Source of the DNA: a virus
Length of the DNA stretch: 64,000 nucleotides
Virus record (IMG/VR): IMGVR_UViG_3300035698_004085
Span: 1 to 64,000 of that record
Reading direction: 5' to 3' (one strand)
The notes under the pieces are model-generated. The model was not told where the DNA came from, did no database searches, and saw nothing but the letters and a program-made list of their open reading frames with translations. Position 1 is the stretch's first letter; every line of letters starts with the position of its first letter. This document shows positions 1-64,000 of this stretch, piece by piece. The position numbers and the translations under genes are program-made.

Positions 1-1809
1 AATCGTCCATCTTTTATTGACGAAGCTGTCTTGCATCACGATTACCGCGCCGGACATTTCTCAGATCTCTCAGGAAACGCGAACGATGGCACTCCTACGG
101 CAACTGTTTGGCAAGGGGGCGGGGTAAAGTTTCCAGAAATTACATCTAAAATTGTGGTTTCTGATTCCCCGGAATTAAGCCTTAATGAGGGAACTGTAGT
201 TGCATTTGGGGACCTTAAACCACCAGACAGTTTTCAGCATATCCTAAATAAAAATCAGGTAGGGGTTACGCATTTTGCGTGGTACATATGGGCTACTGGT
301 GTCAGTATTCAGACTGGAACTGATAGTACTCTTGCTATTGATCTTACAGGTAAAAGCTACTTAGCTACTAATTTTAAAGATGCGGAACAACCTATTACAT
401 ATCTTGATGGGGTACTACACGGAACACATAGCGCAGTAACAGCAATAACAGCCGACTCGGAACCACTTAACATTGGGGCATTTTACACCTCAGCAGCTAA
501 TCTGCGATCAGAAGCTCTTGGTGCCATCCTAATCTTCCCGCGAAAACTAACAGCCACGGAACACGCTGAGCTTTTCGCATACCTGTCCAATCTCCAATGG
601 CCTTCAATAGTTGACGCAAGAAGCGACGCGAGTTTGACGATTGATCCTGACGAAACAGGCTTGGCAGGCGCTTGGAATATGCGCCCCGAGAGCGGGGTTC
701 TGGTGGATGTTTCGGCTAACGGGAACGATGGAACGATTGACCAAGGCGTGAGCCACTCTCACACGCTCCTTGGCGACTCAATGGTGCTTGAATCTGGCAA
801 GAAGATTGACTGTGGAAATGTCGGCAATTTGAAGACTGTTTCGTTTTGGGCAAGCCTTGAAACTACTACCGAAGAGTTGTTGAAGCTGAGTGCATCGCAT
901 TCAATAGAAGCTGCGGCTGGCACCCTAACAGCAACCGGTTTCACAGCGCCCACAATATATGTTGATGGAGTAGCGACGACCACGATCACGGCACTTGTAA
1001 AGCACATGATTACGGTAACGACTGACACAACGGTTGCAGCGTCAGCGTTTGAAATGGGTGGTCCAACACCAGCACTCGCCGGATCAATCATCGGCACTGT
1101 GAAGGCTTTGGATTACAACCCTGGAACCGACTGGATCGATGCCGAATACGCCAAGGGTCAAGACGCAGGCTGGCACACTGATTTCGGCGTTCACGAATCT
1201 GTTGCGGCGGTTGCATCTGGATTCCTTGAGAACAGCCCGTTCGTGGTTGACAGCGGGTCGTTTAAGATTTCCTCAGAAGAAATTGATGGAGAACTTTGCA
1301 AGGTCATCGAATGCGTGACGACTGGGATTTGTTACGTTCCGACTTCACTATTCGGACAGACGCCAACGGAAGCGGCTTTTGGTGAATGGCAATTTTGGGT
1401 GAACAAAACGGGTGCAGCAACCGAAACAAGAATATTATTTGTTTCAGACGTTGTTGGTGGAGAAACCGCAGCAGGACAGGATGGTTATTCATTTCAGATA
1501 AACGGAGCAGAACGGCTTGCGGTCCTAGAAATGACTGCAGGCGGTCTTTCAAATAAATATTTGTCTGATGTGTCAGAGGTGTCAACAGCAACTTGGTATA
1601 GGTTTACAATAACGCGCACGTCGGAGGGGGTTTGTTCACTTTATACCAACGGTGTTTTAGCTGGAAATGCAATTGATGGAAGTAACCCGTTTACAGATAC
1701 GACTGTAGTGGACTCAAAGTATCTTATTCTCGAATTAGACGCAGGAGACAAAATCGCCTACTCAGACATCGTTGGCGGGCACTCAATTCAGAAACGACCA
1801 ATAGCTTAA
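1..1809 (+). CDS. LamG/concanavalin A-like lectin domain virion protein (5'-partial)
   Basis: Frame is open from position 1. Two LamG-type openings (DLSGNANDGT; LAGAWNM...DVSANGNDGT), YLDG/YVDG strands and a PRKLTATE ending; third lectin-like domain at the C-terminus. Confidence 0.7.
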   Translation, partial: NRPSFIDEAVLHHDYRAGHFSDLSGNANDGTPTATVWQGGGVKFPEITSKIVVSDSPELSLNEGTVVAFGDLKPPDSFQHILNKNQVGVTHFAWYIWATGVSIQTGTDSTLAIDLTGKSYLATNFKDAEQPITYLDGVLHGTHSAVTAITADSEPLNIGAFYTSAANLRSEALGAILIFPRKLTATEHAELFAYLSNLQWPSIVDARSDASLTIDPDETGLAGAWNMRPESGVLVDVSANGNDGTIDQGVSHSHTLLGDSMVLESGKKIDCGNVGNLKTVSFWASLETTTEELLKLSASHSIEAAAGTLTATGFTAPTIYVDGVATTTITALVKHMITVTTDTTVAASAFEMGGPTPALAGSIIGTVKALDYNPGTDWIDAEYAKGQDAGWHTDFGVHESVAAVASGFLENSPFVVDSGSFKISSEEIDGELCKVIECVTTGICYVPTSLFGQTPTEAAFGEWQFWVNKTGAATETRILFVSDVVGGETAAGQDGYSFQINGAERLAVLEMTAGGLSNKYLSDVSEVSTATWYRFTITRTSEGVCSLYTNGVLAGNAIDGSNPFTDTTVVDSKYLILELDAGDKIAYSDIVGGHSIQKRPIA

Positions 1810-1839
1810 ATCTCTTACAAATATAAGTTATCACTCCTA

Positions 1840-1871
1840 TTTAAATTCTCCAACAATTTATATGCTAAAAT
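1840..1871 (+). promoter_or_regulatory. Phage-specific promoter motif, copy 1 (TTTAAA-N4-CCAAC-N11-TAAAAT)
   Basis: Same bipartite motif and spacing as four other intergenic copies; degenerate tandem copy at 1805-1818. Confidence 0.6.
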
Positions 1872-1961
1872 TTGAAATACAGTTTTGCTATCCATACTTT
1901 TACTTCGTAAAATGGATTAATAAGACAACAAAGCACTTAGAGTATATTATAGATTGTACAA

Positions 1962-2447
1962 ATGAAAAAGGAGTTTTTAAAAATGTTAACCAATTTTGAT
2001 ATGGCAACGCTTTATAAGTTCATCACCTCTGACAAAATAGATAAATTAGATCTATCCATCTCAGCTTTCCTAGCACTAAAAACAAATTTAGAAAGAATTA
2101 AAGGCGTTTACAAAGCTCTTGGAGAAACAGAGCAAAAATACTTAATGCCCTCAGAAGAGCTAGAAGAATACAATAAAGAGAAACAAGAGCTTATAAAAAC
2201 CTATAAAGATAATGACGTAGTTAACGAAGTCACTAAAGAAGATGCGTTAAAACTACTAATAGAAAACAATAAAGAAGTTCTAGAAAAAAGAGTAGAAGCT
2301 CAAAAAGAATGGGTAGAAGTACTCAACTCTGACTCAAGCGTAGAACTAAAAATGATTAAGCACTCTGACATAGACTGGTCAGAGACTAAACTTAAAGCAC
2401 AAGACTTTAATGCGCTATTCATAATGATCGAAGATGAAGAAGAATAA
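1962..2447 (+). CDS. Hypothetical helical protein (DUF1617-like)
   Basis: 161 aa K/E-rich helical ORF ending ...LFIMIEDEEE; resembles small proteins found near phage fibre genes. Confidence 0.4.
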   Translation: MKKEFLKMLTNFDMATLYKFITSDKIDKLDLSISAFLALKTNLERIKGVYKALGETEQKYLMPSEELEEYNKEKQELIKTYKDNDVVNEVTKEDALKLLIENNKEVLEKRVEAQKEWVEVLNSDSSVELKMIKHSDIDWSETKLKAQDFNALFIMIEDEEE

Positions 2448-2457
2448 GGACAACTAA

Positions 2458-5400
2458 ATGAAAACCGGTGACGTAAGTACTCTTCTTAACAGAAACAAAA
2501 TGACAGCTAGACGAGATGCTATGAAACCTAAGCTAATCTCATCTGACCCATCAGCCCATAATAGGAAGATGGCTGCTGAAGTCCTTCCAAAAGGATCTAC
2601 CTTATCTCCATCTATTCATAAGAGCGGAGTAAACGGACCCTGGGGAGGACAAGCAACTATGTCAACGGGTGGTGGAGCTTCACAATTCCACACACAGCGT
2701 CCTTTGATGCCTGAGTATGATTGTTTCATAGAGGGAACTCTTGTTAATCTTCCTAACGGTGAGTCTAAGAAGATTGAAGACATCGTAATAGGCGATAAGG
2801 TTGTTGATCGTAAGGGTATGGTTCAAACAGTAGAACGTCAATGGAGTTCTGGAACTCCTGATACCCTCGTTGAGATAACTACGTTAAGTGGTCTTAAGTT
2901 TAAAACCACTGACAGACACAACTGGCCAGTTTGGGCTTGGGCAAGAAAGTGTCAATGCGGTTGTGGAGAAGATGTAAAAACGTTAGGTAAGCTGTATCTA
3001 CGTGATCATTACAAGACAGGGATGGCTACTGGTGGAGTTTCTATTGTAGGTGACCCAAAAAATCCTATGTCTAATAGGAAGCTCTTACCTGAGGGTTATG
3101 ACCCTATTAAAAAAATGAGGGCAGACGAAATCAGGAAGGGTGATTTCTTGATGATGCCTCGGTCCTTTGAGAAGATAAAGACAGCTACTTCTCTGGATAA
3201 AGCGAGGTTGCTTGGTTATTATATAGCTGAAGGTAACATTGATTATCACAGAACCGGAGAGATATACTCAGCTACTTGGACTTTTGGTATTCATGAAGAG
3301 TATACGTTTGCAAAGGACGTTCATGATATTTTAGAAAGCATGGGCATAGCTTCTAGCGTAGTCTCAGTCAAAAAGAATAAGAATGTTTGTAGAGTTAGGC
3401 TAACGAATGATAGAGGTAAGAACCGGAAGACTGTTGATGAACTTATTGAGTGGCTTGCGGCAAACGGTGGGCAAATTGCTGCTCATAAAAAATGGAGTAC
3501 AGAAGTATTAGGGTGGTCTTTAGATCTTAAGCTTGAGATGCTTAAGGGTATGATAAGAGGAGACGGTTGTCAACAATGGAGATCAACAAAAGGAGATAAG
3601 GGCGGTAACTCTTTTATTGTGTTATACACTACGGTGTCTAAGACGCTGGCTCATCAGGTTCAGCTAGGCTTAACCCAGCTAGGATTTCCTTCTTGCATAT
3701 CTACTTGGCATAGTGAAAAACGGATTATGAATGGTGGAAAGCTTGTATCTTGTGCTGAGAGATACGACGTTAGGGTTATTTCTGCATATTCAAAGGCTTT
3801 AGCCGACATAATTTGGGGATCTGCATCTAAGTCTGCTGAGCTAGAGAGTAAGAACGCTATCAGGGCTACTTGCATGATGGATGATGATTTTGTTTATTAT
3901 CCAGTTAAAGCAGTTAATATAGTTGACAACGATAGACCGGTATACAACCTTACTGTATCTGGAGATCATTCTTATCTAGTTTCTAACATAGCTACTTATA
4001 ACAGTCCTGACCGTCAATTTTATCCAGAAGATAGGCTCCAAGCTAATGCTTATTGGCGAATGTTTCACAAGTATGACCCAATCTTTGGTACAGCAATTGA
4101 CATGTATGCGTCAATGATGACTTCTGACTTCGACATTGTATTATCGAATGAAGAAGACTCCTCTATTAAAAATCAGTTAATGGACATGTGCGACCAAGTT
4201 AACTTCTTAGAGAAATTTCAACAACTAATCAAGGAATATCTAGTCATAGGTGAGTCTTTCCCCCATAACTTCTTCGATTCTGAAAGAGGTATTTGGAACT
4301 ACATCGCTTTCCACAATCCTGATTATATAGAAGTGCAAGACTCTCCCATTATTGACATGGAGCCGATAATTAACTTCTTGCCAGACGACCAATTAAGAGA
4401 GCTAATATCTTCGAATACTCCAGAGTCTCATGAAATTAGGAAAAAGCTTCCCTCTGAATTTGTTTCAAAAGTATTAGCCAGACAAAAGATAAGGCTTTCG
4501 CCCCTAAACTGTTCATTTGTTGCGCGAAAGTTACATGCCTATGACGAACGTGGAACATCTTTGGCGAGTAGGTTGTGGAGGATCTTTGCAGTTGAAGACG
4601 CAGTATATAGCTCTACATTAGCTCATTTTAGAAGGGCTAGCAGTCCCTTAAAGGTGTTGAAGCTAGGTGACCCGTCAACAGGATGGATTCCGTCTCCTGA
4701 TACAGAGCAAGAATTACTTCGTATGGTGACAGCTGCTGAGTTAGATCCTCAGTGTTTTGTTCCAGAGACTCCAATTACTCAGTCAGATGGCATTACCAAG
4801 TGTATTGGCGACTTAGAGTTAGGTGATGAGCTTCTAGATAAGAATGGTCTAAAATGCACCGTAGAGGCTCTTCAAGATGAGTATACGACTGAGTTAGTTA
4901 ATTTGAGGGTTGAGGGTTCTCCTGATGACCTTATTTGTACTACTACCCACAAGTGGTCTATCTGGGGTATTGACCGTGAGTATACAGGAGTTAGGTCAAA
5001 CCTAAGAGTAAATAGTATAAGATCTTATATGGAAAAGAGGGGTTTATCCCTCATTCAGAAGGTTACAGCAGACAAAATAAAATCTGGTGATTATCTTATG
5101 GTTCCTAGGTCTTTTGAGTCTTTTTCTCCTTCTGACTTTAACAAAGATAAAGCTAGGTTGCTAGGGTATTATGCTGCTGAGGGAAGCGTTTCTGATGTTA
5201 AGGGTACCTCACGTAAAGAAGGTCGTTTTTCTCTTTCTATTAAGGAGAGGTCTACTCTAGCTGTAGATATTTGTAATATTGTATATGATATTTGCGGTAA
5301 ACGACCTAAAATATACGATAGACCCCAAACTAATAGCTGCGAAGTTGCTCTAAGTAACCTAGCGTTTGCTGAGTTGCTAGATTGGTTGGAGCTTCATGTT

Positions 5401-7329
5401 GGTAGAGGTAGCCATACTAAAGTTTTGTCTCCTGTTTTGATGGGGCTTCCTTTAGAATATAAGAAGGAGTTTATAAAGGGGTACTTATTGGGGGACGGTT
5501 GCTCACATGATGAGTCTAAAAAAAGGGGTAATCGAGGGTCTGTTCATGTTGATGTAGTTTCTGCTTCAAGAAAGATGATAGAGCAAGTGAAGTTAATTTT
5601 TGCTCAGTTAGGCTACTATGCTGGGTATTGTAAAACGGCTGTTTCTTTAACTTCTTTATTTGGTGCTGGTAATCCTATATTTACTCTTAGAATATCTGGC
5701 AGGAAGGCTTGTGACTTAGCTTATGAGGTTTGGGGTAGGAATCATACGTATGCTAAGCGTGATTGTACCCATTGGTGGGTTGATGATGATTTTATTTATG
5801 TGAGAATTAAGTCAGTAAAAAATGTTGATTGTTCTGACGAACCTCAAAAAGTTATAAATATGACCGTAAGTGGCGACCACTCATATTTAGCAAATCATTT
5901 TGGAACTTATAATTCATGGATTGTTTATAATTATGGTGTTAATTTCGAGCAGTGGGGGAACGGAGAAAGAGCTGTCACTCTTTCTCGTGAGAATGATACT
6001 ATTGAAAAGGTTAAGCTATTAGCTCTAGGAATGTCTAAATCGTTTGTCGGCGGAGAGGTGACCTACAGTTGTTCTACACCCGATACAAAAGTTCTTAAAG
6101 CTAGTGGTCAATACCTTAACATTGACGAAATAAAGGTTGGGGATAAAGTTGTAGACCGTTTTGGTAATCCCCAAGAGGTTACCAATTTCTTTGAATATCA
6201 TTCTCCTGACAAACTTATTAAAATTACTACATGTAATAATAAAGAGTTGTTATTAACGGATAATCATAATCTCCCAATTATGCGTGGCAGCGGTGACATA
6301 TTAAAACTTCAGTCAAAGGATGTTGAGGTTGGTGATTATCTTATGATGCCTCGTTGTTTGGTGAAGTCTTTATCAGAAGAGGACATGGGTAAGTGTACGT
6401 TAACTCTTTATGAGAATAGTGTTTGTTCTACAAAGGTTGAGAGTGAGAGTCTTGCTCTACATTCTGAGTCATTATTAACTCAAGCTGGTTATGCGAGCTT
6501 TACTGAAAAGGTTGGGGATACTTATTATGTTTATCGTGATGATGACGCTCCTCATATTATTAAAGATGATGACTATTTATATTTGCCAGTTAAGTCTGTA
6601 GAAGTAATTGATACGGATAAAGAAAAGTATCCTTATGTTTATAGTTTAACGGTTGCAAATACCAATAGCTATACACTTAATAACTTGGCTTCGTATAATT
6701 CCGCCAAATCTGGATTACAGGTATTTCTTAGAAGACTTCTAAATATGAGACAATTTTTTGAGTCATCTTGGATAATGCCAAAGTTTTTCCAACCTATAAT
6801 TGAGATTAACGATTGGCAAAAGGGAACTCCAGCGGAAGTCAATCACAGGATAAAGATTAAGAGGACTGCTCAGGAGGCTGATGCGCTTGGGTTGTTGATT
6901 AAGCCTAAGTTGATTTGGCGCAATAAGTTAGATCCGAAGGTAGATTCAGAGACTCTTCAAGCTTATTTACAGTTGAAGAATTTAGGGTTTATTGTTTCGC
7001 CAGATTCGGTTGGCGCAGCTGTTTCCTTAGATTGGCGAGATGAGTTAGCAAAGGATGCTAAGGCGTTTAAGGAGCGTGAGGAGATTCTTACTAAGCAACT
7101 TGGTCCAGAGCTTAAGTCAAAGTATGACGCAAAGAACCAAGAGGGGGCTGGAGCCAAGCCTCCTGGGGCAGCAGGTAGTGGTGCGGCTCCTCCTGGGGCA
7201 GCTGGTGGTAAGAAGCCCCCTGGTGGTCAACCGGGCGTTAGCAGTCCTCCTGGGAGTTCTCCTGAGGAGAGTGGTTCTGGTCCTTCAGATGAGTCGATTG
7301 ATTCGCCTGGAAGTATGGGAGGGATGTAG
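2458..7329 (+). CDS. Portal protein precursor with three inteins (about 599 aa after splicing)
   Basis: Exteins carry portal-like motifs (YDPIFGTAID, EYLVIGE, RGTSLASR, PLKVLKLGD) and a G/P/S-rich tail; lies upstream of MuF-like, protease, scaffold and capsid genes. Confidence 0.8.
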   Translation: MKTGDVSTLLNRNKMTARRDAMKPKLISSDPSAHNRKMAAEVLPKGSTLSPSIHKSGVNGPWGGQATMSTGGGASQFHTQRPLMPEYDCFIEGTLVNLPNGESKKIEDIVIGDKVVDRKGMVQTVERQWSSGTPDTLVEITTLSGLKFKTTDRHNWPVWAWARKCQCGCGEDVKTLGKLYLRDHYKTGMATGGVSIVGDPKNPMSNRKLLPEGYDPIKKMRADEIRKGDFLMMPRSFEKIKTATSLDKARLLGYYIAEGNIDYHRTGEIYSATWTFGIHEEYTFAKDVHDILESMGIASSVVSVKKNKNVCRVRLTNDRGKNRKTVDELIEWLAANGGQIAAHKKWSTEVLGWSLDLKLEMLKGMIRGDGCQQWRSTKGDKGGNSFIVLYTTVSKTLAHQVQLGLTQLGFPSCISTWHSEKRIMNGGKLVSCAERYDVRVISAYSKALADIIWGSASKSAELESKNAIRATCMMDDDFVYYPVKAVNIVDNDRPVYNLTVSGDHSYLVSNIATYNSPDRQFYPEDRLQANAYWRMFHKYDPIFGTAIDMYASMMTSDFDIVLSNEEDSSIKNQLMDMCDQVNFLEKFQQLIKEYLVIGESFPHNFFDSERGIWNYIAFHNPDYIEVQDSPIIDMEPIINFLPDDQLRELISSNTPESHEIRKKLPSEFVSKVLARQKIRLSPLNCSFVARKLHAYDERGTSLASRLWRIFAVEDAVYSSTLAHFRRASSPLKVLKLGDPSTGWIPSPDTEQELLRMVTAAELDPQCFVPETPITQSDGITKCIGDLELGDELLDKNGLKCTVEALQDEYTTELVNLRVEGSPDDLICTTTHKWSIWGIDREYTGVRSNLRVNSIRSYMEKRGLSLIQKVTADKIKSGDYLMVPRSFESFSPSDFNKDKARLLGYYAAEGSVSDVKGTSRKEGRFSLSIKERSTLAVDICNIVYDICGKRPKIYDRPQTNSCEVALSNLAFAELLDWLELHVGRGSHTKVLSPVLMGLPLEYKKEFIKGYLLGDGCSHDESKKRGNRGSVHVDVVSASRKMIEQVKLIFAQLGYYAGYCKTAVSLTSLFGAGNPIFTLRISGRKACDLAYEVWGRNHTYAKRDCTHWWVDDDFIYVRIKSVKNVDCSDEPQKVINMTVSGDHSYLANHFGTYNSWIVYNYGVNFEQWGNGERAVTLSRENDTIEKVKLLALGMSKSFVGGEVTYSCSTPDTKVLKASGQYLNIDEIKVGDKVVDRFGNPQEVTNFFEYHSPDKLIKITTCNNKELLLTDNHNLPIMRGSGDILKLQSKDVEVGDYLMMPRCLVKSLSEEDMGKCTLTLYENSVCSTKVESESLALHSESLLTQAGYASFTEKVGDTYYVYRDDDAPHIIKDDDYLYLPVKSVEVIDTDKEKYPYVYSLTVANTNSYTLNNLASYNSAKSGLQVFLRRLLNMRQFFESSWIMPKFFQPIIEINDWQKGTPAEVNHRIKIKRTAQEADALGLLIKPKLIWRNKLDPKVDSETLQAYLQLKNLGFIVSPDSVGAAVSLDWRDELAKDAKAFKEREEILTKQLGPELKSKYDAKNQEGAGAKPPGAAGSGAAPPGAAGGKKPPGGQPGVSSPPGSSPEESGSGPSDESIDSPGSMGGM
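2722..4002 (+). mobile_element. Intein 1 in portal with LAGLIDADG homing endonuclease (427 aa)
   Basis: Starts CFIEGTLV; block B TTDRH; LAGLIDADG-like LLGYYIAEG and MLKGMIRGDG; ends HSYLVSNIATYN followed by Ser. Confidence 0.9.
4753..5913 (+). mobile_element. Intein 2 in portal with LAGLIDADG homing endonuclease (387 aa)
   Basis: Starts CFVPETPI; block B CTTTH; LLGYYAAEG and FIKGYLLGDG; ends HSYLANHFGTYN followed by Ser. Confidence 0.9.
6070..6699 (+). mobile_element. Intein 3 in portal, mini-intein with endonuclease remnant (210 aa)
   Basis: Starts CSTPDTKV; block B LTDNH; no LAGLIDADG helices; ends NSYTLNNLASYN followed by Ser. Confidence 0.85.
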
Positions 7330-7341
7330 TATATTACTATT

Positions 7342-8388
7342 ATGGAATCTGAATTTATAAAACAGATGTATGATAGTCATTCTTCGGAAGAAGTTTATGA
7401 CGAGGATGATTGTTTTTTGGTAGGAGACGGCAATAAGTCTTTGTTAAGAGCCAGGAAGACTTCAAATAATTCTAATCAACTTACGGGGATAAGATCGGTT
7501 AAGGATTTGAAGGCTGCTAATGGTAAGTGCGTAGAGGAGTCTACTACTGAGGATGATTTATCAGAGTTTAGTGGTGAGTCTTTTGAGTGTGAGTTTGAGG
7601 AGTATTACTATGAGATAAAGAGAAAGGTGTTTGACAGGTTTGGATATGTGGAGATAAAGTCTCAGCAGTTTTCTGGTCGTCCTATTCGTGAGAGAGATTT
7701 AGTGTTATCAGAGGATGATCGTTATTTGGTTAATTATCTTATTTCTCAGGGGGTCATAGACAATTATTTGTTTGATTCTTTGGCACAGTTGAGTGCTTTG
7801 TTGGAGATGGGGTTTTCAAAGGTCCGGTTTAATCAGAGGGATGGTTGTGCATTGTGTTTGGCTCATGATGGTTTATCTTATGATATAAAGACATTGATTT
7901 CTTTATTAGGATCTGGGAAGTATCTTGTTCATGAGTTTTGCGAATGTTATTATATTCCTATTATAGAAGATCGTAAAGCGGTTAAGGTGAAGGTTGATGA
8001 GCCAGAGGTTTGTGTAGCTGATACTGTTATAAAGAATTTGCCTATTGAGTTTCTGGATGAGATTTATTTATTGTTATCTGGTATGCAGGAGGTTGGGCTT
8101 AGTTATTCAGAGATTTCTTTTTCAGATTTTATGGACGTTGAGAAGTGGGACCACGAGGTTGTTAAGCAGGTTGGTGATACTCTTTGTGTTCATTCTATGT
8201 ATTTAGGAGATAAATCTCCTATTGATTATCTTCGGGCATGGGTAATAGCTGAGTCAAAGACTTTGGAAGATTATTCAGACGTTGATATTTCTGAATTAGA
8301 TGTTTATTATTTGAATGGAAAAAAAGTAGTAGAAATTGATGGTTTCTATATAGACGTAGAGACTAAGAAAGTAGTTGAGGGTATATAA
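7342..8388 (+). CDS. Minor head morphogenesis protein (MuF/SPP1 gp7-like motif)
   Basis: CALCLAHDGLSY...HEFCECYYIP matches the MuF CxxC...HPxCRC pattern; directly after the portal. Confidence 0.5.
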   Translation: MESEFIKQMYDSHSSEEVYDEDDCFLVGDGNKSLLRARKTSNNSNQLTGIRSVKDLKAANGKCVEESTTEDDLSEFSGESFECEFEEYYYEIKRKVFDRFGYVEIKSQQFSGRPIRERDLVLSEDDRYLVNYLISQGVIDNYLFDSLAQLSALLEMGFSKVRFNQRDGCALCLAHDGLSYDIKTLISLLGSGKYLVHEFCECYYIPIIEDRKAVKVKVDEPEVCVADTVIKNLPIEFLDEIYLLLSGMQEVGLSYSEISFSDFMDVEKWDHEVVKQVGDTLCVHSMYLGDKSPIDYLRAWVIAESKTLEDYSDVDISELDVYYLNGKKVVEIDGFYIDVETKKVVEGI

Positions 8389-8389
8389 G

Positions 8390-8503
8390 ATGAAGAAGAC
8401 AGGTGGAGACGGACATGTTGTAGGACCGGTTATTGATTTGAAGGAAGAGAAGGCTAAGAAGGAGTCTTTGAAGAAAGCCCAGGAAGCTAATAAAGAAAAA
8501 TAG
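8390..8503 (+). CDS. Small hypothetical protein (37 aa, not in ORF track)
   Basis: ATG..TAG exactly filling the gap between two genes; GAGG upstream; MKKTGGDGHVVGPVIDLKEEK... Confidence 0.5.
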   Translation: MKKTGGDGHVVGPVIDLKEEKAKKESLKKAQEANKEK

Positions 8504-8505
8504 TT

Positions 8506-8823
8506 ATGAATTATTATTCTATAAAGGGACCTAAAGGTCCTGTTGCTGTAGTGTTTCATGATTATTTATCTCTTCAATATGTTATTAATTCTAAGTCTGA
8601 GTCATTTAGAATAGCGTTTGAGTCAGCTGTTAAGTCTGTTGGCGATGTAGCGTTTAAGAAGGTTAAGAATGTTTTGAAGGTATCTAAGTTTGGTCCAGGT
8701 TATGTAGGCTGGTTGCCAGCTGTTGTTGATAAAGTTTGTGGTGATTATTGGATTGTTGATGATAGTGGTGAAGTTTACGGAGATGTCTATTCAGAGGACA
8801 TTGCGAAGTCTTATCTATCCTAA
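8506..8823 (+). CDS. Hypothetical protein
   Basis: 105 aa ORF tightly packed in the operon. Confidence 0.6.
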   Translation: MNYYSIKGPKGPVAVVFHDYLSLQYVINSKSESFRIAFESAVKSVGDVAFKKVKNVLKVSKFGPGYVGWLPAVVDKVCGDYWIVDDSGEVYGDVYSEDIAKSYLS

Positions 8824-8857
8824 TTCTTTCATTTTTCTAAAACTAATATAGTTTAGC

Positions 8858-8889
8858 TTTAAACCCCCGACATATTATTGACTTATAAT
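8858..8889 (+). promoter_or_regulatory. Phage-specific promoter motif, copy 2 (TTTAAA-N3-CCGAC-N12-TATAAT)
   Basis: Intergenic, upstream of the protease-scaffold-capsid genes. Confidence 0.7.
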
Positions 8890-8923
8890 TGTATACAACT
8901 TGCATAAGGGAGATCCTTTTTAC

Positions 8924-9844
8924 ATGGCATTTAAGAAAGTTTCGTCACTAGAGATTTTAGGAGTTTTATCTCAAGGTCAAACGACTTGGAATAAGACTGC
9001 TGCTTCTCGAACGACTTCTCATTATATGGAGAACAAGTTAGCGATTAACTTGGAAGAGCGTTTAGATGTTGTGGCTGATACTTATAAGATTAGTAGAGAT
9101 GCGAGTGATTATCTTTTGATTCCTGCTAGGGCTAATAGCATTGGTAGGTATAATGCTAATATGGATGGTTGGGAGTTTGATGAGATTCATAGCTTCCGTC
9201 CTACTTTGGGTCTTAGAACCTATTCAACTTACGTTAATAAGCCTCACTTTGTAGAGCATAATGCGACTGAACCTAGTGTTGCTCGTGGATTTATTTTAGA
9301 TGCTCATTTAAATTTGTCTAATGAAGCTGATGAGCTTGTTAAGCAGGCTGTTATGCAGACGATAGGGATTGAGCCTAAGACGGATGCATTTGTAGAAGTT
9401 ATTTTGGCAGTTGACCAGACTAAAGATCCGGTGTTAGCCAAGGCTTATAAGTCTGGAGCTATTAAGACTTTTTCGATGGGTGCTGATGTTGAAGATACTG
9501 TTTGCAATGTTTGTGGAAATGTAGCGACTACTACTTTTGAGTTTTGTTCTTGTGTTGTTTCTAAGTATGCTCGAATGCCTGTCAGAATGGAAGACGGGAC
9601 TATTCGGGTAGCAACTGAGTTGTGCAGGGGTACAGTTTTTCAAGAGTTGTCTGCTGTTGCTGATCCTGCTGATAAGAGTGCCGTGATACAGGATGGTATT
9701 TTAGAGATAGCAAAGGCTGCTTCTATATCAATTACTGCAAATGACTTACAAGAGATTGTTTCTTTTACGGCAAAATACGCTAACGAGATTACGGAATCGG
9801 TAGCTAAAGTTTTTCTTCAATCACTTACAAATAAAGGACTGTAG
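8924..9844 (+). CDS. Prohead (capsid maturation) protease-like protein
   Basis: N.N.DG, HFVEH, G.ILD, FSMGA, CNVCGN...CSC and F.ELS.V..PAD motifs; ATG at 8924 follows AAGGGAG and is preferred over the TTG at 8900. Confidence 0.75.
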   Translation: MAFKKVSSLEILGVLSQGQTTWNKTAASRTTSHYMENKLAINLEERLDVVADTYKISRDASDYLLIPARANSIGRYNANMDGWEFDEIHSFRPTLGLRTYSTYVNKPHFVEHNATEPSVARGFILDAHLNLSNEADELVKQAVMQTIGIEPKTDAFVEVILAVDQTKDPVLAKAYKSGAIKTFSMGADVEDTVCNVCGNVATTTFEFCSCVVSKYARMPVRMEDGTIRVATELCRGTVFQELSAVADPADKSAVIQDGILEIAKAASISITANDLQEIVSFTAKYANEITESVAKVFLQSLTNKGL

Positions 9845-9846
9845 CA

Positions 9847-11691
9847 ATGAAAAACAAAGTTAAGTTGTTTGAGACGGTTCTTGGGATTCACGCTAAGGGC
9901 GCAGCTCACTTGTCGGCTAGTGAAAGGTCAACGATTGAGACTGAGACGCAGGAATTGCTTCGTGGTGCTGGTCATAAATTAGCTGCAAAGGCTCCAGAAG
10001 GATTTGATAAACTGTTATCAGAGCTTACTTCTGCTGAGAATGCAGATGACGCTTACGAAATGGTTGTTGGTTTCTTGAAATCGCAAGACGGAATTGACGG
10101 TGGTGATCCTAAAGAAGATGCTCCAATGGACAAGCCTAAAGAGGATTTAATGGATTCTCCAATGGGAGATCCTAAAGAAGATGCCCCAATGGGCGCTCCG
10201 ATGGATAAGCCTAAAGACAAGCCAATGGGCGACGAGAAGTCTGATGACAAACCTAAAGACAAGATGGAAGACAAGCCTTCTGATGAGAAGCCTTCTGATG
10301 AGAAGCCTGAAGACAAGCCTAAGGATAAGATGGAAGACAAGCCTAAGGACAAGTCAATTGGTGATAAAGGTAAGGGCGACAAGGGCAAAGGCGACAAGCT
10401 AATGGACCTTGAAAAAGAGAAGAAAGACATCTTGGCTAGAGCGCGAGCTGCTGGTGATGAAGTTAAAGAAGACATGGCGAAATTGAAAGAAGATAAGGAC
10501 AAGCCTAAGGACAAAGACAAAGATAAAGAGGATGCTCCGATTTCTTCTGAGTCAATGGGCATTAAAGATCCTAAGACTGCTAATAAGGTAACTGTGAAAG
10601 TTACTTCAAGTCGTAATCTGTTGGTTTCATTTGACGGCAAGCCTTTGTTCCATGCGATTCCCAATGTAGAGACTAAAGCTAGTGTATCTTCTTTGAAGAG
10701 ACTTGCTAATAAAGTTTATGGATGGGTTGTTTATGAGGGTGCTGTTGCTGCTGCTACTAAGTGCGGAGCTAAGATCTTGGCTGGAGCTGACGATGACATT
10801 TCTGTTCCTTTTGATGCTGATTTAGGACCTGAGACTTCTCCAGTAACGGAAGACGCTGACGATGTTTTGGCTGATAGTCAAGAGACTCCTGCTAAGTCTA
10901 TTACAGATGATGCTGAATTTGTTTCAGATGAAACCTATGATAAAGTTAATGCTGCTGTAACAGATGATGCTGACGATGTAGTGTCTGAGGCTGTAGAGAC
11001 GCCTTCTAGTGACGTTACTGACGGGCATGAGGATGTGTTAGACGAAGAGCTAGAGACGCCTGCCAACGATACTCAGTCGGATGCTGAGGTTGATTTTAAG
11101 TCTGCTGAGGCTAGCTATAAGCAGCTGTATGCTTCAAGAGCTAAAAAAGAGTCTATTGATCTCAATAAGGCTTTTGTTACTAAATTTATTCGAGCTATTA
11201 AGGTTGCTGCTACCAGGATGAGTCTGAATCATGACGACAATCCTTATAAAGCAGCTTCTATTGATGTTTTAACCTCTGATAATGTGTCTTTCTCAGATGG
11301 TTCCGTTTTAGAGGGATTAGATGAGTCTGCTGCTTCAGAGTTAACTGAGCTAATTGCTAGTGAAGGTCATGAGCCTTTCATTACTCAACTGCTCACAAGG
11401 ACTTCCTCATTGATGAAGAAGTCAGATGAATACTTAGAAGATTTGGAGAGTGACTTGGGAGATCTTAATGTGACTCCTGTAGAAGTTGCACCTGCCAAAT
11501 CTGGTACTAAGAGACGTTCAAGCAAGAGTGAGAAGGTTCGCAAGGCTGCGTCCGATGGAAACTTTGCTTTAACTAATAATCGAGCGCGAGTTACCCGCAC
11601 TCAAAACGAAAACAATGTAGGTGGTCTTCGAGCCGTTATCGGTGACACCCCGCTTTCAAAACTAAGTAAAGTTTTGGCAGGGTCAAGATAA
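9847..11691 (+). CDS. Probable capsid scaffolding protein
   Basis: 614 aa low-complexity D/K/E/P-rich protein between protease and capsid genes. Confidence 0.6.
   Translation: MKNKVKLFETVLGIHAKGAAHLSASERSTIETETQELLRGAGHKLAAKAPEGFDKLLSELTSAENADDAYEMVVGFLKSQDGIDGGDPKEDAPMDKPKEDLMDSPMGDPKEDAPMGAPMDKPKDKPMGDEKSDDKPKDKMEDKPSDEKPSDEKPEDKPKDKMEDKPKDKSIGDKGKGDKGKGDKLMDLEKEKKDILARARAAGDEVKEDMAKLKEDKDKPKDKDKDKEDAPISSESMGIKDPKTANKVTVKVTSSRNLLVSFDGKPLFHAIPNVETKASVSSLKRLANKVYGWVVYEGAVAAATKCGAKILAGADDDISVPFDADLGPETSPVTEDADDVLADSQETPAKSITDDAEFVSDETYDKVNAAVTDDADDVVSEAVETPSSDVTDGHEDVLDEELETPANDTQSDAEVDFKSAEASYKQLYASRAKKESIDLNKAFVTKFIRAIKVAATRMSLNHDDNPYKAASIDVLTSDNVSFSDGSVLEGLDESAASELTELIASEGHEPFITQLLTRTSSLMKKSDEYLEDLESDLGDLNVTPVEVAPAKSGTKRRSSKSEKVRKAASDGNFALTNNRARVTRTQNENNVGGLRAVIGDTPLSKLSKVLAGSR
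10105..10540 (+). repeat. Imperfect coding repeats (DKPKD, KPSDE, PKEDAPM) in scaffold gene
   Basis: Recurrent gacaagcctaa and aagccttctgatgag units; boundaries approximate. Confidence 0.7.
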
Positions 11692-11721
11692 CAGTAAGGA
11701 AACCCAGACAAGGAGTCTGAA

Positions 11722-12483
11722 ATGAGTCTTAGTACAAGAAGAGAAGCATTTCGTGTAGACACTGTAGCGCGTGGTATTGACCACCTGCGGACCCAGTACA
11801 CCACAGCATATGGCGATTACGTTGCAAATGCAACTACTACGTTCGATGCCGGTCAACTGGTGGACCTAAACAGTGATAGCGAAATTATTCAATCAGTTGG
11901 TGCCGCACCATTTGGTTGGACGCGATATAACAAGAACACTGGGTTCTATGGTTCTGTCGTTGGTGAGTACATTCAACTGAATGCACTAGCTGATACTAGC
12001 CTAGCGCATGCTAACGTTAGAGCAGCAGCTGGTGGGTTGCTTGGTGTTCGCGTTGCAGCAGCACTTACTGGTGCGGCTTATGCGGAAGCAACTGATTATA
12101 CAGTTACTTATGCTAGTGGTCTTATCAAGCGTCAAGTGGCACCCGGCGGAACTATCCCAGATGGTGGATACGTCTACGTTACTTATCAGTATACGCTGAC
12201 AGCTCTTGAGCTTGCTGATGATGGTCACAACTTCTGGAATCTAGACGACGACATTACTATTCAAGGTGGAAAAGTAACTGTCATTACTGGTCCCGCAACT
12301 ATTTACACAACTGCTTATGACCCAAGTATTACTTATTCTATCAATGATGCATTGACCGCAGGAACGACTGCTGAATTGCTAGCTGGAATGGTAACTGTGG
12401 GTGGAGCTGGCTTGGCTATTGGGTTTGTTATTCAGATTCCAACGCCTGCTGATCCTTTCCTTGGCATTAAGTACAGCGGCTAA
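11722..12483 (+). CDS. Head decoration / minor capsid protein
   Basis: Immediately before the capsid gene; GKVTVITG, YDPSITY..ND.L and PT.ADPFLG motifs; inserted DYTV.Y..G.I Ig-like module. Confidence 0.6.
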   Translation: MSLSTRREAFRVDTVARGIDHLRTQYTTAYGDYVANATTTFDAGQLVDLNSDSEIIQSVGAAPFGWTRYNKNTGFYGSVVGEYIQLNALADTSLAHANVRAAAGGLLGVRVAAALTGAAYAEATDYTVTYASGLIKRQVAPGGTIPDGGYVYVTYQYTLTALELADDGHNFWNLDDDITIQGGKVTVITGPATIYTTAYDPSITYSINDALTAGTTAELLAGMVTVGGAGLAIGFVIQIPTPADPFLGIKYSG

Positions 12484-12497
12484 TAGGAGGCTTTAAA

Positions 12498-13706
12498 ATG
12501 AAAAAGAATAATCCTTATCGTAAGCTTGCAAAACGAGCTACTAAGCCTGCTGCTTCTAAAAAAGCACCTCGTAGGCTAGCTGCTCGTCCGAAGACTCGGC
12601 TGCAATCTAAGAATGATGAACAACTGTTTGACGAGAGTGGTGCGTTTAACCCTCAGTCCTACGACCGTAAATCTTCACGGGGCGCGTCTGCAGGTAAAAG
12701 TAACCGTCGCATGTTTAATGCTAGTGGTGAGATTAATGCTCATGACAAGCGTGATGCGCTAACACAAATTTATCAGCTCTTAGGTAATGTTACTAAGAAG
12801 AATGCTGGTAGTTTGTCTTTCCACAACGCTGATGAGCCTTCTATTAGTGTTGACGAAAAGCGTCAGATTATGGCTGCTGCTCTTCGTGATCCTTCTGGTG
12901 CTGGATTCCATCAAGTAGGTCAAGAGCTTGCTCTCCCTATTAAGGTTATCCTTGACTATGAAGGTTTTGCTCGTAAACTGTTTAGGGTTCGCAAGCTAGG
13001 TCAAGCCGAGCTTTTCCGGGTACCCAAAGACATCCGTTCGGTTGCTTATATTATTGGTCAAGATGGTCAGACTCCTGAAGCTCGCATCAAGACTAAGTAT
13101 ATCACTCCTGAAGAGTTCAAGGTAACGTCCTTCCCGTCTATTGACATCCAGGACATCTATCAAATGAACTTCGACGTTTTGGAGCGTGCGCAAGATACGG
13201 CACGTCAAGAGATCGAACTCCAAGAAGACAAAGCTGGTATCAATATTCTGGATCGCGCTGCGACTACCATTAATAACGTTACTACTTTTGCTTCTCTGGG
13301 TGTTGGCGCTTTTGAAGACGTTCGCTATCAGGTTGAGCAACATCGTCTCCTGGTTGAGAATTTCTGGATTGCTCGTGCAGAGCTTTCTGACATCGTTAAG
13401 AATATGTCAACTGCGGTTGATCCTGTAACTGAGCGTGAGTTGATTCTCAGTGGTTACATTGGCAATATCCTTAATGCTCAGATTATGACTGCTGCTGGTA
13501 CAGGCGTTGAAGAAGTTATTCCTGCGGGGACCTTCTATGCGACTACCGGAAGTGATTATCTTGGTGAGATGGGTGAGCGAATTAGTCTCTTCTCCGAGCC
13601 TTACAATAAGTACAACCAACAGGAAACTGTTAAGGGTTGGGCGTTCGTAGAAATGATTGGTTTCGTTATTCCTAACTCCAAGGCAGCTGCTAAGGGTATG
13701 AAATAA
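12498..13706 (+). CDS. Major capsid protein (HK97 fold)
   Basis: PIK..LDYEG..RK, FKVTSFPSI and RAQD.ARQEI..QED motifs; strong SD AGGAGG; biased codon use; followed by a terminator; basic N-terminal extension. Confidence 0.85.
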   Translation: MKKNNPYRKLAKRATKPAASKKAPRRLAARPKTRLQSKNDEQLFDESGAFNPQSYDRKSSRGASAGKSNRRMFNASGEINAHDKRDALTQIYQLLGNVTKKNAGSLSFHNADEPSISVDEKRQIMAAALRDPSGAGFHQVGQELALPIKVILDYEGFARKLFRVRKLGQAELFRVPKDIRSVAYIIGQDGQTPEARIKTKYITPEEFKVTSFPSIDIQDIYQMNFDVLERAQDTARQEIELQEDKAGINILDRAATTINNVTTFASLGVGAFEDVRYQVEQHRLLVENFWIARAELSDIVKNMSTAVDPVTERELILSGYIGNILNAQIMTAAGTGVEEVIPAGTFYATTGSDYLGEMGERISLFSEPYNKYNQQETVKGWAFVEMIGFVIPNSKAAAKGMK

Positions 13707-13718
13707 TTAAGTCTTATT

Positions 13719-13775
13719 AAGTAAAGGGGTTGGGTGAGTTTCCCTCCTTTCTCTCACCCTTCCCTTTACTTTTTT
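13719..13775 (+). terminator. Intrinsic terminator-like hairpin after the capsid gene
   Basis: AAGTAAAGGG/CCCTTTACTT and GGGTGAG/CTCACCC stems, 14 nt pyrimidine loop, T-run. Confidence 0.75.
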
Positions 13776-13782
13776 ATTTAAC

Positions 13783-13824
13783 CCCTTGACTAATACTGGT
13801 TAAGGGAGTTCAGCGAAAGCTGGG
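13783..13824 (+). other. Two RNA hairpins directly before the PLMP-domain gene
   Basis: CCCTTGACTA-ATAC-TGGTTAAGGG (10 bp with G-U pairs) and TTCAGC-GAAA-GCTGGG (GNRA tetraloop), ending 3 nt before the ATG. Confidence 0.55.
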
Positions 13825-13827
13825 GAT

Positions 13828-14688
13828 ATGTCTAAAGAGAAAAATATTCCGGTCTTAGATCTCAGTGATCATTTTCTCTCATATACTTCTCCTGCTAAAG
13901 CTAGGCTTTTGATTAAGTCTGGAAGAGCTTTCGCGTTTAGCAAAGACCCCTTCATGATTAAAATGAGGGGAGAAGTGGAAGAGAACGCAATGAAAAGAAC
14001 TGTATCAAATCAACGAAGAGCCGTAGTCACAAACTTTACTAAATACTTTCAAAAAGAGCGTGAAGTATATGTGCAAAATATGGGTTCAACTCAGATCTCT
14101 CTAGCTTTTAAATTGGATGGTCAGGATACTTATATTCTGATTCCTAGAACTCGTAAGCCTTATAATCTTACTCAACATGTTCCTTTTATGGCTATTAAAA
14201 ACTCTACTGATTTCAGAGCTATTATTAACCGGAGAAATCCCCCGATTCTAAAGCTGATTGAAGAAGAGGAATTCCTTGAGTATTATGATAGATTAGCTGC
14301 TAGAAACTCTACTACGTTTGAGGAAGAGCTGTCAAAAGCTGAAGAGGCTCAATATGGTCTAATGGACAAGCGAGTTGTCGGTACTGAGAGAATAGCTCGT
14401 GAGATGGAGCAACAGCTTGAGAAGAAGATGGATGAATTAGAGAAGCCTGATTCAACTCATCCTCAAATAGTTGGTTTTTGTGCGAAAGCTGATAAAGAGT
14501 ATATGCCAAGGTTAAAGGCTGAAGACTTTATTGAAGAGTTAGAGGCTCTAGAGCACGAATTGTCTCCAGAAGACTGGGAATTCGTCTCTACAAAGGGTGT
14601 ATATAAGACTGTAAAGAACTTTGCTGCTAAGAAACTAGATGTTCTTACCTCGTCTGAAGAAGATGATGATCCCAACGCTGATCTCTAA
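13828..14688 (+). CDS. Protein with N-terminal PLMP/RRXRR-like domain fused to an uncharacterised phage domain
   Basis: IPVLD....LSYTSPAKARLLIKSGRA......PFMIKM matches the IscB/RRXRR N-terminal pattern; no RuvC or HNH motifs follow. Confidence 0.65.
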   Translation: MSKEKNIPVLDLSDHFLSYTSPAKARLLIKSGRAFAFSKDPFMIKMRGEVEENAMKRTVSNQRRAVVTNFTKYFQKEREVYVQNMGSTQISLAFKLDGQDTYILIPRTRKPYNLTQHVPFMAIKNSTDFRAIINRRNPPILKLIEEEEFLEYYDRLAARNSTTFEEELSKAEEAQYGLMDKRVVGTERIAREMEQQLEKKMDELEKPDSTHPQIVGFCAKADKEYMPRLKAEDFIEELEALEHELSPEDWEFVSTKGVYKTVKNFAAKKLDVLTSSEEDDDPNADL

Positions 14689-14709
14689 TAACTAATAAAA
14701 TCCTTCCCT

Positions 14710-14740
14710 TTTAAATCTCCTACAACTTTTCTGTTAAACT
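14710..14740 (+). promoter_or_regulatory. Phage-specific promoter motif, copy 3 (TTTAAA-N3-CCTAC-N11-TAAACT)
   Basis: Intergenic; conserved spacing. Confidence 0.7.
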
Positions 14741-14781
14741 AGATAATGAGATTGGTTTATCTATAAGGAGATTTACGCAAA

Positions 14782-15204
14782 ATGTCACAATATCTTGAAA
14801 CGACTAAAGTACTAACGATAGGTGTCGGCGCTTCAGACAGGATTTGGGCAGCTCCTTCGGGCGTGCCTGTTCAAAAGACAACTGTTTGGGTTCAAGCAAA
14901 AGCTTTGAGCGCTGTAGATATAGATTATGAAGTGTTTTTGGGTGGTTATTTTACTGTAGCAGCTCCTTTCACTTCTGGAGCTACTCATAGCGGTGGTGTA
15001 TCACAAGGTGCTGCGGCTGCGGTTGGGGGTGCCTCTACGGAATTATGCCATAAGGTATTTGACGATGCTTCTCATTTTCCTATTAACAATCCTAACTCTG
15101 TTTCTTTTCCAGCGGCATACGTTACTGAGTTTACGAATAACTCAGCAGGCATAGTAGAACTACACGTTACGTTCATTCAGCAAACTATTGGAAGTAACGT
15201 TTAA
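14782..15204 (+). CDS. Hypothetical, probable virion protein
   Basis: 140 aa beta-rich ORF with SD AAGGAG. Confidence 0.5.
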   Translation: MSQYLETTKVLTIGVGASDRIWAAPSGVPVQKTTVWVQAKALSAVDIDYEVFLGGYFTVAAPFTSGATHSGGVSQGAAAAVGGASTELCHKVFDDASHFPINNPNSVSFPAAYVTEFTNNSAGIVELHVTFIQQTIGSNV

Positions 15205-15214
15205 GGAGTTTATA

Positions 15215-15520
15215 ATGATTGAAGAAATACTAACTACTTACGGAATCTATATTGCTATTGTTTTTGTAATTCATTTTCTGATTTTAGGATTAAAGAAAAC
15301 CTTCAAATCTTTCTTTGAGGGTGACGTAGGGAATAAGATACTTTATTTTTTGCCTGTTCTTTTCGGTGCAGCACTTGGTTTATTCTTACCTGAAGAGTCT
15401 TTAAAGATCCAGCTCCTTTACGGAGCTGCGCTTGGGACAAGTGCTCAAACTATTTATACGTGGGTGACTAAGCTCTTTATAAAAAAGATGAAAGACACTG
15501 AAGTAGAACTGGAAGAATAG
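15215..15520 (+). CDS. Holin-like membrane protein
   Basis: Three hydrophobic segments and a charged C-terminus; ATG at 15215 follows AAGGAG. Confidence 0.5.
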   Translation: MIEEILTTYGIYIAIVFVIHFLILGLKKTFKSFFEGDVGNKILYFLPVLFGAALGLFLPEESLKIQLLYGAALGTSAQTIYTWVTKLFIKKMKDTEVELEE

Positions 15521-15543
15521 AAGCATAACTAATTGGAGGGTTT

Positions 15544-15894
15544 ATGCGGACTCTAAAGAAAATCTGGGCATTCATCAAGAAGCATTATAAAGGTATCCTA
15601 GCTGCCTTGGGCGTCATACTATCAGTTATTGCCTTATTTACGGTAAGGAATAGCTATGTTGACTCTCAAATTAAGCGTAGGAGATTAGACATTGCTAAAC
15701 GTCATAAAGAGATTATTGCTCTTCAAGGCGAGAAGGAGATGTTGTCTTTAATGAATGCTGCTACTTCAGAAGAGCTAGCGGCTCTGGACAAGCGTATAGC
15801 GCTTACAGATCAAGACATCATAAAAGCTAGAGCAGAAGTGCGTAAACTTACTCTAGCACAGAAGATTAAAAAGTTCGATGAGTTGGGTTATTAA
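15544..15894 (+). CDS. Membrane-anchored coiled-coil protein (i-spanin-like)
   Basis: Basic N-terminus, one TM helix, coiled coil; follows the holin-like gene. Confidence 0.4.
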   Translation: MRTLKKIWAFIKKHYKGILAALGVILSVIALFTVRNSYVDSQIKRRRLDIAKRHKEIIALQGEKEMLSLMNAATSEELAALDKRIALTDQDIIKARAEVRKLTLAQKIKKFDELGY

Positions 15895-15895
15895 A

Positions 15896-16339
15896 ATGAA
15901 GTATCTATTTATTATACTTTTGACATGTTTAATACCTGCTATGACTCTTTCTCAGAACAAAGTTGAGATGGAGCATGAAGGTGTTCCTGGTTTTTGGTTT
16001 GATGAAGCAACCGGAACAAAAATGCTCTTAGACCTTACAGAATTTCATGTTTTAAAACTTGAGAAGATTCCAGCTTTAAACCTGAAGATAAAGAAATTAG
16101 AGTTTGGTATTCAAACGCTAGAACTCGAATTAATAGTAACCGAAAAGATTGCGGCTAAATGGGAAACGCAATTCGGTAAAGTAGATGAATTAAGAGTAAA
16201 AGAGGTTGAGAGACTTCAAGAGAAACTAAATAGCAAAGATAGATGGTATAAGTCTCCTCCCGTATACTTAATCTCTGGTGTAATTTTGGGAGGACTTTTA
16301 GCGGTAGGCTTAAACTATGGTCTACAAGAGGTAAGATAA
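15896..16339 (+). CDS. Exported coiled-coil protein with C-terminal TM helix (possible spanin partner)
   Basis: Signal-peptide-like MKYLFIILL, coiled coil, WYKSP followed by a TM segment. Confidence 0.4.
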   Translation: MKYLFIILLTCLIPAMTLSQNKVEMEHEGVPGFWFDEATGTKMLLDLTEFHVLKLEKIPALNLKIKKLEFGIQTLELELIVTEKIAAKWETQFGKVDELRVKEVERLQEKLNSKDRWYKSPPVYLISGVILGGLLAVGLNYGLQEVR

Positions 16340-16340
16340 A

Positions 16341-16727
16341 ATGTCTACAGCAACAATAGCAGGGACTGTAACTTTCCCAATATCGGTTGGAGGTCCTAGT
16401 GCGGCAATGGTACTTGGCTCACCTGACGTAAACCCTGATTCAACTACGGGTCCTACTCTAACCTTTTCTGAGCAGATGTGTAATACTTATAGCGTTACTA
16501 TTGCTGCGTCTCCTTTTACGGTTCCTTTTGGTAGTATTACTTCAGGAGATATTCTTTATATTGGAACTGACCAAGCACTAACAGTTCTTCTTAATGGAGG
16601 AGCGGAGTCTTTCTCAATCGCCGCTGGTGGGTTTATAATGATTTATCTAGGATCTTGTACGGGAGCGGTTTTAACCGCGACGACTTTGGATGCTGTTGTT
16701 CAGGTTGCTCTCTTAGGCAGCGAATAG
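16341..16727 (+). CDS. Hypothetical virion protein
   Basis: 128 aa T/G/S-rich beta protein in the structural cluster. Confidence 0.5.
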   Translation: MSTATIAGTVTFPISVGGPSAAMVLGSPDVNPDSTTGPTLTFSEQMCNTYSVTIAASPFTVPFGSITSGDILYIGTDQALTVLLNGGAESFSIAAGGFIMIYLGSCTGAVLTATTLDAVVQVALLGSE

Positions 16728-16750
16728 AGCGTATTAAAGGATAAATAACT

Positions 16751-17665
16751 ATGCTTATTCAGCCAACCCTAAATAGTCCTTCGGTACTTGACGCTCCAAG
16801 CATGATGACGCTTAACTCTAAGCGCTATCTCGATATAACTTTTCAGGATGATACTGGGAATCCTGTTGATATAGACGAGACTATTGATGCAACTGGTACT
16901 TCTAGGGGAGAGTTAGAGCTATCTGTAACTAATTACTCTACTACTGAAATACTATACAGCTCATATTGGCCAAATATTACTCCAACGACTCGCAGAATTG
17001 ATCACCCAGCTCTTGGGAAATACCGAGTTCACTGGGGTATAGAGAGTGGTGAATCTGATAAGTTATCACCTCTACTTTTCTCTTGGCACGTCAGAGAGAC
17101 TACGGGTTCTGAAGATATTTATAGAACTCAATTGGTTGAAATAGTATCTCCGAAGGTTTTATCTCTTCTTCCTAGATTTAGGTTAATGTTGGATAAGAGT
17201 ATTAAGGTAGTGGTTCCTGAGGAGTACTGTACACTAGGTTTTAGTGATTCTCAGCTGCTTGTTTATTTGAATATGGGTCTATCTTACATCAATACATCTC
17301 AGCCTTATCCGACGTGGCAGTCGTTGGATTCCTTTCCAATTGATCATGGTTTGGACGTATTGATTAAAGCTGCTTTAGCTAGCGCTTTAATGTCTCAAAC
17401 GCTTTTTTCTATCGACACAGATATTCCAAGCTTCAGTTCGCAGGGTAATAGCTTCGTTATTACCCATGCTCAACAACTAAAGGGAGTAAGGGATAGCCTA
17501 GTAGCAGAGTTAAATAAGCAGATTAGAGAGTTTAAACTGCAGTACGTAGGCTCAGGATCTATTGGAGCAGAGATAAGAATTGGTTACGGATTCTATGCGA
17601 TGCTTAACGCATCGCCTCCTGGATCACTGTTTAGAGGAGTTTTCAGCGGTGGAGGCGGTAGCTAA
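16751..17665 (+). CDS. Probable head-tail adaptor (neck) protein
   Basis: N-terminal Ig-like part plus helical FSDSQLLVYLNMGLSYIN...P segment typical of adaptors; position between head and tail genes. Confidence 0.55.
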   Translation: MLIQPTLNSPSVLDAPSMMTLNSKRYLDITFQDDTGNPVDIDETIDATGTSRGELELSVTNYSTTEILYSSYWPNITPTTRRIDHPALGKYRVHWGIESGESDKLSPLLFSWHVRETTGSEDIYRTQLVEIVSPKVLSLLPRFRLMLDKSIKVVVPEEYCTLGFSDSQLLVYLNMGLSYINTSQPYPTWQSLDSFPIDHGLDVLIKAALASALMSQTLFSIDTDIPSFSSQGNSFVITHAQQLKGVRDSLVAELNKQIREFKLQYVGSGSIGAEIRIGYGFYAMLNASPPGSLFRGVFSGGGGS

Positions 17666-17668
17666 AAA

Positions 17669-17839
17669 TTGGCAGAAGTTATTGAAATAACTTTAGATGA
17701 TGACCGAAAGGTTGGCAACAGGGTATTTGCCAACATGGTCGATCCTATTAATCTTTCAATATTGATTGCCAGGGTTAATGACATAAAAGAGAAAAGAACT
17801 ATAGAAGAACTCGTAGAAGAGTTTTTGGCGGGTAGATAA
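17669..17839 (+). CDS. Small hypothetical protein (56 aa, not in ORF track)
   Basis: TTG start after GGAGG; MAEVIEITLDDDRKVG...EEFLAGR; fills the intergenic gap. Confidence 0.55.
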   Translation: MAEVIEITLDDDRKVGNRVFANMVDPINLSILIARVNDIKEKRTIEELVEEFLAGR

Positions 17840-17852
17840 AAATGGATGTGCT

Positions 17853-18335
17853 GTGTTAATGGGTATTAAGGATGGTGGGTTAAAGAGATTGGCAATTTTT
17901 TTGCAGTCTAACGAGTCCATTTTAAATACTTCTGGTACTCTTAAGGAAATGGCGAGGTTAGAGATTGATTTATCTGTTTATTGGCGTATTCAGCCAGAAG
18001 GAGCAGATCTTGAGCATTTGTCAATGGACTATTCTGGGGGTGACCTTATAGAAGGGGTATGGGCGTTTGAGTCTTTATGGGGGTTGATTAGTGATCTTAT
18101 AGAAGACGATAGCTATGTTGACCAAGTAGCCAATGACGGGTCACCTCCTGAAATAGTGGCTATTGAGTCAGATAGCGTGGAAGATGGTTCGGATAATTCT
18201 GTGATAATAACGGGCGGCACCGTATCTAACAGGTTTGACGCAGTTTTAGTTTTAGGGGAATTAAGAAAGTTTCAGGATGAAGATGGAGTTGTTGATGAAG
18301 AGGCTTTATATCAGTTTTTGTTTGAGGGCGGGTAG
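17853..18335 (+). CDS. Hypothetical acidic protein
   Basis: 160 aa ORF in the operon. Confidence 0.55.
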   Translation: MLMGIKDGGLKRLAIFLQSNESILNTSGTLKEMARLEIDLSVYWRIQPEGADLEHLSMDYSGGDLIEGVWAFESLWGLISDLIEDDSYVDQVANDGSPPEIVAIESDSVEDGSDNSVIITGGTVSNRFDAVLVLGELRKFQDEDGVVDEEALYQFLFEGG

Positions 18336-18340
18336 ATAAG

Positions 18341-19381
18341 ATGACTGGATGCATTTTAGATAATAGAGATGGGTGCAAAGGTCTTGGAGGATCTGCTGTA
18401 GGCTATTGGGGAAGGGATATTTATAAAAGGATTGGTCAAGAGCAAGAGTATGCTAGACAACGTGTTTTACTTCAAGATCAAATAAATGCTGGTGGAATTA
18501 GGGCTGATTTATGGGTGGGCGTAACGTCTGGCGAGAAGTGTGCATGCTATAAAGAGAGTAATCAACAAGCTGATAGAAAATGCAAGTCTTGTTATGGAGT
18601 GAGAGACGGATATGTTCCTGGGTATAAGAAGTTTGGATTTGAGACTTTATATATGACTAGTGTGGATGCTGATGTTACTTTAACAAATGTAGAGATAACA
18701 ACAGTGTTTAAATCTTCGAAAGTGCAGTTATCGAGTACTGCGACTTCAGGCACTATAGAATCTGGAGATAAGTCTTTTACGAGATCTGCTATTGGCTCTA
18801 CTTGGGAATATGAGGAAGTGTCATTTGTTAGGCTTGAGGAGTCTTCTGAGGTTACGGTTGAGTATTCAATAGATTCTGGAAGCACTTGGTCAGCGATTGC
18901 TCAATTGGTTACAGCTAATCCGTCATCGGGCGTTATAAGGTTTAGAGCAACTTTGACCAGAGACACTACAAGCATCATTAGTCCGCTGTTTGAGGTTGTT
19001 AGGGCGAGGTACTCAACGATTGATTTAGGAGGGCTTAGAGGCGACGGTAGCTACTCTACGGGACCTTGGATTAGGATCATGAGTAGCAAGCCTAGTAGGT
19101 CTTATACAAAGAGTCAATACGGTGATGCTCCTTCAGCGCATTCAATGAATTTTTGGATGAGTGGCTTATCAATGTTTGATAGCTCTATTGAGGTTGGAAG
19201 TCCTGAAGAGCTTTTAGAGGGTCCAGATGTTGTTATTAAGTTGTTAGATGGTGCTTTGCAAGGTAAGAGATACGTATTGTCGGACTGGGCAGCATCAGAT
19301 CCAGGTGGTTATGTTCTAATAACTCAATCGTTTAATTTACGTACAGAGGACCCAGCGGCACCTCGTTCTCTAATATTTTAA
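18341..19381 (+). CDS. Probable neck/head-closure protein
   Basis: CAC...CKSCYG...GY motif of large-myovirus neck proteins; inserted SIDSGSTW beta domain. Confidence 0.5.
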   Translation: MTGCILDNRDGCKGLGGSAVGYWGRDIYKRIGQEQEYARQRVLLQDQINAGGIRADLWVGVTSGEKCACYKESNQQADRKCKSCYGVRDGYVPGYKKFGFETLYMTSVDADVTLTNVEITTVFKSSKVQLSSTATSGTIESGDKSFTRSAIGSTWEYEEVSFVRLEESSEVTVEYSIDSGSTWSAIAQLVTANPSSGVIRFRATLTRDTTSIISPLFEVVRARYSTIDLGGLRGDGSYSTGPWIRIMSSKPSRSYTKSQYGDAPSAHSMNFWMSGLSMFDSSIEVGSPEELLEGPDVVIKLLDGALQGKRYVLSDWAASDPGGYVLITQSFNLRTEDPAAPRSLIF

Positions 19382-19389
19382 GGTAGAAA

Positions 19390-20562
19390 ATGTCAGCAGT
19401 AGAAGACAGTTCAGAGAGAGGTTATGTAGCGACTGAGCCTTTTGACTCTAATGACCCTCCAAGGTTTGGTAGGTTAACGGAGACGGCTAAGGACGCTATT
19501 GCTTCAGAGTTGCAACAGTTTTTTAATTATAAGACATCTGACGCTACTTCCAAGATTACTGAGCTTCCTAATATTATGAAGTATTCGTTTAGCACAAATA
19601 CGAATGACCAGAGCTTAGAGACAACTGTAAACCTCATCATGGCTTACGCGGACACAGTAGACCGGTTCCCGATGGTTTCGATAACTTCGGCAAATCTTCG
19701 TGAGAAGAAGATGAATCTTGGTTCTAACTTTGTTGCCCAGGTTCAATATCTTCCTTCAATAACAGGAACTGAAAATGGCACTTATAATTTTAGTTATGAT
19801 GTTGATGAGGAAGATCCCCTGTATTTAGAGATAACGACTTGGCCAAAAGGGACTGAAGCTTTGGCCAAGGTTTCTACAATAACGTTTGCTTCTTCTATAT
19901 TTAGTGACATAAGCAATATAACTGCTGTAGATATTGCAAGGGTTGTTAATAAGACGCAGGCGTTGTATTATAATTGTTCAGCTACGACTATTGGATGTTT
20001 AATGATTGAGGCTGGCGGAATTGCTGCTAAGCCTGACACAAATTATATTGAGGTAACGGATGGGTCTGCTGCGGTTTTGTCTCAATTAGGATTTGCTGTA
20101 GGAGATTCTAGTTCGTTTGCAGACACTGAGAATCCTCCTCGAAATCGTTATGGCGTAGCTGCGGATATGACGATTAATGTGGATGTTGTGAGTGACGATA
20201 TAAATACTAGGACAGAGCTTCAAGATCTTGTTTTCGACTTTTTTGCATTTTATTTAGAGAAGAGAAGATTTCAGTTGTTTGGTCAGAGTTATTTTGAGAG
20301 AGGATTAGATCCGGAGCAGTGGTTTCATGTTAGTATAAATAATCAGTTTTCGTGGTCTTCTGAGGTTACGACTCCTAGAACAGGTTCTGCCAATTATGAT
20401 CAAATTTATGCTGTTAGGGGATCAATTCCAATTTTTATAGAAGATTTCCTTGATAGAAGACTTACTGGTACGTTCTTAGACGGCGATGATGTTTCATTGG
20501 ATGGAAATATGAATCCAGACGGATTAGTTCCTGATGGGGATTATCCTGGGGATATTGATTAA
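19390..20562 (+). CDS. Probable tail terminator/completion protein
   Basis: Directly before the sheath; RFPMVSI and INVDVVSDD..TR.EL.D motifs. Confidence 0.5.
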   Translation: MSAVEDSSERGYVATEPFDSNDPPRFGRLTETAKDAIASELQQFFNYKTSDATSKITELPNIMKYSFSTNTNDQSLETTVNLIMAYADTVDRFPMVSITSANLREKKMNLGSNFVAQVQYLPSITGTENGTYNFSYDVDEEDPLYLEITTWPKGTEALAKVSTITFASSIFSDISNITAVDIARVVNKTQALYYNCSATTIGCLMIEAGGIAAKPDTNYIEVTDGSAAVLSQLGFAVGDSSSFADTENPPRNRYGVAADMTINVDVVSDDINTRTELQDLVFDFFAFYLEKRRFQLFGQSYFERGLDPEQWFHVSINNQFSWSSEVTTPRTGSANYDQIYAVRGSIPIFIEDFLDRRLTGTFLDGDDVSLDGNMNPDGLVPDGDYPGDID

Positions 20563-20594
20563 GGTTATGTCTAATGGCGTTTCAGGTTTGGTTC

Positions 20595-20625
20595 TTTAAA
20601 TTTCCTACTCATTTTAGTCTATAAT
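20595..20625 (+). promoter_or_regulatory. Phage-specific promoter motif, copy 4 (TTTAAA-N3-CCTAC-N11-TATAAT)
   Basis: Intergenic, upstream of the tail sheath gene. Confidence 0.75.
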
Positions 20626-20664
20626 ATAAATTAGTTATTCTGAATCTTAACGAAGGAGAGTATA

Positions 20665-23154
20665 ATGCCTCTTGGAATTACTGAATATGTGCCACCGGGC
20701 ACCTACGTTAAACAAAATTTACAGCCGGGTTCAGTTTCTGTCTCTTCAGAACGTATTTTAGGCATTGTTGCAACTGCTCCAAGATCTCGTAGGTCTTCAG
20801 ACGAGGCGGTTACTCGTGGTAAAATATATGATGAGACGCTTACCCTAGCTGTTTCTACTCCTTATATTGCTACATTATCTGTTCCTAGTAATAGGGATCG
20901 TAATAGTGCAATTCTTTATCGTAATGATAATGCAATGGCTCTTGGAAATTGGAGTTTTAATTCTGCTGCTTTGATTGGTGATGCTTGGGCTGGAGCGGAT
21001 ATTGATGTTTCTTCAGGTACGGGAACCGCTCAATACCTTACTGTTTCTTTGGACGGTATTGTTCCTGTAACTATTGACTTGGATGCTGCGGTAACTGCGG
21101 TTGGTGGTACTACTAATGCGGCGACTGGTTTAATTATTGCTGCAGCTATCAACTATGACTTAGGAGATGCTGCTGGCGATCATTATGCTACTTACGGAGC
21201 TGCTTATGCGGCTGTAGCTTCTAGTGCCGTTCCGCTTACTCCAACTATTACGATTACTTCTCCTTTGACGACTTCTGCTTCTGACGTTAAAGTATTCCTC
21301 TCTGAATTGACTGCCAAGGACGGGGCTTCGGAGGTATCTAATACTGGGTGGGCACCTACTGCTGGCGTAGGAGTTCAGGCTGATACTATAGTGACTGTTG
21401 TGGATGCTTATTACGGCTCTACTGATACTTACACTATTGAGTACGTTTCAATCGAAAATATGGTTGATGCTCTTCTTTTGGCTGACTCAACTGATCCTCT
21501 TATCAGCTTAATTAGGGCTGGTTCTTTCCCCGGCTCAGAGTCTTATCTTCTGAATACCGATTTTGAGAAGACTAGTAATACTGTTGATTGGGCTACTTCT
21601 TCTTGGGCGCAAGCGATTGTTACGAGCGTTGATGGAACGTTTGCAATTGTTGTTTCTGTTAATGACGAAGTTAGATTAGGCATTAATGGCTTAGACCCAA
21701 TTACTGTTTCAATAGCTGCAAGTGCAACTCAATCTGCTGCTGTTATTGCTGCGGCTATTAATGCAGCTTTAGCTGCGAGTGTTCTTTACGGTCCTGCTTA
21801 TGCTCATGTTGCTACTGTTGATGGGTTGACTGTTGTGCTAACTGCTCCAAGTGCTTTTGCTAATTATCCTACTGCAAGGGGTTATTCAAGCACTGTTGAG
21901 CTGTTTACTTCTACTGATACTGCGGTTACTACTATTTTTGGTATTGCTTCTGGATCACTTCCTTATGAAGCGCGTGGTACTGGCGAGCGTCCTGCCTTTG
22001 GATCTGTGTATTACTCTACTTATGATTATACTAGACCAGATGCTGATTATCTATTGCCTACTAGGGTTTATACTTTGGAGCAATTGTCTGACTTTACTTC
22101 ACCTCCTACTATTGAGAATTATACGGTGAATCGTCTTTACATTGCTGGTGACATTGCTTTCGAGAATGGTGCTCCTTCTCTCTGGGTAGTTCCGATTGAT
22201 GACTCTACTGTTTCTGGCACGCCTACTCCAACTCAGGTTAACTCTGCGATTGATGTTTGTGAAGAGAAGTCTGGTATTACCGATATAGTGGTTATTGACA
22301 CTGCAGTTGCTCAGCATGTTCACCTAATGAATCACGTAGCTAATATGAGTTCTCTAATTAATAAGAAGTATCGGCGCGGTTGGTTTGGAATGGCTCGAAG
22401 CACTTCAGTTGGAGATCCTGATACGCCTGATACGTTTGTTTACCGGTCACAGAGGACTCTCCAGCCTGGGAATACTTCTCCAGGGCGTGGACGGCTAATC
22501 CTTTGTGCTCCTTCTGAGGCTTCTAGGGTTCTTACTTTGGATGATAAGTCTGAAGTAACCTTAGAGCTAGACGGTTCTTATATTGCGGTTGCTGACGCTT
22601 CTGTGATGACCGCTTTACCAAGTCCGTCTGACGCACTGTTGGGTAAGCAAATTGTAGGATTCTTAACCGATGATACTTTTGAGACTTACCTAACGGGTGA
22701 GAATAAGACTCTTGCCTCAAACGGCGTTAATGTAAATACGTTGGATGCTGGTTTGATTAAGATGACTGATCCTCTGACTACTGAGTCTGCTGGTTCAGTT
22801 GAGTTCCAAGAGCCTTCTTCATCTGCTCAAAAAGATGTTGTTACTCGTTCAATCGAGACTTTGGTTGATGGAAATCTTAAGGGTATTGTTCCTGACGACT
22901 TGGCTGACTTCATTGTTGATATTAAAACTTGGGTATCCTTGGGTATTAAAGCTAATATTAACTCTGGCGTTATTGCTCCATATAGAACTTCTACGGGCGC
23001 ATCTAGAGATATTAATCTAATGACTGACATAGATGCTTATCAGGATGAGGATGACCCTCGGTCATTCGTGTTCAAATATTGGTACAACCTGAAATACGTA
23101 GCTAAGAGATTCTTTGGTGAATACAGTGTGGATAATCCGTTCTTCGCGGGTTAA
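20665..23154 (+). CDS. Contractile tail sheath protein
   Basis: N-terminal YVPPGTYV, AFENGA, HVANMSS...R, DPLTT and DPRSFVFKYWY motifs; followed by tube genes. Confidence 0.85.
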   Translation: MPLGITEYVPPGTYVKQNLQPGSVSVSSERILGIVATAPRSRRSSDEAVTRGKIYDETLTLAVSTPYIATLSVPSNRDRNSAILYRNDNAMALGNWSFNSAALIGDAWAGADIDVSSGTGTAQYLTVSLDGIVPVTIDLDAAVTAVGGTTNAATGLIIAAAINYDLGDAAGDHYATYGAAYAAVASSAVPLTPTITITSPLTTSASDVKVFLSELTAKDGASEVSNTGWAPTAGVGVQADTIVTVVDAYYGSTDTYTIEYVSIENMVDALLLADSTDPLISLIRAGSFPGSESYLLNTDFEKTSNTVDWATSSWAQAIVTSVDGTFAIVVSVNDEVRLGINGLDPITVSIAASATQSAAVIAAAINAALAASVLYGPAYAHVATVDGLTVVLTAPSAFANYPTARGYSSTVELFTSTDTAVTTIFGIASGSLPYEARGTGERPAFGSVYYSTYDYTRPDADYLLPTRVYTLEQLSDFTSPPTIENYTVNRLYIAGDIAFENGAPSLWVVPIDDSTVSGTPTPTQVNSAIDVCEEKSGITDIVVIDTAVAQHVHLMNHVANMSSLINKKYRRGWFGMARSTSVGDPDTPDTFVYRSQRTLQPGNTSPGRGRLILCAPSEASRVLTLDDKSEVTLELDGSYIAVADASVMTALPSPSDALLGKQIVGFLTDDTFETYLTGENKTLASNGVNVNTLDAGLIKMTDPLTTESAGSVEFQEPSSSAQKDVVTRSIETLVDGNLKGIVPDDLADFIVDIKTWVSLGIKANINSGVIAPYRTSTGASRDINLMTDIDAYQDEDDPRSFVFKYWYNLKYVAKRFFGEYSVDNPFFAG

Positions 23155-23175
23155 TTCACAGTTAAGGAGAACTAA

Positions 23176-23625
23176 ATGACTGTTCCTAATACTTCAACCC
23201 GGATGGACCATGCGATCTCTATTAGGGTTGATGGTACCACTATTGGTCAGATACAAGACTGGACTCCGCAGCAGAACCGTACTGTTACGCCTGTTTACGA
23301 GTTAAAGTCAGCCACTTCAGGAGAGCCTATTGAGAATGCTCCTGGAAATCTTGGTGGGCTAACTATCGGTATTACTCGATATGACCTATACAATAAAAAG
23401 ATGGAGCAGGTTTGGGGATCTAGCTTTACTATGCAGATGCTAAGTGATCAAACTTCTGCTCTTCAAATTCAAGAGAAGTGGTCTAATCCTACGGGAACCG
23501 CTGAGACTTGGGTTTATACAGGTTGTTGGTTTACTTCATTGGGTAGAAATCATTCGGCTAATGGAGATCGTATTACTAAGGTTAATGCTTCTCTTATGTA
23601 TGTCAAGAAGTATCAAGTAACTTAG
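23176..23625 (+). CDS. Tail tube protein
   Basis: 149 aa; IGQIQ.W...R....YEL and YTGCWFTS motifs; strong SD; after the sheath. Confidence 0.8.
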   Translation: MTVPNTSTRMDHAISIRVDGTTIGQIQDWTPQQNRTVTPVYELKSATSGEPIENAPGNLGGLTIGITRYDLYNKKMEQVWGSSFTMQMLSDQTSALQIQEKWSNPTGTAETWVYTGCWFTSLGRNHSANGDRITKVNASLMYVKKYQVT

Positions 23626-23653
23626 CATTTATCGGTTTTAAAAAGGATTATTA

Positions 23654-24244
23654 ATGGGCGTTCAGTCTGACTTTAAAAAAGCATATAATGAAGTTTTTGA
23701 CTGGACTCTTCCTAATAATAAGTATAAGGGTCCTGAGACTTCGGTTAGAATGGACCATGCTGTGTCTATTCGGTCTTCAGGTGCTACTATTGGAATGATT
23801 CAGGAGTGGTCACCTCAACAAAGTAGAAACGTTACTCCTATTTATGAGATTAACGCAGCTGCTTTAGGCAAACCTTCTGAGAGTATTCCTTCTATTTTAA
23901 CTGGTTTATCCATTAGTATTTCTAGATATGACTTATACGCTTCTAGGATGGAGAATGTTTGGGGAGCTGGATTAACGGTACAAGTGCTTACTGACCAGAC
24001 TAACCCATTTACTATTAATGAGCGCTGGGATAATCCGAATGGTTCAGTTGAGATGTGGACTTATACAGGTTGCTGGTTTACTTCTGTAGGTCGAACGCAT
24101 AGTGCTAATGGAGATCGTATTACAAAGGTTAATGCGAGTTTAATGTATACGGATAAGCACCAGATTTCTAGCAGTAAGATTGCTAGTCAAGAGCAGGCTG
24201 CGTGGGCAGCTAATAAGATTACTAATGAGGTTGCTAGCTGGTAA
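23654..24244 (+). CDS. Second tail tube paralog
   Basis: Closely similar to the preceding gene (RMDHA.SIR, YTGCWFTS.GR.HSANGDRITKVNASLMY) with N- and C-terminal extensions. Confidence 0.8.
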   Translation: MGVQSDFKKAYNEVFDWTLPNNKYKGPETSVRMDHAVSIRSSGATIGMIQEWSPQQSRNVTPIYEINAAALGKPSESIPSILTGLSISISRYDLYASRMENVWGAGLTVQVLTDQTNPFTINERWDNPNGSVEMWTYTGCWFTSVGRTHSANGDRITKVNASLMYTDKHQISSSKIASQEQAAWAANKITNEVASW

Positions 24245-24357
24245 TTGCTTTTTAGTTATATTTAGTAAGTTATAGTATATGGTAACCCCGCTACGGTGGG
24301 AGAGATAAAAACATAGACCCCTTTTATTATTTTTATAAAGGGAGAAAGGACATTATT

Positions 24358-24846
24358 GTGTCTAAGGAAACTAAATTCGATATTTTAGCAGATCTCCAAA
24401 CAGAGTTAAGTGGTCAATTTCTTCAAGATGATTTTGAAGTTCAAGGACGGACTTTTACTATGCGTCTTCTGAATGAGGAGGAAAATGCGTGGACTTATAG
24501 CGGTTTGCTTGCTGGAGGAGACAGCACAATCTCTTTAGCAATGTCTGCCCGTATTGCAAACTTGGCAATCGGCATTCGATCTATTAATGATGCGACTATT
24601 GGTGAGATGTTTGAATCCAAGTTTAATGATCTTCCTGAGTCTGAGCAGAGAGAACTAGCTGCAAATAAGCCTATTCACTTTGCTTATGCTGGGCTATTTT
24701 TAAGATGGCTTGCAGTGCAGCCTCCTGAGTTTATCACTGAGTTGGTTGATAAATGGCAGGAATTGGAATCACGTAAAAAAGACGCAATGGGTGAAATAAA
24801 AAACTCATCAGGGGAGAGTTCGGACTCGGAAGAGAAGAAGAGCTAG
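24358..24846 (+). CDS. Tail assembly chaperone (G-like)
   Basis: Between tubes and tape measure; slippery site near its 3' end. Confidence 0.75.
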   Translation: MSKETKFDILADLQTELSGQFLQDDFEVQGRTFTMRLLNEEENAWTYSGLLAGGDSTISLAMSARIANLAIGIRSINDATIGEMFESKFNDLPESEQRELAANKPIHFAYAGLFLRWLAVQPPEFITELVDKWQELESRKKDAMGEIKNSSGESSDSEEKKS

Positions 24847-24860
24847 ATAAAGCTCTCCCC
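24798..24860 (+). promoter_or_regulatory. Programmed -1 ribosomal frameshift signal
   Basis: A AAA AAC heptamer (24798-24804), 6 nt spacer, stem GGGGAGAG (24811-18) / CTCTCCCC (24853-60); the -1 frame is open into the 24906..25532 ORF. Confidence 0.85.
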
Positions 24861-25532
24861 TTTTGGCGATCTATTGCGTCAAAGCTGAGGATTAAGTCTG
24901 AGGTTTTGGCTAAGAAGAATGTGTTGATGAGTGACCCGTCTGTACAGTTAATGACGGATACTCAATGGCTCTTTGAATTAGAAAGTTTGTCTTTGCAGAC
25001 TGAGCGTAAGTATGAAGAGATTGGATCTTTTACTAAGTTAGTTCAGGATGGGTTGATTAACTTATTGGGTCTTAACCTTATGCCGGTACCTGAGGTTATC
25101 CCTGAGGAAGAAGGCGGTGGGTTGGACGAAGAGGGTGAGCCAATAACTAGGTTACGAAGAGCTGAAGAGGGTGAGATAGTACCTCTTGCGATGTTGATAG
25201 GCAGTCCTGAGGTTATATCAGAGGTGGTTAAGCAGAATCAGGAACTGTATAGTCAATTGGAGTTAGACGAGAAGGAGGAGCAAGGAGAGATCGTTCATAG
25301 GACGCCTGAAGAACTTGATGAGTTTTTTGAGGATGATATTGAGTTTCCTGATAATCCTGAAGACTTTAGAAAGAGTCTTATTTGGAATTCTGAGGAGACG
25401 CAGAATACTCTTAAACATCTTGTTAAGCCTCTGGAGAAAGAGCCTTTGGAGAAAGAGCCTGAAGAGGGTGCTGTTGTTCTTCAAAGCCCTAGAAAGCGTT
25501 CACGAGTGACGATAGATCATGCCAGCCGATAA
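24804..25532 (+). CDS. Tail assembly chaperone frameshift extension (T-like; G-T fusion about 390 aa)
   Basis: The -1 frame reads LIRGEFGLGREEELDKALPFWRS... without a stop into the annotated TTG-start ORF. Confidence 0.75.
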   Translation, partial: LIRGEFGLGREEELDKALPFWRSIASKLRIKSEVLAKKNVLMSDPSVQLMTDTQWLFELESLSLQTERKYEEIGSFTKLVQDGLINLLGLNLMPVPEVIPEEEGGGLDEEGEPITRLRRAEEGEIVPLAMLIGSPEVISEVVKQNQELYSQLELDEKEEQGEIVHRTPEELDEFFEDDIEFPDNPEDFRKSLIWNSEETQNTLKHLVKPLEKEPLEKEPEEGAVVLQSPRKRSRVTIDHASR

Positions 25533-27873
25533 TTACATACTCAGTTTTGATTTTGCTGAGATTACTCGCCAAATTTCTAATTTGCAGCAGTCTTATGTTG
25601 ACTTAGCTAAGACACAAGCAGATCATGCTTCAAAATCCCGCCAAGAGCTAGACTTAATCGAAGAGCAAGTTTCTCGCATTACTTCGTCTTTGGACAATTC
25701 CTTTCAAAATCTGGATAAGTATTATACCGGTCTTTTTGGAAAACTAGAAACAACGATTGACTATTTTAAAAACTTAGAAACGTATTCAAAAAACGTTACT
25801 GAGAATTTAAAGAGTCTGAATAATGTTGATCTAGCTAACTTGGGTAAGTCTGGCGGAGAGACTATAAGTGAGAGGCTTGCTGAGGTTTCCCCAGGTGAGG
25901 GTCCTGGCGATTTTATGTCGATGGACATGTCTATAAGAGCTGGTTCTGCTGATGCGGCTGAGGGTGCACTAGCTAAAGCTGAGGCTGCTATTAAGGCTGC
26001 GAAAGAGGCTGTTATTGAAGCGAATAAAGCCAAGGGAATAATGGCTAAGACTTCTGAGGCGATGTCCAAGAAAATTCAGCAGGAGTTAAAAAACGCTAAA
26101 CGAAAAGTAGGAGGTATGTTTTCGGGAGCTACTGGTGGAGCTTTAGCTGGCGGCGGTATGGCGGGTATGATTGGCTTGATTCTATTAGGAACGCAGGAAA
26201 GCCAACGTAAGGGGGCAGAAGCCTCTGAGATGTTCAACGTTCTAGCTGCTGGAGGAGATGTTTTTGACAAGGAGACTAAGAGGGCTTCTAAGTGGTTTGC
26301 TAGGTTTGGGGAACATGCTCAAGCGAAGATGGGGATCGGGCGTAAGGCAATTCAAGGGTTGAATAAGCAGCTTATTGATATTGGTCTTAAGGGAAAAGAT
26401 TTATTAAAAGACTACGGAAAAGAGGTTGATGACGTTAGTGCGAGCGTGACATCAACCACGTTGGCTCTGGACCTTATGTTCCAAAAAGGAATAGGGTCTT
26501 CGATGACGGACGTTACTACTCTTGTAAAAGATTATGGAGACGAGTTAGGTGAAGCTACTGAGAAGTACAAAAGGTTAAATTTTGAAGCTCAGAGATCTGA
26601 AATAGGGGTTGGTAGATTTGTTGGAGCGGTAATGGAAGGTACGGCTGCTCTTTCTCAATACGGCATTGAGATGGAAGATACTACTGAAGTTATGCGGACA
26701 ATGGTTGGTTACTATAAGGAGATGGGTTTAGACAAGGAAGTAGCCGGTACGTTTGCGGGTGAGGCGACTAAAGGGTTGATGCAAGGGGTTGGAAATATGT
26801 CTTTTGGCATGACGGCTCAAATTGCTCAGACTATGAGGCAAGACCAAGGGTTGCCGGTGATGGATGCTCTGGGAGCTAGGCAGTGGTTTAAAGAGGGAGC
26901 ACAGCGTGTTTCTGAAGGTGAGGATACAGGGTTTAGCGTAAGAGCTATTAAGGCAATTCATAAGTTTATTACTAATCGCGTAGGGGGCGGTAGACCTGCT
27001 CAAATTATGTTTGCTGAGCAAGAGATGGGAATGGAGAATGCTCCAGCTGCGGCGTTTATTGATAGGGCTGGGAAGTTGGCGGCGGGCGTAAAGATAGACG
27101 AGTTAACCCCTGAGGAACAGAAGGCTCATAAGAAACAGTTCGAGAGACAGAGTGATACGCTTACTGATCTTCAAAAGAATCAATATGACTTAATCCAGAG
27201 TTTGGCTAAGATAGGTTCTGGTCTTATAAAGATTTTAACTAGTATTTTAGGAGTTCTTATTGCTGGTATTCAAGGGTTGCCTATTCTTATTACTGCTGCT
27301 ATTAAGATGCTTACCGGAGATGCTGAAGAAAAGCAAGCTGGAAGAGATGAGATAAAGCTGTATAAAGCTGTTATGGAGGCACAGGTTGATACTTTTACGT
27401 CTGGAGCTAGTGATATATGGGAAGGAACAAAGGGGGCAGGTGGAGTACTCATGGATGCTTTTTCTGGGGTTCCTAGCTTGAAAAAAGCTATGGATATGAA
27501 AAGTTCATGGGGGGATATGGGCAATCTTATTGCGGATAAGGTAGAAGCGGGATTAGCTCCAGTGAAACAGGGGCTTATTGACGTGCAGATGTCTTTAGCT
27601 AATTTTATTGGGCTTAGCGATGACGCTAAACACAGGATACGAACGGATAACATAGATCGAGGTCCTGTTGGATCGCTGCATCCTAGTTTTCAAAAGACTA
27701 TGGACGCTCACGGGTTAAGTCTTGGTAGCTCTGGCAAGCCTAAATCCTCTAACCGGAGTTCTTCAGCTGGGGATGCAGCTCCTAGACATACTTTTTTGCC
27801 AGCTAAAACAGAGATACCTGCTGAGCATATAAATAAAGTTGTATCTATTTTAAAAGAGAAGACGCTTAAATAA
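25519..27873 (+). CDS. Tape measure protein 1
   Basis: 784 aa helical A/G/K-rich protein with hydrophobic stretches, directly after the chaperone. Confidence 0.7.
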   Translation: MPADNYILSFDFAEITRQISNLQQSYVDLAKTQADHASKSRQELDLIEEQVSRITSSLDNSFQNLDKYYTGLFGKLETTIDYFKNLETYSKNVTENLKSLNNVDLANLGKSGGETISERLAEVSPGEGPGDFMSMDMSIRAGSADAAEGALAKAEAAIKAAKEAVIEANKAKGIMAKTSEAMSKKIQQELKNAKRKVGGMFSGATGGALAGGGMAGMIGLILLGTQESQRKGAEASEMFNVLAAGGDVFDKETKRASKWFARFGEHAQAKMGIGRKAIQGLNKQLIDIGLKGKDLLKDYGKEVDDVSASVTSTTLALDLMFQKGIGSSMTDVTTLVKDYGDELGEATEKYKRLNFEAQRSEIGVGRFVGAVMEGTAALSQYGIEMEDTTEVMRTMVGYYKEMGLDKEVAGTFAGEATKGLMQGVGNMSFGMTAQIAQTMRQDQGLPVMDALGARQWFKEGAQRVSEGEDTGFSVRAIKAIHKFITNRVGGGRPAQIMFAEQEMGMENAPAAAFIDRAGKLAAGVKIDELTPEEQKAHKKQFERQSDTLTDLQKNQYDLIQSLAKIGSGLIKILTSILGVLIAGIQGLPILITAAIKMLTGDAEEKQAGRDEIKLYKAVMEAQVDTFTSGASDIWEGTKGAGGVLMDAFSGVPSLKKAMDMKSSWGDMGNLIADKVEAGLAPVKQGLIDVQMSLANFIGLSDDAKHRIRTDNIDRGPVGSLHPSFQKTMDAHGLSLGSSGKPKSSNRSSSAGDAAPRHTFLPAKTEIPAEHINKVVSILKEKTLK

Positions 27874-30659
27874 TGATTATTGACCTTCAAAAATTGGAAG
27901 AGATTAAGCATCAGTTTGCTGAGTTGGGCAGAACTGTTTCTGATGTTTCTTCTAGTACTGAAGCGTCTTCTAAGGTTGCTTTATTAGCTGTTAACGAGCT
28001 TCAAGAGGCTATTTTTAGTGCAATTAACTTTGAGCAGCTAGGTAAGGTGGCTGATTCAGTTAATGAGATTGCTGACTACGCTGAGGATTTTTCAAATATA
28101 GTTGATTCTTTAACTGAGAGTTTTTCAGGATTTGATGCTTTTAGCGACGCACTGGGGGAAGCGTCGGTTAAGTTTTCTAAGGTCGCTGCTGACCTTGATG
28201 ACCTCTATAATAAGAAAGGTCCTGTAGACTCGGCAGGGATGCCTGGAAAGAAGAAGAGTGCTAAAAAGACAAGAATGCCTAAGATGCTTAAGAAAGAGCT
28301 TTCAGGCGTCAAGGGTAAAGCCGGATCGCTTCTGAGTACTCTTAAGATTCCCAAGCCTGGAATGATTGCTGCTGGTCTTTTGGGATTAATGGCTTATGGA
28401 GTTAAGGAGCAGCAAAGAGTCGCTGCTGAAGCTGGAGAGGTCAGGAACATACTGATCACAACCTATGACGGGTTGTCTAAAGACATTGTTAGTAAGGGCA
28501 CTAGTTATATATCTTCATTTCAAGAGCACTTACAAAAAGCTTATGGTATTGCTAAAGGAGAAGTTCAAGATGTAGCAAAAACATTTGCTAAGGCGGGAAT
28601 TAGTATTGAGGAGATGCTTCAAGGCGTTGATAAGGAGTTAGGGCTAGTTGGGAAATCCTATATCTCGTTTACGCTAGGCGTTGATAAGATGCTTGAGCTG
28701 GCTGGCGGGTCTACGGCTCAGAAGATGGTAGACTATGCTAATAAGTATGGAATGAGTTTTAAGGAGTCTAAAGCTACTATTATGCGTATGGTAGATTTGG
28801 GGCAGCAGTCCGGTATTGGAACTATGCAGTTTATGAAAAATATTGAGACTGCAGGAGACGCTTTAGGAAAGTTAGGATTTAAATTGTCGTCGGTTATAGA
28901 TTTGGCGACAACTTTACAAGAGTCTTTTGAGAAAATAGGCGTTCCTAAACATTTGGCTGGTAAGCAAACCGCCGTAGGGCTTCAACAGATGGCTCAGGGT
29001 CTTTCTCAGATGTCTGATGGTTGGAAGGCTCTAATGGGGGAAGAACTAGGCTATGGCAGCGGTCTAGAAGCCGTACAAGGGTTTAATGAGCGGTTTCTGG
29101 AGTTGTCTAAAGGTGGAGAGAGCGGAGCTGAGGATTTTGATAAGTTTTTAACTACTATTGTTGATAGAGTTGGCACAGCCGTTGGTGGAGATGAAGTTAG
29201 GCAACGTTCTATTTTAGAAAAAGACTTGGGCATGGGTTTTGAAGGTGCAATGATTGCGACTAGACTTGTGAAGGCTATTAAAGCTGGAGATAAAAATAAG
29301 GCTAAAGAGCTTAGAAAGGAGCTAAAGAAGGAGATAAAGAATTCTTTTGAGACTGAGAAAGAAAAGAGAAAAGCTTGGGAACTCCACATGAATCAGTGGA
29401 TGAAGGCTTTGTCAGAAATAGGGCAAGGTCTTTTAGGTCTTGTGTTAGAGGCGCTTGCTTCAATGATAGCTTATGTAAAGTCCGTTCCTGAGTTGTTTAT
29501 GAATATGCTTGAGGGTGGGAAAAAGGGAGCGTTAGCAAATGAGGCGTTAAGGAAGAAGATTGCTGGAGTTTCTTCAGGAGCGGGGGCACACGCTGCGAAG
29601 ATTAAAAAGGCGTGGAAAAAACTAGGAAAGCACGGTAAATCATTATTAGGAGATGCAATAGGCTCATCGATGGATAACCTGGAAGCTGCTATTAATTTCA
29701 ACCCTTCTGTAACTGCAATTGGTAAGCTAGGTAGTGCTGGTAAGTCTAGCGTTCCTTCGTCTAGGGTGCAGCTGGTCCCTGTAGCAGCCGGTCGAGTTGG
29801 ATCATCAGCGTCGGGCTTTGGCGGATCGCGTTCTAACGCTTCGTCTGTTGCTGGCTCTCAGGTTGCACCATCATTAATTGGCTCGTCGGATGAGGGAGAC
29901 ATAGATAGTGATTGGGAGAGCGAGTCATCGTGGAAAGGCGAGCGTCCTCTTCAGATTGTGTCTCATGGTGTTTCAGATGAGGGTAATATTAGTATTGCTT
30001 TGGTAGGTGACTGTCCAAGGTGTGCGTTAGCTTTTGACGGTGGCAATAACGAAGACATATCTGAAAAAAGTATTAATGCTGGCGGTTCGAGTGACTTAGA
30101 TGTTTTAGCTAAAATGTTGTTTTCAGAGGGAGGTCCTGGGAAAATAAATGCGAGGGGTGGAAGTAAGGAGCTAGCTGGTATTGCCTTTACTGCATTGAAT
30201 AGGAAGAAGTTAAGGGGTAGGCACCAAGGAAAGAGCCTATCAGATATTATTACTAATAAGTTAGGTTATGGTAAGCAGGGTGGTAGAAAAGGTCATAGCA
30301 GGGAGTATGCGACGGCGCGTAAGGTTACTGAAAAAAATAGGGCTGAGTATGATCAGGTAAGGGATCTTGCTGGCGATATTTTAGCAGGAGATGTTGAGAA
30401 TCCTGTAGGAAAAGCTACTATGTTCCTCCATAATACTTTTGGGCAAGGCTATGGATCAAGAAAACATCCTGAAACTCGTAAGGCTCTTGCCCCTTTTGCA
30501 GATCCTAATAAGTCAGATAGTGTAAATACGGAAAATATTAAAACTGCTAGATTCTATGCAGAAAAAGGCAGGGGGAAAGATGCGCCTGAAAGAGGAAGAA
30601 AAGATGCAGCGTATAACGCTAAGTTTAATAAAGTACGTAGCGAAGGTGGATTACGGTAA
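27873..30659 (+). CDS. Tape measure-like protein 2 with C-terminal SleB/Hydrolase_2 cell wall hydrolase domain
   Basis: Collinear similarity to the previous gene; C-terminal DLDVLAKMLFSEGG...GIAFTALNR...NPVGKATMF. Confidence 0.7.
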   Translation: MIIDLQKLEEIKHQFAELGRTVSDVSSSTEASSKVALLAVNELQEAIFSAINFEQLGKVADSVNEIADYAEDFSNIVDSLTESFSGFDAFSDALGEASVKFSKVAADLDDLYNKKGPVDSAGMPGKKKSAKKTRMPKMLKKELSGVKGKAGSLLSTLKIPKPGMIAAGLLGLMAYGVKEQQRVAAEAGEVRNILITTYDGLSKDIVSKGTSYISSFQEHLQKAYGIAKGEVQDVAKTFAKAGISIEEMLQGVDKELGLVGKSYISFTLGVDKMLELAGGSTAQKMVDYANKYGMSFKESKATIMRMVDLGQQSGIGTMQFMKNIETAGDALGKLGFKLSSVIDLATTLQESFEKIGVPKHLAGKQTAVGLQQMAQGLSQMSDGWKALMGEELGYGSGLEAVQGFNERFLELSKGGESGAEDFDKFLTTIVDRVGTAVGGDEVRQRSILEKDLGMGFEGAMIATRLVKAIKAGDKNKAKELRKELKKEIKNSFETEKEKRKAWELHMNQWMKALSEIGQGLLGLVLEALASMIAYVKSVPELFMNMLEGGKKGALANEALRKKIAGVSSGAGAHAAKIKKAWKKLGKHGKSLLGDAIGSSMDNLEAAINFNPSVTAIGKLGSAGKSSVPSSRVQLVPVAAGRVGSSASGFGGSRSNASSVAGSQVAPSLIGSSDEGDIDSDWESESSWKGERPLQIVSHGVSDEGNISIALVGDCPRCALAFDGGNNEDISEKSINAGGSSDLDVLAKMLFSEGGPGKINARGGSKELAGIAFTALNRKKLRGRHQGKSLSDIITNKLGYGKQGGRKGHSREYATARKVTEKNRAEYDQVRDLAGDILAGDVENPVGKATMFLHNTFGQGYGSRKHPETRKALAPFADPNKSDSVNTENIKTARFYAEKGRGKDAPERGRKDAAYNAKFNKVRSEGGLR

Positions 30660-30721
30660 AATAGGAAGTCGGAGTATATTGTATTAATCTTGGATTATAT
30701 GCAGTAAAATAAGGATGAAAA

Positions 30722-31483
30722 ATGTCAGGTGAAGCAAGAAGTGTGGTATCTAATTTTGCGATGGTTTTAGAGAAGGCGTTTAACCCTTACGACGATAAGT
30801 CTATAAGAGTGCCGTTTTACCTAACCTCGTCTTATAGAAAGCGTTTGGGGGTTCCTGGTGTCTCAATGGTCGTAAACCCATCTAGCGTATCGTTTCGTCA
30901 AGCTAAGAGGACAACTCAAAGGGATACTCAAGGTGGAAAGGTCTATTATCACTGGGCTAACCAATTGGGGCGGAACAATGACGTTTTAGAGATGGATTTT
31001 GTAGGCACTACGGGTAACCTAAATCTTCAAAATGGTACTATTGCAACTACGGCTGTTGGTGGCAACAATATATTTGGAGGTGCTACAGACTGGTTAAATG
31101 AAAAAGCAGCGGCTACTACGGACGCACAAGACGATAATCCTGCTTCAGTTAGGCTACAAGGATCTGGTTATTCTGTTTCGTCTGCAAAGAAGCTTGCTAA
31201 TTTTATGAATTTGTATTCATTGACTCGTGAGCCTATGACAGATCCTAAAACTGGCGCTCCAGTTCTTTATTACATTGCTTATAGTAGTCCTTTATTTGGG
31301 AATACATTTGTTAATTTTATTGGACACTTTAATAGGGTTATGGATATTACGGACGATGCAAGTGATCCGTTTAGGAAGAGTTATAGTTTTGGATTTACGG
31401 CTATCGCTTCAACCCCTTCAATGGACTATGTGTATTCAACGGTCGTAAATAACCTAAAATCCATATTTTCTAATCCTATTTAA
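30722..31483 (+). CDS. Baseplate tube-initiator-like protein
   Basis: VNPSSVSF...K.....TQGG...HW and F.GHF motifs; after the tape measure genes. Confidence 0.6.
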   Translation: MSGEARSVVSNFAMVLEKAFNPYDDKSIRVPFYLTSSYRKRLGVPGVSMVVNPSSVSFRQAKRTTQRDTQGGKVYYHWANQLGRNNDVLEMDFVGTTGNLNLQNGTIATTAVGGNNIFGGATDWLNEKAAATTDAQDDNPASVRLQGSGYSVSSAKKLANFMNLYSLTREPMTDPKTGAPVLYYIAYSSPLFGNTFVNFIGHFNRVMDITDDASDPFRKSYSFGFTAIASTPSMDYVYSTVVNNLKSIFSNPI

Positions 31484-31492
31484 GGCGGTAGT

Positions 31493-34201
31493 ATGACTGA
31501 CCAACTAATAAATGAACTTTCTACCGACAGCATTAATAGGGTTGGGTTTCCTTTATGTAAGGTTTTTATCTATGGTCAAGAGGTTACGCCTGATATTATC
31601 AGCGTTAGGGTTAATCAAGCTGGCGGAAGCACAGAGAGAACTCCGGGAACTTGTACTATTGCTATTGCTAACCCTAAAGATAAGTATATATTGCATCATC
31701 AGGATATTGTAAGTATTGCTAAGAAGAAGGGTTGGCTATCAGGAAGTTGGTCAGACTTTGATTCAACTCATATGACTTCGGATTATACTAATCCTAATTT
31801 GGGAGTTTTGAGCGAAGAAACAAATGTTAATAATCTAAAATTAGCAGGTGGAAGTCTAGATCTTCCTGGCATTGTGTTGGATGAGCTGGCAGCTAGGTTG
31901 TCTGAGGCAAGTGATGATGAGCTACATGTTATTATTCAATCAGTTTTACTGGAAAACTTGGATGGAGGAACTGCTGTTGACATAAGTCTTTCAGAAGCTC
32001 AAGCGTTATCTAAATTGATAATAGCAAATAGGCAGAGTACGTCGAGCCAAGCTGTTGATGCTGGATTGCCAACTGATGCGTGGGAAGGGCTTGATCTAAC
32101 TTATAAAGTAAAACAAGAGGTTGTTACTCAGAAGTTAGAATATACGCAGACATTAAAGAGTGACGAGGCTAATGCTTATAGCAGTGACCTACTTGTTCAG
32201 GAAGATCGGTTAATTTATGACTATCCAATGTCTGAAGGTGATTGTGTATTTAATTTGAATGATCCTGTTAGAGTTGCATTTAGAGATCCTTTTGACCCTC
32301 GTATTTGGTATTGGATGTTTACTGGGTTTGTCGATACCTGGACTGACGACGCGGGTACTAATTTTGATTCTATTATTTCAATCAATTGTACAGACGTTAC
32401 GAAGATGGCTAGATATTCGCTAGCTGAGATAAAGACGGGACTTTTGGATGCTAACATAGAATCTATTATTAATGGAGTTACTACAGAGGATAAGAAAGTT
32501 GCAGATACTGGAGTGCCTGCGGCTAATGAGATTTTTTCTTATCTTAGTATTCCTGAAATTTTAGAGATTATCTTTTTTGGATCTGACTCTGCAAAAACGT
32601 TAGTAGCTAATAGTGGGTTAGCAATGGCTGAGACGGTGGATGACTTGTTAGCTGATAACCTTTTTGAAACATTGAGCGCTGAGGAGTGGGAATCTAAGTT
32701 TATGGCTCAGTTTAACTTTTCTAGAGAAGAGGTACAGAGTTTTATGCCTTCTGCTGATATTCTTGTAGATGTTTCTGCCTCGGGGGGGTATTCTGTTGGT
32801 GATATTAGCGACATTTCGTGGTCTACTATTAAGAATAAGGTAGCAGATGCTTATACGGTTCAATCGTTAAAGAGAATAAATCCGTTAAGCTGGTATGGTA
32901 TTTCTTCTCCTAGAGATGTTTCATTCAAACGCAGTAGCCCAGGTAGAGGATTGCACATATACGTGTACGGAGAGCCTAGCGCTGCCGATAATGCCTACGG
33001 AGCAACCCCTTTAAAAGATTTGTTTACTCTTAACGAGGAAATCCATCACAGGGTTAGAGAATCAGATCTTAAGGTGATGTCTGCGGCTTCTTCAAATGAG
33101 TATGATACTTTATATGAGATTAATCAGTCTGTAACCTTTGAGTCTCCTAATGCTATTGAAAAGGTAATTAGTAAGATTGGAACTGATTTAACTAATTATC
33201 CTGTGGGGCATGGCAGAGTTATCTATGTAGCTCCTGCCAAGATGGATTCTATAAGCGGAGAGAGCATTCTAGATCGCGGCATGGGTGGAGTTGGGTCTAT
33301 GCACTCAGTCTTTAAGGATCGATTGACTTACTTGTATGACTTAGCAGACATAGTAGAATGGCGGTTTTACGCATCTCCTAGGGGTGATGTTCTATTTGAA
33401 ATGCCATTTTATGATTTTGAACCAGATGCTTTTTTTGAGAGTAGTCAGCAGTCAGAGGATCTGGGAGATACCTATAAGGACAAGACTTTTATTTATGAGT
33501 CTACGTTTGGTGAGCAGTATGCAGGTGACTATGATGAAAATGCAGATGACCTTACCACTATGGCGATGGATTTAAACGCTACTGAGAGTGATATTGATTT
33601 TACAACTACTCCAGTTTTTGATTATAGATCTCACTTTACTATTGAGATACATGAGCAATCCGGTTATAGTAATACAAATACAGATAAGGGAATAATAACT
33701 GTATACAGAGCTAAGGACAATATTGTAGCTAGCTTGGAGCAAGTGAACAATAACGAAGATATTAAGAAGTTCTACTATGCTCCTGATAAGGCGTTAATCC
33801 CTACTCTTGGTTTTAGAATCGAGCAGGGTAATCTGTGGTCGTTTGCTCAGGGAGCTTCGGCTGCTGAGATGTACAGCGCTCTTCAACTAAATAAATTGAA
33901 TTCTTCTGCCAGAAATATAGGTCTTCCTACGCTTCCTAAATTTGGATTGATGGTGAATCGTCCGCTTTACTGGGTTTATAGAAATTATTATGCAAATATC
34001 GTTAGCCTGAATCATAGCTTAGTCTGGAATAGTGATGTTAATACTTCAATAAATCTGAATCAGGTTAGAGCTTGGTCAGGAGCGGTTGACGACAAGAACA
34101 AACCTATTTATCGTCACTTCGGCGATTCTAATCGCCCGTTCAACATGGTTGAGATGTTGTCTAAGGCTAAGTCTAAAGACAATCAGAATAGCGGGGTATA
34201 G
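31493..34201 (+). CDS. Baseplate hub protein (T4 gp27-like)
   Basis: CKVFIYG.EV, MFTGFVD, I.CTD.TK and FYASPRGDVLF..P.YD motifs; position. Confidence 0.65.
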   Translation: MTDQLINELSTDSINRVGFPLCKVFIYGQEVTPDIISVRVNQAGGSTERTPGTCTIAIANPKDKYILHHQDIVSIAKKKGWLSGSWSDFDSTHMTSDYTNPNLGVLSEETNVNNLKLAGGSLDLPGIVLDELAARLSEASDDELHVIIQSVLLENLDGGTAVDISLSEAQALSKLIIANRQSTSSQAVDAGLPTDAWEGLDLTYKVKQEVVTQKLEYTQTLKSDEANAYSSDLLVQEDRLIYDYPMSEGDCVFNLNDPVRVAFRDPFDPRIWYWMFTGFVDTWTDDAGTNFDSIISINCTDVTKMARYSLAEIKTGLLDANIESIINGVTTEDKKVADTGVPAANEIFSYLSIPEILEIIFFGSDSAKTLVANSGLAMAETVDDLLADNLFETLSAEEWESKFMAQFNFSREEVQSFMPSADILVDVSASGGYSVGDISDISWSTIKNKVADAYTVQSLKRINPLSWYGISSPRDVSFKRSSPGRGLHIYVYGEPSAADNAYGATPLKDLFTLNEEIHHRVRESDLKVMSAASSNEYDTLYEINQSVTFESPNAIEKVISKIGTDLTNYPVGHGRVIYVAPAKMDSISGESILDRGMGGVGSMHSVFKDRLTYLYDLADIVEWRFYASPRGDVLFEMPFYDFEPDAFFESSQQSEDLGDTYKDKTFIYESTFGEQYAGDYDENADDLTTMAMDLNATESDIDFTTTPVFDYRSHFTIEIHEQSGYSNTNTDKGIITVYRAKDNIVASLEQVNNNEDIKKFYYAPDKALIPTLGFRIEQGNLWSFAQGASAAEMYSALQLNKLNSSARNIGLPTLPKFGLMVNRPLYWVYRNYYANIVSLNHSLVWNSDVNTSINLNQVRAWSGAVDDKNKPIYRHFGDSNRPFNMVEMLSKAKSKDNQNSGV

Positions 34202-34205
34202 AGAT

Positions 34206-35489
34206 ATGGGATTTAATACTGTACTACCGGGAGCTAGCGCTTTTAGAACCAGGGAAAGAAGCCATGAGTCTCTAGCTTATTCAGTGCATAGAGCGAGGGT
34301 AACTGAAGTTTATATAAATAAAGGGTCTGTTAGGGTTGAGTTGGAGACAGTTAGCTACAATGCTGAGGTTCTATTTCCTTTGGTTGGTCTATCTGCGCCT
34401 CCTAGTTTGACTGAGGAAGGTAAAGCTAATTTTAAGCAGGCTTCTTGGGGGAGGTATATTCCTCAAGTTGGAGATATGATGTTAGTAGCTTTTGGCGCTA
34501 ACATGGAGTTGTATGCTCTAGGGTATACGGCTGTCTTTTATCCAGGGTTTGACATAGCTGACGAACAGAACGAAACAACTGGCGGAATTGGTTGGGGAGA
34601 TATTTCTGCAAAAGAGATGAAGCCTGGGGATTGGGATTTTAAATCAGCTAGAAATGCTTCATTGTATTTAGGAGAGAAAGCTAAGATAGCTTCTGGTACG
34701 TGTTCATCCACCTATAATCAGAGTACTCAGGATATAACGAATACTGCTACGCTGCATATGGATAAGTCTGGATCTTCTACTAGGTTATTTGGAGCTGTAA
34801 GAAGGTTTCTGCTACCAACTGATTCTGAGGAGACATACGTTCCTTCAGGTAGGGGCATTACCTACGCACAGGAGCATACAACATCCGTTAAATGGGACGG
34901 TATTCCTGGAGGAGCTGAGTTAGCTAGGTTGTCTATGGGTGACGTAATGGACGATAGCATACCGTCTGTGATGCTCAAGCTTTCTACGTTTGGTCAGCCA
35001 ACTCGTCGCCATTTTTCTGCTAATGATTTTTCAGGGCTTGTTCCTGTTTATGACGAAATTACTGATTGCCTGGGTAACTATGAAGTATTGTCCGTTACTG
35101 GTACTAATTTTATGTGGACAACTGCTCTGGCAAGTTGGAATATAACCAACTTGAATACTACGTTGAATTCTAGCGCTGCTATAAGCCTGACATCTGGCGC
35201 AGCGATGACTCTTAATTCTGGGGCTGCTCTTAGTCTTACGTCTACTGGAAATACGGTGATAACGGCTCCCGTTACTCAGATAGGGAGCGCTGCGGCTTCA
35301 AGTCCTGCAGTTAAGGGCACTGAATATTTGGCAGCGTTTAATGCTTTTTTGACGGCTGTAGTGAGCGCAACTGCGGTAGTGGGGACTGCTCCTCAGAATG
35401 CTACAGCACTAACAGCTATTGGGGCAGCTGCAACAGCATTACAGTCATTAATAGGAAATACAGTTTCAAGTAAGGTATTGGTGGAATAA
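34206..35489 (+). CDS. Baseplate central spike (gpV/gp5-like)
   Basis: OB-fold RARVTEV...IPQVGD..LVAF; C-terminal beta-helix repeats and IGS.AAS.PAVKG; ATG at 34206 preferred. Confidence 0.7.
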   Translation: MGFNTVLPGASAFRTRERSHESLAYSVHRARVTEVYINKGSVRVELETVSYNAEVLFPLVGLSAPPSLTEEGKANFKQASWGRYIPQVGDMMLVAFGANMELYALGYTAVFYPGFDIADEQNETTGGIGWGDISAKEMKPGDWDFKSARNASLYLGEKAKIASGTCSSTYNQSTQDITNTATLHMDKSGSSTRLFGAVRRFLLPTDSEETYVPSGRGITYAQEHTTSVKWDGIPGGAELARLSMGDVMDDSIPSVMLKLSTFGQPTRRHFSANDFSGLVPVYDEITDCLGNYEVLSVTGTNFMWTTALASWNITNLNTTLNSSAAISLTSGAAMTLNSGAALSLTSTGNTVITAPVTQIGSAAASSPAVKGTEYLAAFNAFLTAVVSATAVVGTAPQNATALTAIGAAATALQSLIGNTVSSKVLVE

Positions 35490-35983
35490 TGAGTTTATTA
35501 ACTACAATAGCAGTTTGTATTGCAAGATGGCTATACGAGCAAGCTTCTGCTATCCTTCAAGCTCTTCGTGCATTTGTTGAAATGCTGATAGCAATGATTG
35601 ATGCTCAGATTTTAGCGTTACGCGCAATTATTGCTATGCTTGATCTTGCTAAATTTGTTGAGGAGCAAGTATGGAGTAGGGTTGAGGCTGTTATTGACCA
35701 GATTAGAAATGCTTTAATGGCTGGGTTGCCGGGTCCTGGACAGGATCTATGTCCTGAGTTTTATGCTGCATTTAGCAATCCTGCTTTGGCTTTATTGGAA
35801 GCTGCCTTGGCTGCGTTTATGCCGTACAAGGATAGATGGTTATCTTTTGTTTCTTTAACTGACAGGTTTGACCAGTTATTAACTTATTGGACAGCAACTA
35901 AACAACAACTGTTAGCGATGTTAGACGTTATCGATGACGCACTATATCAAGCGTTGATGGATGAGGCACACTCAATCGAGTAA
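35489..35983 (+). CDS. Hypothetical helical baseplate-region protein
   Basis: 164 aa ORF coupled by a TAATG overlap. Confidence 0.5.
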   Translation: MSLLTTIAVCIARWLYEQASAILQALRAFVEMLIAMIDAQILALRAIIAMLDLAKFVEEQVWSRVEAVIDQIRNALMAGLPGPGQDLCPEFYAAFSNPALALLEAALAAFMPYKDRWLSFVSLTDRFDQLLTYWTATKQQLLAMLDVIDDALYQALMDEAHSIE

Positions 35984-35996
35984 AAAGGTTTGAAAA

Positions 35997-36437
35997 ATGG
36001 CTAAGACTTTAGAATGGGCTAATGGAGATATGGTAAGATCGGGGAATAATCAGGGATATTCTTATATTGCTGATAAAGCTAAAACTCAACAAGATGTTGA
36101 ATTAGTGTTAACGACCGATACTCGAAAGTCAACAGGTTTAGGCTGTGGGCTTGATTCACTGATTGGAGATGAGACTATGAGCGCGTTAGAATCATATTCT
36201 CAATTCCCAATTATGTTTGATTTTCAAACGGCTGTTAGGGTTGGCTTAAGCAGATTAAAGGGAGCACAGAGGCGATATTTGTTTGATAAGCGCACGCCAC
36301 AAGAGGTCCTTTATGATTTTTCTCCAGTAGATATGCAGATTGATACGAGTGATTTTAGGAATTTTAAATGGAGACTAGACATTTTGACGGAGGATGGAAC
36401 TTTTGATTTCTCCGTCTCCGGCAGTACTAGGAGTTAA
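35997..36437 (+). CDS. Baseplate wedge/sheath initiator (gp25/gpW-like)
   Basis: K..QDV...L.T....G.G.GLDSLIG and D.RNF motifs; precedes the J-like gene. Confidence 0.65.
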   Translation: MAKTLEWANGDMVRSGNNQGYSYIADKAKTQQDVELVLTTDTRKSTGLGCGLDSLIGDETMSALESYSQFPIMFDFQTAVRVGLSRLKGAQRRYLFDKRTPQEVLYDFSPVDMQIDTSDFRNFKWRLDILTEDGTFDFSVSGSTRS

Positions 36438-36439
36438 TA

Positions 36440-37864
36440 ATGCCTGTTGAACGAATTACGTCAGATACTTTTGCCTCGCAATTAGTCTTAGGTATTAATA
36501 GTCGAGATGCTACGATAGATACAAGAATCGGCGGTGTTAGGGATATATTTATAGATCCTCTTTCTGAGGTGTTAGAGAATCAGAATGATAGGGTTGTATA
36601 CTTAAATAACCTATTCAGCTTGAAAAACGCAGGTAAATTAGTACCAGACGATGTTGACGATTTAGTATATAATGAGGGTATTGTTAGGTGGAGTGGCTCA
36701 AGATCTATGACTACGCTTACGTTCTCTCGTACAACGCCCCCTACGGTGGATATAACGGTTCCTATCAGCTTTCCGGTATCAACAACCGTTACTGCGGCTA
36801 CGGGCGTCTCAGTGGTGTTTAGAACGATTGAGACAAAGACTATGTATGCTGCTTCAGCAAGCAGTTACTATAATGCGGATACTGGAAAATACGAATTAGA
36901 AGTTTCATCAGCTAGTATTACTTTAGGGATTTCAGCTCAGGTAGGAGCCTTTACGGTTACTCAAATGAGGCGTCCACTAGCTCAATTCGAAGAAGTAACT
37001 AATACAGTGGTTACTTCTTCAGGTAAGAGTCTTGAAACTAATACAGAGATGGCAGATAGGTATCTGTTACATATTGAAGGATCACAACTAGGATCTCCTG
37101 CTGGTTTAAAAAGCTTTCTTTTGGATACGATAAGCACTGTTGAAGACGCATATATTGTGTATGGAGAGAATACGTCATTAACTCGTGAGCAAGACGATGC
37201 TGGCGCGGTAGATGTTTGGGTTAAGGGATCTATTCCTACGGCTCGCACTTACGTTACTTTGTATAATGGAACTGCGACTTTAAATGCTGTAGACTTTCAA
37301 CCACTCATAAGTGTGTCTTCTGTTTCATCTGTAGCTACGGGGCTTACTTATACAGAGGGAACTGATTATCTTGTGGAAACAGGAGTTGGTGAATACGCAT
37401 ATAGTAAATTAGCGGCTGATGGTATTAGGTGGATTTCTGGTGGATCTCACCCTGCGGTTGGAGATGATCTTGTTATAGTCTATACTTATAATTCTCTTAT
37501 GAATATTTTGACTGCGTTCTTTAAGCAGGGCGAGTACTATTCTTTTGGGTCTGATAGATTGTTTAGGTGGGCACAAGCTCTTTATTTGGAGATTGAAGCG
37601 ACGTTAAAGGTTCGCTCAGGTAATCCTAGTGTTGTTTTAGCCCTGGTTAGAAATGCCGTGTTGACTTATGTAAATGCTTTGAAGTTGAATGATAACGTAG
37701 AAGAATTTGACGTCGATATTTTGGTAGGAAAAATTTATGGGGTTGATAATTGGACGTGGACAACGCTTGCGGTTACAGACGGAACTGGAGTTTCTGACAT
37801 TGAGGTTTCTCCAAAGAATTATGCTCAATTGTTAGAAGCTGATTTTGTTATTAATTTGTCATAG
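36440..37864 (+). CDS. Baseplate J-like wedge protein
   Basis: D...G.VRDIFIDP, SG...ETN.E...R and GAVDVWVKG motifs. Confidence 0.8.
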   Translation: MPVERITSDTFASQLVLGINSRDATIDTRIGGVRDIFIDPLSEVLENQNDRVVYLNNLFSLKNAGKLVPDDVDDLVYNEGIVRWSGSRSMTTLTFSRTTPPTVDITVPISFPVSTTVTAATGVSVVFRTIETKTMYAASASSYYNADTGKYELEVSSASITLGISAQVGAFTVTQMRRPLAQFEEVTNTVVTSSGKSLETNTEMADRYLLHIEGSQLGSPAGLKSFLLDTISTVEDAYIVYGENTSLTREQDDAGAVDVWVKGSIPTARTYVTLYNGTATLNAVDFQPLISVSSVSSVATGLTYTEGTDYLVETGVGEYAYSKLAADGIRWISGGSHPAVGDDLVIVYTYNSLMNILTAFFKQGEYYSFGSDRLFRWAQALYLEIEATLKVRSGNPSVVLALVRNAVLTYVNALKLNDNVEEFDVDILVGKIYGVDNWTWTTLAVTDGTGVSDIEVSPKNYAQLLEADFVINLS

Positions 37865-37874
37865 GGGTTATTAG

Positions 37875-38873
37875 ATGGCTAAGTTCCAGACATTCACATA
37901 CGGCTCGTCAGTGTTGTACGGGCTTTATCCGGTAATTGATTTAATTAACCCTACGAGTGGTCCCGTTAGTGGAGGTCAGCCGTTCGTTATTCGAGGTGAC
38001 GGCTTTGACTATGATGATTTTAACGATGATTTTACTGCTGGTGTTTTAAACCTAGCTAAATGGCTGGATATAAGTTCTGGTACGGGTACTGTTGCAACCG
38101 GAAGCTCTCATCTACAATTAAATACTGGCGCTACTGCTGGATCTGTTGCAGGGGTAGAATCATTAAGACCTTTTGTTAACGCTCAATATGAAGCAAGAGT
38201 AAACGTTCCTACTATCTCAGCGTACCCTACTTCATCTGTAGAGCTAGTAAAGCTCTCTTTGTACATTGACGCTAATAATCACGCTGACCTAACTATAAAT
38301 TTAGGAACGTCATCTTCTGACTTGACTTTAGACTGTGATATTTATGTCGGTGGAGTTTTGCTAGAGACTTATTCAACAAGTTGGACTACGGGACTATCTA
38401 CTTTTAAGTTATTGAGGTGGACTAGCGATGTATACTTTTACGCTAATGGTTCTCTAATTTTTAAAAGTGAGAAGTTTACGGCTACAACTGGTACGTATCG
38501 AGTATATTCTTATAACGGAGGTGCCGCTTATAGTATTGTCAATACAGTGGTTGAGAGCATGAACTATGTGCCTTTTGTTGTGTTTGATAATGCGGTTGTT
38601 CATGATTTGTTAGTAGTAAGTAACCAGCGTGCTAGGGGTTTGACTCCACCTAGTTTAGATAAGAAAGACCGAAGTGAAGGCTATGCGGGGCTTGTAGATG
38701 TTTCTATAGTGGGCGGGATAACGGTTACTACTGCTGACTTGTATACGTACTACTATGAAGACGTGCTAACGCTTATGGATAATGAACAGTTTGGGGTAAA
38801 ATTGTCTGATATAACGGATTCTACAGTGAGAACTCCTACAAACGTTTCTAGAGGATTAGGAGGAGGTAAATAA
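37875..38873 (+). CDS. Virion protein with IPT/TIG and lectin-like domains
   Basis: P.I..INPTSGP.SGG....IRG.GF IPT start; lectin-like insert. Confidence 0.55.
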   Translation: MAKFQTFTYGSSVLYGLYPVIDLINPTSGPVSGGQPFVIRGDGFDYDDFNDDFTAGVLNLAKWLDISSGTGTVATGSSHLQLNTGATAGSVAGVESLRPFVNAQYEARVNVPTISAYPTSSVELVKLSLYIDANNHADLTINLGTSSSDLTLDCDIYVGGVLLETYSTSWTTGLSTFKLLRWTSDVYFYANGSLIFKSEKFTATTGTYRVYSYNGGAAYSIVNTVVESMNYVPFVVFDNAVVHDLLVVSNQRARGLTPPSLDKKDRSEGYAGLVDVSIVGGITVTTADLYTYYYEDVLTLMDNEQFGVKLSDITDSTVRTPTNVSRGLGGGK

Positions 38874-41800
38874 TGTCTACCTTTCCTACAGTAGATCGCT
38901 ATTCTAATTTAGTACGGGGAATTATCTCTGGTGACTTTTATGCTAGTGAGGGAATTGTTATACCTTATAGATCTGGCGTAACAACTTTAAGGCTTGAGAC
39001 TTCTTCTCCAAATACTGAATATGGAATTTACGTTAACGAGACTTTTTCAGGGTCTGAAGTTTCAGATGTTAATGGAAATGTAGTATTATCCAGGAAGCTT
39101 CCTCAAGGTGAAGTTACTCTAACGTTGTTGAATCGTAGTACTGGTCAAGAGATAAAGACTTATGTGACGGTTAGAGACTATGCTATTTGGCTTGCGACCT
39201 ATGCTGAAGCTCTAGAAACAATAGACGATAATATTCTTCAGGTTCGTAGCAATGTTTCTATTGAAGATGCTGAGTTGTCGGCGTTACAAGAGGTTTATGG
39301 AAAACCGGTAGACACTTATGCTGATGTTGGTCAGGAAACAGAAGCTTATAGGCATCAGATACATGAGCTAAGACTTGCCTATCGTAACTTTGGCACTCGA
39401 TATAAAGGTTTTGAAGAAGCGATTGCAGAATTTACTCAGGTTCCTCCGTTTGGCTATACTCGTAGAAAATGGGGACCTAATTGGGTTTTAGATCAATCCA
39501 TGCTCATTAATCATAGGTTTAAAGAGAGATCTAATTCTCTTACTAACTCTACGGGAAACATTACTGGGCTTACGCTAGTGGGCGTTGAGCCTGATGTTGT
39601 GTCTAACCCTGGTACTGCTCACGTTATTGACTATACTGTCGCTACAAACGTTCTTACGTGGACGCCAGACGGAGTAGCTGGTCCTACCGTAGAGGCGAAT
39701 GACGGTGAATTGTTTCTTCCAGGTCCTCCAGATTCTCGTCCTGCTTATGCTCTTGGTAGGGATGTTTCAGTAACAGCTTATAGCATTATTGCAGGTGGTG
39801 CTTTAGATAATGACTATATTTATTTAAATATAGATAAAAAGGGAATCGCTGCAATCCAGCTTACGACTGGATTGCCAGCTCCAACTCCTGCAAATGTTGC
39901 TACAGATATTAATTACGAGTTGAGTAATGCTTTAGGAACTTATTTTTTACAATACGGAGCTGCTTATTCAGCTGTTGCTTCTGTGTATAATAGCAAGTTA
40001 TTGATTGATTCTCCTGTAGCAACTGGATCTTCTGTAGAGATTTTAGAAGGAACTGAGAGCGGAGCGGGAGAGCTTTTTGGAATATCACCTGGAGATGTTC
40101 AATTTCCTGCTGGTGAAGTTCTTAATGGAATTGAGTTACATAATTTTGGTGGAACGATTCCTTTTATGGGAACTGCTACGTTAGAGCATACTTATGATGA
40201 TACTTTGACTCCGCCTAATAGCTTAAAGTGGAAATCGACTAATGGAGCTTACGGAGTTTCAGTTAATGTTGATGAAAACGGGTCTTATACTTTAACAGAT
40301 ACAATTGGAGCTACTGTTACGGTTTATTGTTATGTGTCTGAGATGGATACTCAAGCTGGTGCTCCATTAACTACCGTAACTACTTTTTCAATAGGGTTTA
40401 ACCGATACAACGAAAATCTGTTAGAGACTCAAGGTTGTTGGGTTACTATTGACTCTTCTCTATTACCTATTGCTAATCAGACTGACACAATTGTTGTTTA
40501 TGACGACGTAACAGACGGATATACTGAGACTCCTGATTATTGGTTTATAGAGCCTGATCCGCTTATAGCTATTACAACGGTGTTTGCTCCTTCTGATATT
40601 GTTAGGGGAAAAGAGGATGAGCTAGATTCATCACCTGCGTATCGGTGGAGAACGTCAGATTCTTCAAAAGAAACTTCTTATGCTATTATTTCGCACGTTT
40701 TAAAGTTTCCTTTGATAAGCGATACTCCAAGGGGTAGTAACTATCCTCAACAAGACCCTGGGTTATTCTATGATTATGAGGGATACGAGACTAAATTTTC
40801 AGGATGGTTTAAGTCTCTTAGTAGGTTTGGCGCGGTTACTGCTACTTTAGCTTTTTCATTTGATGGAGGAGATAACTGGATTTCTGGCGTTGCTACTACA
40901 ATCAATAGTGATATTGGAACCCACGGCTATGACCATTATACGTATGTAGAATTAAGCACAATAATACCTGCTGATATTCAGTATAGGGAAACTGCGGCTT
41001 TAACCTATGAAGATTCTGGAGTTCTAGCAAGAGTAACGTTTGATTCAGCTTGGGGTTATATTGATGTTTGGTCAGATAGCCTTAACGTAGAGGTGAAATA
41101 TATCTCTTCAAGGTCTTTAACTAATGCTACTGTTGCAAGATCAAGGCATCGTCAATACTTTGGAGAATTAGCTTGGGTATGGGCACCCGAAGAACTAAGC
41201 GTTAACGAGCAAAAGTATATAGGCGTTCCTTATATGGACTCAGACAAGACTACTGTGTATGCGGGAGTTACTCTTACTCATATTGATTCTGATACTCCAA
41301 CAGGTACGGCTTCTTTAGAATATGAATATAACTCTACTCTGAATACAAAGAGACTAAGGTGGATTCCTTCTGGTACAACCTATGGAGCAGGAGTTGGGTG
41401 GTCTTCTATTACAGGTGATGGATCTTACGAGTTGACTGCTCCTGATGCGTCTACAATTACTGTGTCTGTTATTTATGCTATTCTTCCTGTGTTGACTGGC
41501 ACTATGCCTGTTTCTACTTCTAAATCTATTGTTATAAGTAACTCTTCCGTGCATCAAGGACATTCTAGGAAGATTTTGCCTGCTCATTCTGCTTTAGATA
41601 TTTTGGATGTTACTGAATATGACTCTTCTGGCGTTCCAATAAATCTATTCGGCGTTATTACCGAACCTGATTTCTCACTATGTGGTTTGGTGAACGCAGA
41701 AGTAATCTCAGCAGATCCTTTTAAATACGCATATGCTGCTCCAGAATTCTTACCACAAACTGGAGAAGCCTTATCCTTTGCTACTGTAGGTCCTGATGAA

Positions 41801-42592
41801 GTTGCTACTTTAGTTTATTATTCAGACGAAGACCAAACTGAAGCAGTTCTTTACGAAGATGGAATTCCTGTATCAAATGATATGTGGAGCTTTACTGCGG
41901 CAAATACTCTTGCTATTCCTACAACTTGGTTTACCGGAGGTTCTTTAGATGCTTCAGCGGTATTTACACTGGACTATAACCTTCTGTATCAAGTTACTTC
42001 AACAATCTTGGAATTAGACGCTACCTATCAAGATTACATGTGGCTAGCTGACTATTTCTTGTGGGAACGTTTTGATAATGTTCTAGGTGAGTACGCTGCT
42101 GAAACATCGTTAATCTTTAACTTTGATAACGGACAAGCGGTTTTGTCAAAGAAATCAACAGCGGATAAGTCAACTGCTTCATTATGGGTACAAGAAGCAG
42201 CTGAGCTAAGAGAAATACCTAAGCGTTATTGGGATTTTAAGGACGATAAGACTATTCAAATCGAGATTGCATATTTAGTGAATGGTCAATACTACTTAGA
42301 GCACTATGAAAAGCGCGTTTATGAGGAATCTAGACTAACAACTACTTTTGAGCATAGGTCCGCGTCAACTGCTCTTTTGACGGCTTCTGCTACGTGGGAA
42401 GAAGTAGACAAGAACGAGAACATTGAGGTTAACCAGACAGTACCTCACCAGTTCCATCAGCTGCGTTTGTCAATCTCTGGTATAAGGGACTTGAGAGACT
42501 TTAAGATTAGATCAATGGTTCTGAAGGGACTTAAAATGTTTGGGTCAAGCCCTTATGTGCCTGGGTTGACCAATATTTGGAAAGTAGATTAA
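38873..42592 (+). CDS. Large baseplate wedge / fibre attachment protein
   Basis: Q..EAYR......AY...GT...GFEEAI..FT pattern of P2 gpI/T4 gp7-like wedge proteins followed by repeated beta modules. Confidence 0.55.
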   Translation: MSTFPTVDRYSNLVRGIISGDFYASEGIVIPYRSGVTTLRLETSSPNTEYGIYVNETFSGSEVSDVNGNVVLSRKLPQGEVTLTLLNRSTGQEIKTYVTVRDYAIWLATYAEALETIDDNILQVRSNVSIEDAELSALQEVYGKPVDTYADVGQETEAYRHQIHELRLAYRNFGTRYKGFEEAIAEFTQVPPFGYTRRKWGPNWVLDQSMLINHRFKERSNSLTNSTGNITGLTLVGVEPDVVSNPGTAHVIDYTVATNVLTWTPDGVAGPTVEANDGELFLPGPPDSRPAYALGRDVSVTAYSIIAGGALDNDYIYLNIDKKGIAAIQLTTGLPAPTPANVATDINYELSNALGTYFLQYGAAYSAVASVYNSKLLIDSPVATGSSVEILEGTESGAGELFGISPGDVQFPAGEVLNGIELHNFGGTIPFMGTATLEHTYDDTLTPPNSLKWKSTNGAYGVSVNVDENGSYTLTDTIGATVTVYCYVSEMDTQAGAPLTTVTTFSIGFNRYNENLLETQGCWVTIDSSLLPIANQTDTIVVYDDVTDGYTETPDYWFIEPDPLIAITTVFAPSDIVRGKEDELDSSPAYRWRTSDSSKETSYAIISHVLKFPLISDTPRGSNYPQQDPGLFYDYEGYETKFSGWFKSLSRFGAVTATLAFSFDGGDNWISGVATTINSDIGTHGYDHYTYVELSTIIPADIQYRETAALTYEDSGVLARVTFDSAWGYIDVWSDSLNVEVKYISSRSLTNATVARSRHRQYFGELAWVWAPEELSVNEQKYIGVPYMDSDKTTVYAGVTLTHIDSDTPTGTASLEYEYNSTLNTKRLRWIPSGTTYGAGVGWSSITGDGSYELTAPDASTITVSVIYAILPVLTGTMPVSTSKSIVISNSSVHQGHSRKILPAHSALDILDVTEYDSSGVPINLFGVITEPDFSLCGLVNAEVISADPFKYAYAAPEFLPQTGEALSFATVGPDEVATLVYYSDEDQTEAVLYEDGIPVSNDMWSFTAANTLAIPTTWFTGGSLDASAVFTLDYNLLYQVTSTILELDATYQDYMWLADYFLWERFDNVLGEYAAETSLIFNFDNGQAVLSKKSTADKSTASLWVQEAAELREIPKRYWDFKDDKTIQIEIAYLVNGQYYLEHYEKRVYEESRLTTTFEHRSASTALLTASATWEEVDKNENIEVNQTVPHQFHQLRLSISGIRDLRDFKIRSMVLKGLKMFGSSPYVPGLTNIWKVD

Positions 42593-42593
42593 A

Positions 42594-43064
42594 ATGAAGT
42601 TTCTATATATTTTAGGGTTTCTATGGGCGCTGCCTATGTCAATTTTTGCTTGGATGCTAATTTTAGTATTATATTTTACAAAACAGATTGAAAAATCCGA
42701 TGTTTCTGATTCGCTTACCTTTATTATTGACCTTAAGAATTCAGGTTGGTTTTGTAAGAAGGCATTTACCGAAAGAGGTTGGTTTGGCTTTGTTCTAGGA
42801 AATACAATATTTTTGGTAGATATTGATGATGAGCGCTATGCGAGGGCTTTAAGGCACGAGCAAGAGCATGTTTATCAAATGTATAAATGCGGGATTTTCT
42901 TCTTTGCTCTGTACATTATTGAGAGCTTGAGGATTTATATGTTTGTTAAAGAGGAACATTCGTACTACGATAACTGGTTTGAAGTTGAAGCTCGTAGGGC
43001 TGCTGGTCAGCCAATCCAGATACCTAAAAGTTTCTGGAAGGATGACCGATGGATTTGGTGGTAG
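42594..43064 (+). CDS. Membrane-associated HExxH (zincin-like) protein
   Basis: Hydrophobic N-terminus; LGNTIF, RHEQEHVYQ and YYDNWFEVEAR motifs. Confidence 0.6.
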   Translation: MKFLYILGFLWALPMSIFAWMLILVLYFTKQIEKSDVSDSLTFIIDLKNSGWFCKKAFTERGWFGFVLGNTIFLVDIDDERYARALRHEQEHVYQMYKCGIFFFALYIIESLRIYMFVKEEHSYYDNWFEVEARRAAGQPIQIPKSFWKDDRWIWW

Positions 43065-43095
43065 TGTGTGTTTTGTTAAGATTTATTAAGTTAAG

Positions 43096-43126
43096 TTTAA
43101 AATCCCTACAGAAGGTTTGCTACACT
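43096..43126 (+). promoter_or_regulatory. Phage-specific promoter motif, copy 5 (TTTAAA-N3-CCTAC-N11-TACACT)
   Basis: Intergenic; conserved spacing. Confidence 0.7.
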
Positions 43127-43158
43127 TTATGTGTAGATGATTCAAGGAGATTTTAAGA

Positions 43159-43344
43159 ATGGATAACCTAACTAAAGAATGTACGACTTGTAAGGCGTCT
43201 AAGGATCTAGAGGCGTTTGGTAAGCATCCATTAGGGAAGTATGGACGTAAGTCGTCATGTAAAGAATGCGTCAGTTTGTATCAGAAGAACTTATATCAAA
43301 CTCGTAAACTAGAGTTGGAGATCCAAGAGGCTCCAAATGGATAA
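43159..43344 (+). CDS. Single Cys4 zinc-finger protein
   Basis: KECTTC...K....F......G..S.CKEC; SD AAGGAG. Confidence 0.65.
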   Translation: MDNLTKECTTCKASKDLEAFGKHPLGKYGRKSSCKECVSLYQKNLYQTRKLELEIQEAPNG

Positions 43345-44683
43345 AGTTTTTGATAAAGATGGTTCTGAAGTTTTGACGAAGGTTTGTACTAAGTGTGGAG
43401 AAGAGAAACCATTGGTAGAGTTTCATAAGGATAAAGCTTGCAGGCATGGTTGTCATCCTGTGTGTAAGGCTTGTAAGAGAGTTTATCAGGAGTCTCGTAT
43501 TTATGATTATTCTAAAAATTCTGAACGGGATAGTTTAACATTGAAAGCTTGTACGTGTTGTGGCGAGTCTAGGTTATTAGCGGAGTTTAGCAAGGACAAA
43601 TACCGCAGGGATGGCAGGATTTCAAGGTGTAATGAGTGTGTTAATTCTTCTGAAAAGCTTATTTATGATTATGAAGCAAATTATGAGGGGGATATTTTAA
43701 GGACAAGAGGCTGTACGTTCTGCGGTGAACTTAAGCTACTAGGAGAATTTAACAAGAATAAATTCTCCACAAAGGATGGGAGATCTTCAATGTGTAGGAG
43801 GTGTGAGTCGTCCTGTAGGTTGAAAAAAGATGATTATGATTATGCCACAAATTATGAACAAGATCTTTTAAGGAGGGGAGAGTGTGCGTGCTGCGGAAAA
43901 TCTAAGTTACTAGGGGAGTTTTATAAGGATAAAGCGAGTAGGGGGAACGGCAGGTCTTCAAGGTGCAAAGCTTGTGAAGCTTTTATTACATATGATTATG
44001 AAGCAAATTATGAGAGGGATATTTTAAGGACAAGAGAGTGTACGCGCTGTGGTATCGAAAAACCAATATTTAATTTTTCTAGAAGTAAGCATTGCCTGGG
44101 AGATGGTAGACAGGCTGTGTGTAAGGAATGTTCTAAGATTAGGAGTGTCTTGAGGCGCTCGCTCCCAGGAGTTAGGAGATCAGAGTCCTCAAAAAAGAAG
44201 CTTTATAATGATCGTCCTGAAAACAGAATGCGAAGGCTTAGAGTACAGAAGGCATACAGTCAGACTCCTTCATCAAGAGAGTTGACGCGGTTACGCTCCA
44301 GAAAAAGGGGAAAGACACCTAGGGGCAGGCTAGCTTCGAGTATGAAGAATGGACTCAGGTCTTCGTTAGGCTGTCAAAAGGCAGGTAGACACTGGGAAGG
44401 TCTTGTTGGTTGGACAATTGATGAGGCTTTATCTCATTGGGAGAGTGAAGGCCTATTACTTCCTCATCCTGTAACTGGTGAGGAAATGGTCTTAGGCAAG
44501 TCTGCAATAGACATACATCATATTGTTCCACAGCAGACTTTTAAATATGAGACGGCTGAAGATCCTGAGTTTAAACAATGCTGGGCAATGACTAATTTAC
44601 AACCTATTTGGCGTGATGATCATAAGAAGATTAATCATCATGATATAATTAATCTAATAAAAGTGTGTAAAGATAATCTATAG
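43337..44683 (+). CDS. HNH endonuclease with five tandem Cys4 zinc-finger repeats (probable homing endonuclease)
   Basis: Five CxxCG..K...EF.K.....G....CxxC units with YDY..NYE.D.L linkers; C-terminal IDIHHIVP...CW..TNLQPIW..DH. Confidence 0.75.
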   Translation: MDKVFDKDGSEVLTKVCTKCGEEKPLVEFHKDKACRHGCHPVCKACKRVYQESRIYDYSKNSERDSLTLKACTCCGESRLLAEFSKDKYRRDGRISRCNECVNSSEKLIYDYEANYEGDILRTRGCTFCGELKLLGEFNKNKFSTKDGRSSMCRRCESSCRLKKDDYDYATNYEQDLLRRGECACCGKSKLLGEFYKDKASRGNGRSSRCKACEAFITYDYEANYERDILRTRECTRCGIEKPIFNFSRSKHCLGDGRQAVCKECSKIRSVLRRSLPGVRRSESSKKKLYNDRPENRMRRLRVQKAYSQTPSSRELTRLRSRKRGKTPRGRLASSMKNGLRSSLGCQKAGRHWEGLVGWTIDEALSHWESEGLLLPHPVTGEEMVLGKSAIDIHHIVPQQTFKYETAEDPEFKQCWAMTNLQPIWRDDHKKINHHDIINLIKVCKDNL

Positions 44684-44707
44684 TTATCAATAAGGAGCTA
44701 GAATACA

Positions 44708-47700
44708 ATGAAGAGAAGCTTATACCCTGACGGTTGTTTAATTGATAGAAGTGCCTTAGCAAATACTGAATCTACAAAAATTGATGAAATATTAAGAACT
44801 CGGGTTGATAACACATCTGGAGGTGTCTATTCTGGAGGTGCTGTTACAATCAACGCTCTGACAGATACCCTTGTAGACGTGGCGGCATTTGAAGGATTTA
44901 CTAGTAACGGAGAGTTCATATCTGATACCGTGGCTACTGCGAGCATACCTTTAGCTGATTATACTGCGGGGGTTATAAATGTTGTTGGAGCTATAGCTGC
45001 CGAGACTAATACTCATTCTCAACCGCATGAGTCCAATGGGCAGGTCTTTAGCACAAGAGCTTCAATGAGCTACCGGATTGTGGTTTATACTTTGGCAGAT
45101 TATGAAAACCCTTACGTATTGCCTGTGACAGATGCAACCTTAACAAATGACGCAAAGGACCGTTTTTTGGTTTTTGGATATGTTCAAGCTGAAGGAGTTG
45201 GTGCTACTTTAACAACTATTACAGATCCAACTACCTTTAACAACATATTGTATGCCTCTCCCACGTCTCAGGCTACTCTAACGGGCGTCTCGGTCATAGG
45301 AGTCAGCTCAGACACGCCGACAGGTCTTGGGCAGATTGACTATACGTATACTGCTCCTGCGACTTATGCAGTAACCTGGACTTCCCTAACAGGCGGAGTA
45401 GGTGCTTCTGTGGCTCTCACAGCGGACGGGACTTATACTGTGTTTTCGGGGACAGGGATTGACTATATAACTATTAGCGTAGTTTATTCAATGTTGCCTT
45501 TGACAGCTGCTGTGGCGTTCCCTACAACGGTTATTAACGCGTATGAGCAGGAAATTCCAAGGTTGACTGCGGAAGATAATTTGCACCGTAACTTTATTGG
45601 TACTGGTGTTGTTTCTCCGACAAATATTCATGGGCTTACGGCGGATGATCTCGGAGCACAAAGTCTTGCATTGTTGGATGAGCACCAAGACGTTATGCAC
45701 ACAAATGGGATCTGGAAAGGGTCTGCCCCAACGTGCTTAGGAACTACGGTAGTGAATTTGCCGGGTGATGACCAAATTAATGTAACTGCTCCAGCTGGAT
45801 CAGACCTATATTATATCAATGGTACTAAGCTAAATACAATAGATGCTACTTCTATTCTGTTTAATTTCCCAGCATTAACAACTCAGCTGTATGAAATCAG
45901 TGTGTCAGATGCTGGCAGTCTAGTATATAATGAGAAGCTTACCTATCCATTGGTTCGGAATGTTACTGGTACCTGGATTACGGATATGTCTACCTCATAC
46001 CCCGCAGGCAGCTATGATTTAGTTTGTGTAGCTTATACATCAGCTCCTAATTACTATGAACTATCATGGAACGCAGGACCTATTGTTACTGTTGAGTTTG
46101 GTGAAGCAGATCAAGCTGTAAGGCTTTATGACACAGATGGAATTAAGTGGGTTGACCTCTGGGTGAGAACGGCAACTTCTGGTGCAAATCCTGATTCATC
46201 TTTACCAACTACAGGTGGTGGTGGAACTACCTATACAGATTCTATAACTGTTTCAGCATCGTATGACTGGACAGAGAATATGCACATCTCTTCGGTGATA
46301 TGCTGGTGGGATGCAGTGTCTGCCACTAGAGTGTTAGGATATTCTTCATATTCTGCTTCAAGATTTGCGATGGATCATAGACCTTGGGGTACTATTGCTA
46401 AATCTAACATGAGTGATGCTGCTCTTCAAGATTTGATTTATCATCCTAATAGTGAGCTTCATTATTCTGGAGTTCTTTTAAATAGGGATATTCAGAATAC
46501 TGCTACTTCTATTGAGAATTTTGAGTTTGTCGGGTCTACTCTTCTTGCTGTTGATATAAGAGGAGGTCACTGTTATTGTAGAGGGCAAAGGCTATCAGTA
46601 GCTGAGGATGATACGCTAGCCCTGACTGATAATGTTGAGAATATTGTGTATGTGAGTGATACTGGCGTTATCATGTCATTGGCGGTTTCTGGGTTTGGAA
46701 GTACTGCTGAGGCGATTCGCTATCTGATTGGCGATGGTACTTATCGTCCAAATGTGAGCGCTGAGGTTCATTATACGGATGATAGAGATAATCCTGAGAG
46801 AGGCGTTCCTCTGTGGTCTATTACTACTGCTGCGGGAGTCGTATCGTCTTCTAAAAGCATTATGAGAAATGTAAATAACGTTACTGATATGTGGTCGGTT
46901 GGAGAGAGTGCTGGTGCTTTCTCAACCTTGGAGGCTGCATTCTTTATGGCGTCTATTTTCACAGATGAAGATATTGAAGTAACAGTAATTGGAGATACTA
47001 CGGTTTCTACTGTTATTACTCAACCCGCTAATGTTTCAGTGAAGGGCGTTGGTACGACTGCTGGCGTAACTATTGGATCTGCATTGAGCGTGAACGGTGC
47101 TTGGCTGTTGTCAGACGGTTGTGTAGTTGACGGAGCTAATATTGTTAATGCTTTTGACGGAAGTGCTGCGATTGGTCTAGCTGATAATACAACGGTTAAA
47201 AACTGTACTTATACGGGACAAGCGGTTGCTGGTTATGACTATTTCTTAGCAGGAAAGGGGGCTGTTCTAATAAGTAACGCTTCTGTCTTAAATAATACCG
47301 TATCTACGACGGGTGGTTTGTTTGCTCAGGCAACTATGGCTTCTGCTATAAACGTAAACATAAATATTATAGACAATCAAGTGTCAATGTCTGCGGACAA
47401 CACAAACAGTGATACGGCATTGTGTTATATTAGTGCTATCGATTCTCGGATTAAAGGTAATACGCTTACAACCGACAATGGTAATGCTCACTTTGTTGAT
47501 GTTCTAAATATCTCAAACACGGTTAGTTCGAGCGTTACTGATAATATTATTCGTATGGGTCAAGGTGATGCTTCTGCTGATGAGATAGGCATTAGGCTTT
47601 CAGGGCTTTTAAATGTAACTGTAGGAATTAGTGGCAATGTTATAGGTAGAGAGTCAAGTAGTACTTCCACTATTGGGGTTGGCATCTGTATTTCAAGTAT

Positions 47701-49255
47701 TGTGTCAGGGGTTTCTATTAGTAATAACAGGGTTAGCTTGGTTGGTAGGGCGATTGGAGCTGAGGATAGCGCTTTTCAGGCTCAAAATTTAGCTATTGAT
47801 GGGAACATCATAGACTCTTGTTATACTAGCGGAATTGTAGTAGATTTAGGTTCTCTAGACTGTGATAACGTTTCTATTTGTAATAACGTTATCCGAGATA
47901 TTACGAGAGCTGCTGTTGTTCTTTCGCATGACAGTATTGTGGGTATAGAGTTTACTGTTGATGGTGCGGCTACTGTTTTAGGAGTTAACATAAGCGGTAA
48001 TACGATTTCAGAGATGTCTACGGATATTGGGGCGGTTCAGGGGGTTAATATTAGCTTAGGTCTTGCTTCTACGGTTGAAGGATTTTCTGTTTCTAATAAC
48101 GTAATTTCTAATCTTTTATCTGCTGCTCAAAATGTGTATGGAATTGATTTTGGAGGTACTACAGGGACTTGGGATAGTTTTACTATTTCAGGTAACACGA
48201 TTAGCGTTTTATCAGCGGCTGCGGCTAATGCGATTTATGGTATTTATCTTGGAGGTTCGTCTACTGATGTTACGAATGCTTCTATTAATTCTAACAATAT
48301 TAATTTTGCTACTTCGGTTCTTTCTGCTAGTGCTGGAACTGCTTGCGGGATAAGGTGTCTTTGGGAGCTTGAGGCTTCTTCGCTTAATTCTAATACTATA
48401 TTAATATCTCATTCTAACGATACGGATCAAGGTGATGGTATTTTGCTTGAAGATCAGTTAGACGCAACCTCTATAAACGATAATGATATTAAAGTTCCTC
48501 GCGCTGCGTTACTTTTGGATGCTATTTTAAGGGGGTCTGTCTCGTCTAATACTCTTATGTCTCACGGTGGCGGAATTATGGTAGGGGCTACCGCTAACGG
48601 CGTTAATGTTCAAAATAATGTAATTATTATTACTCCGTCTAACTCATTAGGAAGTTACGGTAGCTATGGTATTGTTAACTTAGGAAATGATGTAGTTATT
48701 TCTGGGAATCAGATTAAAATGTTTGGTGATTCTACTGGTGCCGTGCCAAATGGCTCTTGTCTTATTTGTTCTGACGAAGGGGTAGGCGTATCAATTATTG
48801 GTAATAAGTTGTATACTTCTGCTCATATAACTTCAGTTTCTGGAGCTGGTCTTGCTTATCATATTCTTTTTAATATTGGAAATGTTACTACAACTCAGCA
48901 GCACGCTATCTCTGATAATAATTTAGTGTGTAACGATGCTAGCTTATTTAATGGTATTTATATTTATCATCCTAATGCGGGTACTGCTTTAGCTACCGCT
49001 ACTGTTAGTTTTTCAGCTAATAGTGTTGTTAGCGCTTTATCAGCTGCTGCTTGGCCAACGACGGCTGTTGATGTACCTCATCAGATCTTTTTTACTACGT
49101 CTGCTTTGTATAGGATAATAGCTAGTGCCAATATTATAAATGCCAGTGGCGGTTCTCTTACCTTTCCAAAGGGGTTTGTAGGTCCTTCTCCCCTGCATAC
49201 AGTATCCAGTAATGTTGCTACGGCTGACGGCGTTGGTGCACCTACTTGGTGGTAA
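44708..49255 (+). CDS. Tail fibre/tailspike with C-terminal parallel beta-helix
   Basis: 1515 aa; many ISGNTI/ISNNVI pectin-lyase-type repeats in the C-terminal half; last gene of the structural module. Confidence 0.75.
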   Translation: MKRSLYPDGCLIDRSALANTESTKIDEILRTRVDNTSGGVYSGGAVTINALTDTLVDVAAFEGFTSNGEFISDTVATASIPLADYTAGVINVVGAIAAETNTHSQPHESNGQVFSTRASMSYRIVVYTLADYENPYVLPVTDATLTNDAKDRFLVFGYVQAEGVGATLTTITDPTTFNNILYASPTSQATLTGVSVIGVSSDTPTGLGQIDYTYTAPATYAVTWTSLTGGVGASVALTADGTYTVFSGTGIDYITISVVYSMLPLTAAVAFPTTVINAYEQEIPRLTAEDNLHRNFIGTGVVSPTNIHGLTADDLGAQSLALLDEHQDVMHTNGIWKGSAPTCLGTTVVNLPGDDQINVTAPAGSDLYYINGTKLNTIDATSILFNFPALTTQLYEISVSDAGSLVYNEKLTYPLVRNVTGTWITDMSTSYPAGSYDLVCVAYTSAPNYYELSWNAGPIVTVEFGEADQAVRLYDTDGIKWVDLWVRTATSGANPDSSLPTTGGGGTTYTDSITVSASYDWTENMHISSVICWWDAVSATRVLGYSSYSASRFAMDHRPWGTIAKSNMSDAALQDLIYHPNSELHYSGVLLNRDIQNTATSIENFEFVGSTLLAVDIRGGHCYCRGQRLSVAEDDTLALTDNVENIVYVSDTGVIMSLAVSGFGSTAEAIRYLIGDGTYRPNVSAEVHYTDDRDNPERGVPLWSITTAAGVVSSSKSIMRNVNNVTDMWSVGESAGAFSTLEAAFFMASIFTDEDIEVTVIGDTTVSTVITQPANVSVKGVGTTAGVTIGSALSVNGAWLLSDGCVVDGANIVNAFDGSAAIGLADNTTVKNCTYTGQAVAGYDYFLAGKGAVLISNASVLNNTVSTTGGLFAQATMASAINVNINIIDNQVSMSADNTNSDTALCYISAIDSRIKGNTLTTDNGNAHFVDVLNISNTVSSSVTDNIIRMGQGDASADEIGIRLSGLLNVTVGISGNVIGRESSSTSTIGVGICISSIVSGVSISNNRVSLVGRAIGAEDSAFQAQNLAIDGNIIDSCYTSGIVVDLGSLDCDNVSICNNVIRDITRAAVVLSHDSIVGIEFTVDGAATVLGVNISGNTISEMSTDIGAVQGVNISLGLASTVEGFSVSNNVISNLLSAAQNVYGIDFGGTTGTWDSFTISGNTISVLSAAAANAIYGIYLGGSSTDVTNASINSNNINFATSVLSASAGTACGIRCLWELEASSLNSNTILISHSNDTDQGDGILLEDQLDATSINDNDIKVPRAALLLDAILRGSVSSNTLMSHGGGIMVGATANGVNVQNNVIIITPSNSLGSYGSYGIVNLGNDVVISGNQIKMFGDSTGAVPNGSCLICSDEGVGVSIIGNKLYTSAHITSVSGAGLAYHILFNIGNVTTTQQHAISDNNLVCNDASLFNGIYIYHPNAGTALATATVSFSANSVVSALSAAAWPTTAVDVPHQIFFTTSALYRIIASANIINASGGSLTFPKGFVGPSPLHTVSSNVATADGVGAPTWW

Positions 49256-49268
49256 TCTTAGTTTTTTC

Positions 49269-49297
49269 TTGACTTCTCTTATTTTTGGTGTTATGCT
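49269..49297 (+). promoter_or_regulatory. Sigma70-type promoter (TTGACT-N17-TATGCT, extended -10 TG)
   Basis: Exact 17 bp spacing, intergenic, upstream of the lipoprotein gene. Confidence 0.7.
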
Positions 49298-49337
49298 GTT
49301 ATTGTGAGGTTAAGAAAAACAATATGAGGAGGCTGCT

Positions 49338-50102
49338 ATGAGGTTTTTATTTGTAATTATTATAGTGTTGAGTTTGTTAGGCTGTCAGGCTTACGAGTCT
49401 CCGTCTTACTTTGATGAGGAAGATGCGGGGGCTGATACCGACACTGATACCGACACTGATACCGACACTGATACCGACACTGATACGGACACTGATGCCG
49501 ACACTGATGCCGACACTGATACGGACACTGATGCCGACACTGATACGGACACTGATACGGACACGGACACTGATACGGACACTGATACGGACACTGATAC
49601 GGACACTGATACGGACACTGATACCGTGCTGGGGTGTGACGACATTACTTGTTATTTATCTGAAGAAGATCCAGACGATATTGCTTTTTTTAAGATTGAA
49701 TGGCTGGATACGCATGATCCTTCATTTACTATTAGGCTGGAGAGGGGCGTATGTTCTCTTTCTGTTTATGGTGTCCCTGAGTGTGCTTATGCTACGGTAG
49801 AGATTGGGTGTGGAGAAGATCACTGGGCTTCTTATTGGACGTTTGATCATGGAGAGATGACAGACTACACTAAGGAAGAGCCGGGAGCGTGCTTGAGTAA
49901 AGATATTGAGCCTGTCGTAGGGTGTCACTCTACTCCAGAATTTCATATTCTTAATTGCATAGATGACGAAACCTTGGTAGAAATCTATTTTGTAGATCCA
50001 GGTCAGTGGGATACATTTGCTTGTGAGTATACCTATGCAGAAGACTATCACACCTGTCCAACTTCTTGTGTGTCTGACGGAGATTCTTCTTACTGCGTGT
50101 AA
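49338..50102 (+). CDS. Cys-rich lipoprotein with Asp-Thr repeat linker
   Basis: Signal peptide with LLGC lipobox; about 32 DT/DA dipeptides; Cys-rich C-terminal domain; SD GAGGAGG. Confidence 0.75.
   Translation: MRFLFVIIIVLSLLGCQAYESPSYFDEEDAGADTDTDTDTDTDTDTDTDTDTDADTDADTDTDTDADTDTDTDTDTDTDTDTDTDTDTDTDTDTDTVLGCDDITCYLSEEDPDDIAFFKIEWLDTHDPSFTIRLERGVCSLSVYGVPECAYATVEIGCGEDHWASYWTFDHGEMTDYTKEEPGACLSKDIEPVVGCHSTPEFHILNCIDDETLVEIYFVDPGQWDTFACEYTYAEDYHTCPTSCVSDGDSSYCV
49434..49625 (+). repeat. Tandem 6/12 bp coding repeat (GATACC/GATACG/GATGCC alternating with GACACT)
   Basis: 192 bp tandem array read directly from the sequence. Confidence 0.95.
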
Positions 50103-50110
50103 GAATCTCC

Positions 50111-50139
50111 TTGACATTCTTTAAAAAATGTAGTAGAGT
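50111..50139 (+). promoter_or_regulatory. Sigma70-type promoter (TTGACA-N17-TAGAGT)
   Basis: Perfect -35 box, 17 bp spacer, upstream of the replication genes. Confidence 0.7.
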
Positions 50140-50177
50140 GACTTAACAAATTTTAAAACCTTTTAAAGGAGGGCTTT

Positions 50178-51254
50178 ATGGCTAAAAAACAGAATGAATT
50201 GAGTGCTAACGAACTAGAAACTTTGGCGTGCGACTTATGCGGGTGGACAAATCCTAAGAATCCCAATGCTAGGGGTCTTAAGCGACACAAGACTACTAAC
50301 GATTGTTGGCCAAGTGATAGCGAGGAGCCTACGGAGGAGGTTACTGAGGAAACAGTTGAGGTGCCTGCTGAAGTGGCTCCAGAGTTCAAGGAAGCGCCTT
50401 CAGAAGTTCCTATTACTGCTATCCCCCCGGTTGTTGCTCCTCCTGTTGAAGAGCCTCCTATGCTGCCTTCAGTGATTCCTAGAGATTTGGGCATTAAAGA
50501 AATCACAGTAGGATCTATTGTTCATTTGACTGGTGAATATTGCAAGTTGGCTGCAGAAGGCACTGGCGCGGTAGAGATGGATGCTGAGGGAAACCCAACT
50601 ATCCTAAATCTTGTGGATATTCCTTGTGTAACTCGCAGCAATTTTGTTGATCCGGTTGGTCGTAGGTTTCTAACGGCTGATGCGCTTGATAGCTCTATTT
50701 CAGTAGTTTTCCTGGAAGAGATCATTTTGGACAGTAAAGATATGCTTAAGAAGCTGTATAAACCTGTTCCTGTGGCTCCTGTTGTAGAAGCTCCTGTTGT
50801 CAAGGCGGGTCCAACACCTGAAGAAATTGCTGCTAAACAAGAATTCTTTAAGGCTGTCTCAACTTATTTCGTCTCTAACGAAGCTAAGAAGGCGGCAGAG
50901 AAGTCTCATTCTAAAACAGATGCTGAGATGCGTGAGACAATTCTTGACTATCTTCAAGCACATGGCGCTGAGACTTCTGAGGGATCTGGTGACTCTTTAT
51001 TCAAGGAAGAAGGATACGAAGTGTTGTACTCCTATACTGAGGGACAACCTTTTGTAAACAGAGATGAAGAGAAGATCATTGAATATCTTAAGAGTAACTT
51101 CCCCTTCTGTCTCAAGCCTGTTATAGACTTTGACATGTGGGAGCAGCTTAAGAGTTCTGATTTGATTCCTGCTGAGTTTATCCGCGAAGTAGAGATTCCT
51201 GACCAGCGTAAGCCTGACCGTAGACTTTACGTAAAGTTTGATTCTTCTAAATAA
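50178..51254 (+). CDS. Hypothetical protein with N-terminal zinc-finger-like motif and P/E-rich linkers
   Basis: CDLCG...GLKRH....C; strong SD AAAGGAGGG. Confidence 0.55.
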   Translation: MAKKQNELSANELETLACDLCGWTNPKNPNARGLKRHKTTNDCWPSDSEEPTEEVTEETVEVPAEVAPEFKEAPSEVPITAIPPVVAPPVEEPPMLPSVIPRDLGIKEITVGSIVHLTGEYCKLAAEGTGAVEMDAEGNPTILNLVDIPCVTRSNFVDPVGRRFLTADALDSSISVVFLEEIILDSKDMLKKLYKPVPVAPVVEAPVVKAGPTPEEIAAKQEFFKAVSTYFVSNEAKKAAEKSHSKTDAEMRETILDYLQAHGAETSEGSGDSLFKEEGYEVLYSYTEGQPFVNRDEEKIIEYLKSNFPFCLKPVIDFDMWEQLKSSDLIPAEFIREVEIPDQRKPDRRLYVKFDSSK

Positions 51255-51278
51255 TTATTATTTCGTATATTAGGTAAT

Positions 51279-52736
51279 ATGTTGGATAAATCAATAGTTT
51301 TAGTCGATGGAGCTAACCTTGTGTACAGATCTGCTTTTGGAGGCGGTGAAACGTATGTGTGTCAGGGAACTGTCAGGTATTTATTCGAGATTTTAGACAG
51401 GTTTCCAGGCTCAGACGTTTTATTGTTTTTTGATGAGGGGAAAAGTAGAGTAAGGTATGCTGCTTATCCAGAGTATAAGGCTAATAGAGCTAAGCAAAAG
51501 GCTGAGTTAAACTGGGAAGAGATCAAACTTCAGGTTTTAAACGCTAGAAGGTATTTGTCTTATTTAGGAGTTAGGGATATTTCTTGTGTTGGGGTAGAAG
51601 CCGACGATTTAATTTCATGGTTTGCTGAATATTTCTCTTATAGTTATGACCGGGTTATTATTGCTAGCAGGGATAGAGACTTATGGCAGTTGATAAACGC
51701 TAAGGTTCACAGTTATGATCCATTTTCAGATTTGTTGGTAACGCCTGCTAATATTGTTTCAGAGTTTGGAGTAAGCCCAGATAAGATAACTGAGTTAAAA
51801 GCTCTTATGGGTGATTCTAGCGATAATTTAAAGGGAGTTCCTGGAGTTGGTTCAAAAACGGCTATTAAGCTTCTTGACCAATTTGGCGGAATTCCAGAAA
51901 TTTTAGATCCTAAAAATACTAAAGAATTGAGGAAGTCTAAGGTTTCCTCAAAGGTTTTGGATAATGTAGAAGAGCTTGAGATGTGTTATCAGCTAACTAA
52001 GTTGCCAACACTTTTCGAAGCACATTCTTATATTAACGAAGAAGAGTTCGAAAATATTAGGCAACATATTTTAAAAGTTGTAGAACCGAACGCTCTTTAT
52101 GCTCAGGTTGAAACGGAGGCACTGGGCATAACAACTCGAACGAGGTACCTTAACTCTCTTTCTGATGAGGTTAAGGGCTTACTACCTTTTTTGGAGAATC
52201 AGCCAGTACAAGACGTGTCTGGGCTTTCTCAGATAGATTCTGCCATAATGTCTTGTAATAGGTGTCCGTTAAGGAGTTTAGGACAGCCTGTTTTGCCTGA
52301 TGGCTATTCTGATGCTCAGATAATGGTTATTGGTAATAATGCTGTTGATGCTTCTTTGTTTACTAAGTTTTTTGAAGAGGTTGGTTTAACTTCTAGGGAT
52401 TGTTGGATAACGAATGCTTGTAAGTGTTCTTTTTCAGGCGGTATTCCAGTGTCTTATAGTGAGGTTCAAGCGTGTTCTCCTTATGTTGAGGCTGAGATTA
52501 AGATTTTAAAGCCAAGATTGATAATTGCTTTTGGAAATGAGGCTATGAGTCTTGTTACTCCTTATAAATCAGGGGTAGTAAGTCATTGTGGGGAAATTTT
52601 GAGGAATGAGTATCTTAATTGTTGGGTGGCTGTTATAACTCACCCTAACCACGCTAAGCGTGGGCAGAAGAATTTAACAGAATTTGAGTATGGCACTCAA
52701 AAGGTTAAAGAGTTTTTAGAAAAACGGAGGAATTAA
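51279..52736 (+). CDS. 5'-3' exonuclease (PolI N-terminal/FEN) fused to a family-4 uracil-DNA glycosylase-like domain
   Basis: LVDGANL..R, YPEYKANR, EADD, SRDRDL.QL, GDSSDN..GVPGVG.KTA; then CNRCPL, ITNACKC, AC.PY...EI...KP.LI...G..A and HP. Confidence 0.85.
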   Translation: MLDKSIVLVDGANLVYRSAFGGGETYVCQGTVRYLFEILDRFPGSDVLLFFDEGKSRVRYAAYPEYKANRAKQKAELNWEEIKLQVLNARRYLSYLGVRDISCVGVEADDLISWFAEYFSYSYDRVIIASRDRDLWQLINAKVHSYDPFSDLLVTPANIVSEFGVSPDKITELKALMGDSSDNLKGVPGVGSKTAIKLLDQFGGIPEILDPKNTKELRKSKVSSKVLDNVEELEMCYQLTKLPTLFEAHSYINEEEFENIRQHILKVVEPNALYAQVETEALGITTRTRYLNSLSDEVKGLLPFLENQPVQDVSGLSQIDSAIMSCNRCPLRSLGQPVLPDGYSDAQIMVIGNNAVDASLFTKFFEEVGLTSRDCWITNACKCSFSGGIPVSYSEVQACSPYVEAEIKILKPRLIIAFGNEAMSLVTPYKSGVVSHCGEILRNEYLNCWVAVITHPNHAKRGQKNLTEFEYGTQKVKEFLEKRRN

Positions 52737-52737
52737 A

Positions 52738-52992
52738 ATGAGTTCATCAAGTAGCAGTAGTTCGTCGAGTAGCAGTAGTGCAAGTAGTGGAGGTATTGGT
52801 CTTTTAGGGGCTACTTTTATTGCGTTTTTAGTTTTGAAGCTGTGTGGAGTTATTTCGTGGTCTTGGTGGTGGGTTACGGCTCCTTTGTGGGGAGGCGTTG
52901 CTCTAGTCTTGGGCATTATACTTGTTGTCTTTGTTTTTGTGGGTTTGTTCAAGCTTATTACTAGCGCATCAAGGGGCGATAATAGGTATTAG
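52738..52992 (+). CDS. Small membrane protein (common phage LKL.GVI.WSWWWV.APLW family)
   Basis: Poly-Ser N-terminus and the family signature motif. Confidence 0.75.
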   Translation: MSSSSSSSSSSSSSASSGGIGLLGATFIAFLVLKLCGVISWSWWWVTAPLWGGVALVLGIILVVFVFVGLFKLITSASRGDNRY

Positions 52993-53024
52993 CTTTTAAT
53001 ATTAGTTAGCTAACGGAGTAACAA

Positions 53025-53228
53025 ATGACTAAATTGATACAATGGACAAGTGTAGATGATGAGATGCCTGATGATTGGGAGGAGGTTCTTGTGTGGGTGA
53101 TTTCTGAAAGTGGAGGTACTAGCTATACTGAGTCATGGATGGACGCTAATGATGGTAGGTGGGCTATGGGATCTGCAAAGAACTTTACCGTAACTCACTG
53201 GGTTAGAGTTGAAGATCCGAATCAGTAA
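53025..53228 (+). CDS. DUF551-like protein
   Basis: WTSVDDEMP...VLV...VTHW motif. Confidence 0.7.
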   Translation: MTKLIQWTSVDDEMPDDWEEVLVWVISESGGTSYTESWMDANDGRWAMGSAKNFTVTHWVRVEDPNQ

Positions 53229-53240
53229 GAGGAGACTGTT

Positions 53241-53420
53241 ATGGAAACTGTGATGGAAACTGAGAGACTGGCAGATATAATAGCTCAAGCTGATGAACGA
53301 CCACAGAAAGGTGCTTGGGCACCCGGTAACTATCTGAATGAGTGTGACCAATGCGGTTTTACCTTTGTTGGTGATAAAAGATCTTATACCTGTGCAGATT
53401 GTGCTTATAAAAGTGAATAG
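53241..53420 (+). CDS. Small zinc-ribbon protein (59 aa, not in ORF track)
   Basis: SD GAGGAG; WAPGNY...CDQC...F.GDKR...CADCA. Confidence 0.7.
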   Translation: METVMETERLADIIAQADERPQKGAWAPGNYLNECDQCGFTFVGDKRSYTCADCAYKSE

Positions 53421-53426
53421 GACAAA

Positions 53427-53840
53427 ATGACTAAAGACTTATTTGACGATCATTATACGAGTCAGAAGATAGAGCCAATTGACGTTCAAGAGCAAATCAT
53501 GAGGGAGTTAAAGAATGTTCCTCCAGATGTTCGTCATTTGCTTGGACATGTGATTCGTTATGTTATGCGAGCTGGTAATAAGAATGGAGATCCGTATAAA
53601 AAAGACTTGACAAAAGCTTATAATTATTTGCATAGGGCTATTAACGGCTGTTGGGTTGATGAGGGTGATGAGTCTAGTAAGCAGCTGTTAGTTGAGCAGC
53701 TTAGCGAGCTTAGGGAGACGCCAGGACTTAGCGCTACTGAAATTTTGGATAGAGTAACTAGGGGCGTTCCTAAAAATCTTAAGCCTAGTGAGGATAAGGT
53801 GACTCCTAAATCACCAGATGAGTTTGGTGTACATCTTTAG
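53427..53840 (+). CDS. DUF3310 (SaV-like) protein
   Basis: HY....IEPID, LG.VIRYV.RAG.K and DL.KA..YL motifs. Confidence 0.75.
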   Translation: MTKDLFDDHYTSQKIEPIDVQEQIMRELKNVPPDVRHLLGHVIRYVMRAGNKNGDPYKKDLTKAYNYLHRAINGCWVDEGDESSKQLLVEQLSELRETPGLSATEILDRVTRGVPKNLKPSEDKVTPKSPDEFGVHL

Positions 53841-53842
53841 TT

Positions 53843-54268
53843 ATGACAGCCAGATTAATATTTCAAATAGGTTTTACCAAGAATCGGAAAATGTCTCAGT
53901 CAATTAAGGCATTACTGAACGATGAGGAAGTTAGTTGGTCAACCGATGACGGAAAATATTTAACAAGTAACAAAGATCGCGTTTATAAGAATACTATTTG
54001 GCACATGGCTGATCGTGAATTAGCTCCTGACGATGTTTTAAAAATAGAGGTTAAGACTTATTTGACAGGAGTTGGTAAAGACGAGGAGAGAACGTATACA
54101 GCGTTTTATTATGCTGATGAAGATTCTCCAGTTAGGGAACACAACGTTAAGGGAGTTGGTCATAAAGGTTATCCGCTTCTCAAGGGTAGGTTTCAAGAGG
54201 TTGCAGCGGTTTATGAAGAGGATAAAAGATTGGGCGAAATACAAGACTTTATAAATAGGGAGTTTTAA
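53843..54268 (+). CDS. Hypothetical protein
   Basis: 141 aa ORF in the operon. Confidence 0.6.
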   Translation: MTARLIFQIGFTKNRKMSQSIKALLNDEEVSWSTDDGKYLTSNKDRVYKNTIWHMADRELAPDDVLKIEVKTYLTGVGKDEERTYTAFYYADEDSPVREHNVKGVGHKGYPLLKGRFQEVAAVYEEDKRLGEIQDFINREF

Positions 54269-54280
54269 GAGGAGTAAATT

Positions 54281-54868
54281 TTGAAAGTAAGCTTTGAAAG
54301 ACTAACTGAACCTAGTATGATGTTGGCAGCTATGCGTACAACTCAAGGTAAAGACATGTTTAAAAAGAAGGACCCTGAACTGGAGACTTACTATAAGATG
54401 CTTTTAAGCGAGCATTCGACAAGTAGGGTTATGAAATATAGGGTTTATATCGAGGATATTCCTTATTATGTCTCTACTCATTTGGTTAGGCACTCTATTG
54501 GAGTTGATCACTATGTTTTGAGCCAGAGAGACGATGATGGAACAATGGAGATAACGGAGAGAGATAGTTATCCTCAAGGGAAGCTCCTCAACATGGTTAT
54601 GGACTTGAATGCACAAGCTATGATTTCAATAGCAAGAAAACGTCTGTGTCACAATGCTCATAAAACCGCTCAAGATGTTATTAAGAAATTAAAATGTAGT
54701 TTAAGGTATGACGGAGACGAATATGATAGAGTTCTTGGTAATTTGCTGATGCGACCTTGTTCTTGGTTTATGGGTTATTGTTCTGAGCCAAAGGGTTGTG
54801 GGAGAGTTCCAGGAGTTAAAAAACTCTCAGATATTCATATGAAAGCATTGGAGGTGCCAGATGAATAG
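54281..54868 (+). CDS. thyX: Flavin-dependent thymidylate synthase-like protein
   Basis: EHS, IPYYVSTHLVRH...SQR, LN and RKRLC motifs; TTG start after GAGGAG. Confidence 0.7.
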   Translation: MKVSFERLTEPSMMLAAMRTTQGKDMFKKKDPELETYYKMLLSEHSTSRVMKYRVYIEDIPYYVSTHLVRHSIGVDHYVLSQRDDDGTMEITERDSYPQGKLLNMVMDLNAQAMISIARKRLCHNAHKTAQDVIKKLKCSLRYDGDEYDRVLGNLLMRPCSWFMGYCSEPKGCGRVPGVKKLSDIHMKALEVPDE

Positions 54869-55064
54869 AGATAAAAGCTATGATGAGGGATATGACGATG
54901 GTTACGATGAGGGGCAAAAAGAGTTCTTTAATGATAACACTGGCGGCGTAATTGGTTTGGCTGAGCTGTTAAAAGAGTATGTCGGCTTAAGCTCATATAA
55001 GTTAGATGAACTAGCTGAAGAATTGTTTATTGCTTTTGACGGAAAACTAGGAAAGCTTAAATAG
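54861..55064 (+). CDS. Small hypothetical protein (YDEGY repeats)
   Basis: 67 aa; SD GGAGG; 8 nt overlap with the previous gene. Confidence 0.6.
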   Translation: MNRDKSYDEGYDDGYDEGQKEFFNDNTGGVIGLAELLKEYVGLSSYKLDELAEELFIAFDGKLGKLK

Positions 55065-57938
55065 ATGATTGCACTAGAATCGCATGGAGATAAATTTGTG
55101 GTATCTTTAGATAAGAACCATGAGTATTATACTCGTGCGTATATAGCAATGAGGTCTTTGTTAACTGTCCAAGAATTGCCCAACGATAAATGGGCAATGG
55201 GCTATGATGATCTAGTTTCGTTTAAGAGCAAATTAGATTCTCTTGGCTTAGTTGACGGACGAACGATGAATGAAAGCGCTTTACAACTTGCTTCTCAATA
55301 TCAAGCTCTTCAAAAACGAAATGAAGATATTAAAAATGGAGTGCATAACGAGTATATAGAGTCTTTGATAAAAGGTAAGTTGAAGACAACTCCTTATAAG
55401 GATCAAGTAACAGGAATCTCCTATTTAGTCAATAATAGAAGAGCGGGAATGTTCTCAAGCATGGGAATTGGGAAAGCTCAGCCTCTTGATGCTAAAATTC
55501 TTACTCCTACGGGTTGGAAGCTTATGGGGCAGATGAAGGTCAAGGATAGAGTTATAAACTCAAAGGGTAAGATCTCTAGGGTAACGGGAGTATTTCCTCA
55601 AGGAATTAAAGCTATTTATAGAGTTACTTTTACGGATGGGTCAAGTACGGAATGCTGTGAAGACCATTTGTGGAAGGTTCAGACTCCTAGAGAGAGGGCG
55701 AGTGGGTATCCTTCGCGTATCATTCCGCTTAAAGACTTTAAAGATGATTTGGTTTATGGTAGTGGTAATAGAAAGCGCTTTATTCCTATAGTTAACCCTG
55801 TAGATTTTGTTGAGAAACAGAAATTACCTTTACACCCTTACGTTTTAGGGTGCTTACTGGGAGATGGAGGGTTGTCTACTGAAAGTAGGGTGGGGTTTAC
55901 TTCTATAGACCGTGAGATTATTGATGCTATTAATAGTTTTCTTCCAGATAACCACTCTTTAAAGTTTAGGAAGGGTACTGAGTGTGATTATGCGATTACT
56001 CGTGACGATGTTAGGAAAAAGGGTGGTAATTTTGTTTTATCTGCTTTGCGGCTCTTATCTTTGCACGGAGTAAAGTCTGATACAAAGTTCATACCTGATA
56101 TGTATAAATTTAGTTCAGTTTCTTCTAGGATGTCTTTGTTGCAAGGATTGTTAGACACAGACGGAAGTGTTTCTGTTAATTCTTGTATTGAGTATACTTC
56201 AGTGTCTGAGAGACTGGCAGATGGTGTGTCTTTTCTTGTTAGATCTCTGGGCGGAAAAGCTACTAAGAATTCTAGGATTCCTACGTTTACGTATAAGGGC
56301 ATAAAGAAGAAGAGGGCTTACCGCATACATATATCGATGGCTGGGTATTTTCCGCCGTTTAAGCTTTCCCGTAAGGCTGAGGCATGGAGTCCGAGAACTA
56401 AGTATCCACCAGCTAGAGCTTTTAAATCTGTTGAATTTGTGGGTAGAAAAGAAGCTCAGTGTATTTCAGTAGATGCAAAGGATCATTTGTATGTTACTGA
56501 TGACTTCATTTTGACTCATAATACGATTCAGGCTTTGGGATCTGTTGTTTCTTTAAGCGATGAAGTTAAAAAGACTTTGGTAATTGCTCCAAAAAGCGTG
56601 CTATCTGGGTTTGCTAATGAGATTGAAAAGCATACGTATCTCAGCTCTATTACTATTCCTCCAGGAAGAAAGCCTAGCTTAAAGTTCTTACAGGATAATA
56701 AGCACGGTAATTGGGATATGCTTTTAGTACACCCTGAAAACCTTATTGGATCGTCTAAAAGAGAAACGTATGGAGACATTACAAAACTTTTAAAGACTAT
56801 GCGTTTTGATATGGTAATTGTAGATGAGTTCCACCAATATAAGAATCTTTCAGCCAAGAGAACTAAATGCGTTTTATCATTATTAGCAGAACTCCGAGAT
56901 AATAAAAAACAATTACCAAGAGCTGTATTAATGACTGGTACTCCTGTTTCTGAATCTCCATTAAATGCCTATACTGTCTTACATATTTTAAGTACAGATG
57001 TTTTACCGCACGTTGATAGGTTTGAGAATTACTTTACGATTAAGGATTCTTTTGATATTCGGCAGAAGAATAAGAGGACTGGAAGATTTCAGACAATAAC
57101 TGTTCAGAAGGTAAAAGGGTATAAAAATCTAGGCGAACTCAAGCAACGGCTAGAAAGAGTCTCTATCAGGCGCACTAAGGATGATATGGAGGGCTTCCCA
57201 GACCAAGTGTTTACTACTAGGTCAGTAGAGCTTAAAGGCAATCAGAAGGCTCTTTATAAGACGGTATGCGGAGAAGTAGTTGAGTCTTTATCTCAGTCGA
57301 GTAAGATCAATCTCACCAATTTCTTTTCTTCAGCTAGTGCGGTTAGGCTTAGGCAGCTTTTAAACCATCCTCAATTTTTGGATGAAAAAGGAACTTCTGC
57401 TAAGTATGATGAAATTGATATTATTTTAGAAGAGCTTTTTTCAGATCCTGAACAGAAAGTTGTGTTATGGACTGAATATAGAAAAGCGGTTGATCTTATT
57501 TATGATCGGTGGAACGAGAAATATGGAGTAGTTAAGCTCTATGGTGGAGTTGACATTACTAACGAACTAGCCAATTCTTTTGAGTCAGATGGTGGTCCAA
57601 GGATTGCGGCTTCGATTGCCGCCAAAGTAGGGACAGGGGTTGACTTTTTAGCAAGGGCAAGAACTGCTATTTATATTGATAGACCTTATTCGTTTACGCA
57701 GTATAAACAGTCAATTGACCGGATTCATAGGAGAGTAAAAACGACTGGAGAACTTTCTAAGCTAGACAGGATAAGATCTCAACCAGCGACTATTATTTAT
57801 CTTGACGTTCCTGACTCAATAGACGAGCTGGTTAAGGTAAAGTTATACGGTAAGCAAGAAGTGGCTGACGCTTTAACGATTGAAGATAGTAAGTTAGTAA
57901 CTATGGGTAAGTCTGCTCTATTAAGGTATTTGAGGTAA
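55065..57938 (+). CDS. SNF2-family helicase with intein (about 608 aa after splicing)
   Basis: MGIGK|T Walker A split by an intein; VIAPKS, VDEFH, MTGTP, RRTK, LRQ..NHP and QSIDRIHR motifs. Confidence 0.9.
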   Translation: MIALESHGDKFVVSLDKNHEYYTRAYIAMRSLLTVQELPNDKWAMGYDDLVSFKSKLDSLGLVDGRTMNESALQLASQYQALQKRNEDIKNGVHNEYIESLIKGKLKTTPYKDQVTGISYLVNNRRAGMFSSMGIGKAQPLDAKILTPTGWKLMGQMKVKDRVINSKGKISRVTGVFPQGIKAIYRVTFTDGSSTECCEDHLWKVQTPRERASGYPSRIIPLKDFKDDLVYGSGNRKRFIPIVNPVDFVEKQKLPLHPYVLGCLLGDGGLSTESRVGFTSIDREIIDAINSFLPDNHSLKFRKGTECDYAITRDDVRKKGGNFVLSALRLLSLHGVKSDTKFIPDMYKFSSVSSRMSLLQGLLDTDGSVSVNSCIEYTSVSERLADGVSFLVRSLGGKATKNSRIPTFTYKGIKKKRAYRIHISMAGYFPPFKLSRKAEAWSPRTKYPPARAFKSVEFVGRKEAQCISVDAKDHLYVTDDFILTHNTIQALGSVVSLSDEVKKTLVIAPKSVLSGFANEIEKHTYLSSITIPPGRKPSLKFLQDNKHGNWDMLLVHPENLIGSSKRETYGDITKLLKTMRFDMVIVDEFHQYKNLSAKRTKCVLSLLAELRDNKKQLPRAVLMTGTPVSESPLNAYTVLHILSTDVLPHVDRFENYFTIKDSFDIRQKNKRTGRFQTITVQKVKGYKNLGELKQRLERVSIRRTKDDMEGFPDQVFTTRSVELKGNQKALYKTVCGEVVESLSQSSKINLTNFFSSASAVRLRQLLNHPQFLDEKGTSAKYDEIDIILEELFSDPEQKVVLWTEYRKAVDLIYDRWNEKYGVVKLYGGVDITNELANSFESDGGPRIAASIAAKVGTGVDFLARARTAIYIDRPYSFTQYKQSIDRIHRRVKTTGELSKLDRIRSQPATIIYLDVPDSIDELVKVKLYGKQEVADALTIEDSKLVTMGKSALLRYLR
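55476..56522 (+). mobile_element. Class 3 (Ala1, WCT) intein with LAGLIDADG endonuclease (349 aa)
   Basis: Starts AQPLDAKILTPTGW; block B DHLW; block F QCISV; ends LTHN followed by Thr; LGCLLGDG and LQGLLDTDG. Confidence 0.9.
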
Positions 57939-57941
57939 TAC

Positions 57942-59027
57942 ATGGTAGATATAACGATGTTGTTGGGTAAGTCTAGCGCCGCCGATATTAATAGAAAGCT
58001 AACAAGAGACGAGGAGAACTATCTTATCAGAATATCAAGGAAGTTTTGGAGCTATTTTGGGTATACGGGATTGCTAGACCCTTGGCATGATGAGCCTAGA
58101 CCTTTTTTGAAAAGTTCTTCTAAAAAACTTTCTGAAACCCTTAAGTTTTCAGAAGTGGAAGATATAAGCTTGTCAGCCTACTGTATAATTATGTTGACTT
58201 TGGCTCCCTATACAAGGTTTAGCACTGTTGGTCAATGGTTTTCTAATTCTGTTGATGGAACTTGGGTAAAAAAACTGAGAAAGCATGCTGGTTCTATGGA
58301 TATGATGGATGAGCTGTCTTATTTGCTTTTGATTTTTATGGAGCTTCAGATTGAGCATAGTGGTAAGGCTTCATTATCCAGGAGCAGTATTGTAAAAGAT
58401 AGATATGCAGGAAAAGTAAAAGGAAAGGCTAAAACGGAGAAGTATTTAGAAGCTTATCACGGAATGGTTGATAGGGTTTCTCAACTGCAGAGTAAGGATA
58501 TTGATCCTGAGTTATGGCTTAGGGCAAAGTTTAAGAAAGCGATTGAGGCTTTTCCTGATAAGCAGGTTCCTCTTAGAACAATAACTAATTTGAACGGACT
58601 AGAGCCAAACATTCAACAGCTTCAGGCGCAAGCTCATGATCCTTGGAGAGAGCTTAGAGGGTTGTTAGGCTTGTCTTTTGAGTGTGAGTTTCCTGATGGT
58701 TACATTCCTAAGGGCTGGGGCGTTTCTTCGGACGATAGAGACGATGTTAAGAGAATAACTAAGATTTTGGGAGATGGGTATTACTATTATGAGGATGGGA
58801 CGCAACGTAGAGGAAAGCGTCATTATGCTTCAAATAGTTATTTTGTGATTAAGTGTGACCCTGAGAACTTTCATTTATTTAGAGATAAGTGGTTTGATCC
58901 GAGGTATTTGGCTGAGTCTCCAACTTGGATGGAGTACAATACTTACGCATCAAAACCTGGATTGTGGGATGAAAAAGGTGCATCAACAAACGGACGCGGT
59001 AAGTCGGTTAAATGGAGGAAGAAATAA
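57942..59027 (+). CDS. Hypothetical protein in replication cluster
   Basis: 361 aa ORF, no motif recognised. Confidence 0.6.
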   Translation: MVDITMLLGKSSAADINRKLTRDEENYLIRISRKFWSYFGYTGLLDPWHDEPRPFLKSSSKKLSETLKFSEVEDISLSAYCIIMLTLAPYTRFSTVGQWFSNSVDGTWVKKLRKHAGSMDMMDELSYLLLIFMELQIEHSGKASLSRSSIVKDRYAGKVKGKAKTEKYLEAYHGMVDRVSQLQSKDIDPELWLRAKFKKAIEAFPDKQVPLRTITNLNGLEPNIQQLQAQAHDPWRELRGLLGLSFECEFPDGYIPKGWGVSSDDRDDVKRITKILGDGYYYYEDGTQRRGKRHYASNSYFVIKCDPENFHLFRDKWFDPRYLAESPTWMEYNTYASKPGLWDEKGASTNGRGKSVKWRKK

Positions 59028-59710
59028 TGGATGATGCTAAAAAGCATGAAAGAGTTTTAGTAATTGGAGAAGATCTTATGTACGGGTTTGGAAAGACTCT
59101 TGAGGCTGCTTTTCCTTTTTCAAAAGTTTGGGAGAGTGAGCAAGATTTACAGTGGCTAGACTATTGTTTGGGGCAAGCTTGTTTTATGCCAAGAGGGTTG
59201 GTTGAGGAGAATCCTAAGTACAAACAGCTTATTCCTTATATCGTCGTAAAGTCTGGTAACAAGATTTTGTCTTATGAGCGTGCTGGGGCAGAAGAAAGAC
59301 TGTCTGGTAAAGTTTCTGTAGGAATTGGAGGTCATGTTAACCTTGAAGACTTTTTTGAAGGTAGAAGTCGGTTTGCTCCAGAAGGAAATCTGTACATTTT
59401 AGAGAATGCTGCGGATCGTGAAATTAATGAGGAGCTTGGACTTGACCAGCTTTCTAGATCTTCTCAACTTAGGTGTATGGCGGGACTTAGCAATCCTAGC
59501 GGAATTCTGTTTGTTGGTGATGGTGACATGGTTAATGCTGTACATCTTGGAGTAGTCTATCAAGTGAGTCTGGGCGCTGAGGTTGAGTCAGACTGGTTAG
59601 CAATTAGAGATGAAGGTATTAATACTGTTTGGAGAACTAAAGAAGAGTTGTTGGAAATTGATGATCGACTTGAAACTTGGTCTAGTGTAGTGGTGAGAGA
59701 ATGTCTTTAA
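59027..59710 (+). CDS. NUDIX-family phosphoesterase (COG4112-like)
   Basis: E.NP.YKQLIPY, E.RL..K.S.GIGGHVN, REINEE, VHLG and LETWS motifs; TAATG-coupled start. Confidence 0.8.
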   Translation: MDDAKKHERVLVIGEDLMYGFGKTLEAAFPFSKVWESEQDLQWLDYCLGQACFMPRGLVEENPKYKQLIPYIVVKSGNKILSYERAGAEERLSGKVSVGIGGHVNLEDFFEGRSRFAPEGNLYILENAADREINEELGLDQLSRSSQLRCMAGLSNPSGILFVGDGDMVNAVHLGVVYQVSLGAEVESDWLAIRDEGINTVWRTKEELLEIDDRLETWSSVVVRECL

Positions 59711-60465
59711 GAGGTGAGATTATAGGTTCTTGCGAGCTAGGCTGTATTGATGGTTTTGTTAAGGGGTTGCACCCTTGCGAGTGCATGAAGAAGTTTAGAG
59801 CGTATAACCGAATGGTTTCTACAGGTTTTAGCAAGGGCACTTTAGACCTTATCAACTCTGAGAATTATCAGGATCTTGTGTATGAGTCTGGTGAGGACTT
59901 TGTTAAATTCTATTTAGCTGATTTGTACATGACTGAGGAAAGGGGTTTGTCTTTATTTGTTTATTCTAGGGATAGAGGGCGCGGTAAAACTACCCTGGCT
60001 CATCAGATCATTTTTGAGGCTGTAAAGTTGTTTTCTGAGGACGAGAATTATAAGTCAACTCGTACTTATGCTTTTGAGCATGTGGATTCTTTCTTATCTA
60101 GTTTTTCAACTCAGAAGAAAAAGAATGAGGTTTCTCCATTATGGCAAAGTACTTGGTATGTTTTAGACGATTTAGGACATGAGGACCGAACGGCTAAGTG
60201 GAAAAAAGGAATTCTGTTAGATTCTATACAACGAATGCTGCATTATCGGAGAGACTTGGGATTGCCTACTATAATAACTTCAAATTACGCTCCAGGTGAC
60301 TTGTCGTCTCTCTATGAAAGAGAAGTTGATTCTCTGTTGGAAATACAAGTTGATGGAGTTCTTGGTGGTGAAAGATTTAGATCTGTTCATGTAGGTGGAG
60401 CAGAAGATTTTAGACTTCAAACGCAGAATAGCGCGTGGAGCGGGATGGAGAAAACTAATGATTAA
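59701..60465 (+). CDS. DnaC/IstB-like AAA+ helicase loader
   Basis: N-terminal Cys cluster, GRGKTT, VLDDLG, PTIITSN. Confidence 0.75.
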   Translation: MSLRGEIIGSCELGCIDGFVKGLHPCECMKKFRAYNRMVSTGFSKGTLDLINSENYQDLVYESGEDFVKFYLADLYMTEERGLSLFVYSRDRGRGKTTLAHQIIFEAVKLFSEDENYKSTRTYAFEHVDSFLSSFSTQKKKNEVSPLWQSTWYVLDDLGHEDRTAKWKKGILLDSIQRMLHYRRDLGLPTIITSNYAPGDLSSLYEREVDSLLEIQVDGVLGGERFRSVHVGGAEDFRLQTQNSAWSGMEKTND

Positions 60466-60823
60466 AGCTTATATTTGTCATCCATATGCTAATGACCCAA
60501 AGGGGAATATTGAAAAGGTTACAGAGATTGTAAAAGAGTTTGCAGCTCTGTCTATTGACCAGCTTAAGAATGGTACTATAACTAGCGCTGAGACTCATCT
60601 TAACCGAGAGTTTGTTGTCGTACCTATCGTTCCTTTATTTGCTTTTCCTCCGTTCATGAGTGAAGACGGCGATGTTGATAGAGAGATTGCTTTAGCATTT
60701 TGCCTAGCTCTTCTTGAAGGATGTGATGAAATTTGGGTATGCTCCAAAGACATTACTTCAGGAATGCAACTAGAGATTAGTAAAGCGGCTGAATGGGGCA
60801 TTAAAATAGTGTGGAAGTCTTAA
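60458..60823 (+). CDS. Nucleoside 2-deoxyribosyltransferase-like (DUF4406-type) protein
   Basis: YICHPY...N, LL..CDEIWV and S.GM..EI..A...GI motifs; ATG at 60458. Confidence 0.7.
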   Translation: MIKAYICHPYANDPKGNIEKVTEIVKEFAALSIDQLKNGTITSAETHLNREFVVVPIVPLFAFPPFMSEDGDVDREIALAFCLALLEGCDEIWVCSKDITSGMQLEISKAAEWGIKIVWKS

Positions 60824-62170
60824 ATGAATCTTAGCGTAAACGTAGAGGCTGAATTCTTAGCAGCCATTTTACAAGGGCACTCTTTAGATTCTGATCTTCT
60901 TTCAAAAGTAGATTTTGGATACTTTTCTGTGGATTCTTATAAATGGCTGGTTAAACAGCTCAAGGCTCGTAAATGGCAACCAATCGCTTATGACTACCTT
61001 GACCAGATTTTGATAGATAACGTTAAAGAGGCTGAGAAACAGACGTTATACAGACAACAAATATATGCGTTATACCAAAAAGAGATAACGTTTTTAAAAG
61101 ATGCTGAAATCAAATTTAAGGCTTTTACTGCTTATTCTTGCATTAAGTCAGCTATTAAGGACTCTTTTGAAGCTCACGAGAAGTCAGGTAGAACAGACTA
61201 TCTAGTAAAAGACATTATGGAGGCTACTAGAGAAGCTCATAGCTTAATTCACGAAGATGGCTTAAAGGTTATTGACTATGCTGAAGACTACGATTCTAGG
61301 ATGTCTAAAAGAGTGAGCGAGCGTGACAACCCTGATTTATCTCCAGTTGTCTTAACCGGGATTAAAGGACTTGACGATCAGTTTAAGATCAAGCCTGGGA
61401 TGATTGTTGACTTCTTAGCGCCTTTCAAGCGGTATAAGTCTATTATCCTAAATAATATGGGCTTTTCATCTTTGTTACAGGGGTTTAACGTTGTTCATGT
61501 TATTTATGAGAACACTATTGCTCTAACAACTGATAGGTATGACTCATTATTCTCAGAGCTTTCCTTCGATAGACTTGTTGGAATGTATTTGTCTCCAGAG
61601 GAGAAGAAAAGTCTAGATAGTCAAATGCATTGGATAGGAAAGTGGGACGCTCGATTAAAGGTTATCAAATGCACTGCTAATAAAACGAATTTAGAGCAAG
61701 TAGCTGAGAAGATAGAGAAGTTACAAGTTACTGACAACTTTGTTCCAAACGTTATTGTTCTTGACTATCTAAATCTTGTAGCTCCTGTCCTCCATTCTAT
61801 TAAAGAAGAGCGTTTAAGACAGGCAGCTGCTGCTTGGGACGCTAAAGCGCTAATAGACCATTTCAATGTTCCTATGTTCACGGCTACTCAAGCTAAAATG
61901 GAAGCTAATAAAGTTGACAGAATGGACAGTACCCACAGAGGAAAAGCCATTGATATTTCTCAAGCGGTGAACTTGTCTATTGCTCTTGATCAAACCAAAG
62001 AAGAGCGTGCTGAAGGTCGATTAGTGCTCAGTCCTCATATCTACCGTGAAGGAAAAATTGTAAATTCTGAAATAGTAGTGAACACTGCGTTAGAACGCAT
62101 GGCGATTTCAAGGAGCTATAAGCCCTTGTGGGACAGGGCATTTGAGAGGTACGGGTACCTAACTAATTAA
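60824..62170 (+). CDS. dnaB: Replicative DnaB-like helicase
   Basis: TGIKGLD, atypical Walker A APFKRYKS, YEN, VLDYLNL, TATQ. Confidence 0.75.
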   Translation: MNLSVNVEAEFLAAILQGHSLDSDLLSKVDFGYFSVDSYKWLVKQLKARKWQPIAYDYLDQILIDNVKEAEKQTLYRQQIYALYQKEITFLKDAEIKFKAFTAYSCIKSAIKDSFEAHEKSGRTDYLVKDIMEATREAHSLIHEDGLKVIDYAEDYDSRMSKRVSERDNPDLSPVVLTGIKGLDDQFKIKPGMIVDFLAPFKRYKSIILNNMGFSSLLQGFNVVHVIYENTIALTTDRYDSLFSELSFDRLVGMYLSPEEKKSLDSQMHWIGKWDARLKVIKCTANKTNLEQVAEKIEKLQVTDNFVPNVIVLDYLNLVAPVLHSIKEERLRQAAAAWDAKALIDHFNVPMFTATQAKMEANKVDRMDSTHRGKAIDISQAVNLSIALDQTKEERAEGRLVLSPHIYREGKIVNSEIVVNTALERMAISRSYKPLWDRAFERYGYLTN

Positions 62171-62175
62171 TTATC

Positions 62176-62204
62176 TTGACATTTTAGATTGTTTATGTTA
62201 TAAG
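62176..62204 (+). promoter_or_regulatory. Sigma70-type promoter (TTGACA-N17-TATAAG)
   Basis: Perfect -35 box, extended TG, near-consensus -10; only about 10 nt to the primase ATG, with no SD (possibly a near-leaderless mRNA). Confidence 0.55.
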
Positions 62205-62214
62205 TGTATGAATT

Positions 62215-63156
62215 ATGATTGAAAAGACGAGCTATATTTTGAGTAAGTTTCCTAACAAAGATCCCAACAGTAGAGGACAGATCCATACGACTTGCCCTTT
62301 CCATGACGATAATACGTCTTCATTTTCAATTAACGTAGAAGAAGGCGTGTTCATTTGTGGTTCTAGTCACTGCGGTATAAGAGGAGCTTTTCCCCTATTT
62401 TATAAATTAATGGAGAATATTGATTCTTGGGTTGAGGTTTTTGAGGATCTTAAGAGTAAAGACCCAAATTATGACCTTAATGAATTCTTTTCAGCTGATA
62501 AAGGACCACGAGTTAGCTCAATAATTATTAATCCTTTTCCAGAGCCTCCCGGTATAGAGCCTTTAGGCGATATTCAATTTCTGCAAGATAGAGGAATTAC
62601 TCCTGAAGTTTGTCAGCGTTATGGCTTAGTCTATGGTAGAGAAGGTCGGCATTCTGGAATTAGCATACGTTCTTCCATCGTTGCTCCTGTATGGGACGTT
62701 GACAGTGTTTATAAAACGTTCCAGGTTCGCTATTTAAGTCCTAATTCACCTACAAGATGGCTTAATCCTGTCGGTAGCCCTATTCAGGAGCTTTTATACG
62801 GAGGTCATGCTATAGACCCCTATGCAGAGTTCTTATGGGTTGTAGAGGGTGCTAGCGACGTTTGGAGAATGTCTACTTTTGGGGTGCAGTCTGTTGGTTT
62901 AAATACTAAAGAAGCTTCTCCTTCTCAGTTTAATAAGATTAAAAGCGTATGTGACACTTTTAAGTGTCAGCCTGTAATTTGCTTAGACGGAGATGCGGCT
63001 GTTGCACCTTCAGCTTATGAGATGAGCTGTAACGATATTTTGTACATTAATTTGGCTGCTTTTGGTTTTCAGCCGAAGATAGTAACTTTAAATTATAGTG
63101 AAGACCCTGGTTCACTTTCTTATGACAGATTTTTAGAGCTGCAGGAGACTTTGTAG
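62215..63156 (+). CDS. dnaG: DNA primase (CHC2 zinc finger + TOPRIM)
   Basis: CPFHDD..SF......F.C...C, L.DRGI, VVEG.SD, CLDGD, EDPG. Confidence 0.85.
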   Translation: MIEKTSYILSKFPNKDPNSRGQIHTTCPFHDDNTSSFSINVEEGVFICGSSHCGIRGAFPLFYKLMENIDSWVEVFEDLKSKDPNYDLNEFFSADKGPRVSSIIINPFPEPPGIEPLGDIQFLQDRGITPEVCQRYGLVYGREGRHSGISIRSSIVAPVWDVDSVYKTFQVRYLSPNSPTRWLNPVGSPIQELLYGGHAIDPYAEFLWVVEGASDVWRMSTFGVQSVGLNTKEASPSQFNKIKSVCDTFKCQPVICLDGDAAVAPSAYEMSCNDILYINLAAFGFQPKIVTLNYSEDPGSLSYDRFLELQETL

Positions 63157-64000
63157 ATGGCTTTGAACCTAAATGATTATTTGGAAACGATGATAACGAA
63201 GGTTATGCACAGCCCTAATGGGTCTGTGCTTGCTGGAAGCTTGCTTAAGTGGAAGCCTCTTATCTATTCAACTATTCTTAAGCTGATGAAAGTCACTAAG
63301 CGTACTCAAGAAGAAGCATTTCAGGATCTTATGGTTCCTTTAGCTAGGATTAGTTCTCTATATCCTGTTATTCTTTATCGCTATGACGGAAAGATTTATG
63401 AGGAAGTTGAAAGAGACGGAAAGCTTGTTAAACTCACTACTGTTCGTTATAACAAGCAAAAAACTGTAACAATTTGGGTTAGGGAAGAGAAGGTTGAAAG
63501 GGTAAAGAAGGCAAAGTTTAGTTCTTTAATCTATAACAAGATTCGTCAAGAAGCTTGCGTAATGAATAGGGCGCATTTTACTCAAAAGAATGGCTATGAA
63601 GTAACAAAGATCACAAAAACCAAAGTGAAGACAAACAGCACTAAAGGACCTAAGTCGAAAACGGTTGATTTTAAAGAGGTTCAAAAGTTCGCACGTATTT
63701 ATAGCTTGGGTGATTCTTGTGTCAGTACTAATGATTCTGAAGGTGATAGGACCTATGAAGACGTTATTGCTTCTGACTCTATTTCTCCTGAGGTGATAGC
63801 TGAGGGTTTTGACACTTTTACCAGCGTTTCTGAGGCTATTTCGCTTATTTCTAAAAAAGCATTAGCGTATATTTATGAAAAACCGGAAATTACAAGTAAA
63901 GAACTGAGGCAGAAGCTTAAGGTAACGAATAAGAAACTAGGGTTTATCCGTAGGGAGATAAAAGAGGCGACAGACAAGTATCAAGGGCTTACGAGAAAGT
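63157..64000 (+). CDS. Phage sigma70-family RNA polymerase sigma factor (3'-partial, not in ORF track)
   Basis: Translated by hand from ATG 63157: EEAFQDL (region 2.2), KFSSLIYNKIR (2.3/2.4), SLGD...EGDRTYEDVI (3.2), TSKELRQKLKVT (region 4 HTH); no stop before the window end. Confidence 0.6.
   Translation, partial: MALNLNDYLETMITKVMHSPNGSVLAGSLLKWKPLIYSTILKLMKVTKRTQEEAFQDLMVPLARISSLYPVILYRYDGKIYEEVERDGKLVKLTTVRYNKQKTVTIWVREEKVERVKKAKFSSLIYNKIRQEACVMNRAHFTQKNGYEVTKITKTKVKTNSTKGPKSKTVDFKEVQKFARIYSLGDSCVSTNDSEGDRTYEDVIASDSISPEVIAEGFDTFTSVSEAISLISKKALAYIYEKPEITSKELRQKLKVTNKKLGFIRREIKEATDKYQGLTRK

Follow-up and report, generated by a model that had tools for sequence, protein, structure and literature searches.

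Does a phage whose structural-gene module has no TGA stop do without this stop codon, or read it in another way? RF1 reads UAA and UAG, and UGA is read by RF2 only. We analysed a window of 64,000 nucleotides (positions 1-64000), the first 64 kb of a phage genome of 175,002 bp with 40.4% GC. Nearly all genes are on one strand and use code 11, with an ORF coverage under this code of 92-93% of the genome. The phage is tailed and uncultivated, its genome is complete, and the window is its structural-gene module. The features referred to below are:

1..64000, + strand: 56 protein-coding ORFs, virion structural module (stops 39 TAA, 17 TAG)
~165.6 kb through the arbitrary contig start to ~106.9 kb: TGA-poor block of 113 genes, contains the window
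2458..7329, + strand: 1623-aa protein with portal domain, TAG stop (PHROG phrog_16240 portal protein, E = 1.8e-58)
7342..8388, + strand: structural-module gene, TAA stop; the orthologue in relative G006 ends in TGA
12498..13706, + strand: major capsid protein, TAA stop (PHROG phrog_2522, E = 2e-57)
27871..27875, + strand: TAATG stop/start coupling junction; same type at 35489, 38873 and 59027
43337..43344, + strand: ATGnnTAA start/stop overlap; same type at 54861-54868 and 60458-60465
63157..64000, + strand: 5' part of the last window gene, with its TAA stop at 64179, past the window
Genome 64189-65346 (L001:189-1346), + strand: first TGA-ended gene, starting 189 bp beyond the window

Stop codons inside the window

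Counting non-nested plus-strand ORFs of at least 55 aa, we found 39 TAA, 17 TAG and no TGA stops (56 ORFs), close to the 39, 18 and 0 (57 genes) of an earlier sequence-only reading. All plus-strand ORFs of this length that do end in TGA are nested out of frame in longer genes. Two ORFs in gaps also end in TGA, at 1862-1999 (45 aa) and 53338-53430 (30 aa), and neither has a ribosome-binding site.

As for gene coupling, ORFs overlap by 1 nt at 27873, 35489 and 38873 and by 8 nt at 43337-43344, while matches to TAATG or ATGnnTAA/TAG were found at 27873, 38873, 59027, 43344, 54868 and 60465. ORF ends fit these junctions and there are 0 ATGA overlaps in the window, so the earlier description of coupling by these motifs, and never by ATGA, holds. 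It was also right that TGA is not a sense codon in the window, since code 11 leaves ORFs of 1623, 1515 and 1239 aa uninterrupted. The chance of 0/57 TGA stops, first put at about 1e-4 with an assumed TGA share of 15%, was recomputed as 9.5e-5, but it is 0.004 at the genome's own rate of 21/228 (9.2%).

A general depletion of the trinucleotide was considered and rejected. TGA occurs 58.6 times per 1000 in frame +2 of the window, against 22.3 for TAG, and the intergenic values are 20.7 and 20.2 per 1000. TGA is not depleted off frame or between genes, and its absence is therefore specific to stop positions.

TGA as a stop codon in the complete genome

Genome-wide, TGA ends 21 of 228 plus-strand ORFs, against 0 of the 54-56 counted in the window. 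Outside the window it makes up 12% of stops (21/174 ORFs). The claim that TGA is “not used at all” fails as a generalisation with the gene at 64189-65346. Its 385-aa product has homologues of 372-383 aa that cover 98-100% of the query, and the orthologues in two relatives, L166 and L167, are TGA-ended as well, in the form ...LLIKA-x-TGA-GG. The TGAGG at these ends is at once the ribosome-binding site for the gene that follows. The Tpt1/KptA gene, also TGA-ended, is full length (Pfam positions 3-176 of 177, E = 3.4e-43).

Coding scores are positive for all TGA-ended ORFs. An ATGA context surrounds 11 of the 21 TGA stops, with eight being true ATGA overlaps with the start of the next ORF. Comparison of sequences points firmly to TGA as the terminator of bona fide genes at natural C-termini in this phage. 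The translation of one TGA-ended gene (116711-117166) shows an HNH-like CxxCH motif of the kind that mobile endonucleases typically have.

The sequence-only reading had taken the gene set to be RF2-independent, and had named an ordinary TGA frequency in the rest of the genome as the finding that would speak against this. The 21/174 TGA stops outside the window, with 17% in the 107-165.5 kb region, are such a finding. RF2 independence is refuted because the rest of the genome ends conserved genes in TGA. Part of that interpretation stands: the absence of TGA is non-random and specific with respect to TAG, and a cause linked to UGA and RF2 termination is therefore reasonable.

Two stop-codon regimes in one genome

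The best circular split into two blocks places 20 TGA stops among 115 genes in 106,999-165,541 and 1 among 113 elsewhere (permutation p ~0.007, from a boundary-corrected scan). The TGA-poor block holds structural and replication genes (113), and the TGA-using block at 107-165.5 kb holds accessory genes (115 genes, ~17% TGA).

Gene length was rejected as the cause. The contrast between blocks persists among short genes (0/45 vs 18/109 with TGA, p = 0.0018), and within the TGA-using block there is no length effect (long genes 2/19, short genes 18/109, p = 0.74). Non-core genes differ between blocks too (1/48 vs 19/116, p = 0.0085). The block contrast is thus not explained by gene length or core status alone.

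TAA has a share of 69% in each block (p = 1.0). The TAG:TGA ratio is 31:1 in the TGA-poor block and 18:20 in the TGA-using block (p = 3.5e-6), meaning that TAG, not TAA, replaces TGA. This leaves 69% TAA, 30% TAG and 1% TGA in the window and core block. Codon bias is stronger in the TGA-poor block (ENC 46.2 vs 49.6). The blocks also differ in GC skew and in third-position composition, with third-position C at 0.115 in the TGA-poor and 0.17 in the TGA-using block, and third-position GC at 0.33 vs 0.36-0.38. In each block the TAA:TAG ratio tracks the general third-position A:G composition.

Search for reassignment of TGA

Three origins had been offered for the missing TGA stops: (a) a host with reassigned UGA, (b) a codon-vacated stage before reassignment, and (c) sabotage of host genes through RF2. 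The check suggested for the rest of the genome, a search for a UCA-anticodon tRNA and for RF1/RF2 homologues, gave none. No UCA-anticodon tRNA was detected in the genome with ARAGORN or Rfam, even with relaxed ARAGORN tRNA-like elements included. The tRNAs found are tRNA-Asn(GTT), Leu(CAA), Gln(TTG) and Ile(TAT). PF00472, PF03462 and PF00579 (RF-1, PCRF and TrpRS) had 0 matches in the complete genome, with control genomes positive. Nor did the genome yield a release-factor gene, a suppressor tRNA or a candidate inhibitor of RF2.

No credible in-frame TGA was found. A scan with TGA as sense codon returned a single orphan candidate of 68 codons (119180-119386), a zinc-ribbon-like frame in which readthrough of TGA would complete a four-cysteine pattern. 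This frame has no homologues, so the residue at its TGA cannot be checked. In-frame continuations after TGA at 108762, 120198 and 124557 were rejected, being separate small genes with their own ATG, either in a TGA-AAA-ATG arrangement or with their own ribosome-binding site. Across ~52,000 codons TGA has not accumulated at sense positions, and the absence of in-frame TGA here is a property of any code-11 genome.

In sum, options (a), for which neither a UCA tRNA, an RF-1, PCRF or TrpRS domain nor a credible in-frame TGA was seen, and (c) have no positive evidence. Option (b) is a published idea that fits loosely.

Relatives and GC content

The comparison covers the few relatives available. In this family, capsid proteins are 70-79% identical across 35-61% GC and 7-62% TGA. 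TGA makes up ~60% of stops in G001 and G002 (59% GC, capsid 72% identical) and 7-9% in AT-rich relatives. Most orthologue pairs have TAA here and TGA in G001 (18/32). A split similar to ours is present in G006 (35% GC, capsid 71% identical), with TGA at 2/61 stops in the structural region vs 16/80 elsewhere (p = 0.004). TGA is nevertheless tolerated in the structural module of close kin, because the G006 orthologue of 7342..8388 ends in TGA.

Around the capsid gene, at least four distinct AT-rich relatives have 0 TGA in ~31 stops (38 with duplicate contigs counted), and TAA and TAG replace each other there. In the four closest AT-rich relatives the capsid orthologue stops at TAG. In L139 (42.5% GC) it stops at TGA, and this relative has 4/9 TGA stops, the capsid gene included. 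Furthermore, TGA reaches 25% in G004 (40.7% GC), and in the replication module 5/27 in L166 (36.5% GC) and 9/22 in L167 (42% GC). Among relatives, an equal or lower GC does not prevent free use of TGA, and therefore GC alone does not explain 1/113.

Avoidance of TGA by core genes in general was rejected as a rule, given no core/accessory contrast in G001 (60% vs 63%) and G004 (27% vs 25%). As for recoding, ORF coverage in code 11 is 92-97% in G001 to G006, by which no TGA-recoded close relative was recognised among them. No UCA-anticodon tRNA was found in G001 to G005.

A DNA polymerase query gave matches all at or below 28% identity. A look-up of identical proteins gave no match. The metagenome bins in which capsid relatives occur carry assignments to Archaeoglobales, Actinomycetes and Flavobacteriaceae and are uninformative on the host. 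Weak host leads come from the Atlas, where Tpt1 has neighbours in Fusobacteriota and Bacillota and ribonucleotide reductase has neighbours in viruses and Actinomycetota.

Explanations of the bias

We consider the pattern to be, probably, an uneven quantitative stop-codon bias in a standard-code AT-rich phage, and neither a change of code nor RF2 independence. TGA is a working but rare stop (~9% of genes), which would have been almost purged from a long-resident core (1/113) while persisting at ~17% in a fast-turnover accessory block of small genes. Two causes may act together, a balance between TAA and TGA that shifts with GC content across the family, and selection against UGA in essential, well-expressed core genes. 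UGA may be disfavoured there as the leakiest stop, read by RF2 alone, with RF2 reportedly scarce in AT-rich bacteria, while TAA and TAG would interchange freely in core genes. In bacteria, the share of TGA grows with GC and that of TAG remains near 20%, TGA is the leakiest stop, and RF2 is low where third-position AT is high (PMC8789281, citing Wei et al. 2016). Against this reading stands the equal TAA share, since a simple preference for the strongest stop should enrich TAA in the core. GC alone is also insufficient, and G001 and G004 show no core/accessory rule.

Gene turnover alone, with a core at a TGA-free mutational equilibrium and an accessory block of young mosaic DNA from TGA-richer phages, agrees with several observations. 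No close homologues were found for the tested accessory-block proteins, and only 5 of ~115 accessory-block genes have homologues in G001 to G005. Third-position composition and GC skew set the block apart, and the CxxCH motif of 116711-117166 belongs to a TGA-ended gene. Turnover is nonetheless an unlikely account, as mutation predicts TGA close to TAG (17.0 vs 21.0 per 1000 in intergenic DNA), not 1:31. At ~0.40, GC in the TGA-ended accessory genes equals that of the genome, so that nothing suggests a recent import from GC-rich donors; the exchange of TAA and TAG without TGA in several AT-rich relatives argues for a sustained filter against TGA. That a rare stop clustered by chance is highly improbable: there are just 21 TGA events and a test of the longest TGA-free run is marginal (p = 0.05), but the boundary-corrected scan, the same split in the independent relative G006 and the TGA-free capsid-adjacent stops of AT-rich relatives all speak against it.

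Other accounts place the cause in termination itself. In the host, UGA may code for an amino acid or fail to terminate (code 25 or 4, no RF2), or the phage may alternate between standard and recoded hosts, so that the core evolved for both codes and TGA-ended accessory genes run to the next TAA or TAG. Such phages are published (PMC10746230), and the 113 core genes have no in-frame TGA and almost no TGA stops. Extensions past the TGA stops are also short, with a median of 9 codons and 8/21 at four codons or fewer, and the orphan frame at 119180-119386 needs readthrough for its four cysteines. That frame has no homologues, though, and other stops have a median extension of 11 codons, giving no significant enrichment of backup stops after TGA (Mann-Whitney p = 0.14-0.18). 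A long stay in a TGA-reading host should have left sense TGA, and none has accumulated. Three lineages keep TGA at the end of the 64189-65346 gene, the eight ATGA overlaps resemble ordinary termination/re-initiation coupling, and relatives with 71-72% identical capsids have TGA as main stop. We regard such hosts as quite improbable. A change during infection is doubtful to a still greater degree. RF2 would be impaired, or UGA readthrough raised, midway, with early accessory genes keeping TGA and middle and late genes needing stops read by RF1; a phage tmRNA would recycle ribosomes stalled at host UGA. The phage does encode a tmRNA (78.7 bits), which G001 to G005 lack, the split is specific to TGA vs TAG with an unchanged TAA share, as expected for reading by RF1 only, and there is an analogy with a published model of late-gene stop recoding (10.1101/2021.08.26.457843). 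Against it, the search of the genome turned up neither a candidate RF2 inhibitor nor a suppressor tRNA or release factor. Baseplate/tail-like genes (150-165 kb, T4 gp9/10-like domain) lie in the TGA-using block and replication genes, usually early or middle, in the TGA-poor block, and therefore the split does not follow the usual timing classes. A sigma-70 promoter scan gave 49 vs 41 ± 7 expected in the core segment and 62 vs 48 ± 7 in the accessory segment, with no clear early/late separation; TAA:TAG follows third-position A:G in each block, and a conserved structural gene of G006 is TGA-ended.

It also seems quite unlikely that the core block of this phage, and of its AT-rich kin, vacated UGA because termination becomes unreliable during translation of these genes, through RF2 interference by the phage aided by its tmRNA or through a weak or absent host RF2. 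If true, the vacated UGA would represent a module-specific stage toward reassignment, before acquisition of a suppressor tRNA.

Comparison with known systems

An RF2-independent phage would have been remarkable, and the whole genome refutes that reading, which is a caution that a codon census of a single window is not extendable to a whole genome. What we describe is a single phage genome in which two stop regimes coexist, 1% vs 17% TGA, with TAG filling the gap; the case is clear and has been replicated.

TGA-depleted standard-code phages have been described as possible recoding precursors (Borges et al., bioRxiv 10.1101/2021.08.26.457843). One of them, an Agate phage, uses TGA in 4/146 genes (2.7%), with 34 TAG and 108 TAA (10.1101/2021.08.26.457843). 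Our phage belongs with these (40.4% GC; TGA 21/228 overall, 1/113 in the core, 0/56 in the window): both are large, low in GC, use the standard code and prefer TAA to TAG with TGA nearly gone, and the proportions in the window and core block are almost equal to those of that Agate phage. Unlike there, the depletion affects one block only, with 17% TGA kept in the accessory block, and no recoded close relative or suppressor tRNA was found here. The genome is a useful data point for the published idea that TGA loss in low-GC phages comes before recoding, and that recoding shows up in structural genes first.

The phages of PMC10746230 (2023) similarly have no in-frame TGA and end most genes in a non-TGA stop. 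They differ in their code-25 host link, and here there is no significant backup-stop enrichment, and TGA is conserved and used in ATGA coupling. In recoded phages (code 4, TGA = Trp; code 15, TAG = Gln) the stop codon also differs between structural genes and the rest. In our case TGA is absent from structural genes, not sense, and no suppressor tRNA, release-factor or TrpRS gene accompanies it.

Finally, the trade-off between TGA and TAA with GC, and a TAG share of ~20-30%, resemble bacterial trends (Ho and Hurst 2021, PMC8789281; Wei, Wang and Xia 2016, PMC4989110). The phage family reproduces this GC trend over 35-61% GC, while the contrast within the genome, 1% vs 17%, is sharper than the gap in third-position GC (0.33 vs 0.36-0.38) suggests.

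Genome layout

The phage record is a single contig of 175,002 bp, with the window as its bases 1-64000, classed by IMG/VR as complete with direct terminal repeats. The exact 121-bp terminal repeat (window 1-121 and genome 174882-175002) is probably an assembly overlap, so the point at which the contig begins is probably arbitrary. The first ORF of the window (1-1809) has no upstream stop inside the contig. The whole genome has 40.4% GC and a plus strand richer in G than in C; ORFs, nearly all on the plus strand, cover about 92% of it. The sole match in a collection of deposited phages was to Virus Rctr197k, over a stretch of 28% identity. The layout is as follows.

1-64000 (the window), virion module, with a 1623-aa protein that has a portal domain (phrog_16240, E = 1.8e-58) and the major capsid protein (phrog_2522, E = 2e-57)
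64-104 kb, replication and nucleotide-metabolism genes (family A DNA polymerase, N6/N4 methylase, class II ribonucleotide reductase), and a weak, sub-threshold AAA_23 match
107-150 kb, about 100 small ORFs, mostly orphan, with four tRNAs and a tmRNA
150-175 kb, large tail- or baseplate-like proteins

Stop codons in the window and beyond it

All 56 non-nested plus-strand ORFs of the window end in TAA (39) or TAG (17) and none in TGA, which bears out the absence of TGA stops noted in a sequence-only reading. The TAATG and ATGnnTAA junctions which it described are also present in the window, with no ATGA overlap. The plus-strand ORFs that do end in TGA there were rejected: some lie out of frame inside longer genes, and the others are tiny gap ORFs that lack a ribosome-binding site. 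Off frame, the TGA trinucleotide is frequent (58.6 per 1000 in frame +2), and between genes it is level with TAG (20.7 vs 20.2 per 1000), so the deficit is specific to stop positions.

The same reading held that TGA is not used at all and that the gene set is independent of RF2, a claim it had tied to TGA use in the rest of the genome. Both statements fail beyond the window: across the whole genome, TGA ends 21 of the 228 plus-strand ORFs that reach 40 aa, and at least 21 genes rely on UGA termination.

The first TGA-ended gene (64189-65346; L001:189-1346 on a later segment of the genome) starts 189 bp beyond the window and has the top coding score among TGA-ended ORFs. Homologues of its 385-aa product have 372-383 aa and cover 98-100% of the length. 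Its orthologues in two relatives (L166:10001-11122 and L167:10001-11122) are 47-53% identical and share the end point (...LLIKA-x), with TGA followed by GG. In all three, TGAGG also serves as ribosome-binding site for the gene downstream, which in both relatives is an HTH_17 gene. This stop, kept in L166 and L167, is the only TGA of a 113-gene TGA-poor block, and is apparently maintained by its second function.

The gene at 115643-116218 encodes a full-length Tpt1/KptA RNA 2'-phosphotransferase (Pfam positions 3-176 of 177, E = 3.4e-43), with the gene's stop forming part of an ATGA overlap. The ATGA context is found at 11 of the 21 TGA stops, these 11 being among the 20 of the accessory block; in 8 of them that ATG is the start codon of the next ORF. 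At 124252-124557 (L004:252-557), a 101-aa protein has a TGA stop followed by the in-frame AAA-ATG of the next gene, and part of the protein resembles the C-terminal domain of ribosomal protein L7/L12 (PF00542, E = 4e-4, below cut-off).

Two stop-codon regimes

When the gene order was treated as a circle and every two-block split was scanned, the best split set apart 106,999-165,541: TGA ends 20 of the 115 genes there and 1 of the other 113 (permutation p about 0.007). A small ORF at 102452-102610, with a good ribosome-binding site, also ends in TGA, so the boundary may be closer to 102 kb. The TAA share is 69% in each block, and TAG:TGA is 31:1 in the TGA-poor block vs 18:20 in the TGA-using one (Fisher p = 3.5e-6). 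Codon bias is stronger in the TGA-poor block (ENC 46.2 vs 49.6; third-position C about 0.115 vs 0.17).

Gene length is ruled out as the cause: the contrast is seen among ORFs shorter than 200 aa (0/45 vs 18/109 TGA, p = 0.0018), and long and short genes are alike within the TGA-using block (2/19 vs 18/109). Conservation alone is also ruled out, as the contrast persists among genes without homologues in relatives (1/48 vs 19/116, p = 0.0085).

Genetic code

The sequence-only reading had suggested a search for code-change machinery, which came back empty: neither a tRNA with a UCA anticodon (ARAGORN, Rfam) nor an RF-1, PCRF or TrpRS domain was found in the complete genome. The RNA set consists of tRNAs Asn-GTT, Leu-CAA, Gln-TTG and Ile-TAT, plus a tmRNA. 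ARAGORN also reports tRNA-like elements at 109.8-112.5 kb, but only when its settings are relaxed and introns permitted; their acceptor stem and T arm are intact, they carry large insertions, and no UCA anticodon occurs among them.

L003:5806-5906, tRNA-like element
L003:5972-6161, tRNA-like element
L003:6901-7052, tRNA-like element
L003:8433-8546, tRNA-like element (Rfam tRNA model, 24 bits, E = 0.21)

A scan with TGA as a sense codon gave no credible added coding sequence, and three apparent continuations past TGA are independent small genes, each with its own start. Two tiny predicted membrane-spanning ORFs of about 36-40 aa, at 108763-108885 (L003:4763-4885) and 120199-120321 (L003:16199-16321), directly follow TGA stops in the same frame and can be mistaken for read-through extensions. 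This leaves a single candidate, a 68-codon cysteine-rich frame at 119180-119386 (L003:15180-15386), with a strong ribosome-binding site upstream and a single in-frame TGA at codon 37. With read-through, the frame gains a complete CX4C...CX5C pattern and finishes in a ATGTATAA overlap with the next gene. No homologues of this frame were found; it could be a small pseudogene, a programmed read-through or a selenocysteine site. Given working TGA stops and no UCA tRNA, release-factor or TrpRS domain or credible TGA-sense coding, the phage reads its genes with code 11 and needs UGA termination for at least 21 of them.

The tmRNA lies at 110209-110566 (L003:6209-6566; Rfam RF00023, 78.7 bits), with a tag given by ARAGORN as DEDYYEMAEAA and ending in TAA; ARAGORN finds none in relatives G001 to G005. 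The tRNA-Ile with anticodon TAT (117879-117949; L003:13879-13949), a type uncommon in bacteria, reads ATA directly. Together, the four tRNAs suggest a supply for A/T-rich codons poorly read by the host.

Stop codons in relatives

Relatives recovered through capsid-protein searches span a wide GC range. In G001 (complete, 188.6 kb) and G002, both 59% GC with capsid proteins 72% identical to that of the phage, TGA makes up about 60% of stops, with core and accessory genes alike (60% vs 63%); 18 of 32 orthologue pairs with G001 have TAA in the phage and TGA in G001. Relatives that are more distant, or similar in GC, also make free use of TGA: G004 (40.7% GC; 25%, the same in core and accessory genes), L139 (42.5% GC; 4/9, capsid gene included), L166 (36.5% GC; 5/27), L167 (42.1% GC; 9/22) and L012 (33.7% GC; 3/24). 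The closest AT-rich contigs come from at least four distinct phages (L132/L133, L134/L140, L135, L136) with capsid proteins 73-79% identical. None of their roughly 31 stops near the capsid gene is TGA, and their orthologous stops switch between TAA and TAG. The syntenic G006 (98 kb, 35% GC) repeats the split, with 2/61 TGA in the structural region vs 16/80 in the rest (p = 0.004); window gene 7342-8388 is orthologous to one of the two TGA-ended genes of that structural region. From this usage, the TGA purge is a trait of the AT-rich sublineage, graded rather than absolute, and not family-wide.

Major capsid proteins are 70-79% identical between the phage and G001, G002, G006 and L014, yet GC goes from 35% to 61%. 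This implies large compositional shifts within one family, probably with host shifts. The metagenome bins in which relatives lie are assigned to Archaeoglobales, Actinomycetes and Flavobacteriaceae.

Interpretation and comparison with known phages

We consider it rather probable that the lineage shifted towards AT, that its core genes lost TGA through mutation pressure and selection against UGA termination, and that the turnover-prone accessory block retained it. Published surveys find that TGA use rises and TAA falls with GC, with TAG steady near 20%, and that TGA is the leakiest stop (PMC8789281); in the same source, RF2 is reported to be low where third-position AT is high. Against mutation pressure plus selection, relatives of equal GC retain TGA and the TAA share of core genes is not elevated.

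Gene turnover alone, with no selection, seems unlikely as the source of the split. Liu et al. describe TGA-avoiding code-11 phages whose hosts may use code 25 (PMC10746230). For the phage here, a host that has reassigned TGA, or a host range spanning two codes, is quite unlikely. It is very improbable that RF2 is impaired during infection, and chance is an extremely poor candidate. Nothing spoke positively for any of these four, and several counts stand against them.

The two-block split that mutation pressure with selection would account for is modestly interesting, and was replicated in one relative. The phage itself is a TGA-depleted standard-code phage, an already known type. Borges et al. 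report a standard-code phage with 4 TGA, 34 TAG and 108 TAA stops, and propose that TGA loss at low GC comes before recoding, the recoding being seen first in structural and lysis genes (10.1101/2021.08.26.457843). Among published pictures, their TGA-depleted standard-code phages are the best fit to the one described here.

Follow-up and report, generated by a model that had tools for sequence, protein, structure and literature searches.

The N-terminus of a protein encoded by a large uncultured phage was identified as a genuine PLMP domain of the IscB/IsrB type that is not joined to a nuclease, and its gene stands directly behind a leader of tandem hairpins. The occurrence of both features together was confirmed to be well beyond chance. 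The gene lies in the window, the stretch of 64,000 nt that was analysed (positions 1 to 64,000 of IMG/VR record IMGVR_UViG_3300035698_004085). The source record is a complete virus genome of 175,002 bp with terminal repeats. To our knowledge, earlier descriptions of PLMP concern only the OMEGA nucleases IscB and IsrB, in which it is an accessory domain, and a literature search gave no paper on phage fusions of PLMP without a nuclease. Its role in IscB and IsrB is difficult to tell apart from those of the nuclease and the large omega-RNA. The natural family to which the phage gene belongs is large, with 169 clusters at 50% identity, and has PLMP, no nuclease and SD-bearing tandem hairpins directly upstream. 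The family is a minimal system for asking whether PLMP is a hairpin-binding translational regulator, which target it recognises and where the domain originated.

All long ORFs of the window were located on the + strand. Upstream of the PLMP gene, the region comprised an intein-rich portal gene, a head maturation protease gene and the major head gene (12498-13706). ORF 13828-14688 (+), encoding 286 aa, was separated from the latter by 121 nt, in agreement with the sequence-only reading, which had placed it right after the capsid gene. The same order was found in most close relatives, where the homolog was preceded in most loci by an open frame of 392-416 aa. Distant PLMP-bearing homologs did not follow a capsid gene and were preceded by HTH, zinc-ribbon or other genes. 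The portal ORF (window 2458-7329, 1623 aa) showed extra matches to an endonuclease family and to a fragment of a ribonucleotide reductase family, consistent with the intein insertions noted in the sequence-only reading. In the phage collection, blastn of 12400-15300 gave no match and tblastn had Virus Rctr197k as its sole match. Relatives of the PLMP fusion family were not found among the genome contigs searched, and the Atlas feature search returned no usable match. Feature positions are listed in Table 1.

Table 1. Positions of the capsid gene, the leader elements and the parts of the PLMP gene in the window.
Feature	Position	Strand	Basis
Major head (capsid) protein gene	12498..13706	+	phrog_2522 major head protein, E 2e-57
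Hairpin 1, putative intrinsic terminator of capsid gene	13719..13779	+	GC-rich stem and U-run
Conserved leader element (hairpins 2 and 3 and start codon), covariance model R1	13775..13836	+	59.4 bits, E 8e-12
Hairpin 2, predicted to sequester the SD	13780..13810	+	5' arm starts AACCCC; 3' arm holds AAGGGAG 13802-13808
Hairpin 3, CAGC-GAAA-GCUG GNRA mini-hairpin between SD and AUG	13811..13822	+	stable in isolation
Start codon of long (PLMP-bearing) isoform	13828..13830	+	first ATG behind in-frame stop; homologs align from residue 1
PLMP domain, residues 5-52	13840..13983	+	PF14239 28.2 bits, profile against IscB chains, fold match
Linker with predicted internal ribosome-binding region and internal start ATG 13990 (Met55)	13966..13992	+	conserved Met, low pLDDT
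C-terminal phage-specific part, also predicted short isoform	13990..14688	+	phrog_17686, E 2.5e-6

A PLMP domain without a nuclease

In the protein, a flexible linker (about 20 aa) connects the PLMP domain to a part of about 220 aa that is phage-specific. Pfam PF14239 (RRXRR) matched the ORF above its cut-off of 25 bits, with residues 7-57 on profile positions 1-51 of 174, and this was the only PF14239 match in the whole 175-kb genome. Among the aligned family members, 59 of 83 matched the same profile. Comparison of the family profile with solved IscB chains gave matches confined to the PLMP domain, with E 4.6e-11 and a near-colinear alignment for TbaIscB (9k30_A). An AlphaFold model (pLDDT 88.7) showed a beta-beta-alpha-beta-beta N-domain. 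In an all-against-representatives fold search, residues 5-52 matched the PLMP domains of TbaIscB, HfmIscB, OrufIscB and DtIsrB. Superposition on residues 1-49 of these IscB and IsrB proteins (chains 9k30_A, 9k2z_A, 9nvu_P and 8dmb_P) gave Z 6.2-7.0 and an rmsd of 2.0-2.3 Å over 46-48 residues, at 30-36% identity. The top nine rows of a Foldseek search were IscB/IsrB chains, and IF3 chains came next. The PLMP/RRXRR assignment that had been proposed from the sequence alone was borne out by profile and by structure.

An intact domain was retained in the fusion in 169 clusters, at identities as low as about 25%; 35 sequences were close relatives of the window copy. The tetrapeptide that gave the domain its name touches RNA and RuvC in IscB. 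It was replaced by FLSY in the window copy, as the sequence-only reading had seen, and in its close relatives, and L.P or LMP was retained in some distant members. The P-A-K-A-R-x-L-x-K-x-G-x-A helix motif and the P-F-x-I-x-L strand were retained, and the basic helix (AKAR.L.K.G.A) was conserved although its RuvC partner is absent. HNH families of Pfam had no match in ORF 13828-14688 at E up to 1. RuvC-I, -II and -III with the bridge helix were likewise not found, as the PF14239 match extended no further than position 51 of 174 and no RNase H-like match was obtained with the remainder of the model. The earlier statement that neither RuvC nor HNH follows the domain was correct. Rfam searches of 13000-15500 at E up to 10 returned no omega-RNA (HEARO) match and only chance-level rows.

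When residues 1-55 alone were used as query in a word-based search, no proteins outside the family were retrieved. Alignments restricted to PLMP were too diverse for locus scans, and a three-sequence alignment found one IscB locus. A closely related PLMP domain was joined to a PAPS-reductase-like domain (PF01507) in three further nuclease-free proteins of about 296 aa, P0204, P0241 and P0259. None of the 80 PAPS-reductase loci examined in IMG/VR carried PLMP. Two other candidates for new fusions, P0243 and P0268, were recognised as truncated stubs of IscB.

The part behind the linker was related to phrog_17686, residues 75-273 aligning with profile positions 21-221 of 225, and comprised a mixed alpha/beta domain, a helical domain and an acidic tail. 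The unrelated phage domain of the sequence-only reading was thereby assigned to a phage protein family, and no nuclease fold was seen in this part of the model. Two models were available, with pLDDT 88.7 and 91.6. Solved-fold searches of the C-terminal part yielded no convincing match. Generic helical matches reached up to Z 6.6 and were not meaningful, and neither were the Crp/Fnr sensor domains (Z 4.0 or less) and weak GINS rows obtained with the middle domain alone. The nearest predicted structures in BFVD were uncharacterised proteins of PaBG, Motura and BcepSaruman.

Homologs of the C-terminal 220 aa were present in the cultured jumbo phages PaBG (PaBG_00154, 112347-113018, L043), Lu11 (Lu11_0136, L050) and JA11 (JA11_207, L051). 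Unlike the window protein, all three had neither a PLMP domain nor a structured leader; they were preceded by a plain SD without hairpins (3/3 checked). Their match to the C-terminal part began within about 30 residues of the annotated start, based on the family profile and tblastn. The neighbourhood of the homologs was conserved and represented a replication/recombination cluster, with a putative RuvC-like Holliday junction resolvase (PaBG and Lu11), a convergent DNA primase (all three) and an exonuclease (PaBG and JA11). PaBG_00154 is not mentioned in the PaBG paper.

Hairpins of the leader

The 121 nt upstream of the ORF folded into three hairpins (z = -4.46), as had been described from the sequence alone. 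Among 49 + strand genes of the window, the initiation region (-50 to +3) was the most structured, with -20.5 kcal/mol compared to a mean of -6.8 (sd 3.6). The three-part layout recurred in related loci with different stem sequences.

Hairpin 1 was formed by stems 13719-13729/13761-13771 and 13732-13738/13753-13759 around a 14-nt loop (13739-13752). It showed -26 kcal/mol and z -5.86 and was followed by UUUUUUAUUU, with the U-run at 13772-13779. A GC-rich stem and a T-run were found at the equivalent place in most related loci; a consensus scan missed hairpin 1 because its loop exceeds 8 nt. Filling half of the gap, it is a putative terminator of the capsid gene. The loop carries CCUCCUUU, identical to an anti-SD sequence. 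Despite changes in the stem, this motif is preserved in about 12 of 19 related loci. It was shared with L001, L002, L003, L006, L008, L011, L012, L013, L016, L019 and L032 and was absent from the loops of L004, L005, L015, L022, L035 and L047. Pairing of this loop with the SD of the gene was rejected as a conserved feature, as it works in the window and fails in L001.

Hairpin 2 (-14.4 kcal/mol, z -3.48) showed compensatory changes in 10 of 11 pairs among 22 distinct sequences. The sequence-only reading had placed the SD within the GAAA hairpin; instead, AAGGGAG, the only well-placed SD, lies in the 3' arm of hairpin 2, opposite a 5' arm that resembles an anti-SD. The GAAA hairpin itself, hairpin 3, has 4-5 bp and fills the 19 nt between SD and AUG. 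Its motif occurred once in the window. In the alignment, 96% of its cells were paired and two pairs showed a compensatory change, with stems such as TAGC/GCTA, AGGC/GCCT and AGGG/CCCT in other loci.

RNAalifold predicted no pairs on a MAFFT alignment because the variable stem was misaligned, and a covariance model with realignment was used in its place. This model, R1, had one match per locus in 24 loci (E 1e-4 to 8e-12) and nothing else below E 0.1 in 262 kb. In the 175-kb genome, its single match below E 1 was the leader itself. The R1 alignment, which was fitted to the model and so favours the structure somewhat, had 82% of cells paired versus 30-49% with slid partners, and 12 of 15 pairs with compensatory changes. 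The covariation score of 0.351 compared with 0.146 in shuffles and was reached by none of 500 shuffles.

The idea that the domain co-occurs with covarying hairpins held for these 24 loci and failed in L024 and L026, where the PLMP domain was kept and the hairpins were absent. Other distant members had rearranged leaders that R1 did not detect. In L024 and L026, the PLMP gene started about 10 nt behind a small CxxC...CxxC zinc-ribbon ORF. The start region of L011 (266-340) was duplicated over about 37 nt, which gave rise to a short upstream ORF, MTSKNIPVLGSKWL, located behind the hairpin leader and ahead of the real start.

Internal start and predicted isoforms

Met55 was conserved in the long forms down to about 25% identity, within a linker that was otherwise variable and of low pLDDT, and was preceded by G-E-x-G-E/D. 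The glycine codons just upstream of this Met were GGA in 34 of 38 cases, versus 39 of 223 elsewhere in the same genes (Fisher p 5e-18, a value that overstates independence because the sequences are related). This codon choice places GGAGA six to eight bases before the internal ATG. An SD-like element, defined by a duplex energy with the anti-SD at or below -5 kcal/mol, preceded the internal Met in 18 of 22 genes and other in-frame Met codons in 14 of 151. In the window copy, the internal SD was the weakest of the set (-3.3 kcal/mol), and AGGGGAG was located 17 nt upstream. The possible second start at 13990 that the sequence-only reading had pointed out is a predicted feature of the family, namely a conserved AUG with its own SD, and is weak in the window copy.

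Upstream of the short forms of the protein in databases, the reading frame continued through the PLMP domain to an ATG or GTG start in 4/4 loci checked (L034, L035, L037 and L038); these short forms are explained by gene callers preferring the internal site. The public gene calls P0030, P0031, P0037, P0053, P0062 and P0066 started at the internal Met and lost the PLMP domain. Such calls often strip the domain from database entries. Judged from these sequence features, 13990 corresponds to an internal start that is conserved and served by a separate SD, so that two isoforms, a long one with PLMP and a short one, are most likely produced in the family.

Regulatory readings and known systems

In IsrB, PLMP binds the tandem terminal omega-RNA hairpins SL7 and SL8, and SL7 contains the SD of isrB itself and, according to the authors, could regulate IsrB expression (Hirano 2022, PMC9581776). 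The known role that the sequence-only reading had cited, contact of PLMP with the omega-RNA upstream, agrees with this published SL7/SL8 binding. The fold of the domain is IF3-N-like, and by packing against RuvC and TI it serves as a structural unit as well (PMC9581776). For IscB, Kato et al. report that PLMP recognises the terminal omega-RNA hairpins largely irrespective of their sequence (PMC9640706). The phage gene resembles these OMEGA systems in that its PLMP domain is homologous by profile and fold and is coded directly after tandem hairpins, the first of which holds the gene's own SD. The order of SD-bearing hairpin, small hairpin, AUG and PLMP corresponds to the SL7/SL8 arrangement. 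In contrast to the OMEGA proteins, the phage protein has no RuvC, bridge helix, HNH or TI, and neither a guide nor an omega-RNA scaffold of 200-400 nt belongs to it. It differs further by the FLSY tetrad, the fusion to an unrelated phage domain and the second, internal start.

The best mechanistic reading is that the long isoform represses its own translation via the leader. It is preferred by analogy to the binding of tandem SD-holding hairpins by IsrB PLMP, and we give it slightly less than an even chance. The PLMP domain of the long isoform would recognise hairpins 2 and 3 in its own mRNA, in the way that the terminal omega-RNA hairpins are bound in IsrB and IscB, and would clamp the SD in the paired state, so that synthesis of the long isoform is repressed. 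The short isoform would keep being made from the internal site, and the module would set a low, buffered ratio of long to short isoform. The hairpins and the PLMP coding region were apparently grafted in frame onto an older gene that retained its own start. In favour of autoregulation, the leader is conserved, covarying and unique in the genome, and the PLMP-less homologs have no hairpins. Several points speak against it. Two loci have PLMP without hairpins and distant leaders are rearranged, the tetrad is FLSY, the internal SD of the window copy is the weakest, and the SD is unpaired behind the hairpin in several IscB copies. SD-occluding hairpins are also common without any protein partner. 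The co-occurrence of domain and leader could rest on a single evolutionary event, as PLMP-bearing and PLMP-less homologs may represent two clades.

The main rival is a leader that acts without the protein. Hairpin 1 would terminate most capsid transcripts, hairpin 2 would occlude the SD and keep the long isoform low, hairpin 3 would serve as a spacer, and PLMP would do something else, such as making protein contacts or binding another nucleic acid. Formation of the 12-nt hairpin shortens the linear SD-AUG distance of 19 nt to about 7 nt, which fits a spacer, and a PLMP domain that persists in L024 and L026 without hairpins, or that packs on RuvC and TI as in IscB/IsrB (PMC9581776), fits a function apart from the leader. 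A leader independent of PLMP is harder to reconcile with its absence from the PLMP-less homologs, with a layout that copies the SL7/SL8-SD-PLMP arrangement and with a basic helix conserved despite the missing RuvC partner; we consider this explanation possible but doubtful. The domain might also bind a different RNA in trans and tether the C-terminal part to it, be it the terminator hairpin of the capsid mRNA with its CCUCCUUU loop, some other transcript of phage or host, or the ribosome, much like the IF3 N-domain. The loop motif kept in about 12 of 19 loci while the stem changes would agree with such a target, as would the IF3-N-like fold (PMC9581776) and the IF3 chains below IscB in the fold list. 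Since the genome has no second copy of the hairpin 2/3 element, the motif is missing in L004, L005, L022, L035 and L047, and the similarity to IscB PLMP (E 4.6e-11) far exceeds any to IF3, binding in trans is improbable.

Two further explanations concern the position of the gene. A small ribonucleoprotein of PLMP and its RNA in head assembly, the second option of the sequence-only reading, would suit a gene located behind the capsid gene in the window phage and most close relatives. This role was unsupported, as the PLMP-less homologs of PaBG, Lu11 and JA11 lie near RuvC-like resolvase, primase and exonuclease genes in replication/recombination clusters and distant PLMP-bearing members lie behind HTH or other genes; no fold link to a capsid, scaffold or decoration protein was found either, and we regard it as very unlikely. 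A decaying, functionless stub of an IscB transposon that landed behind the capsid gene is scarcely credible. Truncated IscB stubs do exist (L083 and L084), but the fusion is conserved with an intact domain in 169 clusters at 50% identity, the leader covaries, the intergenic gap is only 121 nt, and neither a RuvC-I remnant nor a HEARO/omega-RNA match was found.

Beyond autoregulation of this gene, the SD-bearing hairpins and the PLMP region may form an autonomous, portable cassette for translational feedback that is transferable in frame to unrelated phage genes, either as ancestor of or as spin-off from the 3' end of omega-RNA and the 5' end of iscB. We consider this conceivable, with the balance against it. 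If true, the original job of PLMP would have been the control of its own translation and not the support of a nuclease.

Phage T4 offers two comparisons. RegA, gp32 and gp43 are autogenous translational repressors that bind the initiation region of their own mRNA. The logic proposed here is the same, with the protein bound to its own initiation region and its synthesis limited, whereas the RNA-binding fold is unrelated and, by analogy, only the long isoform would be regulated. T4 genes 38 and 25 have hairpin-bridged ribosome-binding sites, in which a hairpin bridges the distance between a remote SD and the AUG. The phage leader likewise has an SD too far from the AUG in linear distance and a small stable hairpin in between. 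It differs in that the SD would also be buried in the preceding hairpin and that the downstream protein carries a domain of a presumably hairpin-binding type.

Among IscB loci, the SD was part of the 3' arm of a terminal hairpin in L052, L065 and L068, and in other IscB copies it was unpaired behind the hairpin. The SD-in-hairpin design is common to the phage family and some IscB loci and is not universal. On the leader of L052, R1 scored 13.5 bits, which was not significant. In this locus, a full-length viral IscB gene (485 aa) is preceded at 129-183 by a hairpin of 10 bp, purine-rich in its 3' arm, and by a UAGG-GAAA-CCUA mini-hairpin located 3 nt before the AUG.
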